Shown: positions 1 through 64,000 of the stretch, piece after piece
Layout: each line of letters starts with the position of its first letter
Numbering within the stretch: position 1 is the stretch's first letter
Virus record (IMG/VR): IMGVR_UViG_3300025018_000001
Reading direction: 5' to 3' (one strand)
Length of the DNA: 64,000 bases
From: a virus
Lineage: Duplodnaviria > Caudoviricetes
Program-made: the position numbers and the translations under genes
The notes under the pieces: generated by a model
Database searches by the model: none
What the model was told of the DNA's origin: nothing
The model's input: the letters and a program-made list of their open reading frames with translations, nothing else

Positions 1-93
1 TAATTCTGCTCCTTGTTGTTTAACAAAAATATAGTTTAAATGTATAAAAAAATCTAGGCTTTCGTCATAGAAATTTTTAATTTCCATTTTCAT
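1..93 (-). CDS. 5' fragment of hypothetical protein, runs off the left edge (MKMEIKNFYDESLDFFIHLNYIFVKQQGAEL...)
   Basis: ATG at 93 with an open frame to base 1, downstream of the promoter at 224-252. Too short to assign. Confidence 0.45.
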   Translation of the reverse strand, partial: MKMEIKNFYDESLDFFIHLNYIFVKQQGAEL

Positions 94-223
94 AACATTT
101 TCTAAATATTCAAGACTGACCCCCGTGAACCTATAGTCCTTAAGTAAGCTTATAGTAGTCTGGTCAGTGAATCCACACAAGTGTGAGTGGTTGTATAAAA
201 GAAGCTCACCACCAATGTCGTCT

Positions 224-252
224 ATTATAACATCTTCAGAATATTTAGTCAA
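224..252 (-). promoter_or_regulatory. Sigma70-type promoter with extended -10
   Basis: Minus strand reads TTGACT-17 nt-TATAAT (-35 at 247-252, -10 at 224-229), with TG one base before the -10 box, in an intergenic gap. Confidence 0.85.
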
Positions 253-295
253 CAAAACTTTTATATTATTTCCTATAGTAACCATATTCATTTCC

Positions 296-2230
296 TTAAT
301 CTTGTTTAGCAGTACATTTATCACATACTAGTCTAGTACCATAATGGTCGTCCGCCTCAAATCTCATTATATTGTGTTCACATTTTTTACCACTTGCATC
401 CTTTTCTTCACATTCATGCTTTATCCAACAAGGGCCTATTACTGGTGCAGTACGCATGGGCATAACAGGAAAATAATGATTAAAGGCGTCATCCACAGAA
501 CTTACAACTATCTTAGCCACCTCATCTGCATGAGTTATAGGTGCCTCTACAACAATCTCATCATGTACCGACAATAACAAACGTGCACCAACATCTAATT
601 GTTCTAAACGTTCAACACATAATACCATTGCTAATTTAATAGTATCACTGTCGGAACCCTGAATCTTATGATTTTTAGCAGCACGTTCTACCCCACCTAT
701 TATCTTCTTCCTTGCTGGGTCACTCATAGGTGGTATATTGTAAAAACGGTGTCTACCTGTAATAGTAGTACTACTATGTGTACGTACTGCGTCCTTTGCT
801 GCTTTAGTAAGCCAAGTATTCAAAACATTATTGATTCTAAAATATTTATCAATAAGCTTTTGAGCTGTATCCTTAGGTATACCTAAACGTTTACCCAAAC
901 CAACAGCAGAAATACCATAAGCAAGTCCAAATGAAATAGCTTTGGAGGCTTTACGTTGTTCAGGAGTAACCTTATCATATGGCACTTCATAAATTCTAGC
1001 AGCGTTTACTGTATGTAAATCTAAACCTTTCTCATATGTGTCTAAAAAGTTAGGCTCTCCTGACATAGCACCCATAATAACTAATTCTGCAGAGTTCTGA
1101 TCCACAGTTATTAAACACATTTTATCGTCTGCTATAAAACAAGATCTAAACTTTTGCTTTCCTGGTATATTCTGTAAATTAGGGTTGTTAGAAGACATCC
1201 TTCCTGTCGATACCATCTGCTTAAACTGTGTATGTAATCTTCCTGTTTTAGGGTGTATACGCTCAATTAAAGCTTCACCATAAGTATTTACTAACTTGGC
1301 ATTTTGTCTGTAAGATAATAAATCATCTACAACTTTATGACCAGAATATTTTTTTAACGCCTCGTTTGCAGTGGACTCAACCTTAATACCAAGTTTGTTT
1401 AAGGCTGCCTTAAGTTGAACAGGGCTTGCAATATTAACTGTTGGTACACCAAATAACGATAACTGGTCTTGTGTGACTTGTAAGCTATCCTCAATATTCT
1501 TTTTGAACCCTTCAAGCTCACTAGCAAATTCATCCATCATAAGACGCCACTTTGTTACATCTAATTTTACACCATTTAATTCCATCTCACACAGTGGTTT
1601 TATAAAAGCCATTTCTAGTGCTAGTACCTCTTGCAAATTGTACTTCTCTATTCTTTGCATTTGCATACTACGTATTATATCTAATACACAAACATCATTT
1701 GCGGCATATGCAACCTGTTTGTCAGTAAATTCTTGGTCATAAACTTCAAAAGTCCCACGAGGTTCTTTATTCATAACCATTCCTAAGTACTTTTCTACTA
1801 ATTTAGCTAAACTAAAACCAGATACTTGCACACCTAGATACATAAGAATTTCTGCTAGCATTGTATCATAAACATTTTCAATATAAAAACCATACTGAGA
1901 CTTTAAAACTTTCATGTCATAGCTAGCATTTTGAAGTATCTTTAATTGCTTTTTACTTGTTAAAATTTTCTTAAATAAACTACCATGAATAGTAATCCCA
2001 GGTAAGTCACTTCTTACATCAAATACGTAAGCCATATTAGGCACACCTATTTGCAATAGGGTAGTCTTACATCTAAAGGGGTCTAAAGATGTGCCCTCGG
2101 TATCTACCTCCAATATTGGCTGGGTATATAAAAAATCGAGTACCTCTCTAGCTCTAGCTTCATCTTTTATATATTCATAGTTTGGTGTAGGTAGTTCAGG
2201 TAACTCAACAAATGCTTCTAAATTATTCAT
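296..2230 (-). CDS. polA: Family A DNA polymerase with 3'-5' exonuclease, no 5'-3' exonuclease, C-terminal Cys4 extension
   Basis: Exo motifs DTEGT, NASYD, YAAND; TGRMSSNNPNLQNIP; motif A DQNSAEL; motif B RKASKAISFGLAYG; motif C HDEIVVE. Confidence 0.97.
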   Translation of the reverse strand: MNNLEAFVELPELPTPNYEYIKDEARAREVLDFLYTQPILEVDTEGTSLDPFRCKTTLLQIGVPNMAYVFDVRSDLPGITIHGSLFKKILTSKKQLKILQNASYDMKVLKSQYGFYIENVYDTMLAEILMYLGVQVSGFSLAKLVEKYLGMVMNKEPRGTFEVYDQEFTDKQVAYAANDVCVLDIIRSMQMQRIEKYNLQEVLALEMAFIKPLCEMELNGVKLDVTKWRLMMDEFASELEGFKKNIEDSLQVTQDQLSLFGVPTVNIASPVQLKAALNKLGIKVESTANEALKKYSGHKVVDDLLSYRQNAKLVNTYGEALIERIHPKTGRLHTQFKQMVSTGRMSSNNPNLQNIPGKQKFRSCFIADDKMCLITVDQNSAELVIMGAMSGEPNFLDTYEKGLDLHTVNAARIYEVPYDKVTPEQRKASKAISFGLAYGISAVGLGKRLGIPKDTAQKLIDKYFRINNVLNTWLTKAAKDAVRTHSSTTITGRHRFYNIPPMSDPARKKIIGGVERAAKNHKIQGSDSDTIKLAMVLCVERLEQLDVGARLLLSVHDEIVVEAPITHADEVAKIVVSSVDDAFNHYFPVMPMRTAPVIGPCWIKHECEEKDASGKKCEHNIMRFEADDHYGTRLVCDKCTAKQD

Positions 2231-2231
2231 T

Positions 2232-3296
2232 CTAACTCCCTAATAAAGTTACTACTTTAAACATTATATTATAAAACATGTGTTCTGCAGGTTTACCTGT
2301 AAGATAGATTGGTGTTGTTAATTGTGATAAAGCGTTTGAAATATTCTTACCACTAGTTAAGTTGCTTCGTTTTAGACAGCCCACAAAAAAGCCGCATACA
2401 GCAATACGTATACTCTCTACGGGGTATTTCTTGGCTAACTTCTCAAACAATACACAGGATTCTTTAAAATCTCGTTTAATTAATGTCTTACATAGATGTA
2501 TAGTTTCTGCATCATCTTCATCTAAGATAATACCTGTTAGTAACTCTTTAACATTAGTTAAATTCCAAGAACCTTCTGTTATTACAGAGTCTAAACAATT
2601 AAGCGCTTTTCTAGGTACACCAAAAGATAAGTCACAAATATACTTTAATACATCAATGTCATAGTTTACCCCTTCAAATTGAGCTACGTTTTCTAACATT
2701 TGCATTATCTCTTCAGGAGATAAAGGTTTCAGATGCAATATCTTACACCTATCTAGAAACGGATCGTCATCCGTATTTTTACTTGTTAGTTTCTCTGGCT
2801 CATTAGTACAAAATATAATATACACATGTGAGTAACAATCTTCCATACGCTTTAGTAATAAAGCTTGTGCTGCTGGAGATAATCTATGCGCTTCATCAAA
2901 TATTAGAACTTTATGTTTAGAGCTAAATGGTGAAGAGGATAAATTCTCAACTAACCCATCTACGGCGTCTTTACCGTTGTTACTACCTACATTTATTTCA
3001 TTAACATCCATACTATTTGAATTTAAAATAGCGGTACAAGAAGAACAAGTAAGACATGGTACTGTATCTTTAGAATTTTCACAATTTAAACTCAGTGCTA
3101 AAATCCTAGCTAAAGTAGTCTTACCTAAACCAGCATCACCTGTTAGTAATAAAATATGAGGTAGTGTACCTTTTATAAGATAATTACTGACCAATGTTTT
3201 AACAGAAGGACTTCCTAAAAATTCTTCTACTGTACAAGGCCTGTACACAGTTAAAAAACCATTTGCGCCTGTCCTTGTTTCTCTTCTTATTAACAT
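2232..3296 (-). CDS. dnaX: DNA polymerase III gamma/tau-like clamp-loader AAA+ ATPase (gamma-length)
   Basis: YRPxxxEEFLG start, Walker A GDAGLGKTT, Zn module CENSKDTVPCLTCSSC, Walker B DEAH, CTNEP, DRC arginine finger, GVPRKAL sensor 2. Confidence 0.93.
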   Translation of the reverse strand: MLIRRETRTGANGFLTVYRPCTVEEFLGSPSVKTLVSNYLIKGTLPHILLLTGDAGLGKTTLARILALSLNCENSKDTVPCLTCSSCTAILNSNSMDVNEINVGSNNGKDAVDGLVENLSSSPFSSKHKVLIFDEAHRLSPAAQALLLKRMEDCYSHVYIIFCTNEPEKLTSKNTDDDPFLDRCKILHLKPLSPEEIMQMLENVAQFEGVNYDIDVLKYICDLSFGVPRKALNCLDSVITEGSWNLTNVKELLTGIILDEDDAETIHLCKTLIKRDFKESCVLFEKLAKKYPVESIRIAVCGFFVGCLKRSNLTSGKNISNALSQLTTPIYLTGKPAEHMFYNIMFKVVTLLGS

Positions 3297-3730
3297 AAGT
3301 ACTCCTTTCGATTTAAATATAATTCAGTTAAGATACCTCTACCTGAGGTAGTTTTAAATTGTTTAAACCCCAAATCTTTGTTAGTACAAAAAGAATTAGG
3401 TATCATACGCATACAAGGTATATCTGATATAAAGCTTCCAATATAAACAGCGTCATCAGCAGTATAATTGTATTTGCGTAAAATTTCAAGTAAAATATCA
3501 CGTTTATTTTTTGGTGCCCAGTAAAAAGGTATATATTTTCTTGTACAGAGATTATAATTAACATTGTTGTCGGCAGATAAGAACACAAACTGGTAGTCGG
3601 ACTTCAACTTGTTTATAGCTTCAAAGTCACCAATGTAAAAATCCTTAAACAGTGTTATACCTATGTTATCAATTCTGCTACATCCAGAAGTAATAACTCC
3701 ATCTATTTCTGAAATTATTATTTTTGTCAT
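3290..3730 (-). CDS. KdsC/YrbI-like HAD-fold protein with degenerate catalytic motifs
   Basis: IIISEIDGVITSG resembles KdsC DVDGVLTDG but with D->E; YIGSFISD resembles GDDxxD; C-terminal GRGILTEL resembles GxGAVRE. Confidence 0.75.
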   Translation of the reverse strand: MTKIIISEIDGVITSGCSRIDNIGITLFKDFYIGDFEAINKLKSDYQFVFLSADNNVNYNLCTRKYIPFYWAPKNKRDILLEILRKYNYTADDAVYIGSFISDIPCMRMIPNSFCTNKDLGFKQFKTTSGRGILTELYLNRKEYLC

Positions 3731-4287
3731 TTTTTACCTACTATTAATATGTCATTTGGGATATTTAGTATACTACTGGTGGGTGTCTTAATAAAATGTT
3801 TAACTGTACAACCTGAATTATTTATAATAGCCCTCCAAAGCCCTGAAGATCTGTGTCTACAAGAGTCCTCTGTATACGAGGATTGTAAGTCACCAGTAAT
3901 TATCATAAAACCACCAGACTTTAAATAAGTGCACAAATTTTCTAGAGCCTTCTGCCACATAAAGTCATTTAATTCATAAGATAGAGTGCTTAATACATGT
4001 ATTACGTCATACTGTCCTATAAATGGGCCTATGCTTTCATAAAGTTCTTTATCGAGTATGTCATAATTGTACACATCAATAAATTTATTAACACAAGGTG
4101 GGTTCTTATCTAAACTCGTAACCAAAGTAGCCTGTACAGTATTTAAATAAAAGTCAACCCAATATTCCTCTGTAGTTGTATCCAGTACACACAAATCATC
4201 GAGGTGGGTACCACAATATTTATACAACATTTTAAATATATAGTTCTCTATTAGATTATTGTAGTAGTTACTGAACCATCTATTCAT
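3727..4287 (-). CDS. Class I SAM-methyltransferase-like protein, degenerate motif I
   Basis: YDVIHVLSTLSY and LKSGGFMII match class I MTase downstream motifs. Motif I reads VLDTTTEE and lacks GxG. Confidence 0.55.
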   Translation of the reverse strand: MNRWFSNYYNNLIENYIFKMLYKYCGTHLDDLCVLDTTTEEYWVDFYLNTVQATLVTSLDKNPPCVNKFIDVYNYDILDKELYESIGPFIGQYDVIHVLSTLSYELNDFMWQKALENLCTYLKSGGFMIITGDLQSSYTEDSCRHRSSGLWRAIINNSGCTVKHFIKTPTSSILNIPNDILIVGKK

Positions 4288-4300
4288 TTAATCTCCCAAT

Positions 4301-4329
4301 ATATTAGCATAGAATTATAATTAAAGCAA
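4301..4329 (-). promoter_or_regulatory. Sigma70-type promoter with extended -10
   Basis: Minus strand TTGCTT-17 nt-TAATAT with TGc before -10, just upstream of the GGGAG RBS of the 4287 ORF. It has the same TTTTGTTG context as the 224-252 promoter. Confidence 0.65.
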
Positions 4330-4459
4330 CAAAAATTTACTTGTGTAGAACAATTATTTAAATTGCAGTTAAAAACGCTTATAATGCCCCGTAGTAGAGT
4401 TTTAATACTAAAGATATGTCAGTACACCTTTTTTAATAAAACACCTATAAAAGACACGT

Positions 4460-4491
4460 GAGGTACCTATACGTTATGCATAGAGTACCTC
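4460..4491 (-). terminator. Stem-loop, possible terminator after the methyltransferase gene
   Basis: Inverted repeat GAGGTAC-CTAT...ATAG-A-GTACCTC just past the stop at 4499, followed on the minus strand by ACGTGTCTTTT (weak U-tract). Confidence 0.45.
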
Positions 4492-4498
4492 ATTTACT

Positions 4499-4978
4499 TT
4501 ACTTAATAACTTTAAGAATAAAGTTAGAATGTACACTTAAAGTACTAATTAATTTTAAGCCTACTTCAGAACACAGTTCTTGTAACCATTTAGTGTTAAA
4601 AATAACGTAATGAAAATTTCCTGGGTAGTCTTGACCTCCAAAAATATGATAAGACACAAATTTAGCATCTTTATTATCTTTGTAGTGCTCAGCAACCCAC
4701 TCCATATCTGGTGTACGTATTTCCAAAGTTCCTCCTAATTTTAAGACCCTGTACCATTCAGTTAACAAGGTTAGAGTTTTACTTATTGGAAAATGTTCTA
4801 TAATATCACTAGCTAATAGGTAGTCAAAATAATTATCTTCAAACGGAAGTACTTCTGCAGAGCTGACTACATCAACTACACTTAAATCTGAACGTTCATC
4901 TAAATTTATACATTTAAATCCTTCGGGATATTCTGTAAATGTCCTGTCACCACAACCAATATTCAATGTCTTTTTCAA
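4499..4978 (-). CDS. Class I SAM-dependent methyltransferase (type 11-like)
   Basis: LNIGCG motif I, LPFEDNYFD, DIIEHF, EWYRVLKLGG...TPD. Start moved from 5005 to TTG 4978, which follows a GAGGT RBS and removes the overlap with the upstream gene. Confidence 0.9.
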   Translation of the reverse strand: MKKTLNIGCGDRTFTEYPEGFKCINLDERSDLSVVDVVSSAEVLPFEDNYFDYLLASDIIEHFPISKTLTLLTEWYRVLKLGGTLEIRTPDMEWVAEHYKDNKDAKFVSYHIFGGQDYPGNFHYVIFNTKWLQELCSEVGLKLISTLSVHSNFILKVIK

Positions 4979-4994
4979 ATTAACCTCTAATAAA

Positions 4995-6116
4995 TTAAAT
5001 TTCAACTGCTTCTATAAAGATCTTTCCTATAATGTCATCAGAGAAATTACTTATAAGCTCCTTCTTTAATTGGTCACCTCTACGTTTTGCTGTTAACTTA
5101 TCTTCAAATACACATTGTGCTAAAGATGCCCCATGTGTTGGGGATGCTTCTGCCCAGTTCATCGACCCTAAGTACCATGGGGAGAAAGGCATACCTGACA
5201 CAGGTGTTTCTACGTAGTTAACTAAGTAACTATTATGACTATTTAAGTACTGTAAAACACCACCATAACCTGTCACTATAACTGGATTACCTGCGGCCCC
5301 AGCATTAGCCGTACTCATTCCCCAACCTTCTGCCCTGTCTAAAGCTATATAACAATCACACCTTTTATGTAGTGCAGTTATTTCCTCTTCACTCAACAAA
5401 TCTAAAATCAAATAGATTGGTGGGTACTTAGGTAGTACAATCATCTGTTTCATACGTTTAATAGTTGCTCGAATTGCATCTCTGTCTGCATCAGCGTAGC
5501 TACTACCGTATGTTTTTAAAACTAGCGCAACATTTTCATCATTCTGAAAAGCCGACCAATATGCTTTTATAGTGGCCAAAGGATTTTTACGTTCAGTCCA
5601 TTGATTAATATTATAAAACAAAAAGGTATCTTTGTCAGGTATGTTTAATATATTACTACAATCTTCATTTTTTGTAAAGTTAAAAGTGTCCACCACATGT
5701 GGTACTACATAAATAGGTATAGTAACACCACTACTTTCAAATACTTCCTTATTCCATGAACAAGGTACAAAAACTTTGTCTACATTGGTGTTTATATATT
5801 TAGGCCATTCTGGATGTAAATGGTCTGTCTCCCACACAGTGTACCCTATATTTATTTTATCTTCCTCACGGTAACGTTCCCAGAATTCTGGAGTTGTATG
5901 TATAATAACAGTGTCATACTCAATATCTTTATTAAGCAACTCAGAAATAATTGAAGAAGCCTCTCCTAAATCTGGTCTAGCTTCCTCAAAAGATATGGGC
6001 GCTATTGTTAAAGGCACACCTAATTTATGTAATGCAAGTATGTAGCCTCTAGCCGCTTTAGCGTAACCAGAATTATCAAGACATGGTGCTATATACTTTA
6101 TCCCTTGTATCCCCAT
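4995..6116 (-). CDS. GT-B (GT4-like) glycosyltransferase
   Basis: N-terminal SGYAKAAR, GYTVWET, RKNP donor-binding motif, AEGWGMSTANA...NPVIVTGYGG (ExFG-like motif). Confidence 0.9.
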   Translation of the reverse strand: MGIQGIKYIAPCLDNSGYAKAARGYILALHKLGVPLTIAPISFEEARPDLGEASSIISELLNKDIEYDTVIIHTTPEFWERYREEDKINIGYTVWETDHLHPEWPKYINTNVDKVFVPCSWNKEVFESSGVTIPIYVVPHVVDTFNFTKNEDCSNILNIPDKDTFLFYNINQWTERKNPLATIKAYWSAFQNDENVALVLKTYGSSYADADRDAIRATIKRMKQMIVLPKYPPIYLILDLLSEEEITALHKRCDCYIALDRAEGWGMSTANAGAAGNPVIVTGYGGVLQYLNSHNSYLVNYVETPVSGMPFSPWYLGSMNWAEASPTHGASLAQCVFEDKLTAKRRGDQLKKELISNFSDDIIGKIFIEAVEI

Positions 6117-6513
6117 ATAAATTCTCCTTTAAATCATTATTGTAATATAAACGTATTACGTCGTCTGTAGGTGACACTATATCAGAAAAACATAATTCAT
6201 ATAAAGGCCAGATCTCTACCTGCTCGTCAGTCTTAGAAACGGCCTTTTGTATAGCTGTTGTCTGTATTGTGAAGAAGTGCACATTAAAATTAACATTGTC
6301 AGTAAAGTTATCTACTAACAACCAATTATATAATAGTAAACCGCACTCCTCCTCACATTCACGTATCATAGCTGCATAAGGTGTTTCATCTACTTCTATT
6401 TTACCACCCACACCATTTAACTTTCCTATTTGCAGCTCAGGTCTTCGTTTACGTATCAGTAAAACATTGTCGTATGTTTCATCAAAAATTACACCAACTA
6501 CGTATTGTTGCAT
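6076..6513 (-). CDS. NUDIX hydrolase (MutT-like)
   Basis: Complete Nudix box GKIEVDETPYAAMIRECEEECGL (GX5EX7REUXEEXGU). Confidence 0.92.
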   Translation of the reverse strand: MQQYVVGVIFDETYDNVLLIRKRRPELQIGKLNGVGGKIEVDETPYAAMIRECEEECGLLLYNWLLVDNFTDNVNFNVHFFTIQTTAIQKAVSKTDEQVEIWPLYELCFSDIVSPTDDVIRLYYNNDLKENLYGDTRDKVYSTMS

Positions 6514-6992
6514 ATTATCTCCTTTCTTTTGTAAATTCTAAAATCAAGTATACCACTAATTCTACTACTTTGCAACTCCCAAATATTTAAATCTATGTCT
6601 TGCCAATAAATATCTCCGACATGTTCAGCATTGATCCTAGTAATATCTAATACATGCGCATAAGAAAGATAGGCATTAAATATTTCTGACCCACCAATTA
6701 CATATATTTTATCGTATACACTAAAATTAGTAATAACATCTTCTAAATTATTAAATTTGTAAGCCCTACAGCCAGTACTATAGTTTAAGTCACGTGTTAG
6801 TACAATATTAGGCCTATTGGGTAGTGGCTGCACAGATAAAGACTCCCACGTCTTTCTGCCCATAACTATTGGGTAACCTGTAGTTACTTCTTTAAACCTC
6901 TTTATATCTTCTGAGTAATGCCATGGTATACTATTATTACAACCCATTACATTGTTGTTAGCTATAGCTAATATAAATATAACTTGTGTCAT
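6498..6992 (-). CDS. folA: Dihydrofolate reductase
   Basis: A..NNVMG.NNSIPWH...D...FK..T, IVMGRKTWESL..PLPNRPNIVLTR, VIGGSEIF. Confidence 0.97.
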   Translation of the reverse strand: MTQVIFILAIANNNVMGCNNSIPWHYSEDIKRFKEVTTGYPIVMGRKTWESLSVQPLPNRPNIVLTRDLNYSTGCRAYKFNNLEDVITNFSVYDKIYVIGGSEIFNAYLSYAHVLDITRINAEHVGDIYWQDIDLNIWELQSSRISGILDFRIYKRKEIICNNT

Positions 6993-7001
6993 AAGTATCT
7001 C

Positions 7002-7853
7002 TTACACACTAAAAGGAAAGTTGATTCCTGGATGACAGTTGTAGCCTTCAACTATAAAATCATTAGCAGTTACCCAAGTTTCCAAGTCTTTTAAAGTTTT
7101 TATATCTGGATTAATCTTTATTTTAGGTAGAGGTAGAGGCTCACGCTTTAATTGAACATCCTGAATCAAGTTTAGTTGATTTTCATATATATGAGCATTT
7201 ATAATTTTATGAAAAGCTTTAGCTGGTTTAAGCCCAGTTATTTGGGCCATAACCATTAAGAACCATGCTACTTGTAGATGATTGAAAACTAAACCTAATG
7301 GGACATCACAGGAACGTTGATAAGATGTTAGGTATAACTCTCCATCTAAGATACTAAAGGTATGGGTATGCATACACGAGTTAAGACACGCCCTATCTCT
7401 CTCGCCTGGATTCATAAAAGTCATTATTTCACTACGATTATCTATTCCCTGTTTTAAATCATTATACACATTTAGTAATTGGTCTATCTTATTACCTTCA
7501 GGTGTTATCCATCCTCTGCCTTGGGCGCCATAACATCTACCCATATCGTCCTCACCTTTCCTCCAAGGATTAGCTAACCAAGCTTCATTATCGTTTGCAT
7601 TAGCTGTCCATGTGTTACACCCTATTGCCCTAAATTGTGCTGCACTTGTATATCCACGTAAGTATCCTAACATCTCTGAAATAGCTTGCTTCCAAAAAAC
7701 CTTTCTGGTAGTTAGCATAGGGAACTCTCCCTCACTAACATCATATTCGAAAGAAGCATCTATAACTGTTAGGCACCTATTACCAGTACGAATATTATCT
7801 ACCCATTTACCTTCACTGACTATTCTATTACATAGGTCCAAATACTGTTTCAT
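7002..7853 (-). CDS. thyA: Thymidylate synthase ThyA (283-aa, Vibrio/Pasteurella-type subfamily)
   Basis: [18 protein letters not shown], catalytic Cys (LNSCM), [14 protein letters not shown] with the dUMP-specifying Asn, NAHIYENQ, C-terminal PFSV. Confidence 0.97.
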
Positions 7854-7873
7854 AATTATACTCCTTAAATTAC

Positions 7874-7905
7874 TTCAGAGGACAAGTAGTTTACTTGCCC
7901 CCTGA
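7874..7905. promoter_or_regulatory. Intergenic hairpin immediately upstream of the thyA RBS
   Basis: TTCAGAGGACAAGTA / TACTTGCCCCTGAA imperfect inverted repeat with no clear U-tract. Confidence 0.5.
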
Positions 7906-7923
7906 ATAATATGACTACTTATT

Positions 7924-9192
7924 TTATAGTTGTTCTAAATTTATAGCTTTGGTTTTTGGCTTACTACTTACTCTAGAAGACAATTTAGCAGCTTCCTGGT
8001 CAAAAATATTTAACCACTGAGTAGCAATTTTACCTGACCACTGCATATCTGACTTAACCCACTCATAAGCATTATCAGCTTTAGCCTTTGCTTCTGTATA
8101 ATTATCATACACATAACACATTTTAGCTACTAAATCATCTACATCAACCAAAGGCCGGGGGATATCATTATCATTAGGTAAGGTAGTCCATAAACTTAAA
8201 TTATTACCACTACCCACCAAGTAACCACGCTCTTTTGTAATAAGTTCTTCCATTGCAGTATTATTAGGCATGATAGTTGGAGTTTTACAAGCCATAGCCT
8301 CTAACCAACCTATACCAAAACCCTCACCCAGGGTAGTACTTATTACACAATCACAGCTATTATAGAGGTAGTTAATAACGTCTACAGGAAAGCCCTGATT
8401 AGGCTCCATCTTATCCGGTAATACCACATCTCTACCTAGTTGCATATCCATCTCCGTAAGTAGTTTAGGAATGTTCCAACCCTGGTCTACACCGCACATG
8501 TGTAAGTATAGCATTGATTCGGGTACATACTTCTTAAACTCCTTGAACGCTTGGATAGTTCTAGGGATATCTTTTCTCTGCTGATTTCTATTTATATTCA
8601 TAAATATAAAGCGGTCCTTACCAATAGAAAAGTAAGATTCCCTAAATTTAGCAACTTCTTCAGTAGGTAGGGGTTTAAATATATTCATATCTACCCCATG
8701 GTAAATTATATCTATATCTGGCTGTTTACCTCTTACGTGTTTCAAATAAGCTTGTTTTCCAAAGTTAGTATAAGCTACTAACCTATCTACGGGGAGTAAG
8801 TTAGGGTACCATTCAGCACGTAGTACACTGTCAATAGGGTAGTACATAATAGTTTTAAACGGCTTTACTCTTTTTGCTTTCAAATGCTTAATTAGTTCGG
8901 GTAAAAAGTCAACTATAAAGGTATCCTGCAATACCCAGAGTATGTCAAAGTCATGCTCTAAAGCAAAGTAACAAAATTTACGTCTTCCGTAAGGGTCACC
9001 GGCTTGATGATCCATTGCTGGCCAAATTCTGTAAGGTAGTGTGTGTGGTGTACCATGATAGTTAATACCGAAAATATCAATATCATACCTACCACTAGCA
9101 TGTAATTGGGCTAGTATGTTTCTACTTACAGTACCAAACCCTGTTGCTACGGTTGGACTATCCGCGTATACTAAAATTTTTGTCTTTTGCAT
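7924..9192 (-). CDS. GT-B (GT4-like) glycosyltransferase
   Basis: YADSPTVATGFGTV, YHGVD, NRNQQRKD, TTLGEGFGIGWLEAMACKTP. Confidence 0.92.
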   Translation of the reverse strand: MQKTKILVYADSPTVATGFGTVSRNILAQLHASGRYDIDIFGINYHGTPHTLPYRIWPAMDHQAGDPYGRRKFCYFALEHDFDILWVLQDTFIVDFLPELIKHLKAKRVKPFKTIMYYPIDSVLRAEWYPNLLPVDRLVAYTNFGKQAYLKHVRGKQPDIDIIYHGVDMNIFKPLPTEEVAKFRESYFSIGKDRFIFMNINRNQQRKDIPRTIQAFKEFKKYVPESMLYLHMCGVDQGWNIPKLLTEMDMQLGRDVVLPDKMEPNQGFPVDVINYLYNSCDCVISTTLGEGFGIGWLEAMACKTPTIMPNNTAMEELITKERGYLVGSGNNLSLWTTLPNDNDIPRPLVDVDDLVAKMCYVYDNYTEAKAKADNAYEWVKSDMQWSGKIATQWLNIFDQEAAKLSSRVSSKPKTKAINLEQL

Positions 9193-9197
9193 AATTC

Positions 9198-10382
9198 TTA
9201 ATCCTCTTTGGTTTTTGTTTTCTTAGCCTTAATCTTTTTTGTAGCAAGAAAGGCGCCATTAAAGTTTGTCTCACTTATATCATCCATTACGGGTAGTATA
9301 CTTGGATTTTTTTCAAGATACTTTTTTAGCTTTGTAGGTGATACTGTAACCAATGTTGCAAAGTCTTCTACAGGGATGAAGGTGCTTAGTTTTGCTGCGT
9401 TATACGAAGTCCTTGAATTCTGTCGCATAACCATCTCTTGCTCGCCAGAAACAACCGACTTCTCCTGTATCTTAATCTTTTCTATAAGTACATTTGCAAT
9501 TTCCTTTTCACGTAGTTCTAGAATCTTCTGGCTTGCTCTAACAGATTCCCACTCAGTGACTAATTCTTCATCTGGTAGAGTTTGTACATTTAGGAAAGAG
9601 AACTCTTTCTTAACACAAAGCTCCTGATATTTCTCACACACATTAGTATAATCACACCAAGCACATAAAAAGTTGATTGAGGGTTTAGCTTCTTCTCTTG
9701 TTAAAGCTGAGATTTCTGCATGTACGGCATTTAAGTACTGCTCAAATTCCTCAAGCTCTTCATCAGTCCTATACGTGTAAACTAAATCACCAGAACGTAG
9801 CATATCCAAACAAAGTATTACTCTACTATATTGGGGATATAACTTTCTAGCTACTAGATTATACATTGATAACTGAATGTCGGAACTTAACTTATTCGCA
9901 TCCGGTACTGTTTTAGATGTCTTGTAATCCACAATTAATAAAGTAGTTGGATTGACTTCTACTGCTTTATCAATAGCACCAATCAACTCCACTCCACCGT
10001 TAGTAGTGATAACCTGTGTATTTGGAAATCCAAATCTATCCTCTATACCCACAATTTTATCACCAATCTTAAAAATTTTAAGCTTAGCTTTAATTATATC
10101 TTTACCGACTAGATGATCTCCGTAATCTTCTATACCATGTTTAACAGAAGCCTTATCATAATAAGCTAGTAATTCTTTAATTTGTGTGGCACTAAATTTT
10201 TTAATATCTTGCTCTTTCATGATACGACCAGCTTTTTCTAAAGTATCATGGCAAGCAAGCCCTAACTTAAATACAGGGTTAGATAGTTTTTCTAAGTGCT
10301 CTTCATATGAGTACCAATATCTAAGTTTACATTGTAGAAACGTATTTATTCTTGTGGCACTTAATTTAACAATTTTCTTCAC
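9198..10382 (-). CDS. PD-(D/E)XK exonuclease (RecB/AddB/Cas4-like, Fe-S type) with C-terminal coiled region
   Basis: LSATRINTFLQC, GLACHDTLE, GAID...IVDYKT, QLSMY, CAWC...C (1+3 Cys). Start placed at GTG 10382 after GGAGG rather than 10421. Confidence 0.88.
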   Translation of the reverse strand: MKKIVKLSATRINTFLQCKLRYWYSYEEHLEKLSNPVFKLGLACHDTLEKAGRIMKEQDIKKFSATQIKELLAYYDKASVKHGIEDYGDHLVGKDIIKAKLKIFKIGDKIVGIEDRFGFPNTQVITTNGGVELIGAIDKAVEVNPTTLLIVDYKTSKTVPDANKLSSDIQLSMYNLVARKLYPQYSRVILCLDMLRSGDLVYTYRTDEELEEFEQYLNAVHAEISALTREEAKPSINFLCAWCDYTNVCEKYQELCVKKEFSFLNVQTLPDEELVTEWESVRASQKILELREKEIANVLIEKIKIQEKSVVSGEQEMVMRQNSRTSYNAAKLSTFIPVEDFATLVTVSPTKLKKYLEKNPSILPVMDDISETNFNGAFLATKKIKAKKTKTKED

Positions 10383-10899
10383 TTTTTCCCTCCATATAAA
10401 GATAGCCATAATCTCTAGCATATCTATATTTATATTTATTTAAAACTGTATCAGCATAACAAAATAGTTGTGCTTGTGCATCAATCATATCATTATCTTT
10501 TTTAAATGTCAAGTTTTCTATATCTAATAAATAGCATACGAAATTAAATAGGTCTTCTTTATTAGGTGATGCAAAGTAAGACTTGACAGTAGTATTTGTA
10601 ATTATGTAAGGTTCAATACCTAGTGTTTTTATACAGGTGAGTTTGGCTACCCCAGCAAACTCACTAAGTATTTTTAGAGTTCCTACATTAATACCAGAAA
10701 AAGTATCCTCCTGGACTATAAAGTCAGGGGCTAAGTCTATAAGTAACTGCTCTAATAAATTACTAAATAGTAATAATCTTTCAGACCTAGTAGATTTAGG
10801 GCTAGTACAAATAACACCCTTTTTAAAAGTCATACCATCTGAAGTAAAACACCAACCTGTAGAGGAGGCAGAAACATCTATACTTAAAATTTTACACAT
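10366..10899 (-). CDS. ruvC: RuvC-like Holliday junction resolvase
   Basis: [20 protein letters not shown] acidic RNase H-fold pattern typical of phage RuvC. Confidence 0.82.
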
Positions 10900-11656
10900 T
10901 GCTAACTTCTTTAAGTACTTTCAATTGTTCCGGGGTAACTTTGTCAATTGATGGAAGTACTAAGTGCAATTGTACAAATACATTACCATTAGGTCCTCCA
11001 TTTTTACCAATACCTCCCTTACCCATGAACCTCAACACTGACCCATGTGTGGCGCCATTAGGTATAGCTACATCAATCTCTTTCTCTACAATTACCCTCC
11101 CAGAGTCACAAGAGGTGCACTTTGTTTTAACAGTAAAGCCTCGGCCTGAGCAATGTTTGCAAGGTACTTGTGTCATCATACGCACATTAAACTGCATAAC
11201 GATTTGTTCTGTACTGCCCATACCATTACATACATTACATGTGGTACGTTCTGACGCGCCTGTGCCCGCACATTTTTGACAAGGGTCTGCCAGAGTAAAC
11301 TTAATATTTTTAGTAGCCCCTGATAGTATATCATATATAGATACAGGTACTTTTATATTTACATCTTGTCCAGGCGTTGGGAAGTTTTGCCTATTATGCT
11401 GACCACCCATACCAAAATGGTTTTTAAAAAAATCATTAATATCAAAGTCACTAAAACCAGACCTAGGATTATCATGTTGGTTTCTTTTCTGGGGGTCAGA
11501 TAAAATCTGGTAAGCGTCATTTATTTCTTTAAATTTAGTATCATCACCATTATTCTTATCTGGGTGATGTAGTAAAGCTAACTTTCTGAACGCTTTCTTT
11601 ATTTCTTCATCTGTAGCATTAGGGGTGACACCTAAAACTTTATAGTAGTCTTTCAT
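10892..11656 (-). CDS. dnaJ: DnaJ (Hsp40) co-chaperone, shortened
   Basis: [10 protein letters not shown]...HPDKN J-domain, short G/F region, CxxCxGxG x3 plus CTSCDSG, and one C-terminal beta domain. Start placed at ATG 11656 after GAGG. Confidence 0.95.
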
Positions 11657-11657
11657 T

Positions 11658-12020
11658 TTAATCCTCAAGCATAGTTACAACTTTACCGTCAATAGCTACA
11701 AAGTCATCTACAATTTTAAAACTTATTGGGCAAAATAGTTGATTATCCGCTAGAGCTGGATATTTTTTAACGCCAAAAAGAACTTTAGTAATAGTAGATA
11801 CATAGAATATGTTATCACTAAAAATAGTAAAGTCTCCATCTTCTTCAGTAAAGAATGTAGGGTCTAAATCATAATAACTACCTTTACAAGGTAATTTAAA
11901 AGAGTACATTTCTTCACTAATATGGATCTTAAAATTATTAGCTGGTAACATGGCTAAGGTAGGCATTGCGTATATAGCATCAGTTTCCTGTAAACCCATC
12001 CCATTTTCATTTTCGTTCAT
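11658..12020 (-). CDS. Hypothetical protein
   Basis: 120-aa ORF with GGAG RBS, in operon context. Confidence 0.8.
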
Positions 12021-12035
12021 TTAGATCTCCTTTAA

Positions 12036-12347
12036 TTAGTATAAAACAATAAAATTATCAACAACTACATTTGTCCAGTATGCTTTTGAAGGTCCTTGGC
12101 AGTATTTACATTTAGTGTCATAAGATGTCTCTTCTATATGCCCAAATAATTTTATATACGTACCATTAGGTAATTCTGCCAACGCTTCAGCAATTTTACC
12201 CCATGCCCCTATTTTAACATATTGAAATTTATCATCAATAGGTAAAGCCAGTTTACATTTGTAATTTGTTATATCACTATATATGCTGACTTCTCTGTAA
12301 GAGATTTTACCTACTAATTTTACAATATTCTCACCTGATATATTCAT
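12036..12347 (-). CDS. ssb: Single-stranded DNA-binding protein (single OB fold, no acidic tail)
   Basis: VKLVGKI, V..GAWGK.AE, G..I.LFGHIE..SY, W.TNVVVDNF match the SSB/PriB OB-fold pattern; adjacent to primase. Confidence 0.7.
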   Translation of the reverse strand: MNISGENIVKLVGKISYREVSIYSDITNYKCKLALPIDDKFQYVKIGAWGKIAEALAELPNGTYIKLFGHIEETSYDTKCKYCQGPSKAYWTNVVVDNFIVLY

Positions 12348-13383
12348 CTAGATACCTATAAATTTCGTCTGTTGTCAATTCTGCTGGCCCATCTGTCTCT
12401 TTTTTAACAGAAGGAGTGATGTCAATGTCTACTACAGGTATGCCCTCTTTTGTAAGAGCTTCAACCCCTAACTTTGCACCACCTCTACCAGCTTTATCAG
12501 CATCATACATTATAATAACTCCTTTAAGTGCATAAATTTTCAACAACTGCACTTGTCCTGGGCTAAGAAAAGAACCCATAGTACAAACTACGTTGTAAAT
12601 ACCATAGTCGTACATGCGCCAAACGGACTTAAAACCTTCTACAACTATTATAGGTGTTATATTACCATATAGTTTAGCATTTTGCAAGTTATAAAGAACT
12701 AGATCTTTAACAAAACCAGTAGTTATTATATATTTAAAAGAATCGTCTGGTGGGTTCATCCTTGTATCTTTTAATGAGTAGGCTTTTAATGCACCATCAA
12801 CATCTCTGATTGGTATTATATCCCTAAGAATACCAAACTCATCTGTTAAGCCACCAGCAACTTCAAAATAATCTAAGGTAGTATTGCTAAAATTATCTTG
12901 TCTAATCATAACCTGCGAACGTAATGGCCTGTAAGATATTAAATGATCTTCAGATACATATGCGGGCTGCTGTGAAGTTGCATAACTTTTAATAAACGCA
13001 TCTCTATCTTTAGAAAATAATCTATCAACTTTAAAATTATTAGATAAAACACTATCACCTACAAGATCTTGAAGATATTTTACTGCTTCTTTAAAATCAA
13101 TTTTAAGTACCCCTTTTATAAGACCTATTATGTCATAACCATAGGTTTCCTGACATTTAGAGGTAAAACAAAGCCATGTCCTGGTTTGTTTATTTAACCT
13201 AAAAGCACTCCTATTATCGCCACCATGCACTGCACAAGATGCTCTAATTTGTTTAGCATTTTCATTTGTTATTTTAAAGCCTAGAGAATGTAATAAAAGA
13301 TGTAGGTCTACACTTTCTTTTAGTAGTTGTATATCTGTATTATCATAAGAGCGTGTTGTGTTCTGCAAAGCTATCACCTCCAT
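12331..13383 (-). CDS. dnaG: DNA primase (CHC2 zinc finger + TOPRIM)
   Basis: CAVHGGDN...WLCFTSKC zinc-binding domain; VVEGFKS and YDADKAG TOPRIM motifs. Confidence 0.93.
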   Translation of the reverse strand: MEVIALQNTTRSYDNTDIQLLKESVDLHLLLHSLGFKITNENAKQIRASCAVHGGDNRSAFRLNKQTRTWLCFTSKCQETYGYDIIGLIKGVLKIDFKEAVKYLQDLVGDSVLSNNFKVDRLFSKDRDAFIKSYATSQQPAYVSEDHLISYRPLRSQVMIRQDNFSNTTLDYFEVAGGLTDEFGILRDIIPIRDVDGALKAYSLKDTRMNPPDDSFKYIITTGFVKDLVLYNLQNAKLYGNITPIIVVEGFKSVWRMYDYGIYNVVCTMGSFLSPGQVQLLKIYALKGVIIMYDADKAGRGGAKLGVEALTKEGIPVVDIDITPSVKKETDGPAELTTDEIYRYLDEYIR

Positions 13384-14812
13384 TTTGATTACTACCTAAA
13401 TCTAATTTTAAATCACTTAAATAGTCAAATGTTTCTACTTGATTTTCTTGACTTACTTCAACGATTCTAAGCTTAGTCTTTTTAAATTTAAAGCCTATGC
13501 CCCACTCACCAGTAGTACCACCACGACGCGTATCACGAATACATAGTCCGTAATGCCCAGCTATATCTAAATCTACTGCTTCTTCTTCAGCTTTTTTCAA
13601 ATCCCTAAGGCCCCAAAAAGCTACGATATCTCCATATCTAGCTACTCTATCAGAGTCAGCTACATCCCCTGTTCTATTTACTTGTACTGCTGCTAAGAAC
13701 GGAATATCTAACTGGCCGGATAAATCCTTTAAGCGTGTTGTTACATCACCTAAAATTTGGTATTCTTTCCTACCTGCTTCCACACTGGAAGATTCTGGCT
13801 CTTTTATGTAGTCAAAAACAGCTAACTTAATATCTTCTTTGAACTTATATTTTTTGTAGAGTGCTGTTATCTTTTCTAAATTATATCCAGGTAAGTAATG
13901 ATGAAACAACTTACTTTTCTTTAGATATTTAGCTGCTTCTTGTATACGTCTAAATACTTCTTTATCATTTCTAAAGCCACCATGTTTGATAGTTCTCTCC
14001 TGTACACCACTAATGATTGCTAGTACCCGGTCACGCCATTCTTTAAAGGTCATTTCTGTGTCCACGTATAGTGTGGGTAGTCCATCATTAACCGCTACAT
14101 GAGTAGCTATATTAGTAAGCACAGTAGACTTACCCATTTTCTTCCTTGCTGCTACAATCATTAATGTTCCAGGAATTAAACCATCAATAACCTTATCGAG
14201 TATAGGGAAGCCTGTTGAAATACCAATAACAGGTATATGATCATCCATAATACTTTCTATGTATTCATCTAAACCATCTGATATGTGCTTAGGTTCTGCT
14301 ATAGCTTCACTATGAATAGATAAAGATATTAAGTCAGCCTGTACGCCATTAATCAAGTCATCACTAGATACAGAAGCTAACGAAGACGCATTTGCTAAAA
14401 CGCTATCTGTGTGTAAATTTAACTTACTGAATAACTTATATTTTGTACTATCATCTATCAATTTTGTAATTAAATTTGGTAAGTCTTTATCCGGTACTGG
14501 TACATTTAATATAGCGTCAATAAATGCCTCGCTACAGGTATCTTCAAAATTTAAATCTATTGAAGTTTTAGTTAGTAAAAGTTTACTACATTTCGAGTAC
14601 CCTGCTTTATTCAATAAACATAAAATAGAGAAGAACGCTCTAGACTCAGGTGCAAGGAAATCAGTCTCTTCCACTCTAGCTAGTACATTAAAAAAGTTAT
14701 CTTCACTATGAGACATAGCAGAAAGAATACCTCGTTCATTATAAGCATCACAAAAAGTATGCGCAGATTTATCAATACTCTTACTTATAGTGCTTTCTTT
14801 GGTATAATTCAT
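13343..14812 (-). CDS. dnaB: Replicative DnaB-family helicase
   Basis: N-terminal ERGILS.M domain, Walker A AARKKMGKS, DTEM, Walker B FDYIK, QVNR. Confidence 0.95.
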   Translation of the reverse strand: MNYTKESTISKSIDKSAHTFCDAYNERGILSAMSHSEDNFFNVLARVEETDFLAPESRAFFSILCLLNKAGYSKCSKLLLTKTSIDLNFEDTCSEAFIDAILNVPVPDKDLPNLITKLIDDSTKYKLFSKLNLHTDSVLANASSLASVSSDDLINGVQADLISLSIHSEAIAEPKHISDGLDEYIESIMDDHIPVIGISTGFPILDKVIDGLIPGTLMIVAARKKMGKSTVLTNIATHVAVNDGLPTLYVDTEMTFKEWRDRVLAIISGVQERTIKHGGFRNDKEVFRRIQEAAKYLKKSKLFHHYLPGYNLEKITALYKKYKFKEDIKLAVFDYIKEPESSSVEAGRKEYQILGDVTTRLKDLSGQLDIPFLAAVQVNRTGDVADSDRVARYGDIVAFWGLRDLKKAEEEAVDLDIAGHYGLCIRDTRRGGTTGEWGIGFKFKKTKLRIVEVSQENQVETFDYLSDLKLDLGSNQNGGDSFAEHNTLL

Positions 14813-15236
14813 TCTCTCTCCTTGTTAATTCGCGTTTAAACGCTGCAATAAGTTCCATAATGGTTTTATCTACACCATCTAAAAGAACTAACTCATCTTG
14901 TAAAGCATCAATTTCATCTTGTAAAGTATTTAGTACTTGGTTAGTATATACTAAAGAGGCTCTTGCATCTTTTTTAGTTTTGAACTCTTTTATAATGGCA
15001 GGGGTTATTAAACCAAATAAAACACCTTCTAATATGCGTTCTTTTCTAGTTATCTCAGCCCTAGTAATATTATATTGTGACTTAAAGTACACTAAGTATT
15101 GTGATAAAGCAATAACACCTTTACTTATAAACATATCGTCTGTCTGTTCTAAGGTACGTACATCGTATGAAAATATGTCCTCTATTAAAGAATTCTCTGG
15201 TTTACTTTTTTGAAATAACAATAACCCCTCATCCAT
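14781..15236 (-). CDS. Helical protein, possibly UvsY-like recombination mediator
   Basis: 151 aa, amphipathic helical pattern; size and layout recall T4 UvsY; lies between recA and dnaB. Confidence 0.4.
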   Translation of the reverse strand: MDEGLLLFQKSKPENSLIEDIFSYDVRTLEQTDDMFISKGVIALSQYLVYFKSQYNITRAEITRKERILEGVLFGLITPAIIKEFKTKKDARASLVYTNQVLNTLQDEIDALQDELVLLDGVDKTIMELIAAFKRELTRRENELYQRKHYK

Positions 15237-15488
15237 TTATGATACCTCATTGTCGTCTTTTTTATTTTCTTCTGTAACGTAAAAGCCAGTACAAAAATAA
15301 TCGAAGTCGTACTGCTTGGTTTCATAGTTAAAAAAATGATACCAGTCTGTCTTCATACCTATCTGTCTACAATACTGACTTAAGTCGCAGTACTTAATGT
15401 CACCTGTTGCAGTTCCATCTTTTAAAGGACACCAGTCTGCACAGTCCTTTCCATGTCTCTTTGGATTTACATTTATAAGATTAAACAT
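15237..15488 (-). CDS. Small Cys-rich hypothetical protein
   Basis: 83 aa with CADWC, C..SQYC and a further Cys. Confidence 0.7.
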   Translation of the reverse strand: MFNLINVNPKRHGKDCADWCPLKDGTATGDIKYCDLSQYCRQIGMKTDWYHFFNYETKQYDFDYFCTGFYVTEENKKDDNEVS

Positions 15489-15825
15489 TCATCGCCTCAT
15501 ATATTCTGTTTAGTACAAGTTCATTGTCTATGCTGTCTATTGTATCAAATAACAACACTAAAGTCAAGTCATTTTCTTCACAATACTCAACTTTTAGACT
15601 ATCTCTCCTCTTTTGGGCATAAAAATTAGAGACGTCACCATGAAAGTGTTTAACAAACTCAGTATGTTGACGTCCCTGACATTCAAATAATAGCCCTAAC
15701 TCCTTAATATAGAAATCAAAAAATAACTGAGTATTTTTAAATCTAACATAATACTCTTTCTCAATATAAGTAAATTGAAATTCTTCTTTTAATATATTAT
15801 ATACATCATCAGCTATTTTACTCAT
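15481..15825 (-). CDS. Vsr/DUF559-like endonuclease
   Basis: FDFYI...LLFECQGRQH...RD..K..YC pattern of the very-short-patch-like nuclease family. Confidence 0.75.
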   Translation of the reverse strand: MSKIADDVYNILKEEFQFTYIEKEYYVRFKNTQLFFDFYIKELGLLFECQGRQHTEFVKHFHGDVSNFYAQKRRDSLKVEYCEENDLTLVLLFDTIDSIDNELVLNRIYEAMNV

Positions 15826-15827
15826 AA

Positions 15828-16928
15828 CTACGCCGTAACTTCTCTAGCTTTATCGTACTCCGCTTGCGCTTTGTAGTATACATCTAAACCAAGTAATACA
15901 GTAATTTCCTCTTTTATTAGTAGGAAAATATCTGGGTTGTCCTCAAAAAACTTTCTTACTCCGTTGTCACCTTGACCTATATTTTCATCGGAGTATTTGT
16001 ACCAACTACCCGCTTTAGTCAAAATACCTAAATCAGTGGCTATTTTAATAACTTCCCCAGTCATGTCATAACCAACACCATATATTAGGTCTGTCTCGGA
16101 TTTAACGAAAGGGCACGCCAATTTATTTTTAATAGTTTCAAACTCTGTTTTATGCCCAATAACTTTACCTTTTGAATCAACTATTCTATTTGCTTTTGCT
16201 CCTATACCAGATACTCTAATCCTGCCTGTAGAATAAAAAGGAAGTGCATCCCCACCAGTAGTGGTCTCCGGGTTACCATACCCACCTATTTTATTACGTG
16301 TTTGATTTATAAATATAACACACGTATCTGTCTCAGCAGCTATAGGTACAAACCTAAGAGTAGTTTTACTCATCAGTCTAGCTAATAAAGCTATATTATT
16401 ATCTTCTAACTCTGAGTCAGCTGCTACCTTTGGTATGAGTGATGTAACAGAATCAATAACTATTAGATCTACACTTCCAGTTTTCATAAGTGTTTCAGCA
16501 ACACCTAAGTTATCCTCCCCTGTATACAGCTCAACTACATGAAGTTTAGCAGTATCAACACCCATACTACTAAATAGTCTTGGGTCAGCACTATGTTCTG
16601 CGTCAACGAAAACACAATTCATACCTCTACGTTGTGCCTCTGCTATAATTGACATAGCTAGTGTGGTTTTTCCTGCACTTGGTGGACCGTAAATTTCATA
16701 TATACGCCCTTTAGCTACACCACCTCTATCTAAAGCAGCATCTAACCCTATACTACGTGTAGAAATAGTGTTTATCACTAAAGGTTTATCACACATATAT
16801 TGTAAAACGCTACCATGTTTTTTATTAATAGCCTTTATAGCAATATCAAATGAAGATGTTTTGCCTCCAGTACTTGCCCCAACCTCTGAAGCAGACTCTT
16901 TTAATTCTTTTGTTTTTTTAATCGCCAT
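15828..16928 (-). CDS. recA: RecA-family recombinase
   Basis: GRIYEIYGPPSAGKTT, FVDAEH, VIDSV, FINQTRNKIG, PETTTGGDALPFYS, KAGSWY. Confidence 0.97.
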   Translation of the reverse strand: MAIKKTKELKESASEVGASTGGKTSSFDIAIKAINKKHGSVLQYMCDKPLVINTISTRSIGLDAALDRGGVAKGRIYEIYGPPSAGKTTLAMSIIAEAQRRGMNCVFVDAEHSADPRLFSSMGVDTAKLHVVELYTGEDNLGVAETLMKTGSVDLIVIDSVTSLIPKVAADSELEDNNIALLARLMSKTTLRFVPIAAETDTCVIFINQTRNKIGGYGNPETTTGGDALPFYSTGRIRVSGIGAKANRIVDSKGKVIGHKTEFETIKNKLACPFVKSETDLIYGVGYDMTGEVIKIATDLGILTKAGSWYKYSDENIGQGDNGVRKFFEDNPDIFLLIKEEITVLLGLDVYYKAQAEYDKAREVTA

Positions 16929-17493
16929 GTACTCTCCTTAAATTTTCAAAATTAAACCCTGTGTATTCATTATCCTTTAACTCATCCGCTTCTACCATTT
17001 TTTCCATTCTGTATGCATTAAGTATTTCTACATTACTATTTAACATACTTATAACTTTATCAGTTATCCATTTACATTTATCACTACCAAAAACCCAAGT
17101 ACCTATAGGTAAGGTTAGGTCTAATTCAGATTCATACACAAATAGGGCGTTAATAATATTAGCACAGTCCTGTATACCATCCTCAAAGGAACACTTAAGC
17201 TCTAGCTGTCTATTACTTATAAACCTTGTAAATAAAGTTCTATCTTTTTGCCTATTAGCTACTAGTGCACAAACATCATTGTGATAGTAGTCCATTAAAT
17301 TATAAAAGAAATTAACCAACTCGTCAAGATTTTTTATTTGTCTAGGCCTTGCCTTATTTGCTACTTTGTATCCCAACGATTTTAAAAAGTTTACACATGC
17401 CACTTCAACTTCTTTCTCAGGTAGTTTATCATTTAAAAAACTTGGTGCATCTAACTGTTTTACTTTAGAGATTAAAATATCTAAATTTTTCAT
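16918..17493 (-). CDS. Hypothetical protein
   Basis: 191-aa ORF overlapping both dnaN and recA. Confidence 0.8.
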   Translation of the reverse strand: MKNLDILISKVKQLDAPSFLNDKLPEKEVEVACVNFLKSLGYKVANKARPRQIKNLDELVNFFYNLMDYYHNDVCALVANRQKDRTLFTRFISNRQLELKCSFEDGIQDCANIINALFVYESELDLTLPIGTWVFGSDKCKWITDKVISMLNSNVEILNAYRMEKMVEADELKDNEYTGFNFENLRRVHGD

Positions 17494-18626
17494 TAATGTC
17501 GCCTAACAGGAGTTATTAAAGCCTTCTGATTACTAAACTGTGCTGAGTCAAATATTACAGCACTTGTATCATTAGAAAACTGCATAATGACTAAATCATC
17601 CATTATAGCTGTTAGAGTCTGTAATAGATAGGTACCGTTAAGATCAACTATAAAATCACCTGTAAACTTAATGTCTTCGCTATATTCTGCATCAGCAAAA
17701 TCATTCTTTAATGATAACTTATTATTAACTAAAGTTATGGTTAGTCTACTATGATCTTCTTGATCAAGTGACGGAAGTACTGGTGCTAAACTACTTAATA
17801 GTATATTCTTATTTAGTGTAATTGTATGAGTAAAATTCTCAAAAGCTTTTGTATAGTCTGGGTACTCCTCACCTAGTATTAATTGACCATGTAGTACAGT
17901 ATTACTAAATTTAGCTTTTATTTTACCGTTGTCTATACAAAAGAATACGGTACTATCTGTGTCTAATACACGTTTTAATGCGTTAACAAAACTATAGGTA
18001 AGTGTAAAACTACCCTCAAAAAACTTACTAGTGTTAGGTGTTTTATACTCAGATAGTTTTTGTGCGTCAGTACCTGCAAAATATACATAGTCTTTATCGA
18101 AATTTATATTTATACCTTGTAAAAAATTACGTATTGATGAGGGATTAACAGCATACATAACTTTAGACAAAGCTAAACGTAGAGTAGCTGCATTAATTTC
18201 AAATAAACTTTGTGTAAAAGGTGATGGTATTGCAATTTTTTGTGGTGGATATAAACGTAATTTTAATTTATGAGCTGTTTTTTTATTGTTAGCCGCAAGG
18301 CTATCAATTGTAACAGATAGGTCATTCTTAAGTGCTTTGAATTTAACTATCTTAGCTCCCACACCCTCGGATAGATAGGGGAATGCAAAAAGAAAAGAAC
18401 TAAGTTTGCCATATAATATAGCATTAACGCCTACCGTTTTTACGTCACATTTAGGCACTACATGCGTTAGAGATACTAATTTATTACTACAAAGTAGCAC
18501 TAATTCTCCGGTATCTCTAATGTCCATAAACAATTGTCCGTCTGTGTCCTCAGAAGTAGCTTTAGCTACAGCACTAAATAATTTCATGGCTTTCTGAAGA
18601 GACAGTAAATCTACACTAAATTCCAT
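17493..18626 (-). CDS. dnaN: DNA polymerase III beta sliding clamp
   Basis: 377 aa; three-domain clamp pattern, YAVN...R.FLQGINI, YFAGTDAQKLS, GEEYPDY, LNGTYLLQTL, ALITPVR C-terminus. Confidence 0.92.
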   Translation of the reverse strand: MEFSVDLLSLQKAMKLFSAVAKATSEDTDGQLFMDIRDTGELVLLCSNKLVSLTHVVPKCDVKTVGVNAILYGKLSSFLFAFPYLSEGVGAKIVKFKALKNDLSVTIDSLAANNKKTAHKLKLRLYPPQKIAIPSPFTQSLFEINAATLRLALSKVMYAVNPSSIRNFLQGININFDKDYVYFAGTDAQKLSEYKTPNTSKFFEGSFTLTYSFVNALKRVLDTDSTVFFCIDNGKIKAKFSNTVLHGQLILGEEYPDYTKAFENFTHTITLNKNILLSSLAPVLPSLDQEDHSRLTITLVNNKLSLKNDFADAEYSEDIKFTGDFIVDLNGTYLLQTLTAIMDDLVIMQFSNDTSAVIFDSAQFSNQKALITPVRRH

Positions 18627-18670
18627 AATAACTCCTTTTAGTTAATGTTAAAATACTAAATTGTCTGTAT

Positions 18671-18699
18671 AGTATAAGGTATATTTATTGAAATGTCAA
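18671..18699 (-). promoter_or_regulatory. Near-consensus sigma70 promoter heading the replication operon
   Basis: Minus strand TTGACA-17 nt-TATACT (-35 at 18694-18699, -10 at 18671-18676), followed by the AAGGAG RBS of dnaN. Confidence 0.9.
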
Positions 18700-21471
18700 C
18701 TATAAAATTAGTTGCGGGGTGATATTACTTAAAATAAAATCATTGTGAAGAGAGTCACCAACACCTATTATAAAGTAAGCACTTCTAAATGGCACTTCTA
18801 AGTAGTAGAAACCATTATTATCTGTTATAGATGATCCTAGTAAATCACCAGAATTTTGGTCATATACTAAAACCCTTGTGATGTACGTCTTATTATATAT
18901 TGTAGTGTAACCTCTCACAAAATAATTACTAAATTCTATTAGTTCATCTTTTAAACTTCTGTTCATAAATAGCACAGAGTCGCTAGATATTTGATGCTTG
19001 AAAAAAAATACTTCCGATATTTTACCAGTTATGCCTGTCTCTAGGTCACCAAGAATCACAGACGTTTCATTTGTACGTACTCCTTCGGCTGTCTTGAATA
19101 AAAAGCGGGTATCGGAATCACCTAGTAAAGCGTTTAAGTCCGTAAAATTACTAGACACACCTAAAGTATAAGATAGCCAGTCAGAGGATAACGTATAATC
19201 AGGTAATTCTAAAATATGTGTAATATTATTATACCTATACTCCATAGCTAATACATTATTATTACGCGATGAACGTCTGAAAAAAGAGCAATTTTCATTT
19301 GTATAGAAATTTGAAATATAAAAAGAGGTGACCCCACCGGTATTAGACACTCCTTGGGTATTATTAAGAATAATTTTAGTATAAGTTTTTGTGGTTGACC
19401 CCACGGAGTAACCATTATACCAGGCGCCATCATAATAATAAGTATATTTTGTAGTTGTGCCATCATTATATATACGTATCTTACCTGAGAAATAATCTAC
19501 AACACTACCTATATTAACCCCCCATTTTGTTGTAAAAGTTCCTGGGGCTACTTGTTGTATATAAATATATGAAAGGTTATTTGAACGTGTAACACTGAAT
19601 AGATACTCATTTACTTCCCCAACAAAGTGTAACCTGACCCTTATGGCCCAATCATCACTTAAGTTCCCGCCAGTGACATCAAAATCAAAAGAGAAATCAA
19701 AGTCATCACCCACGTAATAGTTAGTTGTAATTCTATTATCTAGATTAGTATCGAATTTAATTCTATTCCCATCTAATGTAGCACCACCTAATAAAATAGT
19801 CCACAAATAAGGGTCTAGTGGATCACCTATAGGTCCAGAAAAATCATCACTTAAACTATCACGGGTTAGTAAGGGTGTTTGTTGATAGTATAAAGACATT
19901 GAAGTTTTAGAATATAAACCTTTGGTCATAATAATATTACCATCATCTATAGTACCGAATATAAGTGCTTGTGAAGTATAACCATAGTTATATCTATGAT
20001 TAGTACCTAGATCTGCCGTACTAGTTAAACTATTAAATTTTATGGCATAGCTTCCTAAATTGTCAGAAGTTATAGATACATTATTTAATGCTAACACAGG
20101 TGAGTTAATATCTGTGGAGTTAACATAACCAAATGAGGGATTAAAGTGGTGTACAGAACTAAACTTATCTTTCCAAACTAGCTGAGAGGGTATTATAGGA
20201 TTTTCAAGCTTTACCGAGTCCACGCGTAGAATACAATATTGACTACTTAACACGCCGCTATATAGTAAAGTGTATAAATTACTAAACTCTTTGTATACAA
20301 ATATACCTGATATATTAGTAAGGTCGTAAGTACCCTGTAAATTAAACTCAGAAAATAAATGAAAATCAGTGAAGGTTTTACCATCCTCAGAAGAAGCATA
20401 ATACATTGTGCCTCCACCAGAGACATTAACTTTTATCCATACGTAATATAAACCATTCTCAAAGTAGGCGAAATTTATATTTATAGTGCTTATAACAACA
20501 TCTATGTCAATAGTGGTTTCATGAAGAAGACCTTGGCGGTTTACCCAAGATATACCATCACTAGACTCAGCATATAATATGGAATAATAATAAGTGTTAC
20601 CTATACCCACACCACTATACCACATTTTATATACAGAACCTTCTGCTATTACACAGGGTGATTGTTTACCGTTACGGGTGTCATAAAAACTAGTGCTATC
20701 TAAACCAGTGCACTCTATAAAATTATACCAAACTTTACCATCTAAAGATTCACAGTAGAAAATTCTATGCCCCAAAGTGGAGTTAGCATTATTACCAGAA
20801 TACCACATCTTAAAGACATCATTCTCAAGAAGTACTGTTCCAGCAGTTTTATATATTCTAGTTTCTGTAGGTACATCATCTACACATATGGTAAAGTTAG
20901 TAAAATTTATTAAATCTAAGGATTCACAATAATAAATAGCACCGTGCCAGTAACCACCTACAACTACCTTACCCATATACCATAATAAATATTTTCCATT
21001 ATGTTTTATAATACTAATAGGTTCTCCGCCGTAAGTATCGTAAACGCTGTAAGATCCGGAAGGTATTAGGGGGTATATAGCTAAGTCACCAGCTTCTGAA
21101 ATATATGAAACATTACTTTCTTTAGTTACATCATAATAAAAATAAAAAACATTTGTATAAGTGGAAGAAACTTCTAGAGGTAGAAACCAGAACAATGCTT
21201 TCTCAGTGACATGATCCCACATATCTAATTCAGCATATAACTGTTTCTCTTCCCCATCTACTATTTGCGAAAAAGCTACTTTTTTTCTGCTAGCGTAACT
21301 ACTACCCGCTATTGCCATATGATTAAATACGTGACAGATATCTGTTTTTGAGAAACCAGATTGATTGGATAATCTAAAAAGTATAGGTACAATTTCAGTA
21401 CAAACCCCCACCCTTTCTATTGGTACAGTAAATTGTAATCTATTGGAATTCTCCCAGCCTGATAAACTCAT
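18700..21471 (-). CDS. Modular virion/tail-fibre protein: DUF2341-like N-terminus, five-bladed beta-propeller, lectin-like module, C-terminal tail-fibre-type beta domain
   Basis: Five repeats of hydrophobic-NGxYKMWYSG type with (Y/F)CESxDGxxW Asp-box-like motifs; C-terminus homologous to the 124-aa neighbour. Confidence 0.7.
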   Translation of the reverse strand: MSLSGWENSNRLQFTVPIERVGVCTEIVPILFRLSNQSGFSKTDICHVFNHMAIAGSSYASRKKVAFSQIVDGEEKQLYAELDMWDHVTEKALFWFLPLEVSSTYTNVFYFYYDVTKESNVSYISEAGDLAIYPLIPSGSYSVYDTYGGEPISIIKHNGKYLLWYMGKVVVGGYWHGAIYYCESLDLINFTNFTICVDDVPTETRIYKTAGTVLLENDVFKMWYSGNNANSTLGHRIFYCESLDGKVWYNFIECTGLDSTSFYDTRNGKQSPCVIAEGSVYKMWYSGVGIGNTYYYSILYAESSDGISWVNRQGLLHETTIDIDVVISTININFAYFENGLYYVWIKVNVSGGGTMYYASSEDGKTFTDFHLFSEFNLQGTYDLTNISGIFVYKEFSNLYTLLYSGVLSSQYCILRVDSVKLENPIIPSQLVWKDKFSSVHHFNPSFGYVNSTDINSPVLALNNVSITSDNLGSYAIKFNSLTSTADLGTNHRYNYGYTSQALIFGTIDDGNIIMTKGLYSKTSMSLYYQQTPLLTRDSLSDDFSGPIGDPLDPYLWTILLGGATLDGNRIKFDTNLDNRITTNYYVGDDFDFSFDFDVTGGNLSDDWAIRVRLHFVGEVNEYLFSVTRSNNLSYIYIQQVAPGTFTTKWGVNIGSVVDYFSGKIRIYNDGTTTKYTYYYDGAWYNGYSVGSTTKTYTKIILNNTQGVSNTGGVTSFYISNFYTNENCSFFRRSSRNNNVLAMEYRYNNITHILELPDYTLSSDWLSYTLGVSSNFTDLNALLGDSDTRFLFKTAEGVRTNETSVILGDLETGITGKISEVFFFKHQISSDSVLFMNRSLKDELIEFSNYFVRGYTTIYNKTYITRVLVYDQNSGDLLGSSITDNNGFYYLEVPFRSAYFIIGVGDSLHNDFILSNITPQLIL

Positions 21472-21482
21472 TGTTATACCTC

Positions 21483-21857
21483 TTATATAATAGGTGTGGG
21501 TACTACGCTTTTGGCCACTATATGGTTATAGTCAGAGTTATCTGACAAACTTACAATAAAACAAGTACCACTAGTAGTAATAGGAAGTGTAAAAACACCA
21601 CTTTGATTATTTGATATACATTGCCCCACTAACCTAAATGATTCACTATCATAGGCGTATATAATAGCTTCTTTAGGCGTACCTTCTAAAGTTACGTCAC
21701 CGTAAAAATAGTGAGTATTTAAAGTTATTTTAACCGGTGTATTAAATTTGTGCAGTATTGACACAGTATAGTCTGCAATATATATTGCATTAGTACCTAC
21801 AAGGGGTGTACTCTCAAGTACACCTATACTATAATCTGCTATCCTAATTTCAGTCAT
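21483..21857 (-). CDS. Small virion protein, paralog of the C-terminal domain of the 923-aa protein
   Basis: G.V...G.P....IYAYD..S..LVG..IS....G.F.LP aligns by eye with GYTT...TRVLVYDQNSGDLLG..ITD..G.Y.LEVP. Confidence 0.65.
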   Translation of the reverse strand: MTEIRIADYSIGVLESTPLVGTNAIYIADYTVSILHKFNTPVKITLNTHYFYGDVTLEGTPKEAIIYAYDSESFRLVGQCISNNQSGVFTLPITTSGTCFIVSLSDNSDYNHIVAKSVVPTPII

Positions 21858-21859
21858 AG

Positions 21860-23509
21860 TTACCCAGAAATAGTTGTAAAACCGAACTCATTTGCCGTTA
21901 TGAATGTGTCTTTCCAGTCTTCTAAAGAGTCTGGTGTTACATCCTGGATAAAACTTAGCATACTGTATTTAGTTGTAGGTAGTATTGAACCACTGTTAGT
22001 TGTATTACTACCACTAACCATAGTAGATGTCAAGTATAAGTCAACGCCCATATCTTTTTTTGCTATTATGTCACTACTTAGTGCCAGTATATTAGTTATA
22101 CCTGAAGGCACTGATAACATATAAGTATCTGTACTACCTAGACTACTAGAGTAAATATATTTAGAGCCAGCCTCTTCAAGTAGTTGCCATTCAATGTATA
22201 ACTTAGGTGAGTTAACGTGGTAAGAATCATTATTGGCTTCGTAAGCAGTATAACCTACCCTTATATAAGAATAGTTGGTGTCTACATAATGTAGGTCTAT
22301 TACAGCCAAAATACTATTATTGTTTTGTTGCCAATCAGGTAAATCAACTAGTTCTTGTAGTGATGCTTTTATATCTCTATTTGCTATATTGCCCTGCTGA
22401 GGTATTTTTGTTTTATTATAAGTAAACTTTCTACTTAACAGGTCAGCACTAGAGGTAATTTGCGTAACAGGTGTACCAGACTTTTCAAAAAAAATTAGCT
22501 GCTCATTTATATCATCCTCACTAATTATCTCAGTAGGGTTTACTAGTAAGTAAGCATTAGTAATTTTGGCATTTTTAGGTATATTAATATTTGAGAACCT
22601 GAACCAGTAGTAACAACTTCTAGTGTTTGTGTCCATATATATTGAAGCTACACTAGGAACCATGACCGATGTATTATTGAATACCCAGTCCGCACCAGAA
22701 CCATTTCTTACGTAACTACCATCATCTGCACCACTGTATTCATAATAGGTACTATTATAAGTTTGGGTGTTAATAGGGTATACTGTATTAGTAATAATAC
22801 TAGCATTACTAGTACCAGAGTAAGTTGCTTCAGGAAGGAATTGTTGTGAACTTCCACCAGTTAATACGGGTAAAGTAGAAACGGTACAGTTACCTAAAAA
22901 TGTATTATTCTTTGTACCTAAAGTGTTTAAAATATACAAATCTTCTATGTATGCAAAGTCATCAGAAGATAAGGAGCTTACATTTTTACCTATTTTAATA
23001 TTATTGACTAGGTGTGGTGTAGTAGTTATGGTGTTTAAAGAGGTTAAACTTAGTATAGCTACCTCATTTATATGAATATCCAATGTGCCCTGTGTATCAC
23101 TAAACTTAATTTTAATCTCTATATAGGCCCATTTATTTAATATGAAGCCTTGGTTAAATCCGTAGTTATTGTATATATCATCAGTATACCAATATATACC
23201 TGAGGCCATAATAACTATTCTACTTTGTATGTCATTATTATAACAAAAATATATAGTAAACTGGTCAGTTACATCTTTTACACGCACTAATGCAAAACCA
23301 ATTACAAGTTCATCGTAGGCATCATCCAGATTTTGTTGTATAAAATCATCCTCTGGTTCAGAGTAGGAACATTCCAAGGCTAATACATTACCTCCTCTTC
23401 GGCCAAAAGATCCCTCTTTCACATACATACTACAATTAGCAGTGCGCTCTTGCCATTTAAGTGGTAAGTGTAAGTAATTTTTAAAACTATCAAAAAATAA
23501 AAGAGACAT
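21860..23509 (-). CDS. Virion structural protein with lectin-like domains
   Basis: MSLLFFDSF start, W.YIEIKIK...G.LDIHINE ConA-like pattern, T/S/N-rich; lies in the tail block. Confidence 0.6.
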   Translation of the reverse strand: MSLLFFDSFKNYLHLPLKWQERTANCSMYVKEGSFGRRGGNVLALECSYSEPEDDFIQQNLDDAYDELVIGFALVRVKDVTDQFTIYFCYNNDIQSRIVIMASGIYWYTDDIYNNYGFNQGFILNKWAYIEIKIKFSDTQGTLDIHINEVAILSLTSLNTITTTPHLVNNIKIGKNVSSLSSDDFAYIEDLYILNTLGTKNNTFLGNCTVSTLPVLTGGSSQQFLPEATYSGTSNASIITNTVYPINTQTYNSTYYEYSGADDGSYVRNGSGADWVFNNTSVMVPSVASIYMDTNTRSCYYWFRFSNINIPKNAKITNAYLLVNPTEIISEDDINEQLIFFEKSGTPVTQITSSADLLSRKFTYNKTKIPQQGNIANRDIKASLQELVDLPDWQQNNNSILAVIDLHYVDTNYSYIRVGYTAYEANNDSYHVNSPKLYIEWQLLEEAGSKYIYSSSLGSTDTYMLSVPSGITNILALSSDIIAKKDMGVDLYLTSTMVSGSNTTNSGSILPTTKYSMLSFIQDVTPDSLEDWKDTFITANEFGFTTISG

Positions 23510-23512
23510 AAA

Positions 23513-25681
23513 TTATTCCTTCCAAAAATCTTCTGCTTGAATATGTGTCCAGTTCATATTATTATATGAACCTGGTGATACATAAGTAGGGTCATCGAAT
23601 TTAAAGTGTATATTAGTAGCTGTAGGTGCTTCATAAGCCTTACCTACTATAAGCGCAGTTAGATTATTAGTATCCTTATACAATTTAGGTGTAATATACG
23701 CATCCAAAAGCTTAAAATTATTTAATATTCCTGTTATTGTAGCTTTACAGGAAAGTGACCAATGATTAATCCTTTTAACTTTTATATTAGCTTGTAGATC
23801 AGTTGAAGGGAAGGTGGTGGCAATTATAGATACCTCTAAATCTCTATGTCTACTAGTAGCTACCCTATCAATTAAGTCATTAAGTGCTTGGTCAAACGTA
23901 TCATAATTTTTAAGATTAAACACAAATAGTTTCTTGACTTTAATTCTTGAGTTGAGTTTATTAGGATCATTAGAGAAACCTAGCACCTGTACTTTCCAAG
24001 TACGTTCTCTATTAACTTTGTATACTTTATTTTCATTGGGCACATAAAAGAAATGATAGTCCTCATCAGAATTTGTAAAAAACATCATTTCTACAAACCT
24101 TCTCCAACGCTCACCAAAACGATCTAAATTTATAACTACCTCTAGAGTTTTAGGGTTGACCCAATTCGGTACAGTAGTAAAATTAGCTAAAGGTTTAGCA
24201 GTTATCTGAGCACTTATATCACGAGAGTATAATATACCAGTAATAGTAGCTCTTAATATATTAGTAGACCGGTTACCTAGGAGCATAAGGGTATCTAATA
24301 CCTTATGACTACCTTTTTTAGGCGTGCTATGTATACCAAAAGTTACGAAAGGAGGTGTTGCATCATATACATTACTTGTAATACTTGTGTAGTTAGCTTG
24401 TACGTAGTCAGCTGCATTAATGTAAGCAGCAAGGTCGATAACGTTGTCAGCAGCGCCGCCATACCACCCTATGATAAAAGCACTCAAATCAAGTCTCTTT
24501 ATGGTGTATAGATATGCAGGTAAATCAACAAAGCTGGATTTTAGACAGTTGTAATTAACAACAGCCCTTAAATCCTTATGTTCAAATAAAGATATTGATA
24601 TAATTCTCTTTATATTAATAGTTTTTGGCACTATCTCAGCTAATAAGTCTAGATACTTACCTGTAGCTACTATGTAAGCTAGAAAAGAAGCTGAGCCTAT
24701 GGATGTTATATACGCAGCTATATCTCTTGTAGAAAAACCTTGTATATTAGCGGGTAAATCAAAAAACATATCCTGTGCCTTCATACCATATACATAAGCT
24801 GGAAGGTCTCTAGGACGTACTGCACGTATACTTGAAGGCAAGTCATATGGTTGATAACCGACAATAGTTATAGCGTTTAAATCTGCCTTTGCATAACCAT
24901 GTAAAGTGGCTTGTAAGTCTACTGGCGCAACACAGGCTAAATACGCGGATAAATTTTTAGATACTCTAAAGTAACCAGAGAAAATAGTAGCTTGTAAATC
25001 TGCCGTTGAAAATGCACCAATCATTGCAGCTAAATCACTTATATGCCAACTAGTTATATAAGAATTTAAATTTTTATTACTTTTAATTGTAACCTTACCA
25101 AAAGTAGCTGCCAAATCTAGATTACCTTTGAATAACGTACCTGATATGCTCGCTGTAATATCTCTTGTTTCAATTATGTTAAAGAATGCGTGTAAGTCTA
25201 CAGCTGGAATAGTCTGTACTACAGATAATATATCCGCATAACTATGTCGTAGAGCTTTGATTCCTGCGGGTAAATCAAAAAATATATCGGTATCACCAAT
25301 AATGTCCGCGTATAAATCTGTATAGCTACTATACCATAGTTTACCTGTGGTTATAAATGCACCTAAGTCTCTAATACCTCCAAAAAGACAAGGTAACTCT
25401 AATACTTGTACACCTGTATCGCTATAACCAACAACAACTTGTCTGCAGCTTTTGACATATGTGTAAGTAGAATCTTGAAACAATGGCCAAACTTCTAAAG
25501 AAGCCTCTAAGTCTGCTGTACCATGTTCATAAAACTGCATGATTTCAATATAAGCCTGTAAATCACTAGTACTATACGCGGCGGCTAAGAAATCAATATT
25601 TACAAAATCAGGAGGTGTGTATCCCTCCTCAGTAAAATCAAATAGTACGTTTTTCCCTTTGGGAGGGCGATAACTAACCAT
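23513..25681 (-). CDS. Repeat protein with ~25-30 DLxAxI repeats, probable virion fibre
   Basis: Repeats such as DLQAYI, DLEASL, DLPAGI, DLAAMI, DLQATI, DLPAYV, DLSAFI; related YxPPxGxNxxFxF motifs at both termini. Confidence 0.7.
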   Translation of the reverse strand: MVSYRPPKGKNVLFDFTEEGYTPPDFVNIDFLAAAYSTSDLQAYIEIMQFYEHGTADLEASLEVWPLFQDSTYTYVKSCRQVVVGYSDTGVQVLELPCLFGGIRDLGAFITTGKLWYSSYTDLYADIIGDTDIFFDLPAGIKALRHSYADILSVVQTIPAVDLHAFFNIIETRDITASISGTLFKGNLDLAATFGKVTIKSNKNLNSYITSWHISDLAAMIGAFSTADLQATIFSGYFRVSKNLSAYLACVAPVDLQATLHGYAKADLNAITIVGYQPYDLPSSIRAVRPRDLPAYVYGMKAQDMFFDLPANIQGFSTRDIAAYITSIGSASFLAYIVATGKYLDLLAEIVPKTINIKRIISISLFEHKDLRAVVNYNCLKSSFVDLPAYLYTIKRLDLSAFIIGWYGGAADNVIDLAAYINAADYVQANYTSITSNVYDATPPFVTFGIHSTPKKGSHKVLDTLMLLGNRSTNILRATITGILYSRDISAQITAKPLANFTTVPNWVNPKTLEVVINLDRFGERWRRFVEMMFFTNSDEDYHFFYVPNENKVYKVNRERTWKVQVLGFSNDPNKLNSRIKVKKLFVFNLKNYDTFDQALNDLIDRVATSRHRDLEVSIIATTFPSTDLQANIKVKRINHWSLSCKATITGILNNFKLLDAYITPKLYKDTNNLTALIVGKAYEAPTATNIHFKFDDPTYVSPGSYNNMNWTHIQAEDFWKE

Positions 25682-25785
25682 TAACTTTACCTTTGTAGTT
25701 AAGTAAGTTTTTAATAATATATTTATAAATGTTCATCTAATATGAAACCTCGTTTACTTAAATTAAATATTAAAAACTATAATAA

Positions 25786-28700
25786 CTAGTCAGTTTCTGC
25801 TATATCCCACCATACTTTTATTCTTGTATCCAGTTGGGTTATATTACCCGCTGGTATATTAGATCGTATAAAAAATGGTTTACTTTTTTGTGGTTGAATA
25901 TCTGTAATCTGTATAGCAGGGGCCATATAAATACCAACAACAGTTGGTGTAGAAGTAGCATCAAAATTCCATAAGGTTACCCTTGCTTGAGTATATTTAC
26001 TTTTAGTTAAAAAATAACCGTCTTTATCCACCTCCTTCCATGGTAATAAAGTACTGTTTGTTGCCCAAAGACTCTCTTCAGGTCTAGGTATTAATTTAGG
26101 GAGTGTTATATCACTCTGTTGGAATTCTATATCAAACGTAAATAATCTCGGTGTATATGTTTCCATATACGCACTTGTTGTAAAATAGTCTGTATAAAAC
26201 TTAGTCCAAACAATGGCTTTAGTTGCTAAAGAAACATAACGCATACGCTTTAAAAGTGTAGAATATACAACTACACCGAATTTGCCACCACTTAACTTAT
26301 CATCACTAGCAAAATTTTTTATATTCATAGTTAAATTACCATATTTATCATAATGACTAACTTCCTGGGAAACACCAAAACTTAAGGTGTAAAAACCTCC
26401 AACTGTGTCTGAGGATATTACTTTTATGGATGATGTTATAGGTATCATAACTATTAACTCGCCAGAACTACTATAATTTTTTATGGCTTTAGTGTTATCT
26501 AGCTCGGCATGGTCTACAACCCAACACCCACCATCTTCGTCAGCGCACACCGCTAGGGGTTCTAATATATTTACCACAGTTTCGGTTTCTGCTAAATTAT
26601 TTAGATGTACCAATGCCTTTGTTACATTACTTATATACCAAACACTGTTAGTATTAAAATCTGTTGCTAACCCACAAAGGCCGTCCACGATAACTTCAGA
26701 TATAAGTATACAGGCACTATTAAAATGCTTTAGAAGTTTGTTTACAGCATCGTAGGACCAGAAGCCACCAGAAACATCAAAGTCACAGAAGTCTGTAGTA
26801 CCAAAATAAGCTGTATTCGTTGCAAAAGCTTTACTTACAACCAATTCACCACCAAAATTAAATATAAAAACATTAGAATTGGCAGATTGAGCTATATGCG
26901 CGGATATAGATAGTTGGTAGCCTGTGCGCCTGGAAATTGCCGAGCCATACGTATATACCGTTGATGTGTTTGAAATGGTCAGGGGTATAAAAGAAGTAGC
27001 TGCAGTATTATTATTATACTCTACTCTAAAATATGTTGAGTATGAATTTGCTCTAGCAAGCCAGAAAACATGATCTACCGGTAATGGTGACATATCACTA
27101 CTTCTAACTTCTATAATACCATCCTGTATATCTTTATACTTACTGACATTAGTAGTGCCAATGTTAGATAATACAGGTATTCTCAAATAACTTGCTTTAT
27201 TAGCGTCAGGCAGTGCGAATATAGGAGTAGTATAGTTACCTGTAATGTGTGTTAAATTTGCTATACTATTATTTAGTGTTTGTGGTAAGTTATACCCAAA
27301 AACAGCGTGTATATCCGTAATACCTGTGAGTATTAGTACAGATTCATCACCATGTGCGTCTAATGGTTCTAGCACTACCATTTTGTTAACTATACCAGTT
27401 TTTGTAGGTATATTAACAGGTAGTGTATCTAATTCATCGGTCGATAAGTTGTATCTATATATTTTACCGTTATACTGTGCAGACTGGAAATATAAATTAT
27501 CATTATAGAAACAAAAAGCCATATCCATATTTTGCGCCATGATTCTATTACCGAAGTTAAAAAAAGAGCTATACCAAGTATCAGTTAATACATCATACAT
27601 TTCAATATAAAAATTATTGTTTTGGATACTTTCAGCGTGTAGAACATATATACGATCTCGTATATCATCATAAACTAAGTGATTAACATTAGCTCCTAAA
27701 CTTGAGAGGAAGAAGTTATTACTAACTGGTGTTAATGCTGCTGTAGCTTCATTTAGTTTATATAACTGTCTAGCAGCATCACCTTGATAAACACCATGGC
27801 ATTTTATCCAAATGTTACCTTTAAAATCACCTACCATAAAGTAGTAATAGGTAGAAGTGAACGTGATAGTAAATGTTTTAAATACCGATAAATTTGCTAA
27901 ACTTCCTGTCATGCTATGTTTTAAAATAGTTCTAGTCGCGCCGGACTCGGAGATAACACCTAAAAAATACACGGCAGTATCAGAGCAACCCATGGAAAAT
28001 GTGTCTGTATCCCATAAAGCACTCACAAGGGCGCCTCTAAACGTCCAAGTATTTAACTGTACATCATAACACCAAAGGTTAATAGGAGATCCTTTAGAAG
28101 TAATACCTGGCCAGAAAGCGACATATAACTTTTTATGAACTTTATCATAAGCGGTACATCTTACAACACCAAAAGGTGACTTAGGGAATGTACTATCAAC
28201 TACTGGGAGAATACCAATATAAGTCTCACTTAAATGTTCATATACTGTAGGTTTAGATAAAACCAGCACTGCTCCATCGGATGTATTAGAGACTTTGGTA
28301 TTATTATGTGTTCCTCTAGACCAACTATTTTTTATAATGTCACCCTCAGAGAGGTTATAAAATGGGCCGTTACTTTCTGCAGCTATATCAACATAAAAAT
28401 CCCCTTGTTGCCCTGTATAATCTACACATACATAAGCGTTGGCTGGCTTATCACCTGAGGTATCGTTATAGATATCAATAGCTTGAACTTCACCAACAAC
28501 ACCTTCTGGAGTGTCCTCTATAAAGGTATCCGTAAGACTACCATCTGCGCCAAAAGCTACAATGTTGTCATTATTCAGAACCTGTAATTCATGTAGGAGC
28601 ATATTAGTACCACTTACAACACATCGAATATATCTTGGTGCACTAGGATTAGGTACTGTACCGACATAAGAAACTGCTGATACTGTTTTTGAACATACAC

Positions 28701-28974
28701 TAAAAACATCAGAAGCAGCACTTTTAGAATAAAATGTTACATTGGCCAGCTTAGTTAGATCATTCGTATATAATAAAATACTATCTACCTTTAATTTATA
28801 ACCTAAGTCAATATCAAGGTATAATACCTCTGTGTCTACTAGTTGTACACCTAGTGTGTATACGTTATTATCTATAAGTGAGTCTAATTCTGGAATAGTT
28901 AGTGCACGGTTACCTGTACCGCTAGTAGTATTAGAGGTAAATGAACTATTCCTTATCATATTATATTTTGACAT
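25786..28974 (-). CDS. Large virion protein with discoidin-like N-terminus and beta-propeller (Kelch/NHL-like) regions
   Basis: Repeated W.YD...TW, MYD..TD.W, FD..GG.W, D..GG.W blades. Start placed at ATG 28974 after AGGTGA. Confidence 0.6.
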   Translation of the reverse strand: MSKYNMIRNSSFTSNTTSGTGNRALTIPELDSLIDNNVYTLGVQLVDTEVLYLDIDLGYKLKVDSILLYTNDLTKLANVTFYSKSAASDVFSVCSKTVSAVSYVGTVPNPSAPRYIRCVVSGTNMLLHELQVLNNDNIVAFGADGSLTDTFIEDTPEGVVGEVQAIDIYNDTSGDKPANAYVCVDYTGQQGDFYVDIAAESNGPFYNLSEGDIIKNSWSRGTHNNTKVSNTSDGAVLVLSKPTVYEHLSETYIGILPVVDSTFPKSPFGVVRCTAYDKVHKKLYVAFWPGITSKGSPINLWCYDVQLNTWTFRGALVSALWDTDTFSMGCSDTAVYFLGVISESGATRTILKHSMTGSLANLSVFKTFTITFTSTYYYFMVGDFKGNIWIKCHGVYQGDAARQLYKLNEATAALTPVSNNFFLSSLGANVNHLVYDDIRDRIYVLHAESIQNNNFYIEMYDVLTDTWYSSFFNFGNRIMAQNMDMAFCFYNDNLYFQSAQYNGKIYRYNLSTDELDTLPVNIPTKTGIVNKMVVLEPLDAHGDESVLILTGITDIHAVFGYNLPQTLNNSIANLTHITGNYTTPIFALPDANKASYLRIPVLSNIGTTNVSKYKDIQDGIIEVRSSDMSPLPVDHVFWLARANSYSTYFRVEYNNNTAATSFIPLTISNTSTVYTYGSAISRRTGYQLSISAHIAQSANSNVFIFNFGGELVVSKAFATNTAYFGTTDFCDFDVSGGFWSYDAVNKLLKHFNSACILISEVIVDGLCGLATDFNTNSVWYISNVTKALVHLNNLAETETVVNILEPLAVCADEDGGCWVVDHAELDNTKAIKNYSSSGELIVMIPITSSIKVISSDTVGGFYTLSFGVSQEVSHYDKYGNLTMNIKNFASDDKLSGGKFGVVVYSTLLKRMRYVSLATKAIVWTKFYTDYFTTSAYMETYTPRLFTFDIEFQQSDITLPKLIPRPEESLWATNSTLLPWKEVDKDGYFLTKSKYTQARVTLWNFDATSTPTVVGIYMAPAIQITDIQPQKSKPFFIRSNIPAGNITQLDTRIKVWWDIAETD

Positions 28975-28982
28975 GTAATCAC

Positions 28983-31900
28983 CTAAACAGTTGTTAACCA
29001 ATCTACTACTATCTGAGCGTTACTGCCCGTAGATCGAAGTTTTTTATTCTTTATTGTTCTGACATATACAATTTCAATAGCCTGACTAGGTACTTGTTCA
29101 AATACCAATGGAAGACTTTCTGAACCTGGGCCATAAAAATTTATATTATCTTTAGACAATTCTATAAAATTTTCTGGTGTATACAAATATTCACCCTCAA
29201 TATCCTGTTTGTTTACTAAGAAGTCTTCCTTACAGTAATTATACACTTTTATATTTTCAAAGACAAAGGCACTTTGATCATTGTACACTTGGGCCGTTTG
29301 TGTTATCCCTCCTCCAAGTTTGAAGAAAGAGATCTTAGTATCAGAGACATCCCAAGTAGAGGTACTACTCAAAGTAACGACACCATTTATAAATAATTTC
29401 ATAGTGTGATTCCCCGAAATATCCTTACCATCATTACTCCATACAAGGCCAATGTGTACTATTTTATTTCTACCTATAAAAGTATGAGCTGGTAGGTCCT
29501 CTGTGCTAAATAAACTCTGCTTCCTTATATTGCCAGCGAAAACCTCAAACCAATTTCCTGGTTTTATTCTAAGTGATACAATATCGTTAGTATTACTACT
29601 TAAAGTAAATAACGTAGCTGCATGTATTTCACCAAAAGCATCTCTACCCAGTGTGTCAACTCCCATTTTAACCCAAAATTCAATTGATCCTCTATCTAAA
29701 TTAATGTTAGATAAAGGCATCATTAAATAGTCATTATAAGTTAAGCAGAGGCCATTAGCATATTTGACAGGGGTATCGAAAACATTTCTTAATATAGCAA
29801 AATTATCTACAAACATTACTAACTTCTTTCCAGTACCTCTATATTGAAAGTACAATGTAGTTATATTTCTTTTATTGCCTTGCAAATTAAGAATAGTCTC
29901 TAAGAATTCAGTAGAACCACTAACTTTTGTAGGGTAGACACCACTGTAATTGTAAAAATTTAACTTAACATTATTCCAGCCAGTAATAAGGGGAATATCT
30001 GATACATTCCAAGTGTAATAAAAGTCATTAGAATTACTATCTACAGAACCTAATAGAACTTTACCATAAGTGGTATCAAAATTATCTATATTATCAATAT
30101 ATAGATAGAAATGGAAAGCATCGGAAATAGACCATAGTAAATCTTGGCCAAAATGGTCTGCCTCAGATAGTTGTAGGGTGTCAACATCTGAAGATGCTGG
30201 ATAATCTACACGTAGGGAGCGTCTTCCTATCTTAGTATTAATACTGTCATTCGACAAAGTGGAGATATCAGAGAGCCACCACCACCAATATTCTGTTGGC
30301 ACATATTTACCGTCGCCGTATACTTCTATTTTATCTAAATAATCAGGACTACTCATATCATCTAGGAAGTTGTACGCGTAGTTTGTTGCTGTATCCCTTA
30401 TAACAGATACCCATCTAGTTAAGTCATATAAACGGTAAATCTTTATGTTTCTTACACCCCAAGTATTTTCTGTATCAATATTTTGTCTTGTATATACATT
30501 AAAATAACCATCGTACTCTGTAAAAAATTCATGGCTTTGTTTTTGCCATAAGGTACCATAAACATTAGCAAAAACTATAATTGTTTCACTACCTTCTAAT
30601 TCTATACTTATTTCTTCCACATTTTGTGGGTAATACGCCTCCCAGTCAATATAATGATGTCCTTGCGCTAAAAACAAAGAGGTTACTAATAAATATTCCA
30701 CAGAGTACTTTAAGTCGCCAGAATTAAAGTCACTCTCATACTCTGTTGTGTAGTCCTGCCCTCTTGTGAATGGTGCTCTACTTGGATCAGAAGTTACGCT
30801 ATCAGAGTAGCTTATAAATTCACTAGAGTTATCCCATAAAGTATTGTTGACATGCTCAAGCAATTTAGAGCCTTGTTGAAAAGAGTTATATAGTTTAACA
30901 TCTACCACATTAAATTTATCTCTAAGGTCCACACATACGATGGGGAAGTCCTCGCTACTTATATAAGGCACATTAGTTTTTGCAAATATTTCTATTTCCC
31001 GTAGAAAGCCTAACTTAGCATTTAAGTAAGTAGAGTTATATATATCAGTGGGGACATCTATAGTTTCAAAAGAAGTAATTTCGAGTAATGCCCTCCTTGC
31101 CTTGACATAGTTAAACTCGTGTGTTTGAGTAGCAGCATTAGTTATATTAGCTGCCGTATAAACTAAGGTCCATACCCTAGAGCTACCTGAAATAGTGTTA
31201 TCAAGACTTAATTTATATGACTTATTATACCCAAGAGGTATATTAGGGGAATAGCCATTATGTATAGTAAAAGACCCTATGTAGTACTCATCATCAAATT
31301 CAATATAAAGTTTTGGTGAGGTGCCTTCTTCATAGGCCCAGCAGTAATCTACTCCATAGTTTGAGGAATAACCATCTACTGCCTTACTGGGTAAATTTTC
31401 ACCGTAAAAAGTTGTACCCGATACTGTTGTGTTTAAAGCCACATTTTTTAAAGGTGTGTACTGTGTTAGTGTAGAGTTAAGTGGTAACCACTTGTTATTA
31501 AAACCACCATCTTTACAAAATACAGTAGTTATATCCGTATAAACACCCAGTTTTTCAATTGATTTGATAATATTATCTGAACAATCAACTTGAATACCTA
31601 GCCATCTACAGTCCATATAATCAGAGTCAAATACTGCATTATCTATTGAACCACTACTATTGGAGTATTGTGTTTTAAGTTGTAATGACACATCAAATAG
31701 GTTACCAATACCATAGTGTCTCACTATAGATAAACTATGACGACTAATTAAATCAATAACAAACGCTATAAATAAGTCTTCCCTTGTGGCCTCTATAATT
31801 GAGTTTAAAGAGTAATTATTATTATTTACCCCAGATAGTATATTTAACGTTAACTCATTACCTGTGGATATAAAGAATATTTTGTCAATAGGTACTACAT

Positions 31901-34900
31901 CATAAAGCTCCAAACCTAACCACGTTCCTGGCGCCAACATAGGTCTATAATTAAAACTTATATTATATACCCTAACGGTCCACAATGTTGAAGAACCTCT
32001 GAAGTAAAATGAGGTTAAACTATTTGAAGAGGTTAAAGTAAAAGTGGTTATATAAATATGGTTACCTAGATATAAAGATATAGTGTTTCCTGCTTTTCTT
32101 AAACATATTTTGTTTTTTTGTAGCATATTAAAGTAACACCCTAAAGTATTATTTGTATATAATATGGTGGAACCCTCTACGATGTTCAGTACATGTACTG
32201 TACCATCACATGAAGCTATACCTGCTCCGGCAACACAAGTCCATTCTAAATAAAATACTATTTCTGCACCACTATAAAACTCAAATTTCGCGTATGATAA
32301 AGGGTAAATATATGAGGGGTGGTTCGGGTCAAAATAGTAGTCAAATAAAAACTCAAAGTTATCTGAGTTATTAAATCTATATGTACTCAGATTAATATCA
32401 CCAGTCTTACCGTTTATTAAAAGGTATTCATTATTTACAACAAAAGCTTCTGGGGACTTAGTACCAAAAACGGAAAATTCATCCCAGGTGCCTTCTGCAA
32501 AAGAATCTTTGAATGTATAATAATTTGGTATGTTAGTACCATTAGAGACTATGTAATTAAGAGAAGTATTTGGTATAGTATCAGGTAATAAAATTTTTCT
32601 TATATCTACACGTTCTCCAAGATATGAAACTATGATATCACTCAGTACACTAACTCTATCTGCTGATAATATTTGTATACGCCAGTACTTACTTGATACA
32701 GGCACGATATCTGCAGAAAATTTATATCTATGGAGGTAAGCCTCATTTGAGAAATCTACTGGTATACCTGAGCTTAAGGTACCATAAGTAAACCAATCAA
32801 AGGTATTGTATGAATAATAAGCTGTTTTACCCTCAATAGCGTTAGCTAAACCATAACTAAAACAACTTGTAGCACATTGTCCTCTACTGTAAGTAATAGG
32901 GTAGTCATCGCTTTTATACAAGAAGCATGTAGGGCCTAACTCAGGATCTTTAAGAGTATCAAAAGAATTTAAAGTATTCCAAAAAATAATATTTTTACTG
33001 CTGATTAAATCTCTAGGTATATCTACGGTAAGATCAAAAGACTTGTTGTATATATTAGTGATTACAACTTCCTTGCTATCACTTATTATACCATTTTTTG
33101 CTTCGTCTATTAACACTAAGGAGTCTTCTGTGTAAGCTTGTTCTGTAGTTGAAACAGCTATCTCACGCATATTAAAAGCCGTCTGTGATTCGAAAGACAC
33201 CCTAAAGTATCTAGGTGTACCTCCTACAAATGCGGCTGTAGTGGTTTCATCTACAGTTTTAAACCCAGTGGTACGCCATTTATCCTTATAATCCGAAAAA
33301 TGTAATATAGTATTGTCAACCATAGATACATCATTAGGTACTCTAGAGTAAACTTCCATCTCGGTTACTTTAGTACTATTATGTCTATCACAATATATTC
33401 TAAACCCTTTACATGGTATTGGTTCAAACTCATGAGCCAATATACTCCAGTCAACAAAGTAAGTAGATATATGATCTTGGCATATTTCAGGATTATCATA
33501 GTCTTGACTATATAAGTTAGTTGTTGCAGGATTCTTAAATAAATACCTATCTATGTTATCATTATCCCCCTTGGTGTACTTAACACCATTTAAATATATA
33601 AAGTTGTATTCAGGTACTAAATTATATGCCACATTATCTGCGTCACCTGAGTAGTGATAAGACCCACCATACGTAGATAAAGCAATATTTCTAAAATTAT
33701 TTTCTTCTTTAAAATATATTATACTTTTATATACATCGAAAAGGTGCTCAGCTGGGAATAGTAATGTAAAAGCTATTGGATCAGTAGTGTAATTCATAGA
33801 ACCACTAGTAGGTTTTTTTATACCACAGTATTCTGTTAGGCCATTACACACTGTACTATATGGCCATTCGAAATCTCCATTAACATAAAAATAAGCGTGC
33901 TCACCAAAAGTAGCTATACCATTATCCTGAGTGTATACATCACCCTCTTTTCCGTTATCAGCAGTGATAATTAAATCATCTAAACATTCCTTGCCATAGT
34001 ATATATTATTATGTGTATCATACCAAGTACCACCATAAGCTGTAAGATATACACCAGCATGATTATGAGTTTCATTAAATAGATCTACATTCCATGTAAC
34101 ATCTAGACAAGATGCTAAATTAAATTCGTAGTAACCCTCTAGTTCTTCACCTGATACTATAAACTCGGAAACATTTAACCGGTAGCCCAAGTCAATATCC
34201 AATATAGTATTATTTTGTTTAAGGTCACCTCTAGCATATATTGCAAAACCTCCGACACCATAAGAATAGGATGTTGCATTTTCCACGATAGTAGTAACTT
34301 CACCATTTACTTGTATAAAAGTAGCGTCTGGTAAACCAGTAGCTGTCTGCCCTACATAAAGGTTTGCATTATATATACCCAATATGTCACCTTTGTTTAC
34401 TAACACGTCGTAGTCCACTCTAGAAACTATAGGACGCATAGTATACAATGTAGCATCCTCAGTAGTAGGTAAAGGTATTGAGTAAACTACTCTAAATGTA
34501 CCATCATTACGTGGACGTAAAATTTTTAAGGCTGCTCCTGGGTAGAGCAAACCATACACCCAAAAGTGTTTTAATTTACCGTTGTTATCTATACGTTTTG
34601 ATAAATCAATAATAGTTTTGCCTGTATTATCGAAAGAAGTATAACCTGTAACATCATCTAATTCAGATATTAATTTGGATGTTCCTATTTCATTAAAGTC
34701 ACGTCTACCTCCTTCAACAGAATACTGTGACGGGTTGTGTATGTAAGCTATATCATTATCTCCATCCACTAGCGCGTTTATTTCAAATGTCTGTAGAAGC
34801 CTTGTACTAGCATAATCAAACCCAGTGGCTGGATCTGTACCTGATACACATGTGTATATAGGTTCCATACGGTCATTGAAGAATCCCAATTCTTCAGCTG

Positions 34901-35792
34901 CCTTAGAGTAACTAATCACTACACTACTATTATTACGGTTAGTGCCACTGGATATTCTTATAACTTCCTTATCCGTGTAGTCTACTTGTGCAAAAGAATA
35001 GCCACCTATGTTAACAGTACTTATACTATTACCTAATACTTTGGCAATGTCATTACCTGACATTAGAATATTTTCGCCAAGTTCAATATGTTCTATACCG
35101 TAGTCGTCTATATCAATTAAAAGTTCGCTGCTTTCACCTGCTACTAACGTGTAGTTTGCTTTTTTTACTGTTGCTTCACAGTAGGCACGATTACCCGCAC
35201 CAGGGCACGGATGTGAGTAATACTGATAATAAGAACAATTAGTGTTTATACACATCCAAAAATCTTCTGAGGTGATACGTAAAGATTTTAAAAAAAACTT
35301 ATCCCCAGTATGGCCGTCAATGAACGGATAAAATCTAAGGTTATTAATGTCACCCTGCCACCACTTATAAGGGCCTAAATTTAATTTATAGTATTCCCAT
35401 GTACCTACACCTGTTATATCAAACTCTATAGTGCGATCATCAGCCCAAGCGACGTCATCAGTCCTGAGCCACATTATCTTACCCTTGGTTAATCCTTTTA
35501 CTGTTCTAGTTGGGTTTTCATCAATAACTTTTAATATAAATTCTATAAAGAAATATTCTTCTGCATTTACTGATAAGAACACTTCTGTCCGACTAATATG
35601 ACAGTCTGGTAAGTAAGCAGAACCAAACAAAATATTATTCCAACAACCGTACATATAAATATTATTGTATATAGTCCACCCGTCAACATTACCGTTGTTA
35701 GAGAAATCTGTGAAATATCCGTTAGTAGAATCATAACGACATAATTCAGAGTTACTGATTGACTTGGCGTCTCTTAGAAAATTATGCTTCAT
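28983..35792 (-). CDS. Giant (2269 aa) modular virion protein: discoidin/F5-8-like, lectin and LamG-like domains
   Basis: KNVALNTTVSG...PSKAVDG discoidin pattern, GSIEFWVK...HIGLVWS...KLFING LamG pattern, and a module shared with the 517- and 321-aa proteins. Confidence 0.65.
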   Translation of the reverse strand: MKHNFLRDAKSISNSELCRYDSTNGYFTDFSNNGNVDGWTIYNNIYMYGCWNNILFGSAYLPDCHISRTEVFLSVNAEEYFFIEFILKVIDENPTRTVKGLTKGKIMWLRTDDVAWADDRTIEFDITGVGTWEYYKLNLGPYKWWQGDINNLRFYPFIDGHTGDKFFLKSLRITSEDFWMCINTNCSYYQYYSHPCPGAGNRAYCEATVKKANYTLVAGESSELLIDIDDYGIEHIELGENILMSGNDIAKVLGNSISTVNIGGYSFAQVDYTDKEVIRISSGTNRNNSSVVISYSKAAEELGFFNDRMEPIYTCVSGTDPATGFDYASTRLLQTFEINALVDGDNDIAYIHNPSQYSVEGGRRDFNEIGTSKLISELDDVTGYTSFDNTGKTIIDLSKRIDNNGKLKHFWVYGLLYPGAALKILRPRNDGTFRVVYSIPLPTTEDATLYTMRPIVSRVDYDVLVNKGDILGIYNANLYVGQTATGLPDATFIQVNGEVTTIVENATSYSYGVGGFAIYARGDLKQNNTILDIDLGYRLNVSEFIVSGEELEGYYEFNLASCLDVTWNVDLFNETHNHAGVYLTAYGGTWYDTHNNIYYGKECLDDLIITADNGKEGDVYTQDNGIATFGEHAYFYVNGDFEWPYSTVCNGLTEYCGIKKPTSGSMNYTTDPIAFTLLFPAEHLFDVYKSIIYFKEENNFRNIALSTYGGSYHYSGDADNVAYNLVPEYNFIYLNGVKYTKGDNDNIDRYLFKNPATTNLYSQDYDNPEICQDHISTYFVDWSILAHEFEPIPCKGFRIYCDRHNSTKVTEMEVYSRVPNDVSMVDNTILHFSDYKDKWRTTGFKTVDETTTAAFVGGTPRYFRVSFESQTAFNMREIAVSTTEQAYTEDSLVLIDEAKNGIISDSKEVVITNIYNKSFDLTVDIPRDLISSKNIIFWNTLNSFDTLKDPELGPTCFLYKSDDYPITYSRGQCATSCFSYGLANAIEGKTAYYSYNTFDWFTYGTLSSGIPVDFSNEAYLHRYKFSADIVPVSSKYWRIQILSADRVSVLSDIIVSYLGERVDIRKILLPDTIPNTSLNYIVSNGTNIPNYYTFKDSFAEGTWDEFSVFGTKSPEAFVVNNEYLLINGKTGDINLSTYRFNNSDNFEFLFDYYFDPNHPSYIYPLSYAKFEFYSGAEIVFYLEWTCVAGAGIASCDGTVHVLNIVEGSTILYTNNTLGCYFNMLQKNKICLRKAGNTISLYLGNHIYITTFTLTSSNSLTSFYFRGSSTLWTVRVYNISFNYRPMLAPGTWLGLELYDVVPIDKIFFISTGNELTLNILSGVNNNNYSLNSIIEATREDLFIAFVIDLISRHSLSIVRHYGIGNLFDVSLQLKTQYSNSSGSIDNAVFDSDYMDCRWLGIQVDCSDNIIKSIEKLGVYTDITTVFCKDGGFNNKWLPLNSTLTQYTPLKNVALNTTVSGTTFYGENLPSKAVDGYSSNYGVDYCWAYEEGTSPKLYIEFDDEYYIGSFTIHNGYSPNIPLGYNKSYKLSLDNTISGSSRVWTLVYTAANITNAATQTHEFNYVKARRALLEITSFETIDVPTDIYNSTYLNAKLGFLREIEIFAKTNVPYISSEDFPIVCVDLRDKFNVVDVKLYNSFQQGSKLLEHVNNTLWDNSSEFISYSDSVTSDPSRAPFTRGQDYTTEYESDFNSGDLKYSVEYLLVTSLFLAQGHHYIDWEAYYPQNVEEISIELEGSETIIVFANVYGTLWQKQSHEFFTEYDGYFNVYTRQNIDTENTWGVRNIKIYRLYDLTRWVSVIRDTATNYAYNFLDDMSSPDYLDKIEVYGDGKYVPTEYWWWWLSDISTLSNDSINTKIGRRSLRVDYPASSDVDTLQLSEADHFGQDLLWSISDAFHFYLYIDNIDNFDTTYGKVLLGSVDSNSNDFYYTWNVSDIPLITGWNNVKLNFYNYSGVYPTKVSGSTEFLETILNLQGNKRNITTLYFQYRGTGKKLVMFVDNFAILRNVFDTPVKYANGLCLTYNDYLMMPLSNINLDRGSIEFWVKMGVDTLGRDAFGEIHAATLFTLSSNTNDIVSLRIKPGNWFEVFAGNIRKQSLFSTEDLPAHTFIGRNKIVHIGLVWSNDGKDISGNHTMKLFINGVVTLSSTSTWDVSDTKISFFKLGGGITQTAQVYNDQSAFVFENIKVYNYCKEDFLVNKQDIEGEYLYTPENFIELSKDNINFYGPGSESLPLVFEQVPSQAIEIVYVRTIKNKKLRSTGSNAQIVVDWLTTV

Positions 35793-36180
35793 GTTGTTTA
35801 ACGAACGGACATACAGATATTATATCTTTGTAACAATTACCTGCATTGTCTACGCCATCACATATATTACAATACTCTAAACCATTATCTGGATTAATAC
35901 TCGCAGGATTTATCACATTTTTAAAAACATGAATCTTTCTAAAACGTCTAATATCGGCATGAATACTTTCACGTCGCTTCTGTTCTAACTCTTTAAAAGA
36001 ATATTTAAACTTAGCAGAACAACTAATACACTTATAAACTAATGGGATGTCTTTAGCTGTATCACATATGTCAGATATTTTATCATTAACATAGTCAACT
36101 TTTAGAAGATACTCACTTATAGATGTGTCATAGTCAAACTCTACCACACCTTTACATTTATCACAAATTATATTAAACAT
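35782..36180 (-). CDS. Zinc-ribbon protein
   Basis: CDKC, CISC, CNIC plus two further Cys in 132 aa. Confidence 0.7.
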   Translation of the reverse strand: MFNIICDKCKGVVEFDYDTSISEYLLKVDYVNDKISDICDTAKDIPLVYKCISCSAKFKYSFKELEQKRRESIHADIRRFRKIHVFKNVINPASINPDNGLEYCNICDGVDNAGNCYKDIISVCPFVKQHEA

Positions 36181-36190
36181 TATAACCTCA

Positions 36191-39100
36191 TTATAGTGAT
36201 GATAGCCTGTCTGCTATAGTGTCTGCAGGATTGGCCATTCGTGTCAATACATCAGACAAACCGTAAGAGTAAAGGTCAAATATATCTCTTTCATGTACAA
36301 AACCATATATACCTGATATCCTTCCCCATTTATAAGCAAAGATAGTAACAATCTGCCTAAGACCTCCACCACCACAATTAAAGAAGTCTTTAAAACTATT
36401 ATTATCCCAGGTCCAATTATGTCCTTCTGGGTAATATAGTTGTTTTGGAGGGACTGCTCTTAATGGTACCATAGTAGTATTCTTAAATCTACAAGTCCAC
36501 TCAGGAAAAGATGTTACTCCTGTATTACTCAAGGTTTCTTTAAACACCTCTCTAGCAATGGATACATATGAGATCTCCTCTGTACCAGCTAAAGCTATTT
36601 CATCATATAACTCCTTCTGCTTGGTTTCAAAATCAAGGTAAGACCCATAAAGATTCTCAGCGTCCTGCTGAACTTTTCCACAAATCCTAGACTGAGTTTT
36701 TCCTACAGAGGTGAATTCACCCTCACTACCAGACATACCAACCATACCAAAAGCATTGTCATATTGATAAGTAGTGGATAATTCAGTTGTGCTAGGGTAC
36801 AGTAAAGATCCTTGGTTTTCTCTACCATGAATTGGAAAAGTTCCATATCCTCCAACAGATATATTAAATTTTCTTTCGTGTACTTGTATAGTTTCTTCCT
36901 GAGCTATATAAAAAACCTTCTTAAATTTTATTGCCCCAATAAATATATAATGCTGAAACTCAATGTCATCATTTGTGAAATTAATCATGTCTAAAGAGTA
37001 GTTAAAGGTAACACTGAAACTAGAACTTAACTCAGCCATATAGTCCTGTGTTAAATTTGTTATTTTATATTCTTTACTAAACTGTACTAATTCTTCTTCT
37101 ATATCCGAAGATACAAAGTCAAATGTTTCTACATCTTTAAAAACTACGTCATCTACCGAACGTTTTAGCACTACCTCAGGTATATGAAAATAATTTGTTA
37201 TTGTAGATTCTTCCTCAGAATTTGGCTCTATTATCTCCCTACCTTTCAAAAAAGATATATCAACTTGGCCTATATTAACTGGAGTTTCAAACTTAAATAT
37301 AATAGTAACTGTACCACTAGTAAAAAAGTACTTCATGTCAAAAGAGTCACTGGCTGGATAAAATTCTGAAACGTTTATGGTAGAGTAATTAGAGTCGTCT
37401 GCAGAAGGTCTTGACAATTTAACCTCATAAGGCAGTTCAATGGGTGCCATATCCTTTGGTAGATATTTTACCATACTAGGGTTTACCATTGTGTAAAGAC
37501 CCCTATTAAAGTACATATCATATTGTTCTCCATCTTTATAAATAGATACCATCCTCTTACCATCTTTTGCATTATCTTTAGCTAGTTCTTCAGTCTCTAC
37601 TATTTCTGCTTCCTCGGTATATAAAATAAAACCACCAGTTATAGCAGATATGGCCATTACTTCTAGATCAGCCTCACTTGTTACAGAATTTAACCAATAT
37701 ACAGCAGAACACACTTCATAAAAATCCATATGTTTTTTAATATCATCTAAACTTAATGAGTCAAAAGCAACACCCTCCTCAATTTCAGATACATCTTTTA
37801 TTAGCTCTAATTTTGTATTAAGTAAACGTACTGGTCCATTATCAAGCCTAACTATAAAGTACGTAGGAAGGGGTGTTTCTGGGTCATATATGGAGGGTTC
37901 CCAGGTTATCTTATGAAAACCTTCATCAGGTATTCTTCTAAATTCATCAATACGAAAATCATAGGTGTAATTAGTATAGCTTATATCTAAAAAACTTAAA
38001 TATTTAGAATGAATTTCACTTGTATCACAAATGGCAAAGTCTAGATCCATAAGTGATGTACGTATATCTATAAGTTCACGTTCTAATGGTTTCCATTTCT
38101 CCCTCCATGCCCATTGAATCGCTGTATCTGCCTCTGGGGAATCTTTATATGTCAGCCAGGCTGTTATAGGTCTTGGGGTGTCCGTACCTGAGAAGTATGC
38201 CTTCCTAGGAGATGGGTACACCATACCAGTAGTCGTACTATGAGCTATAAATATTTCTGAAAATCTATAACGTTTTAGTGAAGAATCCGTACCATCACCC
38301 TTTAGTAATCGTTCATTTATAGAAGTATTATCAACATTTCTAGCAGAAAGCATACCAAACTGGTGTACATATGTAGCCGCTATATCTCCCTCATTAAAGT
38401 AATTATTCCAAGGGAATTCAGTAAAGTCACTACTTAAAGCCATGTCAGAAAAAGCTTCATACATGGGCATCCATTTTTTGTCTTTTGCTATGCCTCCACC
38501 ATCTGTTACATAATAGTAGTGTAAAGCAGCAGTAGATCTAAAACTATGTAGATAAGGTCTATTTTTATTACCAAATTGTGGGCCTATACCTCCATTCTGT
38601 GTCATATAATAAAGAGCTTCTCCAGTTACACCAGCACGTATTCTTGCAAACCCACCAAACCACGGAGTAGAAATCATATCATTATTATGATAAACATAGT
38701 CACAACCACAAGCCCATACAGTAGCATGTGTATCAACTGTATATCCAAAATGTTTTGTAGGGCCTAACATACGTAAATCTTCCGAGCCGTGATCTGTGGC
38801 ACTGAAGTCAGGTCTACCTACATCGTTCAACCAAAACTCCATAAGACCTTCGTCATTTTCATAATTACCACTTCTTAGCATATAAGTAGCATATGGGTCA
38901 CAACTAGTATAAGGGTACCACATAAGGGATGGTCTGCGTGAAACACTACCAAAGCTATGATCGCCACATCTAGGGCTAGATCCACCTATACCGGTTTCTA
39001 GCTTTACTGTACCAATATGTGCTACAAAACAGTAACCTGTAGGTAGAAGTAATGTCTCTTGATAATTAGCTTTCCATGAGTACATTATCTCGACATCACT

Positions 39101-41680
39101 ACAGAAAGGTTTTTTAGCCCAAATAATTAAGTCTGACTTAGCTTGGCCCTTTATGCGTTGTGTAATGCTCCCTGAAAAAATAACAGACGCTATAATAGGG
39201 GAAGTGGGTAAATTTTCAATCGTATAGTTACCACTATTCAGTTCACCGTCAGTCAAACTAGCTAAAGACCTTATAAGTGTTACATCTTCCTCTGGCCAGC
39301 CATCCCTTATTTCGGTATAATCTCCGCTAGGTTCTTTATCAAAGCTCCAACGTTCATAGACATATAAACCGTTTTCAAAGTCTATTACTGGGTTGTATAG
39401 TCTTACATATTTGTCCGCATCCTTAGGCTTTAATAGTATTTGGTTAACTTCCAATCTTGTAGAACAGTACTCTAATACTTCCATTTCTATAGATATATCT
39501 TCCTCTAAAGCATTTTTGCCTGTTAAAAATACTTTTAGTGGTACAGGGTTACCAGCTTCGTCAACTTCACCTGTATCCCATTTACGTATAACAGAGTGTA
39601 GTTTGTAATCATCCTGTATAACAAGAAGCACATAGCCAGCATTACCTAAAAATAACATCTTGCTAGCTGTAGCAGATTCACAAGTACTATCAATAAAAAA
39701 CCTATCCATAACTTTGATTTTATACATACGATATCCAAGAAAATACGTAGGATTTTCATCAGACATTAATGTACCACCTGCAGCAACTACTACCTTTGTG
39801 TCAATATAAGTATGTACAGGCAAAGCACCATTAACACTGTCTCTACTCTTAAATGGTATAAATTTATAACTTATCTTTGGTGAGTATAATGGGAAGGTTA
39901 TCGTGTGCTCATACTTAACTATACCCGAAACTTCTTGCTCAGGGGTGGTTGCTTCAAAGGAAGTTTGTGCTATAACCCCACCACAGAATACCTTTTTTAC
40001 ATGTATGGTAGAAAATGTATATATTTCAGAGCTTGTATCAAAAACTAATATCTTATTATCGCCAAAGAATGTCTTTACACCTATAGCAAATGCACCACTA
40101 TTCCCTGGCCACTCATTATAGTACATCTTATCTGGTGCTACTTCGTCAAGTAATTTAAAATAGCATTTCAGTTGTGTATGTCTATCTTTAAAACGTTGCT
40201 CTGCATAATCAGCATCTATACCCACCCCTAGGGCAAACTCCCTGAAAGAGTACATATTTTTAAATCTTGCTATATCATTAAAGGGGAAATCAAAGTTGGG
40301 GTCACTAATATTTATAGCAAATAAGTTAGAATTATATCCAAAATAATCACCAATAATTAGTAAAGAGGTATGGTCAGAATAAGGCGTCTCAAAAACAAAA
40401 TTATTAATACCTCCAACATCTGAAGTGTAGTCTGGTGATATATCAAATACAGACCTAATTATAGGTTCAAATAGTATGTCATTAAGCTCTTTTATAAGTG
40501 TGGCAAAAGTAGGAACTAGGCTATCAGAACTTGTACCTTTAGTAAGTAAAGTTTGGGTCCTACTTATAGAAAAACAAATGAAATCAGATATTTCAGTTTT
40601 TATTGTTTTCATAGTGTAATCAACTATAACATTAGGCCCAGCGTATTGTACTTCAGGAGTAGAACCTTCATGTGCGAATATAAATGCCTCAGGTCCAAAG
40701 TAGTTCAAATATTCTTCAGGGTCCCAAGTTTCTTTTTTTATATTGTAACGTATCTCTAAAATCTGCTCCGCCATCACCTTATCACCGCCGCGCATGTAAA
40801 CAGAACTTAAATAAGGCATAAAACCAGAACTAGCTAGATTTCCTGTGTACTTGGGGCAGTCAGGCATAGCACCATTACATGGTGGACGCATGTCCACATT
40901 ATTTTCATCAGCAAAGAAATCAGCGAATGGTTGTACAAGAGGAGAAGTATTGGTGCACTTGAATTCTGGTGCCTTAACACTAAGCTTACCTGTCAAAGTA
41001 TCTTGTTCTAAAGTAAAGGCGTATTTCTCACTGTTCCACCACTTGCACCTACCTAAAAGTGCACGTTTGTTCAGTACATCATATTTCATAGGTATATGTG
41101 ACCCTGTAGGAAATCCTGGTTGTGTTGTTGTACCTTCAACAGTTACTCCTGGTATTGTACATACATCCTGTATAGGGGCTGTACCAAACCCAAGATGATG
41201 TGGTGAAAAACCAGCACATGTAACTTGTGTTCCTCCTGTAAGAGGATTATCCCCCTCTAAATTGCAATTGCCCTCATTATATCCTGTAATATTTGAGTAG
41301 TCTAGAGGTGTAGGGTTACCTTCTTCATCTAGTAATACACTTGGTGGAGTTACCCATTTAGGACAATTAGGTGACATAGCTACATGTCTATAAGGATCAG
41401 GTAAAACACACCTAGCTTTTATATCTGCATCTGTTGGAGGTGCGTCTGTGCTTACTGCATATTTTGTGCAGGAAAACCTCGCGGTTCCTACATAGTTACA
41501 GAAAGGGTATAAGTCTCCCCTTTGGATAAAAGATGTCTCAACACCATTAACAATGGTAACGACTTCTTCTTCGTAAGTACAGATAGTATTTGTATTGTCC
41601 CAGTATATACACTGAACTGGTTCTTTTTCTATCCAATATTGACATCTATTAGTAGGTCTTGGGTTTCTTGTATAAGCCAT
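36191..41680 (-). CDS. Giant (1829 aa) hypothetical virion-block protein with Cys-rich N-terminus
   Basis: Uninterrupted ORF; many C..W/C..Y motifs in the first ~330 aa. Confidence 0.75.
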   Translation of the reverse strand: MAYTRNPRPTNRCQYWIEKEPVQCIYWDNTNTICTYEEEVVTIVNGVETSFIQRGDLYPFCNYVGTARFSCTKYAVSTDAPPTDADIKARCVLPDPYRHVAMSPNCPKWVTPPSVLLDEEGNPTPLDYSNITGYNEGNCNLEGDNPLTGGTQVTCAGFSPHHLGFGTAPIQDVCTIPGVTVEGTTTQPGFPTGSHIPMKYDVLNKRALLGRCKWWNSEKYAFTLEQDTLTGKLSVKAPEFKCTNTSPLVQPFADFFADENNVDMRPPCNGAMPDCPKYTGNLASSGFMPYLSSVYMRGGDKVMAEQILEIRYNIKKETWDPEEYLNYFGPEAFIFAHEGSTPEVQYAGPNVIVDYTMKTIKTEISDFICFSISRTQTLLTKGTSSDSLVPTFATLIKELNDILFEPIIRSVFDISPDYTSDVGGINNFVFETPYSDHTSLLIIGDYFGYNSNLFAINISDPNFDFPFNDIARFKNMYSFREFALGVGIDADYAEQRFKDRHTQLKCYFKLLDEVAPDKMYYNEWPGNSGAFAIGVKTFFGDNKILVFDTSSEIYTFSTIHVKKVFCGGVIAQTSFEATTPEQEVSGIVKYEHTITFPLYSPKISYKFIPFKSRDSVNGALPVHTYIDTKVVVAAGGTLMSDENPTYFLGYRMYKIKVMDRFFIDSTCESATASKMLFLGNAGYVLLVIQDDYKLHSVIRKWDTGEVDEAGNPVPLKVFLTGKNALEEDISIEMEVLEYCSTRLEVNQILLKPKDADKYVRLYNPVIDFENGLYVYERWSFDKEPSGDYTEIRDGWPEEDVTLIRSLASLTDGELNSGNYTIENLPTSPIIASVIFSGSITQRIKGQAKSDLIIWAKKPFCSDVEIMYSWKANYQETLLLPTGYCFVAHIGTVKLETGIGGSSPRCGDHSFGSVSRRPSLMWYPYTSCDPYATYMLRSGNYENDEGLMEFWLNDVGRPDFSATDHGSEDLRMLGPTKHFGYTVDTHATVWACGCDYVYHNNDMISTPWFGGFARIRAGVTGEALYYMTQNGGIGPQFGNKNRPYLHSFRSTAALHYYYVTDGGGIAKDKKWMPMYEAFSDMALSSDFTEFPWNNYFNEGDIAATYVHQFGMLSARNVDNTSINERLLKGDGTDSSLKRYRFSEIFIAHSTTTGMVYPSPRKAYFSGTDTPRPITAWLTYKDSPEADTAIQWAWREKWKPLERELIDIRTSLMDLDFAICDTSEIHSKYLSFLDISYTNYTYDFRIDEFRRIPDEGFHKITWEPSIYDPETPLPTYFIVRLDNGPVRLLNTKLELIKDVSEIEEGVAFDSLSLDDIKKHMDFYEVCSAVYWLNSVTSEADLEVMAISAITGGFILYTEEAEIVETEELAKDNAKDGKRMVSIYKDGEQYDMYFNRGLYTMVNPSMVKYLPKDMAPIELPYEVKLSRPSADDSNYSTINVSEFYPASDSFDMKYFFTSGTVTIIFKFETPVNIGQVDISFLKGREIIEPNSEEESTITNYFHIPEVVLKRSVDDVVFKDVETFDFVSSDIEEELVQFSKEYKITNLTQDYMAELSSSFSVTFNYSLDMINFTNDDIEFQHYIFIGAIKFKKVFYIAQEETIQVHERKFNISVGGYGTFPIHGRENQGSLLYPSTTELSTTYQYDNAFGMVGMSGSEGEFTSVGKTQSRICGKVQQDAENLYGSYLDFETKQKELYDEIALAGTEEISYVSIAREVFKETLSNTGVTSFPEWTCRFKNTTMVPLRAVPPKQLYYPEGHNWTWDNNSFKDFFNCGGGGLRQIVTIFAYKWGRISGIYGFVHERDIFDLYSYGLSDVLTRMANPADTIADRLSSL

Positions 41681-41715
41681 TAGTTATCAACACCTATTAG
41701 AAAATTGTTTGGCAT
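41680..41715 (-). CDS. 11-aa mini-ORF (MPNNFLIGVDN) coupled to the 1829-aa gene
   Basis: GGGAG RBS 6 nt before ATG 41715; the stop overlaps the next start as TAATG. Confidence 0.35.
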   Translation of the reverse strand: MPNNFLIGVDN

Positions 41716-41731
41716 TTTTATCTCCCTATTA

Positions 41732-41780
41732 AAGTTAAAAAAGTGTGGTTAGAGTTAATGTAATAGGCATTACCTCAACC
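41732..41780 (-). terminator. Intrinsic terminator-like hairpin after the 517-aa gene
   Basis: Minus strand GGTTGAG-GTAAT-GCCT-ATTAC-...CTCTAACC followed by ACACTTTTTT. Confidence 0.6.
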
Positions 41781-41818
41781 CCCGTCAGGGCTGTCCCACA
41801 GATGTTAGGCTGTATTAT

Positions 41819-43372
41819 TTAACTATAATCAAAAAAAGTTCTATAGTTACAGGTACTTGCTCCTGTTTCTGAACTACCTAATTTTATATTAAACCATACA
41901 GGGTCAGCTACTAAAAATTTATTTCCTACCGCTTGTGAGTCATCTGCAGTAGCGACAACCATTAAATTAGCTTTAGTTGAATATAAGTACGTTGGTGCTA
42001 TGTCACTGTCTATGTCTCCTGGGACAATTCCTGGGTACCATTCTACACCAGTTTCAGTACCTGTACCAGCATTATTACCAGGACCGGCTGTACCAAATCT
42101 AAACATAGTATCATTATTACCTGCATAATGATGTTGAAAAGAACCATGACTCTGTAAACCAAACTTAACCGAACTTAACTGATAAGCTCCGGACTCAATT
42201 TCAAAGGTTACGCATCTTACAGTTGACTCAGTAGAAACAGTAACATTACCAAAATTAACACTGGCTATATTATAACTATATGGTTTTGGCCCCTGACACA
42301 TGACATAAAACTCATCACGTATACCTAAGTAGTCTGAACCACTTGTAGGTAAAAATTCTACTGCTAGTCCTCTAGTACCTAAAGATATATTTGTACCTGA
42401 CGCTGGGGTTACAACACCCGCTGCCATATCACCTTTTGAGGAACTGTAGGACATCAAAGCACTTCCAGGTATATCGGTAACATTTGTACCACTTGTGTAG
42501 TCAGGTTTATAACAAGGTATTGTCCAATATCCTGCCGCAAATACGGCATCTGTGAACTTAACCATTAAACCTCTTGTACCTATATTATACCAATTTCCTG
42601 GGTATAATAATTCTGTAGAAACACTAGAGTCATCCACAGAAGGAGACGCAGTCCAAGTCATAGTAGGTACATTTCCTGAACCACCAGCTAAGGTAGTACC
42701 GTTAGTTACATCCACAGTAACAGTATATGTAGTGTCAGCGCTGTAATTATACACGCCACCAGTAGTCATAACACCATCGTATGTTATACTTTTAACTGGG
42801 GTACCTATACCTCTAGGGGCGTCATTATCATTAGTAATTACAATTTTGTAAACTTCAGGCTCCATGCCTTTAAAATCACCTGTTATATTCAAAGTACCTG
42901 CAAAGTTATTTGTACCTGCAGTACCACCTACTTCAGATACTGTAGCGAATCCCAATACAGCATGAGCACTCTCAGCACCTATTGTTGTAACCGCCACAGA
43001 GGAGGCAACCCCAAGGGTACCAGAGTATATTTTAAATCTATTACCTTGACCAGGTGTGTTAGTCCATACACATTGTGCATCATCCCACCTGTCGTCATTC
43101 TTACCTAAATTACGCATCTTTTCTGTTATATCTTTTGCAACAAATCTAGGGTCTAGGTCTGTACCTTCATACAAAGTTATGTACGGGCCTGGATCTCCGT
43201 CTATACTTAGATAAAGTTTATTTGTAGTAGGTCCAATAGTAAAAGTATCACTTACACTAGAAGTACCTATAGAGTAGCCTCTTTTTCCAACACAACCTGC
43301 GTTTCTACCTTCTCCAATAGTACCTGTAGACGCTGGGTCGTATTGAACCCATCTCGTTATAGCAGCACACAT
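41819..43372 (-). CDS. Virion structural protein (G/T/S-rich), contains shared ...SGT...SSV...LGF module
   Basis: Strong AGGAGG RBS; module also found in the 321-aa and 2269-aa proteins. Confidence 0.65.
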   Translation of the reverse strand: MCAAITRWVQYDPASTGTIGEGRNAGCVGKRGYSIGTSSVSDTFTIGPTTNKLYLSIDGDPGPYITLYEGTDLDPRFVAKDITEKMRNLGKNDDRWDDAQCVWTNTPGQGNRFKIYSGTLGVASSVAVTTIGAESAHAVLGFATVSEVGGTAGTNNFAGTLNITGDFKGMEPEVYKIVITNDNDAPRGIGTPVKSITYDGVMTTGGVYNYSADTTYTVTVDVTNGTTLAGGSGNVPTMTWTASPSVDDSSVSTELLYPGNWYNIGTRGLMVKFTDAVFAAGYWTIPCYKPDYTSGTNVTDIPGSALMSYSSSKGDMAAGVVTPASGTNISLGTRGLAVEFLPTSGSDYLGIRDEFYVMCQGPKPYSYNIASVNFGNVTVSTESTVRCVTFEIESGAYQLSSVKFGLQSHGSFQHHYAGNNDTMFRFGTAGPGNNAGTGTETGVEWYPGIVPGDIDSDIAPTYLYSTKANLMVVATADDSQAVGNKFLVADPVWFNIKLGSSETGASTCNYRTFFDYS

Positions 43373-43442
43373 ATATCAATCCTCCTATTTTTATATCTTT
43401 AGGTGTACACTAGCATAACACCTTCTTCTCAATTTATTATTC

Positions 43443-44057
43443 TTACTGTGGTGCATTTTCCAGAGAGAATGTAAAAGTCTTAGCAGGTAAAATATTACCA
43501 GAAAAATCTTTAACCCCTGAGATCGTCACGCTATATGTCTTACCATACATAAAGTACTTACTTTGTGGTTTAACTTCTGCTAGCATATTGTATTGCCCCG
43601 ATCCTTCTACAGAAATAAGCGCTTCTAAACTAGACTCCTTGTAAGTAGTAGTTTTAAAAAATGTAGAAAAATAAGCTGTATTTGCATTTAAAACATCGTT
43701 AGTAGCTGTTACTGATATAGGTATTTCTTTATTAAGAGGCCATTTAACTACTTTATCCCAAGTAAGCTCATACCCATATTGTAGAATAAAAACAGTACTT
43801 ATGTATTCATCATTACTATTACTTCCAAAAACCTCTAATAACATAGTACCACTAGGTACGGTAGAGTATGTTAAAGTGTACCCATCACTTATTGGTGTGA
43901 TTATATAAGGTACGGTAGCACCATTATCTGTCATATACGTACCTGACAAAGTAACCATATGAGTATCATCTGTTATGTCCACACTGAAATCCACTAAAGA
44001 TGTACAATATACTGTAGAATCTTCAGGTATGGAAAAATTTGTTATATAAAGTGCCAT
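43443..44057 (-). CDS. Ig-like (Big_5/SbsA-type) virion protein
   Basis: C-terminal Y.K.YSVTISGVKD.SGN.L....F.F pattern. Confidence 0.6.
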   Translation of the reverse strand: MALYITNFSIPEDSTVYCTSLVDFSVDITDDTHMVTLSGTYMTDNGATVPYIITPISDGYTLTYSTVPSGTMLLEVFGSNSNDEYISTVFILQYGYELTWDKVVKWPLNKEIPISVTATNDVLNANTAYFSTFFKTTTYKESSLEALISVEGSGQYNMLAEVKPQSKYFMYGKTYSVTISGVKDFSGNILPAKTFTFSLENAPQ

Positions 44058-44094
44058 ATGTTATATTACCTATACTAATTCGTAGTTAGATTAA

Positions 44095-46704
44095 TTATAA
44101 TATTCTCTTAATTATAGGAGTTACATTATGTTCTCTTATAATGTTATCAACAATTAATTCAATACTATCTTCTTTGACACCGTTTCCCCCATCATAAACT
44201 ACAAATTTAACAATCGTGGTACGTGTGTTTAGACCCCTCGAACAAGACACGGGTAGAAAACTATCCGAGTCTATAAATGGTGCTAAGCTAGAGGCTAAAG
44301 TGAATCTCCACATATCATATAAAACATTTTTTTGTCCCGATGAATCATTTATCTGTATAGATATTTCAATGTCTTGCCCGTAGTAAAATATATTCTCATT
44401 AACATATGTTATACTGTAGCCATTAGGTATAGATGTATAATTGAATATCTTTATTCTATTATTGACATATAGGTCCAAGGAGGTTATGTCAACCCCGACC
44501 TCACTATCTAATATATCGAAACTTATATCAGTATGTAGTGGTACGCCTACTGCGTCTCTAGGAGGATTTTCATTTATTACAAATGGTGGTTTGTAATCTG
44601 GTATAACCTTAAACCAATAGTCGAACTCTATTATGTTAGCTGGTATAGCATTATCATAGACGGAAAGGTATACATATACAATGGCGTCATTATGAAAGTA
44701 AGCTGGGGGTGTAAACAATACTTCTAAACCTAATAAACCTCCACCCGCATCAAACTCTGTTACTGTTAATAAAATACTATCCGAGTAGTCTATAAAACCT
44801 GTATCGCCCGCATAAGACAGCTCTCTTACTTTAAAAATTAACGTACTTTTATTTAGATCGAAACCATATGGGGCTAAACTGAGCCAAATAGTAGCGTTTA
44901 CATTATTCTTATCAGAAAAAGGCACAGGTACCGCATCTATTAGAAACCTAAACTGAGCAATAAAAACATTATCTTTATTACTACCTTCTGGTAAATGTCT
45001 ACTTATATAAGTTTGACTTAATGCACATGATCCTAAATGAGTTGTCAACTGTTTTACAGCTGAAGAACTAGTAATTAGTGCCTTTTGTACAACACCTAAA
45101 TCACCTTCAAAGTCTTGTAGCTGTCTAATAATAGGAACCCAAGGTAAATTTTGAAAAGTCTCGTGTCCACCTGGCATTTTAAATTTACTATAACTCCGTA
45201 AAGAGAATGTAGAAACAAATGATACTAGTTGTTTAACTATATTAGTATTACTTTTAGAATCTATCTTCTGTGTTATTATTGGTACACCAAACCCAGCTAA
45301 GTCTGTCCTATCCAATATAAATTTAGCATCTAAATATAATATCATAGATGCCCATACATATATACTACCCGTAAGTATATTTGAACCATCTGTATAAGCT
45401 ACAACTTTAATATCCCCATTTATATTAGATATAAGAGATTCGTTATACCAATTACTAGTATAAGTTATACTTCCCAAACCATTTATATCAGTTACCGCTT
45501 CCTTATTTACTTCTCCCCACACTCCACCAGTGTCGCCATATTCCTTATCAAAATGAATAGTTTTATTAGATATAACCATACCGTACTGGTCTGTAACTTT
45601 AGCATATATAGTTATTGTATCTTGGTTTGCTATACGTCTTGTATCAGTATAGAGCACTAAACAGTCAGAGTATCTATAAGGGCTATCCTCATGGTAGTTG
45701 TACGTTGTCCAAGTAATTTCAGCATAAGTACCTGTGTCAGAGCGCATTATCTTACTCTTCTGTAATCTGTACATACTAGAAGGGGTAAACGTTATAGCTT
45801 TTATATCTAATACGGTATTACTATTTATTTTTGTTACGTTTAATCTACTCGACTTGATGACAGTATGATCAAAAATGTCAATGTACAGTAATTCTGCGTT
45901 TTTAACAATAGCTACGGAGTTGTAATAAGGTATACCATAATTAGCAGTTTCTAAACCATTGTAGAGAGCACTGTCATGTCTACCTAAAGTTTCACCTGTA
46001 GTATTATCAATAGTTAACATAACTCCCCTAGTTGTATCTACACCATAACCTACATCACTAAATAAATACATATCACCTAAGTATGTTACAGGGTCTCCAA
46101 CGTTAAAATAACTATGAAGTGGTATGCCTACGTCTGACTTAATAAAAACAGTAGTACCGGAAACAGAGGTTGCCTCCACTTCTTCATAAGCACCTAAATA
46201 GGAGGTGTTACTACTTGGCCCAACGTACATTCGAGTACCCGACACTACATTATCCACATTATCTAATACAATACTAGCTGTACTGGTTACGGTGGTTAAA
46301 GATAAATTTGTGTAATATCTACCGGCGGCCATAGCTTTACTAACTATAGTATCAAAACCACTTGATGCTTTTGTTATAGTGTAATCTAAATTTAATCTGG
46401 TGTTATCTTTATCTAAATCCCATTTCTTTATTGATACGGAAGATTCTAAATTACTTTCCATTGTTATAAATACCATACCAGACTGTAGGGCACTTAAGTC
46501 TCTTGGCCCAATGTAGTCTAGATAGTATATAATAGTATCTTGTGCTATGTTAGGATTAAAAGTATAGGACACTGTAGTAACACCAGTGCTATTCTTTATC
46601 AATAGCCTAGCAGTTGATGTTGTGGTATCTACAGTAGCGAAAGTACCAAGTAAGGGGGCTATACAGAAGTTAGGTTGCTGTGCTAGTATATTTTCTTGTG
46701 CCAT
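44095..46704 (-). CDS. Virion protein, paralog family member 3 (shared N-terminal core + Big_1-like Ig + extra C-terminal Ig domains)
   Basis: N-terminal core and AKVTDQYG...NKTIHF Big_1-like motif shared with the 854- and 615-aa proteins. Confidence 0.7.
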   Translation of the reverse strand: MAQENILAQQPNFCIAPLLGTFATVDTTTSTARLLIKNSTGVTTVSYTFNPNIAQDTIIYYLDYIGPRDLSALQSGMVFITMESNLESSVSIKKWDLDKDNTRLNLDYTITKASSGFDTIVSKAMAAGRYYTNLSLTTVTSTASIVLDNVDNVVSGTRMYVGPSSNTSYLGAYEEVEATSVSGTTVFIKSDVGIPLHSYFNVGDPVTYLGDMYLFSDVGYGVDTTRGVMLTIDNTTGETLGRHDSALYNGLETANYGIPYYNSVAIVKNAELLYIDIFDHTVIKSSRLNVTKINSNTVLDIKAITFTPSSMYRLQKSKIMRSDTGTYAEITWTTYNYHEDSPYRYSDCLVLYTDTRRIANQDTITIYAKVTDQYGMVISNKTIHFDKEYGDTGGVWGEVNKEAVTDINGLGSITYTSNWYNESLISNINGDIKVVAYTDGSNILTGSIYVWASMILYLDAKFILDRTDLAGFGVPIITQKIDSKSNTNIVKQLVSFVSTFSLRSYSKFKMPGGHETFQNLPWVPIIRQLQDFEGDLGVVQKALITSSSAVKQLTTHLGSCALSQTYISRHLPEGSNKDNVFIAQFRFLIDAVPVPFSDKNNVNATIWLSLAPYGFDLNKSTLIFKVRELSYAGDTGFIDYSDSILLTVTEFDAGGGLLGLEVLFTPPAYFHNDAIVYVYLSVYDNAIPANIIEFDYWFKVIPDYKPPFVINENPPRDAVGVPLHTDISFDILDSEVGVDITSLDLYVNNRIKIFNYTSIPNGYSITYVNENIFYYGQDIEISIQINDSSGQKNVLYDMWRFTLASSLAPFIDSDSFLPVSCSRGLNTRTTIVKFVVYDGGNGVKEDSIELIVDNIIREHNVTPIIKRIL

Positions 46705-46705
46705 A

Positions 46706-49270
46706 TTAATCCACCTGAGTAACTGTAGCTTCTATTTCAACTACCCTAAGTGCTGTGCCTGAAGTATAGCCAGTATCAGCTCTTCCCGTATTATAGAAAA
46801 TATCAGTATAAACTGTTTTAGAAGTTACAAAACCTATTGGGTCATCATCTGTAAATGAGACGGGCCTGTTTACAACACCTTGACCGTATTGGTCAAAAAC
46901 TATTGATGTAATTACAGCTGTATTTCTTCCCGTAGCTGGTAATATATGTGTAGAAGCGTCTACTGATATAAAATCAATAAAAGAACGTATAGGAGATATT
47001 TGATAATTATATGTTGCCCATGTATAATCCGTACCATAATAGGATGCTTCCATCTGCAGTCTATACAAATTATCACCATCAATATCAATATCATATACTG
47101 TTATTATAGTAGATTGATTATTACGTACATTATCCATAGCCATAGTCCCATAATAGATACTAGAATCAACGGGGTACCTTAAATAACCACTATAAAAAGC
47201 TAAGTCATTAAAATAGGCACCAGATATGGTAGTCAGAGAAGAGGTCATACCTAAAGATAATAAGCATTCTTGTGTATAAATGGTTATAGGATTAAAGTTA
47301 AACCATGCACTATCAACGCCTGATATAGACGTCAAATAGCTTAATTGTAGGCTATTGGGGGTTTTTATAGCTTTAAACTTATAAGATAATCCATCTATAC
47401 CTGAGGCCACTGTATTATATTGAGTTAATGAGCCATTTATAGTGACACCTAATACTGTACTACCATTTAAAGCACTAAAATAATCACTGTCTTTATCATA
47501 AAAATTTGATATTTCGTAATAAGTTAAAGCCCTACCATACAGCATAAAGTTATCTAACGCAAAGTTTCTTCCAGGGTACTGTGGGCTGGTACCAAAATAT
47601 AGAGCGGCTAAAGGGTTACTGGTTGTGGTACCATTAAGAACTAAAGATCCTTTTAAAACCTTGTCGTAATAAACATAAAGTGTGTTATCTTTTTTTATAA
47701 ATGCTATATGTACCCAACTATTTATAGGGGTTGTTACAGACACGATCTGTGTAGCATTTACAGTAGTAGTTACACCAAACTTTAACACATTAACGTCATT
47801 ACTGAACCAAATATAAGGAGATCTGAATGATCCAGCACTTTTCTGTATTATTGTGTGTTGTGCTGTATCAAAACCTCCTATTAGTTTGATCCAAAAAACC
47901 ATAGAAAAGTCGGCACCGTCTTTACCAACTTCTAATAGAGGGGTACTTGTGATATTTACAGAAGTGGTGGCTATAAAACTAGCAGCACCTGATGCTGTTG
48001 TATCCATACCATCAATATATGTTGGGGCTATAACAGTATTATATGGAAAATTATTGCCTGAGTAATCCGTGAATGACCCATTGAAAGGATAGTATAGTAC
48101 AAGGTTATTTGTACTTACATTACTATTAAAATCTGTGGAATACCTCAAACCTATCTCTACATTAGTTTTACTTGTTTGAAAGTCTAACCCCATGTAGTGA
48201 TTATACTGCTTTAAGTCTACACCAGAAAAAGTAGTCACTCCCCACAGCGTACCAGAGACCTGGACCTCAAAGTCATTTAGTAATAAGTAGGTTGATTCAA
48301 CTCTATCATGGCCGTTACCTGTAGTAGAGAAGTATAAAGAATTATTTAATATCTTGGGATCACCTAAGGGCACAGTCCACTTAGTTTCATCAGGTAGACT
48401 GTTATCAACAGCTATAAATGAGTCAGAGCCTCTAACATCCGCATTATACCTATATAAATCACGTAAGTCACGTAATTTTAAATTAGTTCCTTTAACATAG
48501 GCTAATGTAAATACATCTGGAAAATCTTGTAGTACACCCTGTAGTCTATAAAATTTAGATGCAGATATGTTTTTGTATTCTACATCTGTGAACCTGCCCA
48601 TTTCCATACCGGTATAGGGGTTTAGTGTTATTAACGCTCCTGTATTATCTGATAGATAACTAGAATAGTTATTAAACACATATATTGATGAAATTATATT
48701 TACAGGATCTCCTGCTAAATAATTATTAACCAGAGGTGCTTTTAAATATATATTCTGTCCTTCAACCCCACTAACTGTAACTAACTCTCTTTGGTCAAAT
48801 TTGTTAAAACCTAGACCTATAATAGTTCCAGATACTGTAGCGAATTCAACATACTCATCCATAGAAATAACAAGATCACCATCATAGGCATCTACTGTTA
48901 ATTTAGTATTGTAGTATTCTACAGATATAGTATTAATGTCATATTTTAGGTAGCCTGATATATCAGTCAATGGGAACTGATTTACCATTACACAAGTGAA
49001 ATTAATTATATTCCAGCATCGTATAACGTAGCCAGTGCCTGAGGTGAATTTCTGTAGTGACCAAAAATTGTAGCCATCATACTGTAGACAAAGTATATCC
49101 CCTACAGTGTATATAGTAAAACTACTAGGTAAATCCACAGGGTATTGGAATGTTGTGGCCCCGGCGGAAGATTTCTGAGAAAGTATTCTATTAGTATAGT
49201 CTAAGAGATAGAAATAACCGTCCTGTACAACTAGGTGTCGTTGATGAAAACGTATATTTTCATAAGTCAT
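46706..49270 (-). CDS. Virion protein, paralog family member 2 (core + lectin module with nested LamG + Big_1-like Ig)
   Basis: LVLYYPFNG..TDYSGN, FSMVFWIK, WVHIAF, LDNFMLY.RAL LamG motifs; C-terminal VFDQYGQ..NRPVSF. Confidence 0.75.
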   Translation of the reverse strand: MTYENIRFHQRHLVVQDGYFYLLDYTNRILSQKSSAGATTFQYPVDLPSSFTIYTVGDILCLQYDGYNFWSLQKFTSGTGYVIRCWNIINFTCVMVNQFPLTDISGYLKYDINTISVEYYNTKLTVDAYDGDLVISMDEYVEFATVSGTIIGLGFNKFDQRELVTVSGVEGQNIYLKAPLVNNYLAGDPVNIISSIYVFNNYSSYLSDNTGALITLNPYTGMEMGRFTDVEYKNISASKFYRLQGVLQDFPDVFTLAYVKGTNLKLRDLRDLYRYNADVRGSDSFIAVDNSLPDETKWTVPLGDPKILNNSLYFSTTGNGHDRVESTYLLLNDFEVQVSGTLWGVTTFSGVDLKQYNHYMGLDFQTSKTNVEIGLRYSTDFNSNVSTNNLVLYYPFNGSFTDYSGNNFPYNTVIAPTYIDGMDTTASGAASFIATTSVNITSTPLLEVGKDGADFSMVFWIKLIGGFDTAQHTIIQKSAGSFRSPYIWFSNDVNVLKFGVTTTVNATQIVSVTTPINSWVHIAFIKKDNTLYVYYDKVLKGSLVLNGTTTSNPLAALYFGTSPQYPGRNFALDNFMLYGRALTYYEISNFYDKDSDYFSALNGSTVLGVTINGSLTQYNTVASGIDGLSYKFKAIKTPNSLQLSYLTSISGVDSAWFNFNPITIYTQECLLSLGMTSSLTTISGAYFNDLAFYSGYLRYPVDSSIYYGTMAMDNVRNNQSTIITVYDIDIDGDNLYRLQMEASYYGTDYTWATYNYQISPIRSFIDFISVDASTHILPATGRNTAVITSIVFDQYGQGVVNRPVSFTDDDPIGFVTSKTVYTDIFYNTGRADTGYTSGTALRVVEIEATVTQVD

Positions 49271-49278
49271 ACTATCTC

Positions 49279-51126
49279 CTAGTTAGTCTGTTGTACCGTT
49301 GCAGTTACTAATACATCTTGTGCTAGAGTTCCAGCCTTATAAATAGTTTGAACAAACCCATCAGCATCAGTATTTAATTCTGTACCTCCTGTAATCATAC
49401 CATCACCACCCTCAGAGAAGGTAACCCTTCTATTTTGTATAGGCTGTAAAAACTGATCTTTAACCCAAGCATTTATATTAGTTGTACTCAAACCATTTGC
49501 TGCTATGATTGCCGGAGAAGCAGATAAAGAAATAGACGTAACAAAAGACTCTAAAGGAGATAAAAAATAATCAAAAGAGGAAGATCCCTGAAGTCTGTAT
49601 AAATTATTTCTATCCACAGACATATCTTGTAAAACAACTGCCACATTACTAGTTATATTATCCATAACCATAGAACCATAGTAGGGTAATGATATTGCAT
49701 TTGTTAAATTCATTACTGTTCCCTCTATAAATGTTAAATTATCAAAAGTATTTATAACAGTTACATCGGTGGCATTGAAAGAAGATAGAACTAACTGAGC
49801 ATCTGTGTCAAACATTTCAATTACTCCAAGATATCGCCATGGTGTAAATACAGCTGCAGTGGTTGTTCTGTAATAAAAGTGTACATCTGATGCTACCCTT
49901 TTTATTCTAAGACCGTATGTATCAATATCAGTTAACGGATCATCTTCAATACCAGAAACAGTAGTTACTACACCGTCAGTTGCCTTTCTGTAGGTTACTG
50001 AAAAATTTTGGTGTAGTGCTGTACCAAATTCGGTACTATAGCCTCTAGAAACTTTACAAAATCTATCTTGTTCATTTGGAAAAATTAGTTTAAAAGAGTT
50101 TTCCATATAACCAGTACCACTATAAGAAGTATTATAGGCTACTAATTGTCCGTCAATTGTAACATCAAAATCCTCAGGTAGATAGTATTTTGTTTGTATA
50201 GTTTCTTCACTAGGTGATGGTGCAGGATTAAGGTACAGCTCACCACTTTGAATAGTAGGTGTACCACTTACTGTTGTCCATTTTGCTGCGTCTAATGTAT
50301 CAAAAGTGTCATCCATAATATCAGCATCATATATATTTCTTTTATACGCCGAAGTATTTACAAATAGTGTATTTGTCCCTTTAGCGTATAATAACATGTC
50401 TTTACTACCTAAATTCTGGAATGAGCTGATTTTATAAAATGTACAAGCAGTTATAGCTTTATAAGCACCGCCTACGAACTTGGTAATAAGTGCCCCTGTC
50501 GTGGAGTCAAACTTATACAAGGCACCAGTTGTGGTAATAATACCATCATTATTATTGAAGAGCCATATATTTTTATGGAAGTTTATTTCATTACCTACAG
50601 CGTAACCATAACTAAGAGGAGTGGCTAAAACTACACCACCAAATACGGTACCAACAACTGCTATGTCTTCTTCCTCACCATTAGTATTAGGGCCTATATG
50701 TAATGTAGCATTAGTAATTACCTCAGGATTATTTGAGTATTCATCTATATATATTATGGTATCTCCAGGACTAGTTATATCTGTTAAATGGGTATGATAA
50801 TGTTCAATAGTAAAGGCGTCTGCACTATAAGTCATACTACCTGAAGAATTTAAAGTAATTGTCTGTTGTAATTTAGCTAGATAATTATGAATACGCCATC
50901 TTTTAATATATAGTGTTGTTGTAGCAGCTTCTAAAGACCAAAAGTTTACACCATCATACTCCAAAGACTTTATTGTATTATCCAATAGTATATCACAGGG
51001 GTAAGAAAACGCAGTATTACCATCGTCTGTCTTTTGTAGAAGAGCATCCTGGTCTTCATCAAACGTATAAAAATAACCATCACTTACAGTGAAATTAGAC
51101 TTTCTTATGTTAATATTTGTGGCCAT
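49279..51126 (-). CDS. Virion protein, paralog family member 1 (core + lectin module + Big_1-like Ig)
   Basis: DGYFY, YDG.NFWSL, YRLQ and VKDQF.QPI.NRRVTF shared with the 854-aa protein. Confidence 0.75.
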   Translation of the reverse strand: MATNINIRKSNFTVSDGYFYTFDEDQDALLQKTDDGNTAFSYPCDILLDNTIKSLEYDGVNFWSLEAATTTLYIKRWRIHNYLAKLQQTITLNSSGSMTYSADAFTIEHYHTHLTDITSPGDTIIYIDEYSNNPEVITNATLHIGPNTNGEEEDIAVVGTVFGGVVLATPLSYGYAVGNEINFHKNIWLFNNNDGIITTTGALYKFDSTTGALITKFVGGAYKAITACTFYKISSFQNLGSKDMLLYAKGTNTLFVNTSAYKRNIYDADIMDDTFDTLDAAKWTTVSGTPTIQSGELYLNPAPSPSEETIQTKYYLPEDFDVTIDGQLVAYNTSYSGTGYMENSFKLIFPNEQDRFCKVSRGYSTEFGTALHQNFSVTYRKATDGVVTTVSGIEDDPLTDIDTYGLRIKRVASDVHFYYRTTTAAVFTPWRYLGVIEMFDTDAQLVLSSFNATDVTVINTFDNLTFIEGTVMNLTNAISLPYYGSMVMDNITSNVAVVLQDMSVDRNNLYRLQGSSSFDYFLSPLESFVTSISLSASPAIIAANGLSTTNINAWVKDQFLQPIQNRRVTFSEGGDGMITGGTELNTDADGFVQTIYKAGTLAQDVLVTATVQQTN

Positions 51127-51131
51127 ATAAA

Positions 51132-51629
51132 TTACCTATATAAGATTGTGGGAACCCATTGAAAATTATATTCATAAGGATCTCCTTTTATAATTATCTC
51201 GGATGTTATATCAAAATCAACTTCTCCGTTATTCAACGTCACTACCACACCAGACAAATCAATACCTGAGGATGGGTGCTTCTCTTCTATTGCAAAACGT
51301 ACATGTGATGTTATAGGTATATTAGTGCCCTCTGGAGAAAAACTCTTTAAAGTTGGTGGGTATCTATCAACATCAAAGTCTCTCCAGTCTATTAGCTGAC
51401 ACATATCAGCTATAGCTTTATTTATTTCTTCTTCAATAAAATTCTCTGTTATTTTGTGAACATACCTGGGGGCTATCTTTTCCCCAGAAGAATCTAAAGA
51501 TGTGGTTCCTATTTCTAGCAACCACACCGACTCTCCTTCCTCATCCTTTAAAGCGTACTTACGTAAGTTTAGATTGAATTTTACAGCCTTTCTAGGATTA
51601 AGAGTATGTTTTACAATTATATCAGACAT
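51132..51629 (-). CDS. Ig-like virion protein
   Basis: D.YPP.L....P....IP....V.F.I.....GID.S resembles the C-terminal repeats of the 869-aa protein. Confidence 0.55.
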   Translation of the reverse strand: MSDIIVKHTLNPRKAVKFNLNLRKYALKDEEGESVWLLEIGTTSLDSSGEKIAPRYVHKITENFIEEEINKAIADMCQLIDWRDFDVDRYPPTLKSFSPEGTNIPITSHVRFAIEEKHPSSGIDLSGVVVTLNNGEVDFDITSEIIIKGDPYEYNFQWVPTILYR

Positions 51630-52594
51630 TAAGCAAAGTCAATTTGGTTTATCATAATTTTAGCCATATATCTAAGTAACTCGTCTATGTTACTATAGTA
51701 GCTATCAGGTGAATTATCTGGGTCTGCCTTTTGTAGTATTTGTATATAAGCACCATCAGCTACTGTATATGAGTTATTTATACCAACAAAACCATTTGTA
51801 GCTGTTGTAGCCACAGTTATATTAGTAGTAGCTACGTTTAAAGCAGTAAAATAATCACTATTGACACCATCAGTTATAATCAATGCATCTCCAACATTAA
51901 CACCTGTGGTCATGTTAATAACTAAAGTATCAGTACCTGCAGTATAGTCTGATAAAATTGGTGCTTCTAATATAGTTATATCAGATAAATCCTCACTTAC
52001 TACTGGCTGGTCAAATCCTAACATGGCTGCACAGTCATTAGCAGGATTATTTCCCACTCTAACTGATGATCTAGAAGGACCCGTAAAGTAGTTGGATATA
52101 GTACCTGAAGAAATGTGAAATTTATTATCAGAAAATTTTACTGAACAGTTTTTATAAGCTAAACTAAAGCCCGCATCTACACCAGATACTGTAGTACTGC
52201 GTATTTTAGTCTGTAGGTCTAACGCTATTTCTTCACCACGTTTAGCTACACCATTATTATGATCTAGTGTTATATTGTAGTAACCATTAGAAGTACCGCT
52301 AACAGTAGCATCCATTTTTACCCCTAAAACACAGTGGGTAGAATCCAAAGCAAACTTACCATTGGTTCCTTTAAAGCCAGAACTTTTTACCCACCCTATC
52401 TTGCCACCGGCTATGTATAAACTTTGGATAGCAGTTCTGTTTACTGTATCTGAATAAGCAGAAGTTGACGCAGATATTAAATATTTTTCATCCCCCTCAG
52501 CACCAGAAGGTACTAAAATGGTAGTGTCCAATGTAACCTTTTTTGTTACACCAGGAAAATTTTCTAAGTCTTGTACATCTAGGCTAATGGACAT
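51629..52594 (-). CDS. Virion structural protein with shared ...SGT...SSV...LGF module
   Basis: Residues 89-194 align by eye with the 517- and 2269-aa proteins. Confidence 0.65.
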   Translation of the reverse strand: MSISLDVQDLENFPGVTKKVTLDTTILVPSGAEGDEKYLISASTSAYSDTVNRTAIQSLYIAGGKIGWVKSSGFKGTNGKFALDSTHCVLGVKMDATVSGTSNGYYNITLDHNNGVAKRGEEIALDLQTKIRSTTVSGVDAGFSLAYKNCSVKFSDNKFHISSGTISNYFTGPSRSSVRVGNNPANDCAAMLGFDQPVVSEDLSDITILEAPILSDYTAGTDTLVINMTTGVNVGDALIITDGVNSDYFTALNVATTNITVATTATNGFVGINNSYTVADGAYIQILQKADPDNSPDSYYSNIDELLRYMAKIMINQIDFA

Positions 52595-52632
52595 GTATAT
52601 ATCCTCCGTTATTAAATTTAAATTAAATTATA

Positions 52633-52920
52633 CTAAACATATAAAAAAGCTTGCCCTGTATCTAAAAGATGAGGACACCCACTATAAGTACATTGGTAAC
52701 CCCAAGAACCTCCAGCACTGGATACATTCATGTAGTAATGTTTATTATCATCTCCAATATGTGATACCTTGTTGGGTAACGTACCGGATGTAGTAATATC
52801 TAATAAATGTCTAGTACGAATGTCTGTTGCGTCTATATCATAAGGGCAAGGTGCATAACACTTACCTACGTGTCCATTTACTAAGTATTCAGGAAAATTT
52901 CCGCACGTATAATCTACCAT
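52633..52920 (-). CDS. Small Cys/His-rich hypothetical protein
   Basis: 95 aa; C...C..PC and QC...GCPH; GGAG-like RBS. Confidence 0.6.
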   Translation of the reverse strand: MVDYTCGNFPEYLVNGHVGKCYAPCPYDIDATDIRTRHLLDITTSGTLPNKVSHIGDDNKHYYMNVSSAGGSWGYQCTYSGCPHLLDTGQAFLYV

Positions 52921-52923
52921 AAA

Positions 52924-53352
52924 TTACCCTAAAAAATTATATACTTGTAAATCTTTATTAGATACATAAGTTCTATATGTAGTATAGAAATCATGTGTCT
53001 CCCTTTCATGTTGTTTACAGTCAATTACTAGCATATCATTACTTAGTAATTTAGGTACCTTATGTATCTCTGATTCATGTGTTAAAACACAGTTCGATAA
53101 AAGTACCTTATTGTTTAAGTACGTAACTTCTCCCCAAGATAATTTACCAATGTAAACATTATCCACTAGAATAAAATATTGCTTAAAAAAATCTAGAAAC
53201 ATATGATTATTACTTTCTATTTTTTCTGCAAACTGCAATACAGGTCCTGAGAAACATGCATTAGTTAGTGTACATGTGTTATCAGTATAAACAGCATCAT
53301 CCCAAGTTAAGTCTAATCTGTATTTCTCACCAAGTAAAAATAAATCTCTCAT
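52924..53352 (-). CDS. Hypothetical protein
   Basis: 142-aa ORF in operon context. Confidence 0.75.
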   Translation of the reverse strand: MRDLFLLGEKYRLDLTWDDAVYTDNTCTLTNACFSGPVLQFAEKIESNNHMFLDFFKQYFILVDNVYIGKLSWGEVTYLNNKVLLSNCVLTHESEIHKVPKLLSNDMLVIDCKQHERETHDFYTTYRTYVSNKDLQVYNFLG

Positions 53353-53363
53353 ATAAACTCCAA

Positions 53364-54029
53364 TTATAAATACAAAGGGTTATAAGGCATGGAGCAGCTA
53401 CCAGAACCAATATCTCCAGAACCTCCAGTGGAGGCACCTACAGAAGATATAACGCCATTATACTGATAGTCTGACCTCCCAATCTGACCTGCAGATACAC
53501 TTCCTTGAGTGCCTTGGTCAGTAGTACCAGAAAATACAATACCTACAATACCTTCTGCTGTACTTACAGCATCGGAACTAGTAATAGACCCTTCAGATAT
53601 ACCTCTTAAAACATACGTTGGTAATACAACGTTTGTATCTCCTAGTGTAACATAGTTCATCAGTGACCAAGATTCGGTACCTGGAGATCTAGCATCACCT
53701 TTAGAGTAGTTGTAACTATTAACGTACCACGTGGTTGAACTAGGTCCATCAGAACCGGCACCACAACCTGCTGGTGATACTGTAGCTGCTAGTTGATTAG
53801 CATTAGCACAGGTTGTTGTGGGTGTTGTAGCGTAAGAAGGTCCAGGTGAGTATACAGTTATATTTAAAGTCTCCGTAGGACTTTTTAACTCAGCGGCTAC
53901 GTAAGGGTCCCAATTACCAAGAACGTATGCTCTCTGTATATTAGGACTAATATTCCAAGAAACTTGTGTAGCATGACTACCAGCTCCTCCGAATGAAATT
54001 GTTGTAACTGATCCTATTATAACGCCCAT
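53364..54029 (-). CDS. Tail tube/hub-fold-like protein
   Basis: TQVSWNISPNIQRAYVLG...TETLNITVY and Y.NSYNYSK...ESWSL beta patterns; downstream of the tape measure gene. Confidence 0.45.
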   Translation of the reverse strand: MGVIIGSVTTISFGGAGSHATQVSWNISPNIQRAYVLGNWDPYVAAELKSPTETLNITVYSPGPSYATTPTTTCANANQLAATVSPAGCGAGSDGPSSTTWYVNSYNYSKGDARSPGTESWSLMNYVTLGDTNVVLPTYVLRGISEGSITSSDAVSTAEGIVGIVFSGTTDQGTQGSVSAGQIGRSDYQYNGVISSVGASTGGSGDIGSGSCSMPYNPLYL

Positions 54030-54032
54030 ATT

Positions 54033-54239
54033 TTAGTCCCCTTTTTTACATATTAAGAAAGAAGCATAATCACATTCATATCTTTTTTCACAATCTGGAC
54101 AATTATGTCTTTTATACGATGCCAATCTAGCTCCTATTTGTGCATTAGACAAATACTTATACTCACCGAAAAGTTCTTTACTTACATCAGTAACTTTATT
54201 AGCATATTTACTTCTTTTAGTACAACTTCCACAAGACAT
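54033..54239 (-). CDS. Small Cys-rich protein
   Basis: CGSC, CPDC...C...C in 68 aa. Confidence 0.65.
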   Translation of the reverse strand: MSCGSCTKRSKYANKVTDVSKELFGEYKYLSNAQIGARLASYKRHNCPDCEKRYECDYASFLICKKGD

Positions 54240-54250
54240 ATAATCCCCTT

Positions 54251-54499
54251 TTAATTTGTTGTTGTTATTAAAGTAACATGCGTTTCATACCAACCAGTTG
54301 TACCTGGTATCTGGTTTAAAGACATAGCTGTAACGTCTCCTGAGAAAGTTCTACCTCCAGCGCTGATAACAGTTGCATAACAAAAGTCTTCCGTTTGGTG
54401 TACAGTAGTGTAAGACACTGTAACTCTTCCCATTATATCGTAACCAAATGATAAGGAAGTGCATTCTATAAAGCCGCAAGGTAGAGTGGTAGTACTCAT
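54251..54499 (-). CDS. Small beta-rich tail-tip-like protein
   Basis: 82 aa; SLSFGYD..GR.TVSY, FSG.VT.MSL; 1-nt overlap with the upstream gene. Confidence 0.6.
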   Translation of the reverse strand: MSTTTLPCGFIECTSLSFGYDIMGRVTVSYTTVHQTEDFCYATVISAGGRTFSGDVTAMSLNQIPGTTGWYETHVTLITTTN

Positions 54500-54774
54500 T
54501 AAGTTCTCTCTTCAACAAATTCGGGATTTTCCACAGTACTTCCTGTGAAAGATTCACCACCTACATCTAAAAGCCTAGAAAATGATCCAGACATTAAATC
54601 ACCCCCTTGCCCTCTAAATTCATTACTCCCAGGTAGTGTTTCAGTGAATAAATAGTTTACCACTTTGGATTCCTCTCCCATAAACGTTTGTAATACAAAA
54701 GAAGATCCTCCTACAGGCATTGGTGCACCTGCACGTAATCTATATGTTTTACCTGTTACTGTAACATTTGCCAT
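54499..54774 (-). CDS. Hypothetical protein
   Basis: 91-aa ORF in operon context. Confidence 0.6.
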   Translation of the reverse strand: MANVTVTGKTYRLRAGAPMPVGGSSFVLQTFMGEESKVVNYLFTETLPGSNEFRGQGGDLMSGSFSRLLDVGGESFTGSTVENPEFVEERT

Positions 54775-54777
54775 AAC

Positions 54778-55383
54778 CTATCCTATTGAATAAATGAAAC
54801 TCATATTTACTACAGGTATCTGCCCTGGAACGCACTGAATATTGATATTCTGTAGTTTACAACTACCATATCCCCCTATACCATACGAGGTTAGATTAAT
54901 TGTACAACCAGCTTCTGATGTAGTGTCTATACTCCAAGGATTACCTACATATATTAGGCCATAACCATCTTGTTGTGTGGAATCCTCATATAAAGATGCT
55001 GGTCCTGAACCAGCAGAAGCATTAACTACTTGATACTCACTTAAAGGATTTGATACCCCATTTATTGTTGGAAATCTTGCGTATGTTCCTACTTCACCAG
55101 ATATATAAGATCTCCCTGCGCCTCCAAATAAGTATATATTTTCTGAACAATTACTTTTTATAACCCAAGGTATAGTAACACCTGCTCTACCTGGGCACCC
55201 TATATACCTTTCTGCACCCGCGTATGCTGTTATAGATACTGTACCTGTACTTGGTGAAACTGTGTAGGCACTATTACCCCCAGCTGTTATTAAAGCCATC
55301 TGAGTAGACCCTTGAGATGTCACAGAGATAATCCCAGGGGCTGTTATATCAAAATTACCTACTAAATTACAACAAGTGGCCAT
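54778..55383 (-). CDS. Tail tube/hub-fold-like protein
   Basis: IISVTSQG, TGTVSITAY, KLQNINIQ..PGQIPVVNMSF beta patterns. Confidence 0.45.
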   Translation of the reverse strand: MATCCNLVGNFDITAPGIISVTSQGSTQMALITAGGNSAYTVSPSTGTVSITAYAGAERYIGCPGRAGVTIPWVIKSNCSENIYLFGGAGRSYISGEVGTYARFPTINGVSNPLSEYQVVNASAGSGPASLYEDSTQQDGYGLIYVGNPWSIDTTSEAGCTINLTSYGIGGYGSCKLQNINIQCVPGQIPVVNMSFIYSIG

Positions 55384-55394
55384 ATGTACTCTCC

Positions 55395-55787
55395 TTAAGG
55401 TGTAGGTGTTGTAGCAGGTATATCTGCTATATAAGTACCATAAGCAGGACCGCCCTGTTCTATTGATCCATGTGTATGTATTGGTATAGATATTATAGAA
55501 ATAATATGCTGTTCACCATTAGCTGTAAAAAAATGTATTCTATTTTCTCGACTTTGTAGATGTGTGTAACGTACCTTTAACATTGGCTCATCTAATTTAG
55601 ATATAGTACCCACTAACTCGTCTTCAGAAACAAATCCGTATATATGTTGCCTATCTTCCCCATGTATTTTCACTGGTATATCTGCTTTTTCTGGAAAAGC
55701 TCCCTGACTTTCCTTAGGATATATAGGCACCTTTATGTCCAAATAATGTCCCGCAGGTATAGATATAGTAGCTGAAATATTTGCCAT
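55395..55787 (-). CDS. Small tail-tip protein with C-terminal HxH motif
   Basis: PIHTHG near the C-terminus resembles the metal-binding apex of phage spike proteins. Confidence 0.45.
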   Translation of the reverse strand: MANISATISIPAGHYLDIKVPIYPKESQGAFPEKADIPVKIHGEDRQHIYGFVSEDELVGTISKLDEPMLKVRYTHLQSRENRIHFFTANGEQHIISIISIPIHTHGSIEQGGPAYGTYIADIPATTPTP

Positions 55788-56380
55788 TAAGGAGTCTCCC
55801 CAGAGTCCACTCTACTAATAGCACTAAATTGGAAATTAAGAGACATATCACTACTAGATACGTTGGTTACACCAAAAGAATTTAAATCTGCGGAGTTATT
55901 ACTTTTATTTCTTTTCTCTGTATCGCTAGTAACATTTTGGTCATTAAATTGTACATTAGCATTTACAAGTGCGAATTGTCCACCTTTCTCCGCAGCTCTT
56001 ACTACACCTTCAATTATTGCCCATCTTGCTTTAGAGTCCATTTGACGTCTGGTGTATTTTTCACCTTCGAGCCTATATAAAATATCACTCCCAGATATAT
56101 TCAATATAGTGTAATTAGGGTCATCAAAACAAATACTAGGTCTTGATGATAAAATAAACCCGGTGAATATAATTTTTTCTCGTCCTTTTTCCCCAGCATA
56201 TATCTTTATTTCATTATTATTTATAGACCTAAGATCAGAAGATATTACTTTTAATGATGCAGAAAAAGTTGATTTACTATTTCTTGTTTTAGTGACGTTA
56301 AATGATAAAATATATGGAGTTGATATAGACATACCTCCAAAAGATATCGTAGCTCGTATCTGTACACGTTCTATAGCCAT
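55787..56380 (-). CDS. Baseplate hub (gp27/GpD-like) N-terminal-domain protein
   Basis: SFNVTKTR....FSASL...IKIYAG....IFTGFI.....LNISGSD.L pattern. Confidence 0.55.
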   Translation of the reverse strand: MAIERVQIRATISFGGMSISTPYILSFNVTKTRNSKSTFSASLKVISSDLRSINNNEIKIYAGEKGREKIIFTGFILSSRPSICFDDPNYTILNISGSDILYRLEGEKYTRRQMDSKARWAIIEGVVRAAEKGGQFALVNANVQFNDQNVTSDTEKRNKSNNSADLNSFGVTNVSSSDMSLNFQFSAISRVDSGETP

Positions 56381-58383
56381 TACCCCTCCACTGCGTTATT
56401 ATGAATAGTAATAGATACCCTATCCTTAACTGCTAGTACACTAGCACACCCATTTATACACAATATAGGTCCTATCCCATCTACGTGTACTTTATATTGT
56501 ACGTGGTTACCTAAATCTTGTATAATAGTACCTTTGGTTGATACTTCTTCAGTTTGTTTGTAATATATGCCACCATCTATACCTGCGAAATCACCAAAAT
56601 ATTCTGGACCCTCAGTGACATTTATTAAATAAGAACCCTGGTCTGTATAAGCATATTCAATAACATTTATAATGCCCCCATTTACACCCCTGTCACCAAC
56701 TTTAGGGTCATCCGTAGGAGGACAAGTATGTGTAAAAACTTCACCATTATCGCTTTTTAATAGATCATATAATTTAGAAGATAAAATTCTTGTGTGTGTG
56801 TCATCCAGCGAAGCTAGTGTTAAACTAAGTGTTCTACCGGAACTCATATCAGCTAAAGCTAGTTCCATAGCAGTATCTTGCAGTTCTTGTACTGTAGTTG
56901 GGTCATTGTCAACAATACCATCTGTTTGGTCAATTAAAACACCATTAACTGCTACTGGTGAGGGTAAGTCTCGTACAGCCATGCCTAATATGGCCACACT
57001 AAGATTACTTGCAATATCAGATGCAACCCCTGTTGGGTCTGTGACAACAAAACATGGTGCGTCTAAATTAACTTGTACCCATACCTGTTCAACTAGTACT
57101 CCGTTATTAGTCTCTAGTGGTAATATTGTACCTTGTGCTGGGTCTGCTCCTTGGAATAGTTTAATTAGATCCCTACTTAAATAGTCTATGTAGAAATCCA
57201 CCCCTGTACCAACAGAAGCAAAGTCATTATAACGTAAATTATCTACAAATTGTAAACAAGGTAGATTACTAAATGTATCATCTGTGTCATTATATAATGT
57301 GGCATAGTGTATACTTTCATTTAATTTAATTATATTTCTATATGTATTTTTAGAGTTAACACACAAAACTGTATTCTCTCCAGCATTATCTGATATGGCA
57401 GCAGCATCATCTACAGGAACACCCCAGCAGCTTATTAAAGGAATACCAACAACAAATACACCCTGTATGCCTAAAAATTTACTAACTTTTGTACCTCTAA
57501 CATCCTCATAGGTTAATCCTTCCACTGTTGGTATTACTACAGGTATAGAAGAAGAGGAGCAGTTCATTATAGATAAGTCGAATGTAACACAGCCCTCAGT
57601 TTCTGGGGTGTCATAAGTAGATATCTTTCTTTTTACTAACGTACCAATGTCTGGGTGTACAGCTGTTCCTATTTTTGCCTCAGGGTCTGTTAACAATACA
57701 GGTATAGACGCTTGACTCTGTTGAAAAATTTTTGTAAAGGGAGTAACTAAATCTGCCGGTGGTGTTATCCTCCAAGAGAAACCAATAAATCTATCAAAAG
57801 GTGATTCCAATTCAAACCCTATATCAGCTATACCATTATTCCAATTACTATTTGGTGAGTTTCTAAAAGGGTCATTATATGTTATAGTAGCGTGGGTAGT
57901 AAAGTTACTAAAAAGACAACTAGAATTTAATTTAGTGGTATCATGTATAGTGCTGTTTGCTGAGTTAGGGCCTATAATTTCATACCACTCGTACATTATA
58001 CGTTCTTGTCTTGGTTTTGCTCCTGTTACAGAAACACCTACGTCAGGTCTTATATAACTGTTAGAATTAATACTATAGTATGGATCTATATCAGCATTAT
58101 CACCACCCACCTCATAGAATTCAGCTTGCCCTGCAGCAGTTATACGTACCTCTATTAATTTAGAGCTTTCCTCATTAGCAAACTCTTCTAGTAAGGACGT
58201 CTTTAATGTAGAAAGTGCATCTGCACGCTTTATATCCACACTATTTAAGGAACCCCCTCCGTTTCCCGTATAAGGAATCCCAAAGGTGGCTAGGACATCT
58301 TCAGCTACGCTAGGTTTATCAGATGATGCATCTATTTCTTGCACCACCTGAAAACCAGGCCATGATAAAGGAGTATCAGCCAT
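56380..58383 (-). CDS. Baseplate hub-like protein with C-terminal OB-fold-like segment
   Basis: VAEDVL..FGI, G.AEF, P.VGDR....I..IEY.....SY.INV hub-like patterns, then GTII..LG...YKV...VKDRV; immediately follows the tape measure gene. Confidence 0.5.
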   Translation of the reverse strand: MADTPLSWPGFQVVQEIDASSDKPSVAEDVLATFGIPYTGNGGGSLNSVDIKRADALSTLKTSLLEEFANEESSKLIEVRITAAGQAEFYEVGGDNADIDPYYSINSNSYIRPDVGVSVTGAKPRQERIMYEWYEIIGPNSANSTIHDTTKLNSSCLFSNFTTHATITYNDPFRNSPNSNWNNGIADIGFELESPFDRFIGFSWRITPPADLVTPFTKIFQQSQASIPVLLTDPEAKIGTAVHPDIGTLVKRKISTYDTPETEGCVTFDLSIMNCSSSSIPVVIPTVEGLTYEDVRGTKVSKFLGIQGVFVVGIPLISCWGVPVDDAAAISDNAGENTVLCVNSKNTYRNIIKLNESIHYATLYNDTDDTFSNLPCLQFVDNLRYNDFASVGTGVDFYIDYLSRDLIKLFQGADPAQGTILPLETNNGVLVEQVWVQVNLDAPCFVVTDPTGVASDIASNLSVAILGMAVRDLPSPVAVNGVLIDQTDGIVDNDPTTVQELQDTAMELALADMSSGRTLSLTLASLDDTHTRILSSKLYDLLKSDNGEVFTHTCPPTDDPKVGDRGVNGGIINVIEYAYTDQGSYLINVTEGPEYFGDFAGIDGGIYYKQTEEVSTKGTIIQDLGNHVQYKVHVDGIGPILCINGCASVLAVKDRVSITIHNNAVEG

Positions 58384-58384
58384 A

Positions 58385-61300
58385 TTAGTTTCTCTTTATA
58401 GAGTAGATATGAGTCATTGCTGTATTCTGCCTATCATTTAAGTCTCTTAAAGTTACTGATACTTCCTGACTAAAACGTTTCATAGAAGATGTTAAATTAG
58501 ATACCTCAGAAGTAGTAGCCATCAAATTCTGTTTCAATCCTGCAATCTCGGACTTCTGGTTGATATCCAGTATAGGTAGTTCAGCTACTATATCCTGTAC
58601 AGTAGTTTTAATTAAAGATATTTGGTCTGCAGAACTCTTTTCCAAGTTTCCTACACGTGAGTCAAAATCTTTTAAAGTACTTGCAAACATATCGCCCATA
58701 TCCGCTCCTACAGAACTTGATTTAACATTGATGTCTTTTAATTCGTCCAAGCCTACTATTTTTATATCTCTTAAATTTTCCAAGCCCGCTATAGATATAT
58801 CTTTTAGTTGGTCTATATTGTCAATTTTTATGTTAGTTAATTTTTCCAAACCTTCAACTTTAATATCCCGTATATTATCTAAACCTTCAATTTTTATATC
58901 ACGTAGGTCACTAATACCTTCTATTTGGATATTTTTTAATTCACTTAGACCTTCAATTTTAATATTTTTTAATTCACTTAGACCTTCTATCTTTATATCC
59001 CTTAAGTCGCTTAAACCTTCTATCTTTATATCGGTTAGTTTATCAATTCCCTCAATCTTTATGTTAGTTAACTTAGATAAAGATTTTTCTAAAGTGTTAA
59101 CAATTTTCTCAAAAGTGTCAAGCCCCTCAATTTCAACTTTCTGTTTGGCTGCGGGCTGGCTATTTATAGATGAGGCATTATTCTGGTTTGATTTATCACC
59201 ACCAAAGAAATTTTTATCTAGTATAACTTCACCACCCTCTAAAAAGTAGCTACCTGACTTATGTGCTACACCACCATTATGGCGTACTTGACGACTTAAG
59301 TTATTTACAGCACCGCCAGCATTTAAATTATTAGAGGTTTCACCATTTCTTTTTATAGACTCCCCTTTAGACTGGTTCATTATCCTTTTTATAAGTTCAA
59401 TTAATTCAGCATTAGGTACTGTGCCTGACATTGATTGAATGTATTTTTTATAAAAGTCCGGATCGTTACCAGCTCTTTTTGTGAAGCCACTGATTTGGTT
59501 ATTATATGACTCTAAACCTCGTGTATTTCTATTCTTACGTTTTTCAAATGTACCCTTACCATACTTATCATCAACAAATTTAGCTATGTCTGCATCTGAT
59601 TTCTGTAAGTAGAATCCTTCAGAGGCGCCTAGATTCTGGAAAGCCTCTGTCATCATAAAGTTTGCACGTTGGTTAGTAAGAACTGCTTTCATCCCACCAG
59701 ACCTAACCAAAGTATTTACGTTACGTTGTGCTATCTCTATACCCTTCATGAAATTAACTTGTTCTTTTTCACTTAATTTAGCTAAATAAGCCTTTCTTTC
59801 TGGGCTATCCACACTGACAATATCTAATTTCTCCTGCATTTGTGATAAAGCATCAGGCCCTTTGTTTAGACTGTCTTTCACAAAGTTTGCACCCTTACCG
59901 GTACCATTCATAACAGATAGACCTTTAATATCACTCCAACGATTGGTAGGTTTATTAACTCTTGCCCCCATACTAGTAGCATTAAATTGTCTAGCTATTA
60001 AGTTAGTAGTAGGCTCTTTAAGAGATTCTTCATAGTATGCTGTATTACCTCTACTTATTTCAGTCAACTTAGATATCTCTTCGGTTACTTTCTGTTGTCC
60101 TGCTATCTCCTCAGGAGTTGTAGCGTGCATAAGTTGAGCATCCTGCATATGTAATGATAAACTTCTAGCATTCTTAGCGTTAGAGTCCCTAAAACTAGCT
60201 CTACTACTTATTTTACCTAGAAGTTCTTCTACAGAGTCACCATCAGTGGCCTTATTAGAAACCATTGTTCTCTCAGTAGACAGAATTGCAGAAAAATTCT
60301 CGGCAACTTTATCTAGAGGTATTCCCGTTGCTGTTATCCCTGCAGAACTGCTACCTTTTTGGGCAGATAAATTTGTACCTGACTGCCAAACACCAGAAGC
60401 ATCTTGGTATATACTAGCATTAATTGGTGCAGGTTTTCCTAAGCCCACAACCGCATTAGCACTGTACTTTTCTAAGAGTGCTTTTCTTAATTTCTCTTGC
60501 TCCTTAACCGACCCACCATAAGCGAAACCTTGTGAAGCTATGTGGTCTACCATATTTTTTAAACCTATAGGCCCAGAACGTGTAACAATTTGAGCTAAAG
60601 AAGACCCTTCACCGTAAACAGCTTGTCCTTTAGACATTACTTCTTTTAGTAACGCTTTATTACTTACAAGTTCTTTGGTGTATTTACTTACATTAAGGTT
60701 TGTACCCATAATTCCTTGGGCCTCTTTTAAATAACCAGATAGCCCTTTTGCAGCTGATTTAGATGATGCTTTAGCTATCAAGTTTTTGGCAAGACCGGCT
60801 GCACCAAAACCTGTTAAAATATCTACAGGATCTATCATAGGTGTACCTAAACCACCTGTCTGTTGCTTATAGTCTTTTTCATTAGCAAAACCATGGTTAT
60901 TGTAGTCTTGCTCTGACCAAGAAGCTCGCACTGCTTCATTATTACCACTATTAAGCGCATCCGCTACTGAAGTACCACCTATTTTAGCAACTTCCTCTGG
61001 CGTCAACATTAGTTCACCATTACTAACGTTTATAGGTACTTGTCCACCACTAGCGAAAGATTTTAGACTATTTTTTGCTGCCTGTGCATACTTGGATTGT
61101 ATTATATAAGAACCTGCAGGTGCTGACATTGAGATGTCATCAGAAGTACCTGTACCAGCACCTCTTATCATAGCACCTATAGTACCCCCAGAAGCATGTT
61201 TTTCCGATCCTGGTGTCCACTTTTTATCATCAGGTGTAAATAGTTTAGCTATAGCCTCAAAAGTAGAAGGACTTTTTTCAACATGTAAAACTTTAAGTGC

Positions 61301-64000
61301 ATCAATTAATTGTGGCGCAGTTAATAGAGTATCAGTTAGTACCTTAGTTTGAGCTTCCATTGCACTTACTAAAGGATTTGAGGAAGTTCCTTTAGAGTCT
61401 TTTAAATCTTGAACAGAGGCTCCTCCCAACTTCTCAGTAGTACCGGTCATAACATCTCGCATGTTTTTAAAGTCGTCTTCTTTAACTGGTGTACCACGAT
61501 CTAGTATACTATTAGCAAGGTCTGTGAGTTTTTTGTATCCCTCATCAAGTGCCTCTACTGCTTTTATATCCGATTTTTTACTTTCTGAATTACCTTGAGC
61601 ATCCATATCACTATAAGCATTATCCCAAATTCTAGTGTTTATTTTAGTACGTGTCTGAGCCATGCTAGACAAACTATCCTGTGCAGGTCTAAGAGACTCA
61701 CGAACCATCTGAGATTCACGTAGTTTTTGCTCATGCTGTTTGTATTCTTTCTCTTTTTCAGGTAAATTAGACAACTGCATACGTGCATCAAGCCACTGTT
61801 GACCAGAAGAATTACGCAAAGTAGTCATTAAGTTAGCACGTTCTCTATCAAACTGGTTAGATTTACCGTTCTCTAGGGATACACCACCACTTCTAAGTGC
61901 AGTTTGTCGCTCATTTACATCTATGAATTGTGGCGCAAATGCACCTGACCCACCATACATATTATCTAGTTTAGATTGTAAAGCATCCGCACCCATACTT
62001 GCTGAGAACATAGAAGCTTTTACAGTGTTGATAGAAGTTTCAAACTGTTTTGCAGCGTCAGTAGCAGCAAGAAAGTTACTCATTTTAAGGCTATTACTTT
62101 CTAATCCTCTGCCTATTTTTTCCAATTCTTCTTTATATCTAGTTAACTCCGCTGTTTGTGCAGTTATGTCATTAGCTATTCTTTGAGGTTGATTATCTTT
62201 AAAGAATATACCTCTATCAGAAGTCTGCATTTGTTCCAATTTAAGTTTTCCTAAAGAATCTTCCAACTCTTTAACCTTCTGCAATTTACTATCATATAGA
62301 GTAGTATTTACTTTATACTGTGACATAGTATTTTGCATACCCGCACTTGCTTGCATATGAGCATACTGAGTACTATTCAAGTCTTCTACACTGTTAGGTA
62401 TAAGAGACACATCATTTGTAGCACCACGAAGTCTACCACCCATACCTCTATTACTCATACTATAAAGAGCATCCGTTCTTATACTTGTTATAGTGGACAT
62501 AGCATCTTTAAAGCCAGATATAACTTTTGCAGCCGCGTCTGTTTTTCTAGCAGCCTCTTTAACAGCTACAGCATAACCATCCTGCTTAGCTGTTACATTC
62601 TCAAGTTCTTCTGCTGTTTCCTTAAGGAAATCATCCCATTTCTCAAATTCACTCTCATCAGTAGCTTGTGATCTGTTTTGTAAACCAGCATTCATTCTAG
62701 AAGTAAGAGATAACTTCTGGTCTTCCAACTTAGAATACTCTTTAAGTACGTTTTGTCCTCGATATTTATTATTGTAGGTATCTTCTGGATTAACAGAATT
62801 TATTAATCTTAAGGAGAAATTTTTAAAGTCTGCGGCCCAGTCTGTAGGACCATAAATACCTCTTTGATCTTCTTTACGTTTCTGTACTAACTGAAGAAGT
62901 TCTAAACTATTTAAGTCCGAAACACCTTTAGTATCAATGTTCAAATCCCTTGGGCCTGAGAAACCTTCAAACGCACCAGTACCCAATTTCAAAGAGCGTT
63001 TGAACTCGTCCGCGAAATTACTATCGGCTATGGCCTTGTTCATAGATTCTATTTGCATAATAAACTTTTCAGCCAAGTCTGCTTTACGCATTTCTTCTTT
63101 TAACTTAGCTATTTCTTTATTATACTTATTATGCTCTGCAATTAGGGTGCTTTCTATAGTTGCGGTATCATCAAGTGCTTTATTATATTCTCTGGTTGTG
63201 TCAAAAATTCTAGACACCTCTTCAGTATCAACAGAATCACCACTAGCGTTATCTAACCCAGGCGTTCTAATACTATCATATACTTTTTGAGCTGCGTCAG
63301 AGTTGGCTAGAACTGCCTCATAGATGGCTGTATTTTCACTATCAGCTAAATTACCTAAATCGGTATTTCTAGTTTTATCTTCCGTTTTTCCTGCAGCATA
63401 TCTAGTTAGTGTAAATGCAGAGGCGGCTGCTGCGGCCTGAGCGAATCTATTTATACTGTCTTGGTCTATAGCTATAGTTGATGCTCCAGATACTTCACCT
63501 CCAGATGCGAAGCTATTAACAACACCCCCATTTGCAAAAGATGGTTTTTGTCCGTGTTGCATTTTATTTAGGTTATCTTTACCAATGCTCTTAGCATCTG
63601 CAGCGGAAATAAAGTATTCACCATTACTAACTCTTATATCAGACGTAGCTGACCCGCCAGAAGCAAAACCTAACTGTTCTTTTGCTTTCTGTGAGTATTT
63701 TGATGGTATTATAAAAGAACCTTCAGGTACATTACGCATACGAATAGAATCTGATGTGCCTGTACCAGCACCTTTTATAAGCCCTGTTGTAAATCCGCCG
63801 CCAGCGTGCCGCTCGTCATCATCCCCACTAAATAAGGCGGATGTTAACCCTAGACCAGCACCTAGTAAACCAAGCTTACCCCATTTACTTAAGCCTCTTT
63901 TACCAGTAAGCGCTGGTAGACCAGCTGGGCTAGTGGTAACTAAGTCCCTAGGGCTATTCTTAAATGAGAAACCTGGACCGTTGGCCCTAGCGAACTCTTG
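58385..64000 (-). CDS. Tape-measure-like protein, 5'-truncated by the window (>1870 aa)
   Basis: The frame stays open from 63739 to 64000 (QEFARANG...RHAGGG...GAGTGTSDSIRM). Helical A/K/E/Q-rich composition, FAxGG...GxGTGTSD modules typical of TMP C-terminal regions, and position upstream of hub genes. Confidence 0.85.
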   Translation of the reverse strand, partial: QEFARANGPGFSFKNSPRDLVTTSPAGLPALTGKRGLSKWGKLGLLGAGLGLTSALFSGDDDERHAGGGFTTGLIKGAGTGTSDSIRMRNVPEGSFIIPSKYSQKAKEQLGFASGGSATSDIRVSNGEYFISAADAKSIGKDNLNKMQHGQKPSFANGGVVNSFASGGEVSGASTIAIDQDSINRFAQAAAAASAFTLTRYAAGKTEDKTRNTDLGNLADSENTAIYEAVLANSDAAQKVYDSIRTPGLDNASGDSVDTEEVSRIFDTTREYNKALDDTATIESTLIAEHNKYNKEIAKLKEEMRKADLAEKFIMQIESMNKAIADSNFADEFKRSLKLGTGAFEGFSGPRDLNIDTKGVSDLNSLELLQLVQKRKEDQRGIYGPTDWAADFKNFSLRLINSVNPEDTYNNKYRGQNVLKEYSKLEDQKLSLTSRMNAGLQNRSQATDESEFEKWDDFLKETAEELENVTAKQDGYAVAVKEAARKTDAAAKVISGFKDAMSTITSIRTDALYSMSNRGMGGRLRGATNDVSLIPNSVEDLNSTQYAHMQASAGMQNTMSQYKVNTTLYDSKLQKVKELEDSLGKLKLEQMQTSDRGIFFKDNQPQRIANDITAQTAELTRYKEELEKIGRGLESNSLKMSNFLAATDAAKQFETSINTVKASMFSASMGADALQSKLDNMYGGSGAFAPQFIDVNERQTALRSGGVSLENGKSNQFDRERANLMTTLRNSSGQQWLDARMQLSNLPEKEKEYKQHEQKLRESQMVRESLRPAQDSLSSMAQTRTKINTRIWDNAYSDMDAQGNSESKKSDIKAVEALDEGYKKLTDLANSILDRGTPVKEDDFKNMRDVMTGTTEKLGGASVQDLKDSKGTSSNPLVSAMEAQTKVLTDTLLTAPQLIDALKVLHVEKSPSTFEAIAKLFTPDDKKWTPGSEKHASGGTIGAMIRGAGTGTSDDISMSAPAGSYIIQSKYAQAAKNSLKSFASGGQVPINVSNGELMLTPEEVAKIGGTSVADALNSGNNEAVRASWSEQDYNNHGFANEKDYKQQTGGLGTPMIDPVDILTGFGAAGLAKNLIAKASSKSAAKGLSGYLKEAQGIMGTNLNVSKYTKELVSNKALLKEVMSKGQAVYGEGSSLAQIVTRSGPIGLKNMVDHIASQGFAYGGSVKEQEKLRKALLEKYSANAVVGLGKPAPINASIYQDASGVWQSGTNLSAQKGSSSAGITATGIPLDKVAENFSAILSTERTMVSNKATDGDSVEELLGKISSRASFRDSNAKNARSLSLHMQDAQLMHATTPEEIAGQQKVTEEISKLTEISRGNTAYYEESLKEPTTNLIARQFNATSMGARVNKPTNRWSDIKGLSVMNGTGKGANFVKDSLNKGPDALSQMQEKLDIVSVDSPERKAYLAKLSEKEQVNFMKGIEIAQRNVNTLVRSGGMKAVLTNQRANFMMTEAFQNLGASEGFYLQKSDADIAKFVDDKYGKGTFEKRKNRNTRGLESYNNQISGFTKRAGNDPDFYKKYIQSMSGTVPNAELIELIKRIMNQSKGESIKRNGETSNNLNAGGAVNNLSRQVRHNGGVAHKSGSYFLEGGEVILDKNFFGGDKSNQNNASSINSQPAAKQKVEIEGLDTFEKIVNTLEKSLSKLTNIKIEGIDKLTDIKIEGLSDLRDIKIEGLSELKNIKIEGLSELKNIQIEGISDLRDIKIEGLDNIRDIKVEGLEKLTNIKIDNIDQLKDISIAGLENLRDIKIVGLDELKDINVKSSSVGADMGDMFASTLKDFDSRVGNLEKSSADQISLIKTTVQDIVAELPILDINQKSEIAGLKQNLMATTSEVSNLTSSMKRFSQEVSVTLRDLNDRQNTAMTHIYSIKRN
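58724..59071 (-). repeat. 33-bp / 11-aa tandem repeat (~10.5 copies, L(T/R/K)(D/N)IKIEGL(S/D)x) in the TMP C-terminus
   Basis: LTNIKIEGIDK/LTDIKIEGLSD/LRDIKIEGLSE/LKNIKIEGLSE/LKNIQIEGISD/LRDIKIEGLDN/IRDIKVEGLEK/LTNIKIDNIDQ/LKDISIAGLEN/LRDIKIVGLDE/LKDINV. Confidence 0.95.
60938..63811 (-). repeat. Two dispersed copies of a ~90-aa module in the TMP (~63500-63811 and ~60938-61201)
   Basis: HAGGG..GLIKGAGTGTSDSI..PEGSFIIPSKY..FASGG..IRVSNGE versus HASGG..AMIRGAGTGTSDDI..PAGSYIIQSKY..FASGG..INVSNGE. Confidence 0.9.

What the first reader, a model, noticed from the sequence alone, without database searches (positions are those of the whole stretch)
1451..1465. Family A polymerase with a perfect beta-clamp-binding motif (QLSLF) at the thumb tip, in a genome encoding its own beta clamp and clamp loader
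Seen: PolA reads ...VTQD-QLSLF-GVPTVNIASPVQLK, immediately before the conserved thumb N..S..QL motif. dnaN (17493-18626) and dnaX (2232-3296, 1 nt from the polA start) are in the same transcription block, and no Pol III alpha or family B polymerase is in the window. Established: QL[S/D]LF is the consensus bacterial clamp-binding motif, and this thumb position is where T7 DNA polymerase carries its thioredoxin-binding processivity insert. Inference: a hybrid replisome in which a family A enzyme gains processivity from a bacterial-type sliding clamp instead of thioredoxin.
Basis: partly seen in the sequence, partly recalled or inferred. Interest (0 to 1): 0.82.

Follow-up and report, generated by a model that had tools for sequence, protein, structure and literature searches.

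The report
Phage PolA with thumb-tip clamp-binding motif
A giant phage's Pol I-type DNA polymerase carries a conserved sliding-clamp docking peptide at the thumb-tip loop where phage T7 polymerase binds thioredoxin, and the phage encodes its own bacterial-type clamp and loader, so it probably replicates with a polymerase/clamp combination that has been proposed before but never mapped or tested.

Summary
PolA (window 296-2230, minus strand, 644 aa) reads QLSLF at residues 256-260, which is nt 1451-1465. A short dnaX-like gene ends 1 nt before polA. A full-length beta-clamp gene lies at 17493-18626.

- **Position.** The motif sits in a flexible loop (254-269) between thumb helices H and H1. The T7 thioredoxin-binding insert lies in the same loop.
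- **Conservation.** The anchor positions are nearly invariant in 70 homologues down to 47% identity (Q 67/70, L 68/70, F 70/70). Position 2 varies freely.
- **Docking.** A controlled complex prediction puts residues 254-264 into the canonical clamp pocket: score 0.68, best control 0.00. It passes partly by likeness to solved clamp-peptide complexes.
- **Gene content.** Every reasonably complete relative has the clamp. dnaX sits directly upstream of polA in 35 of 35 loci. No DnaE or PolB was found in six relatives, two of them complete.

New here: the same loop motif (Qx[DN][LM]F) occurs in crAss-like PolAs whose complete genomes show no clamp gene. The motif therefore predates the phage-encoded clamp and may grip the host clamp there.

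A PolA + beta + gamma replicase was proposed in 2011 from gene content alone (PMC3201878). I found no paper that maps a motif. First-stage readers of this scan noted the same feature on three other genomes. Nothing is biochemically shown.

The parts
1451..1465 (-). Codons for QLSLF (PolA residues 256-260), the candidate beta-clamp-binding motif
   Evidence: Anchors Q 67/70, L 68/70, F 70/70 in alignment A2. Residues 254-264 and 266 form the predicted interface.
1424..1471 (-). Thumb-tip loop between helices H and H1 (PolA residues 254-269)
   Evidence: In the AF2 model it has no regular secondary structure. pLDDT is 74-79 here against 90 or more in the flanking helices.
1280..1558 (-). Thumb subdomain of PolA (residues 225-317: helices H, H1, H2, I)
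   Evidence: Secondary structure of the AF2 model. The fold matches Klenow fragment and apicoplast PolA with TM 0.78-0.80.
296..2230 (-). polA: family A DNA polymerase with 3'-5' exonuclease, no 5' nuclease domain, 644 aa
   Evidence: Pfam PF00476 and PF01612. Residues of exonuclease motifs I-III and polymerase motifs A, B and C are invariant in A2.
299..430 (-). C-terminal Cys-rich (probable zinc-ribbon) extension of PolA, residues about 601-644
   Evidence: C617, C636 and C639 are invariant; C601 and C607 are at least 90% conserved in A2. Beta strands at 621-627 and 631-636. Matches to most crAss-like PolAs stop near residue 604.
2232..3296 (-). dnaX-like clamp-loader AAA+ subunit, gamma-length (354 aa), ending 1 nt before polA
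   Evidence: PF13177 E 8e-27. PHROG 5846 'clamp loader' E 3.7e-54. It lies directly upstream of polA in 35 of 35 jumbo-clade loci.
17493..18626 (-). dnaN-like beta sliding clamp, 377 aa, three domains
   Evidence: The predicted pocket residues map onto E. coli beta R152, L155, T172-H175, L177, P242, V247, N320, V344, S346 and M362-R365.
13343..14812 (-). DnaB-type replicative helicase
   Evidence: PF03796 E 2e-31.
12331..13383 (-). DnaG-type primase (zinc ribbon + Toprim)
   Evidence: PF13662 E 4e-11, PF01807.
15828..16928 (-). RecA recombinase in the same transcription block
   Evidence: PF00154 E 1e-73.

Best explanation
The polA product is the replicative polymerase of a jumbo phage of roughly 230-270 kb. 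Its thumb-tip loop, between helices H and H1, displays a pentapeptide clamp-binding motif: QLSLF here, Qx[TS]LF in the family. The motif inserts into the hydrophobic cleft between domains II and III of the phage's own DnaN-type beta clamp. The clamp is placed on primed DNA by a loader built around the phage DnaX-like ATPase, whose gene directly precedes polA. Once ringed around the duplex that leaves the polymerase past the thumb, the clamp tethers PolA and makes it processive. That is the job thioredoxin does for T7 polymerase from an insert in the same loop.

Shown here: the motif, its position, its conservation, the conserved pocket, and the co-occurrence and synteny of the genes. Inferred: physical binding (supported only by a structure prediction), clamp loading by the phage DnaX-like protein, the gain in processivity, and that PolA is the sole replicase.
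For: 1. **Position.** The motif lies in loop 254-269, which has lower model confidence, between helix H (225-253) and helix H1 (270-279). The T7 TBD precedes H1 on the thumb tip (PMC10201439).
2. **Conservation.** The pattern is that of a CBM: Q 67/70, position 2 entropy 2.85 bits, T/S at position 3, L 68/70, F 70/70, G 61/70. 109 of the 121 PolA sequences scanned (the window's own plus its 120 best homologues) matched a search pattern, and the rest are K..LF variants or differ only at the anchor used for the search.
3. **Docking.** Complex prediction with DnaN and PolA 222-330 scored 0.68 (runs 0.68, 0.69, 0.66) against a best control of 0.00. In calibration this mark was reached by 58 of 80 solved complexes and 2 of 110 mismatched pairs. 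The runs agree in at least 90% of contacts and partner pLDDT is at least 79. The interface is PolA 254-264 and 266. The clamp side maps onto the canonical E. coli beta pocket.
4. **Pocket under selection.** Interface residues of the clamp are more conserved than average among 23 phage clamps (0.83 against 0.65; 3 of 20,000 random sets reach this value).
5. **Clamp fold.** DnaN is a full three-domain clamp with TM 0.85-0.88 to E. coli beta.
6. **Co-occurrence.** 22 of 25 jumbo-clade records hold the clamp. The three without it are estimated 17-54% complete; all nine that are at least 57% complete have it.
7. **Synteny.** dnaX lies directly upstream of polA in 35 of 35 loci.
8. **No rival polymerase found.** G001 has one PolA and no DnaE or PolB family hit; five more relatives, two of them 100% complete, also lack both.
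9. **Precedent.** E. coli Pol I binds beta, shown by native PAGE (review PMC11139829). Internal CBMs exist, for example IGQADMFGV in Pol III alpha (same review).
Against: Clamp-peptide complexes are heavily represented among solved structures. The prediction may therefore pass by likeness, and it shows that the peptide fits the pocket, not that this pair binds. My own alignments were used, so the calibration counts hold only roughly.

The motif also occurs in crAss-like PolAs that have no detectable clamp gene. It is therefore not specific to a phage-encoded clamp and could target the host clamp.

Only one clamp-loader subunit is detectable, with no delta or delta', so how the clamp is opened is unexplained.

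The window's own genome outside these 64 kb could not be searched. Several large ORFs have no family assignment and could hide a divergent polymerase.

The steric fit of full-length PolA with DNA and a dimeric ring was not modelled.
Confidence: 0.68

Rival explanations
1. The thumb motif docks PolA onto the HOST beta clamp, as it would have to in crAss-like relatives without a clamp gene. The phage DnaN and DnaX then serve another purpose, such as titrating host clamp partners, recombination-dependent replication, repair or late transcription. Alternatively, PolA uses both clamps.
For: The motif is shared by the jumbo clade and the crAss-like clade, which group together on the PolA tree (64 rows, SH-aLRT 84). 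Complete crAss-like records of about 87-97 kb show no clamp with either profile A1 or PF02767. The crAss-like versions (QLDLF, QLDMF, QADMF, QGDLF) are closer to the bacterial consensus QL[SD]LF. The phage clamp keeps the universal pocket residues, so a motif that fits one clamp probably fits the other.
Against: In the jumbo clade the clamp, the loader and PolA are inherited together without exception where completeness allows a judgement. dnaX abuts polA in 35 of 35 loci. The phage clamp's pocket is under stronger constraint than the rest of the protein. Motif variants track clamp subclades: the K..LF PolAs go with the most divergent clamps. That pattern could also be plain shared ancestry. 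The searches used would also miss very remote clamps, such as the one reported in RSL1. 'No clamp' in crAss-like phages is therefore not proven.
Confidence: 0.17
2. The Q..LF segment is a structural or DNA-contacting element of this PolA lineage's thumb. For example, L and F could pack against helices H and H1. In that case it has nothing to do with clamps, and the resemblance to a CBM is coincidental.
For: The residues after the motif (G261, V262, S/P263) are also conserved, as expected for a structured turn. The motif starts only three residues after helix H ends. Qxx[LM]F is a loose pattern, expected 0.12 times per shuffled PolA.
Against: The conservation profile matches the CBM rule: positions 1, 4 and 5 are fixed and position 2 is free (rule from PMC11139829). 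The loop has lower model confidence and no secondary structure. In the complex model, which included the whole thumb, L259 and F260 are free to enter the clamp pocket with expected errors of 1-2 A. A third PolA clade and the RSL1 and Ma-LMM01 PolAs fold without the motif.
Confidence: 0.1
3. PolA is clamp-tethered but is not the replicase. It would work in gap filling or Okazaki-fragment processing, as bacterial Pol I does with beta, while an unrecognised divergent polymerase or the host Pol III copies the genome.
For: Several large ORFs have no recognisable family. Very divergent phage polymerases have been missed before, as with the phiKZ PolB (PMC3201878). E. coli Pol I with beta acts in Okazaki maturation (PMC6010275, title and abstract).
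Against: PolA lacks the 5' nuclease domain needed for nick translation. It has an intact proofreading exonuclease. It sits in an operon-like block with DnaX, DnaB, DnaG and DnaN. No DnaE or PolB family hit was found in two complete relatives. The 923-aa ORF next to dnaN looks like a lectin or glycosidase-type protein, not a polymerase.
Confidence: 0.05

Closest known systems
T7 gp5 DNA polymerase with its thioredoxin-binding domain (family A, cluster 'T7-like')
   Same: Both are family A replicases of a phage. In both, the processivity handle is placed in the thumb-tip loop that precedes helix H1 (PMC10201439).
   Different: T7 has an insert of about 70 residues that binds host thioredoxin. 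Here the loop is 16 residues long and carries a 5-residue clamp motif. No thioredoxin gene is present in three relatives. The predicted partner is a ring-shaped beta clamp that needs a loader.
E. coli Pol III alpha internal clamp-binding motif (IGQADMFGV) and the QL[SD]LF consensus of beta-clamp partners
   Same: Both are internal pentapeptides with Q at position 1, L or M at position 4 and F at position 5. In both, the motif is followed by GV. The predicted docking site is the same pocket between domains II and III (PMC11139829).
   Different: The carrier here is a family A polymerase, not a family C one. The motif is on the thumb rather than next to an OB domain.
PolA + polIII-beta + polIII-gamma gene sets of phages RSL1 and Ma-LMM01 (Kazlauskas & Venclovas 2011, PMC3201878)
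   Same: Both are large phages that encode a family A polymerase, a bacterial-type clamp and a single gamma-like loader subunit. Clamp-dependent processivity was proposed for those phages from gene content.
   Different: No binding motif was mapped there. I found no Qxx[LMIV][FWY] in the RSL1 or Ma-LMM01 PolA frames that I read. Their clamps are so remote that the profiles used here miss them. The present PolA belongs to a different lineage, next to crAss-like PolAs.
E. coli Pol I stimulated by or bound to the beta clamp
   Same: It is also a family A polymerase that interacts with a beta clamp.
   Different: For Pol I the review lists only native-PAGE evidence, no affinity and no mapped motif (PMC11139829). 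Pol I is a repair and maturation enzyme with a 5' nuclease domain.
Crassvirales PolA (crAss001 gp64, IAS virus, cr108_1)
   Same: These PolAs fall in the clade that groups with the window's clade on the tree. They carry Qx D [LI] F in the same thumb loop: QGDLF, QGDIF, QQDLF.
   Different: Their genomes are about 100 kb with no detectable clamp or DnaX. The loop is about 10-15 residues longer. cr108_1 has a thioredoxin gene right after polA. The C-terminal zinc ribbon is absent.

Membership tests
Family A DNA polymerase (Pol I-like, exo+ pol+, Klenow architecture) | Polymerase domain with motifs A (D..E), B (R...K...FG..YG) and C (HDE) | tested here: met
   PF00476 E 1.4e-85. D377 and E382; R426, K430, F434, G435, Y438 and G439; H556, D557 and E558 are all invariant in 70 homologues. 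Foldseek TM 0.78-0.80 to Klenow fragment and apPol.
Family A DNA polymerase (Pol I-like, exo+ pol+, Klenow architecture) | 3'-5' exonuclease domain with the acidic residues of motifs Exo I-III | tested here: met
   PF01612 E 6.5e-26. D43, E45, D105, Y175 and D179 are invariant.
Bacterial beta sliding clamp (DnaN) | Three tandem clamp domains in one chain of about 370 aa | tested here: met
   Pfam beta_2 above its cut-off, with N- and C-terminal domain hits. PHROG 947 aligned over residues 1-375. AF2 pLDDT 93.8. TM 0.85-0.88 and rmsd 2.6-3.0 A over about 385 columns to E. coli and P. aeruginosa beta.
Bacterial beta sliding clamp (DnaN) | Partner-binding hydrophobic cleft between domains II and III plus the C-terminal strand | tested here: met
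   R166, L169, T186, L191, P256, Y258, N330, P373 and R375 align with E. coli R152, L155, T172, L177, P242, Y244, N320, P363 and R365. They are invariant or nearly so.
Bacterial beta sliding clamp (DnaN) | Head-to-tail homodimer forming a closed ring on DNA | not tested
   Only a monomer was modelled. No dimer prediction was run.
Beta-clamp-binding motif (CBM, QL[SD]LF / QxxL(x)F) | Pentapeptide with conserved Q1, aliphatic L/M4 and F5, and a variable position 2 | tested here: met
   QLSLF in the window. Family counts are Q 67/70, L 68/70 and F 70/70; position 2 is variable.
Beta-clamp-binding motif (CBM, QL[SD]LF / QxxL(x)F) | Located in an accessible, flexible segment | tested here: met
   Loop 254-269 has no secondary structure and pLDDT 74-79. 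Solvent exposure of the side chains was not computed.
Beta-clamp-binding motif (CBM, QL[SD]LF / QxxL(x)F) | Physical binding to the clamp cleft | not testable with these tools
   Only a prediction is available: score 0.68 against best control 0.00. In calibration the mark was reached by 58 of 80 solved complexes and 2 of 110 mismatched pairs. Run agreement is at least 90% and partner pLDDT at least 79. The pass may come from likeness to solved clamp-peptide complexes.
DnaX-type clamp loader (gamma complex) | AAA+ module of the DnaX/delta' type with Walker A, Walker B and the S/D-R-C arginine finger | tested here: met
   PF13177 E 8e-27. GDAGLGKT, IFDEAH and DRC are read directly in P0002. PHROG 'clamp loader' E 3.7e-54.
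DnaX-type clamp loader (gamma complex) | Pentamer with clamp-opening delta and stator delta' subunits | tested here: not met
   Only one PF13177-type gene was found per genome in three relatives, two of them complete. No delta or delta' was seen in the window. The loader composition is unknown.
T7-like thioredoxin-dependent PolA | Thioredoxin-binding insert of 50 or more residues before helix H1 | tested here: not met
   The loop is 16 residues long. No thioredoxin gene is present in three relatives. The window's PolA works like T7 in where the handle sits, but it is not a member of that group.

The most novel reading that the evidence does not exclude
The thumb-loop clamp-binding motif is ancestral to a large phage PolA lineage that includes Crassvirales, the most abundant phages of the human gut. 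CrAss-like phages of about 100 kb, which show no clamp gene, would tether their PolA to the HOST beta clamp through it. The host DnaN and its loader would then be required host factors. Their jumbo relatives, including this phage, became independent by acquiring their own dnaN and dnaX. The thumb H-H1 loop would then be a general 'processivity socket' of family A polymerases, filled independently by thioredoxin in T7 and by a beta clamp in this lineage.
Probability: 0.4. Interest if true: 0.78.

Novelty: new variant of a known kind. Interest (0 to 1): 0.62.

Why it matters
Family A polymerases are usually described as repair enzymes, or as phage replicases made processive by thioredoxin (T7) or by fused domains. 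A family A polymerase that plugs into a bacterial beta clamp through a defined 5-residue handle would be a third solution. The handle sits at the same thumb loop that T7 uses, which would be a clear case of convergent use of one structural site.

It would give the first mapped clamp-binding site in any PolA; for E. coli Pol I the site is still unmapped. It would explain how phages of about 250 kb replicate without a family B or C polymerase. The presence of the motif in crAss-like PolAs suggests a testable host dependency for a very abundant phage group.

It is also practical. A 16-residue loop plus a clamp and loader could be grafted onto laboratory PolAs as a processivity module, as was done with the T7 TBD.

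Tried and rejected
1. **Own genome.** A search for DnaE and PolB was impossible because no genome is held for this window. I used close and complete relatives instead.
2. **Clamp against GenBank phages.** tblastn of the clamp found no match, so cultured relatives of this clamp were not found that way.
3. **Alignment to Taq.** The phmmer alignment of PolA to Taq in the thumb region is unreliable: it aligns DQL of the motif with the Taq H1 motif. I did not use it for positioning and used the AF2 secondary structure instead.
4. **RSL1 and Ma-LMM01.** These are the phages for which PolA + clamp was proposed. Their PolA frames hold no Qxx[LMIV][FWY] (the RSL1 frame was read for 1018 of 1057 aa). 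Their published remote clamps are not detected by PF02767 or by my clamp profile. 'No clamp found' in crAss-like genomes is therefore weaker than it looks.
5. **Thioredoxin as the partner.** No thioredoxin gene is present in G001, G011 or G025.
6. **Other clamp clients.** I looked in the window for CBM-like motifs at protein termini or matching the wider pattern. None is convincing apart from PolA.
7. **A small clamp-loader partner.** The ORFs next to dnaX and dnaN (3290-3730, 3727-4287, 16918-17493) have no informative family or atlas hit.
8. **Tree caveat.** I meant to drop the motif columns from the PolA tree. The column numbers came from another alignment, so the motif columns may have stayed in. 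They are about 5 of 598 columns.
Full report
**What is there.** The window is part of a jumbo phage genome, with every gene examined here on the minus strand. The closest relative is an IMG/VR contig of 228 kb with 86% PolA identity. The clamp protein's own cluster is recorded on a 264-kb contig.

ORF 296-2230(-) encodes a 644-aa family A polymerase with a proofreading exonuclease and no 5' nuclease domain. PF00476 scores E 1.4e-85 and PF01612 E 6.5e-26. Its AF2 model (pLDDT 90.6) superposes on Klenow fragment and the apicoplast PolA at TM 0.78-0.80.

Directly upstream, ending 1 nt before the polA start, lies a 354-aa DnaX-like AAA+ protein. The same block holds DnaG, DnaB, RecA and a 377-aa DnaN. 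The DnaN is a complete three-domain beta clamp. Evidence is PHROG 'processivity factor' E 4.8e-28 over residues 1-375, an AF2 model at pLDDT 93.8, and TM 0.85-0.88 to E. coli beta.

**Is the motif more than chance?**
- Taken alone, QL[SD]LF is expected 0.002 times in shuffled PolA and 0.03 times in the shuffled proteome of the window. It is the only CBM-like match among the minus-strand ORFs.
- Conservation is the stronger argument. In 70 homologues down to 47% identity the columns read Q 67/70, free (entropy 2.85 bits), T/S, L 68/70, F 70/70, G 61/70. The preceding five columns are variable.
- Fixed positions 1, 4 and 5 with a free position 2 is the rule for beta-clamp-binding motifs in the 2024 review (PMC11139829).
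- The few exceptions are K..LF variants.

**Where it sits.** The model has helix H at 225-253, an unstructured loop of lower confidence (pLDDT 74-79) at 254-269, helix H1 at 270-279, H2 at 289-293 and helix I at 299-317. The motif therefore starts three residues after helix H, in the H-H1 loop at the thumb tip. Czernecki et al. 2023 describe the T7 thioredoxin-binding domain as an insertion on the thumb's tip that precedes helix H1 (PMC10201439).

**Does it fit the clamp?** I ran one controlled complex prediction with the DnaN alignment and PolA thumb residues 222-330.
- The score was 0.68 (three runs: 0.68, 0.69, 0.66) and the best of three controls was 0.00.
- In calibration that mark was reached by 58 of 80 solved complexes and 2 of 110 mismatched pairs. 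These counts hold only roughly, because my own alignments were used.
- The runs agree in at least 90% of contacts, and partner pLDDT is at least 79.
- On PolA the interface is residues 254-264 and 266, which is the motif and its flanks.
- On the clamp it is 164-166, 169, 186-189, 191, 256, 258, 261, 291-292, 294, 330, 354, 356, 372-375 and 377.
- Through the phmmer alignment to E. coli beta, most of these correspond to R152, L155, T172-H175, L177, P242, Y244, V247, N320, V344, S346 and M362-R365. From established structural work, that is the canonical partner cleft.
- Among 23 phage clamps these positions are more conserved than average (0.83 against 0.65). Only 3 of 20,000 random residue sets reach that value.
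- Caveat: clamp-peptide complexes are abundant among solved structures. The pass shows that the peptide looks like a client and the pocket like a pocket; it does not show that the pair binds.

**Genomic context across relatives.**
- With a profile of the clamp, 22 of 25 jumbo-clade records have the gene. The three without it are estimated 17-54% complete. All nine records that are at least 57% complete have it.
- A more distant 296-kb complete phage (PolA 32% identical, motif QNTLF) also has a clamp.
- dnaX lies immediately upstream of polA in 35 of 35 jumbo-clade loci. This suggests co-expression or even translational coupling of loader and polymerase.
- Each of three relatives has a single DnaX-type gene.
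- None of six relatives, two of them 100% complete, has a DnaE/PolC (PF07733) or PolB (PF00136) match. The controls gave hits as expected.
- G001 has exactly one PolA.
- In the window, the other ORFs that were scanned give no polymerase family. The 923-aa ORF beside dnaN looks like a lectin or glycosidase-type protein.

**An unexpected extension.** PolAs at about 30% identity from phages of about 87-102 kb carry the same kind of motif in the same loop.
- They include cultured or named Crassvirales: crAss001, IAS virus and cr108_1.
- Examples are QGDLF, QGDIF, QQDLF, QLDLF, QLDMF, QADMF, QTDMF and QANMF.
- On a PolA tree the jumbo clade (26 rows) and this crAss-like clade (38 rows) group together (64 rows, SH-aLRT 84). 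All jumbo-clade rows carry Q..LF or K..LF. In the crAss-like clade 34 of 38 carry Qxx[LMI]F, plus QLDFF and ILNLF variants.
- A third clade of 8 rows, with a different and longer thumb insert, lacks the motif (midpoint root only).
- Complete crAss-like records show no clamp with my profile or with PF02767. Those searches also miss the remote clamps reported in RSL1 and Ma-LMM01, so absence is not proven.
- If the absence is real, the motif predates the phage-encoded clamp, and in crAss-like phages it would have to engage the host clamp.
- cr108_1 has a thioredoxin gene right after polA. I leave that unexplained.

**Mechanism proposed.**
1. The DnaX-like ATPase, with unknown partners, loads the phage beta ring at primer ends made by the DnaG and DnaB homologues.
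2. PolA binds the primer end.
3. The duplex product leaves past the thumb. This follows from established PolA-DNA structures.
4. The flexible H-H1 loop reaches the face of the ring and inserts L259 and F260 into subsite I, and Q256 with the backbone into subsite II.
5. The ring then prevents dissociation.

The binding step is supported only by the prediction. Steps 1, 2, 3 and 5 are inferred.

**Comparison with what is known.** Kazlauskas & Venclovas 2011 noted that RSL1 and Ma-LMM01 encode PolA, a polIII-beta homologue and a gamma homologue. They suggested that the clamp may serve PolA and cited the stimulation of E. coli Pol I by beta (PMC3201878). The general idea is therefore not new.

Several things appear to be unreported. 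These are a defined and conserved clamp-binding motif in a PolA, its location in the T7 TBD loop, and its spread over a large lineage that includes crAss-like PolAs.
- The PolA reclassification of 2023 does not mention one.
- The jumbo-phage survey of 2021 notes only PolA phages with an RFC-like loader and no detectable clamp (PMC7824862).
- The 2016 virus-replication survey does not mention one in the passages my term search returned.
- The 2024 clamp review lists Pol I with native-PAGE evidence only.
- My searches cover only the held library.
- The RSL1 and Ma-LMM01 PolAs lack such a motif.

Within this scan, first-stage readers flagged the same feature on three other genomes: QTTLF twice and QKTLL once. 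None of those notes had been followed up.

**Verdict.** I rate it a new variant of a known kind, of solid interest to replication and phage biologists, and directly testable with a peptide-binding assay and a processivity assay.

Noticed in passing
L084 (crAss001 gp64), L085 (cr108_1), L087 (IAS virus); L043-L083: CrAss-like PolAs carry Qx[DN][LMI]F (for example QGDLF, QQDLF, QLDLF, QADMF) in the same thumb loop. Their complete genomes show no detectable clamp gene. This suggests that they may use the host beta clamp.
   Followed up: partly
L085:2234-2493 (MT774385.1, cr108_1): A thioredoxin gene lies immediately downstream of polA in crAss-like phage cr108_1, which also keeps QQDLF in the thumb loop. 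Two candidate processivity partners therefore sit at one polymerase.
   Followed up: no
window 299-430 (-), PolA residues about 601-644: PolA ends in a conserved Cys-rich, probably zinc-ribbon, extension (C601, C607, C617, C636, C639). Matches to most crAss-like PolAs stop before it. It could be a docking module for the helicase, primase or SSB.
   Followed up: no
P0008, P0010, P0017, P0019, P0020 and others (homologues of about 1070 aa): Many close PolA homologues carry an intein with a LAGLIDADG homing endonuclease (PF14890 and PF14528) inside the polymerase domain. The window's copy is intein-free.
   Followed up: no
window 2232-3296 (-) and L004-L038: The dnaX-polA gene pair is invariant (35 of 35 loci), with the genes nearly abutting. 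Only one clamp-loader subunit is detectable per genome, with no delta or delta', so the composition of the loader is open.
   Followed up: partly
window 15481-15825 (-): An HNH or homing-endonuclease ORF lies next to recA in the replication block (PHROG 559, E 3.5e-16).
   Followed up: no
window 3727-6116 and 7924-9192 (-): Two SAM-methyltransferase-like ORFs and two GT4 glycosyltransferases (one matching 'GT4-conflict') are interleaved with NUDIX, DHFR and ThyA, next to the replisome genes. This may be a DNA or nucleotide modification module.
   Followed up: no
window 10892-11668 (-): A phage-encoded full DnaJ homologue (J domain, CXXCXGXG zinc domain and C-terminal domain) lies within the replication and recombination block.
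   Followed up: no
window 18700-21471 (-): The 923-aa ORF beside dnaN has no Pfam or PHROG family. The Atlas points weakly to a LamG and GH32/43/130-like beta-propeller. It is probably a virion carbohydrate-binding or depolymerase protein, not a replication protein.
   Followed up: partly
DnaN homologues: The nearest cellular clamps by sequence are from Bacteroidota (Solitalea, Elizabethkingia 8DT6). This hints at a Bacteroidota host, as for crAss-like phages.
   Followed up: no

Follow-up and report, generated by a model that had tools for sequence, protein, structure and literature searches.

The window analyzed here is a 64-kb stretch of an uncultured phage genome of ~264 kb, and all genes given with coordinates below lie on its minus strand. 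An appendage block at 18.7 to 52.6 kb encodes 11,164 amino acids (aa), and the remaining proteins of the window comprise 9,330 aa. Of the 17 block proteins, 16 had no match in PHROGs, and the single match has no known function; a tblastn search of 50,697 phage records with the 517-aa protein found no match, and no capsid protein was identified within the window. For comparison, we found 37 loci of relatives in IMG/VR and used the 34 that are nonredundant, with the near-duplicates L027, L030, and L038 set aside.

Eight of the block proteins carry a short Ser-Gly word. The 321-aa protein (51629..52594) has a sheath-like outer domain, with residues 63 to 204 matching the outer domains of myophage sheath proteins (7kh1_A6, Z score of 10.3; 8env_A, Z score of 9.9); a Foldseek search of the PDB with its model found nothing at E ≤ 0.001, and matches in BFVD were not informative. 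It contains TVSG at aa 97 to 100 (nucleotides [nt] 52295-52306) and TTVSG at aa 134 to 138 (nt 52181-52195), and in its 120 homologues D95 is invariant, with T97, S99, and G100 at 91%, 90%, and 96%, respectively. The 615-aa appendage protein (49279..51126), which ends in a Big_1 domain, contains TTVSG at aa 284 to 288 (nt 50263-50277) and aa 388 to 392 (nt 49951-49965), both retained in relatives A and B, and TSYSG at aa 333. The 854-aa appendage protein (46706..49270), with LamG and Big_1 domains, contains TVSG at aa 145 (nt 48827-48838) and aa 165 (nt 48767-48778), TTFSG at aa 346 (nt 48221-48235), TTASG at aa 424 (nt 47987-48001), TSISG at aa 647, and TTISG at aa 680 (nt 47219-47233). In the 204-aa protein (43443..44057), TLSG at aa 36 (nt 43941-43952) and TISG at aa 178 (nt 43515-43526) are both conserved in relatives A and B; the second site reads TISGVKDFSGN. 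The giant 2269-aa appendage protein (28983..35792) has TTVSG at aa 1455 (nt 31416-31430), immediately ahead of a NedA-like galactose-binding domain, and TISG at aa 1533 (nt 31185-31196) within this domain. TTSG occurs at aa 25 (nt 28918-28929) of the 1071-aa appendage protein (25786..29001) and at aa 94 (nt 21567-21578) of the 124-aa protein (21483..21857); the latter copy is retained in relative A and is TTISG at the same place in relative B. Finally, the 549-aa protein (21860..23509) contains TYSG at aa 229 (nt 22814-22825), TTNSG at aa 503 (nt 21989-22003), and TTISG as its last five residues (nt 21863-21877), with this C-terminal TT[IV]SG-stop retained in relatives A and B.

Outside the block are two genes for GT4 glycosyltransferases. 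The first, GT-422 (422 aa; 7924..9192), is the candidate reader of the motif, a role that we infer; it matches Pfam Glycos_transf_1 (PF00534) at 46.8 bits, above the cut-off of 26.4, and E290 and E298 of its EX7E motif are invariant in 51 homologues. Its orthologues, at 50 to 80% identity, occur in all relatives with a contig that extends far enough, making it a core gene in 24 of 24 informative contigs; no GT-free relative was found in the clade, and each of the 13 contigs lacking a GT match stops short of the position where the GT would be expected. An intein lies directly after the EX7E region in some relatives, a sign that the gene is strongly constrained. The second enzyme, GT-373 (373 aa; 4995..6116), matches Glycos_transf_1 at 34.2 bits against the same cut-off, and weaker second matches lie 2 to 4 kb from GT-422 in relatives. 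The end of the GT-373 gene is overlapped by a gene for a 168-aa class I S-adenosylmethionine (SAM) methyltransferase (4499..5005; Methyltransf_11, E = 1.8e-9) that has orthologues in relatives A and B.

A reading of the window made from sequence only had proposed that TTxSG, counted by hand nine times in the virion proteins, is a glycosylation sequon. We recovered the same nine copies (TTFSG, TTASG, and TTISG in the 854-aa protein, TTVSG twice in the 615-aa protein and once each in the 321- and 2269-aa proteins, and TTNSG and the C-terminal TTISG in the 549-aa protein), as well as seven TVSG, four TISG, and one copy each of TSISG, TSVSG, TSYSG, TVASG, TVPSG, and TPASG. Its rough expectation of about 0.5 TTxSG agrees with the 0.56 that we computed from per-protein composition, and the reported confinement to virion proteins stands, since there is no TTxSG in the 9,330 aa of all other open reading frames of the window. 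The maximum in 5,000 whole-protein shuffles was 4, so that none reached nine, and neither did any of 2,000 shuffles confined to 10-, 20-, or 40-aa windows. Among all gapped four-letter words in the block, TTxSG is the top outlier, with a Poisson P value of 9e-9 that is about three orders of magnitude under that of the next-best word of the form abxcd. Related words are also in excess, with 18 TxSG compared to 5.9 expected, 9 VSGT compared to 0.42, and 26 SGT compared to 5.9. Of the 18 TxSG sites, 17 are internal, and the sole C-terminal copy is the one that ends the 549-aa protein.

The same excess is found across the clade. In the 10 kb downstream of the sheath-like gene in the 34 relatives, there are 326 TxSG compared to 70 expected (4.65-fold), and a six-residue word, [T/A/P/V]-T-[V/I/A/T]-S-G-[T/I/V/A], occurs 69 times compared to 1.7 expected (40-fold). 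In the 10 kb upstream, the corresponding values are 58 compared to 50 (~1-fold) and 2 compared to 1.1. The relatives share ancestry, so pooled P values overstate the independence of these counts; unbiased word scans of relatives A and C each returned TTxSG as the top word. After de-duplication to 268 distinct sites, sequence bias is seen only at positions -1 to +4, with no flanking strand pattern or periodicity around the motif. When all orderings of T, S, and G were tested, only T.SG (4.65-fold), SGT (4.66-fold), and TSG (2.2-fold) were enriched, while the permuted words sat at about 1-fold. The words DGY, [ST]G.T, and [ST]GS are not enriched in this phage group, at 1.8-fold or less. The motif Ser is not replaceable by Thr (T.TG, only 1.2-fold) and is strictly preferred over Thr, Asn, and Asp, and no residue substitutes for the Gly. 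The general O-glycosylation sequon of Bacteroidota is D-(S/T)-(A/I/L/V/M/T), with Asp directly before the acceptor Ser or Thr. Here the residue preceding the Ser is V, I, A, or T, with no enrichment of Asp at this position, and we rejected this sequon as a description of the word.

These properties bear on whether composition, DNA-level signals, or hidden paralogy could give rise to the word as a by-product, a reading that we consider very improbable. T, S, and G are abundant in the block, and some of its proteins share Big_1 domains. However, shuffles within 10-aa windows predict only 0.74 TTxSG, and local compositional bias was rejected on the basis of the local shuffles. Codons at the sites are mixed (ACT, ACA, ACC, and ACG for Thr; TCT, TCA, TCG, AGT, and AGC for Ser), which rules against a DNA-level motif and indicates that the word is selected at the protein level. 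In addition, the flanks are unrelated. Taken together, the codons, local shuffles, permuted words, and distinct contexts effectively refute this explanation, and the word is a real, compact, clade-specific short linear motif at the protein level.

A second explanation is that the motif is an unmodified structural habit, in which T/V/I ends a strand, Ser-Gly forms a turn or bulge, and T/V/I starts the next strand, with the beta-sandwich and sheath-like domains of this clade reusing the word. Thr, Val, and Ile favor strands and Ser-Gly favors turns, and most predicted contexts are strand/loop boundaries. Several sites also fall at apparent edge strands of known beta-sandwich domains (WTTVSGT...SGELYL in the 615-aa protein, the TISGVKDFSGN segment, and the start of the galactose-binding domain of the 2269-aa protein), which counts against a sequon, and the near invariance of D-A-T-V-S-G-T in the 321-aa family resembles that of a structural loop. 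In contrast, a structural habit should be universal, and in the pooled virion proteins of T4, T5, crAss001, and TJE1 (44.7k aa) there is 1 TTxSG compared to 1.5 expected and 1 TVSG compared to 1.2 expected. Virion proteins of T4 and T5 are mildly enriched in TxSG (~1.7-fold), a point in favor of a structural origin, and TJE1 is within the control range (6 TxSG compared to 2.9 expected, no TTxSG). The enrichment is not shared by the unrelated phages T4, T5, and crAss001 or by TJE1, which carries a GT homologue, and this speaks against a generic beta-turn of Ig-like or beta-sandwich folds; the upstream late proteins of the jumbo-phage clade itself are likewise at about 1-fold.

The predicted contexts also vary from site to site. 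By DSSP, some sites follow a strand and others precede one, in each case within a loop; others fall within a strand, in a helix-loop-helix, or at a free C terminus, the last two counting against a structural habit. Those of the 854-aa protein differ among themselves, in a model with a pLDDT of only 61.7. The sites thus appear not to be at structurally equivalent positions. Of the conditions that the sequence-only reading had named for its own refutation, two were examined, enrichment in control phages and structural equivalence of the sites, and neither refuted it. In the AF2 model of the 321-aa protein (pLDDT of 83), both copies are in loops, as the sequence-only reading had placed them. Across the block, the motif sites may be exposed to solvent. 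The strict specificity for Ser over Thr, Asn, and Asp and the lack of flanking strand periodicity are further points against a purely structural role.

How the sites evolve provides evidence on both sides. Only 1 of 47 aligned TxSG columns in four genomes is common to all four, and relative C has 14 private sites yet maintains 22 TxSG compared to 5.3 expected. Among 16 homologues of the 854-aa protein, each has 0 to 6 TxSG compared to ~0.55 expected, with many positions private. Thus, sites turn over between relatives while motif density is kept, and upkeep of density through independent gains is not expected of a structural habit. At moderate divergence, Ser and Thr of the motif are more conserved than background Ser and Thr; between the window and relative B, Ser retention is 0.77 at motif sites compared to 0.48 for background. 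Motif sites show no preference for the vicinity of indels (0.47 compared to 0.47), a point against a sequon. At lost sites, Gly survives more often than Ser, which is expected of a structural turn and speaks against a sequon. On balance, we regard an unmodified structural habit as rather unlikely.

If the word is a recognition motif, something other than a GT could read it, such as a kinase or another enzyme that modifies Ser, an assembly chaperone, a docking partner, or a host factor; the GT4 genes would then serve to glycosylate DNA, the host envelope, or metabolites. The traits of a short linear motif are the same whatever the reader. In addition, the GT genes lie in the replication and nucleotide metabolism arm, 10 to 43 kb from the motif-bearing genes, among those for ThyA, DHFR, Nudix, DnaX, and PolA, and one of them carries an intein in some relatives, as is common for replication genes; the location of the GT genes argues against a sequon. 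So does TJE1, a cultured phage whose GT is 37% identical but which has no TTxSG enrichment, and so does the absence of any depletion of the motif in non-virion proteins. The TJE1 homologue sits in a sugar-nucleotide cassette of unknown target. On the other hand, the window holds no evident candidate for a kinase, protease, or chaperone, and a cleavage site would make no sense at an extreme C terminus. For a DNA acceptor, no hydroxymethylase was found within the 64 kb of the ~264-kb genome covered, and ThyA is an equivalog-level thymidylate synthase in both the window and relative A, so there is no hydroxymethyl-base route in the window that would give such an acceptor. A complex prediction for GT-422 with the 321-aa protein scored 0.00 and gave no verdict, neither for nor against. 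We consider a reader other than a GT rather improbable.

Our preferred explanation, offered tentatively and at somewhat less than an even chance, is that the word is a recognition motif on sheath-like and fiber/appendage proteins whose likeliest reader is a core GT4 that O-glycosylates its Ser. One of the two core GT4 enzymes would read the word and glycosylate the Ser, the adjacent small methyltransferase would tailor the added sugar, and the tail surface would be coated with glycans, with attachment sites that come and go in evolution at a steady number. In its narrowest form, with T-T-[V/I]-S-G-[T/V/I] as an O-glycosylation sequon specific for Ser and a B736L-like GT4 of this widespread clade of uncultured jumbo phages as its reader, we view the proposal as possible, with slightly more reserve. 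The original sequon proposal is partly supported, in that the word is compact, specific for Ser and Gly, and kept at density, and that the GT4 genes are intact and core; that a GT, or any enzyme, acts on the motif is conjecture.

If true, this would be the first case of a phage tail whose sheath and fibers bear an evolvable glycan coat defined by sequence, and the attachment sites would turn over as they do in the glycan shields of animal viruses. It would be evidence that phage tails evolve such shields, would explain the core glycosyltransferases of many large aquatic phages, and could provide a portable bacterial O-glycosylation tag. A compact Ser-Gly word found clade-wide on tail-surface proteins makes the sequon question directly testable, and even if it is structural or otherwise read, it would still be an unusually clean lineage-specific short linear motif in phage structural proteins.

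To our knowledge, only a few actinobacteriophages are known to glycosylate their virions with enzymes of their own, and we know of no defined sequon for this. Among cellular enzymes, the proteoglycan xylosyltransferase (GT14) acts at Ser-Gly and OGT (GT41) prefers [TS][PT][VT]-S/T. These sequons likewise have Ser followed by Gly or T/P/V before the acceptor, as would suit a GT-B enzyme binding an extended peptide, but the phage enzymes are GT4 and the resemblance is a lead only. T4-type DNA glucosylation needs hydroxymethyl-pyrimidine synthesis and GT63 or GT72 enzymes, whereas those found here, in 64 of ~264 kb, are GT4. The "moraphage" lineage (PMC12619734) is similar in genome size (up to about 307 kb here), DnaJ, and core GTs but has recognizable T4-like structural VOGs, of which this clade has none. 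The capsid protein of chloroviruses is glycosylated at noncanonical sites by cytoplasmic enzymes that the virus itself encodes (PMC5408694), and B736L of chlorovirus NY-2A (3oy2) is the best solved, albeit remote (E about 1e-9), relative of both GT-422 and GT-373. Chlorovirus glycans are N linked to Asn and the function of the GT4 B736L/A546L is unknown (PMC5408694), while the acceptor proposed here is Ser. A further close parallel is the O-glycosylation of mycobacteriophage virions, which, as in this phage with its two GT4 genes, involves the phage's own glycosyltransferases, with virion protein targets (proposed here) and a possible shielding role. Mycobacteriophage glycans are reported to be at the C termini of capsid and tail tube subunits (Freeman et al. 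2023, as cited in PMC12619734), and the passages of PMC12619734 that cite that work describe no compact sequon. In this clade, unlike in mycobacteriophages, the candidate sites are internal in all cases but one, conform to a strict word of six residues, and are carried by sheath-like and fiber proteins.

In the large proteins encoded at 18.7-52.6 kb of the window, we counted 9 instances of the word TTxSG over 11,164 aa, compared to 0.56 expected from per-protein composition. An earlier, sequence-only reading had proposed this word as a serine glycosylation sequon; we reproduced each of its counts. The remaining 9,330 aa of the window contain no TTxSG. Nine occurrences were reached in 0 of 5,000 whole-protein shuffles and in 0 of 2,000 shuffles confined to 10-, 20- or 40-aa windows, and TTxSG was the top outlier of all words of the form abxcd, with a P value of 9e-9 compared to 2e-5 for the runner-up. 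The related words VSGT (9 observed versus 0.42 expected), TVSG (7 versus 0.42), and SGT (26 versus 5.9) are also overabundant in this block. All Thr codons and 5 of the 6 Ser codons are used at the sites, and therefore selection is on the peptide and not on the DNA. The motif observation is real, and it is stronger and broader than first described.

The window belongs to an uncultured jumbo phage whose own contig spans ~264 kb, and every gene is on the minus strand. Family matches define a replication and nucleotide-metabolism arm at 296-18626 (-), which encodes PolA, DnaX, two methyltransferase-like ORFs, a 373-aa GT4 glycosyltransferase (GT-373; 4995-6116, -), a Nudix protein, DHFR, ThyA, a 422-aa GT4 enzyme (GT-422; 7924-9192, -), a nuclease, RuvC, DnaJ, primase, DnaB, RecA, and beta clamp. 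The motif-bearing block, at 18700-52594 (-), encodes 15 mostly large proteins with hardly any family matches (Big_1, LamG, and a NedA-like galactose-binding domain only). In the AF2 model of its 321-aa protein (51629-52594, -; pLDDT 83), residues 63-204 have a fold similar to that of myophage tail-sheath outer domains (7kh1_A6, Z 10.3, 109 aligned residues, rmsd 2.5; a second sheath, 8env_A, Z 9.9), and residues 207-288 form a small beta-barrel, as in tailspike and tail-tube insertions. Because of these resemblances, we infer that the block would comprise tail sheath and appendage genes. A 165-aa gene follows (51132-51629, -), and the two could represent a minimal sheath-tube pair, the phage being without PHROG-recognizable tail genes. 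The block's strongest 3-letter gapped word is DLxA (22 versus 3.1), which is driven by a 722-aa repeat protein (23513-25681, -); the orthologue in relative B, introduced below, has 958 aa, which suggests repeat expansion.

Across 268 distinct sites, pooled over the window and its relatives, bias was limited to six positions, [T/A/P/V]-T-[V/I/A/T]-S-G-[T/I/V/A], and the flanks had background composition with no hydrophobic periodicity. In its full degenerate form, the six-residue word was counted 69 times, compared to 1.7 expected. Among the orderings of T, S, and G, enrichment was seen for T.SG (4.65-fold), SGT (4.66-fold), and TSG (2.2-fold), with all other arrangements at ~1-fold. Ser is specific (T.TG is enriched just 1.2-fold), as is Gly. 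The words DGY, [S/T]-G-S, and [S/T]-G-x-T showed no enrichment.

Enrichment is kept in three IMG/VR contigs syntenic with the window (A, B, and C; protein identities to it of roughly 80%, 60%, and 25-55%), and in the corresponding block only. We observed 11, 3, and 8 TTxSG words, respectively, versus 0.51, 0.52, and 0.45 expected, and 24, 17, and 22 TxSG words versus ~5.5 expected in each; in A and in C, TTxSG also ranked first in an unbiased word scan. A profile of the 321-aa family retrieved 37 IMG/VR loci, 34 of them non-redundant once the near-duplicates L027, L030, and L038 were set aside. In these 34, the 10 kb downstream of the family gene contains 326 TxSG words versus 70 expected, and the other late proteins in the 10 kb upstream contain 58 versus 50, although pooled P values overstate independence because the genomes have common ancestry. 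Nevertheless, simple inheritance does not account for the sites: 1 of 47 aligned TxSG columns is common to the window, A, B, and C, and 14 are private to C, a turnover that may look inflated through alignment error at 25-35% identity. Clear site gains persist in well-aligned proteins such as the 517-aa protein (51% identity), and the 854-aa protein has 16 homologues with 0 to 6 sites each (~0.55 expected), many of them private. The first ~200 aa of the 1829-aa protein (36191-41680, -) have no TxSG in the window but 4 sites in A and 2 in B, clustered within ~75 alignment columns (e.g., VCTVSGVTTSGT), and may mark a region where motif gain or loss is concentrated. At moderate divergence, motif residues are better conserved than other Ser and Thr (window-B retention of 0.77 versus 0.48 for Ser and 0.69 versus 0.49 for Thr), while against C their conservation equals background. 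Within the 321-aa family (120 sequences), the loop D95-A-T97-V-S99-G100-T shows almost no variation.

The motif could also be a clade-specific structural habit, which we consider rather doubtful. In this direction point the more frequent retention of Gly than of Ser at decaying sites, the position of several sites on recognizable domain edges, and the lack of site enrichment near indels. Against it, a comparison with other phages gave no TTxSG enrichment in the virion proteins encoded by T4 (late genes and fibers), T5, crAss001, and TJE1 (44.7k aa; TTxSG, 1 versus 1.5; TVSG, 1 versus 1.2). TxSG in these proteins was 31 versus 18.5, and therefore a mild ~1.7-fold baseline exists, far below the 5- to 40-fold enrichment in the window clade. 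Predicted structural contexts also vary among sites. Both copies in the 321-aa protein are in loops, as previously described, one after strand 89-94 and the other flanked by helices 120-132 and 138-148 (AF2). In the 854-aa model (pLDDT 61.7; ~65-85 at sites), the locations are loops that precede strands, strand interiors, or the ends of strands, and one copy is the free C terminus of the 549-aa protein. The motif is a compact linear Ser-Gly-specific word, limited to the putative tail-surface proteins and preserved throughout a large clade of uncultured phages, and a trans-acting reader best explains its properties.

Since the phage's GT4 enzymes are the sole candidate readers in view, the leading, if tentative, reading is that they might O-glycosylate the motif Ser. 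Of the sequon proposal, the enrichment stands and is clade-wide, while glycosylation by the phage's own enzymes is a candidate reading only; that the motif is read by another reader, or carries another modification, is less likely. GT-422 orthologues (50-80% identity) occur in 24 of the 24 relatives with contigs extending to the expected position, and the other 13 contigs, in which no match was found, all stop short of it. The EX7E motif (E290 and E298) of GT-422 is invariant among its homologues. In four relatives (G016, G030, G036, and G037), the orthologue is interrupted after residue ~294, directly past the EX7E region, in ORFs of 822-869 aa, and a homologous cluster member, P0167, has the intein splicing domain PF14890; this interruption, together with the intein, speaks for an enzyme of importance to the phage. 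An intein within a glycosyltransferase is unusual. The RecA orthologue of relative C (L015:10518-13946, -; 1142 aa) combines intein splicing domains with two LAGLIDADG endonuclease domains, and probably contains two inteins.

We found no sign within the 64-kb window that DNA could be glycosylated via hydroxymethylated bases, since the window ThyA (7002-7853) is a genuine thymidylate synthase and differs or is missing in relatives that keep the glycosyltransferases. Relative A has a thymidylate synthase of a different subfamily in its place (L011:10266-11132; 28% identity), and for B the locus gave no match to either ThyA or DHFR (folA, 6498-6992 in the window); the neighboring GT, Nudix, and methyltransferase genes persist in both.

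The best solved relative of both GT-422 and GT-373 is B736L of chlorovirus NY-2A, which has no assigned function. The closest cultured homologue of GT-422 (37% identity) is in Tetrasphaera phage TJE1, the virion proteins of which are not enriched in TTxSG; one TJE1 structural protein has the C-terminal end ...ATYSGFGV. In TJE1, a nucleotidyltransferase-kinase-epimerase-methyltransferase-GT cassette (5388-10731) lies immediately upstream of the terminase gene terL.
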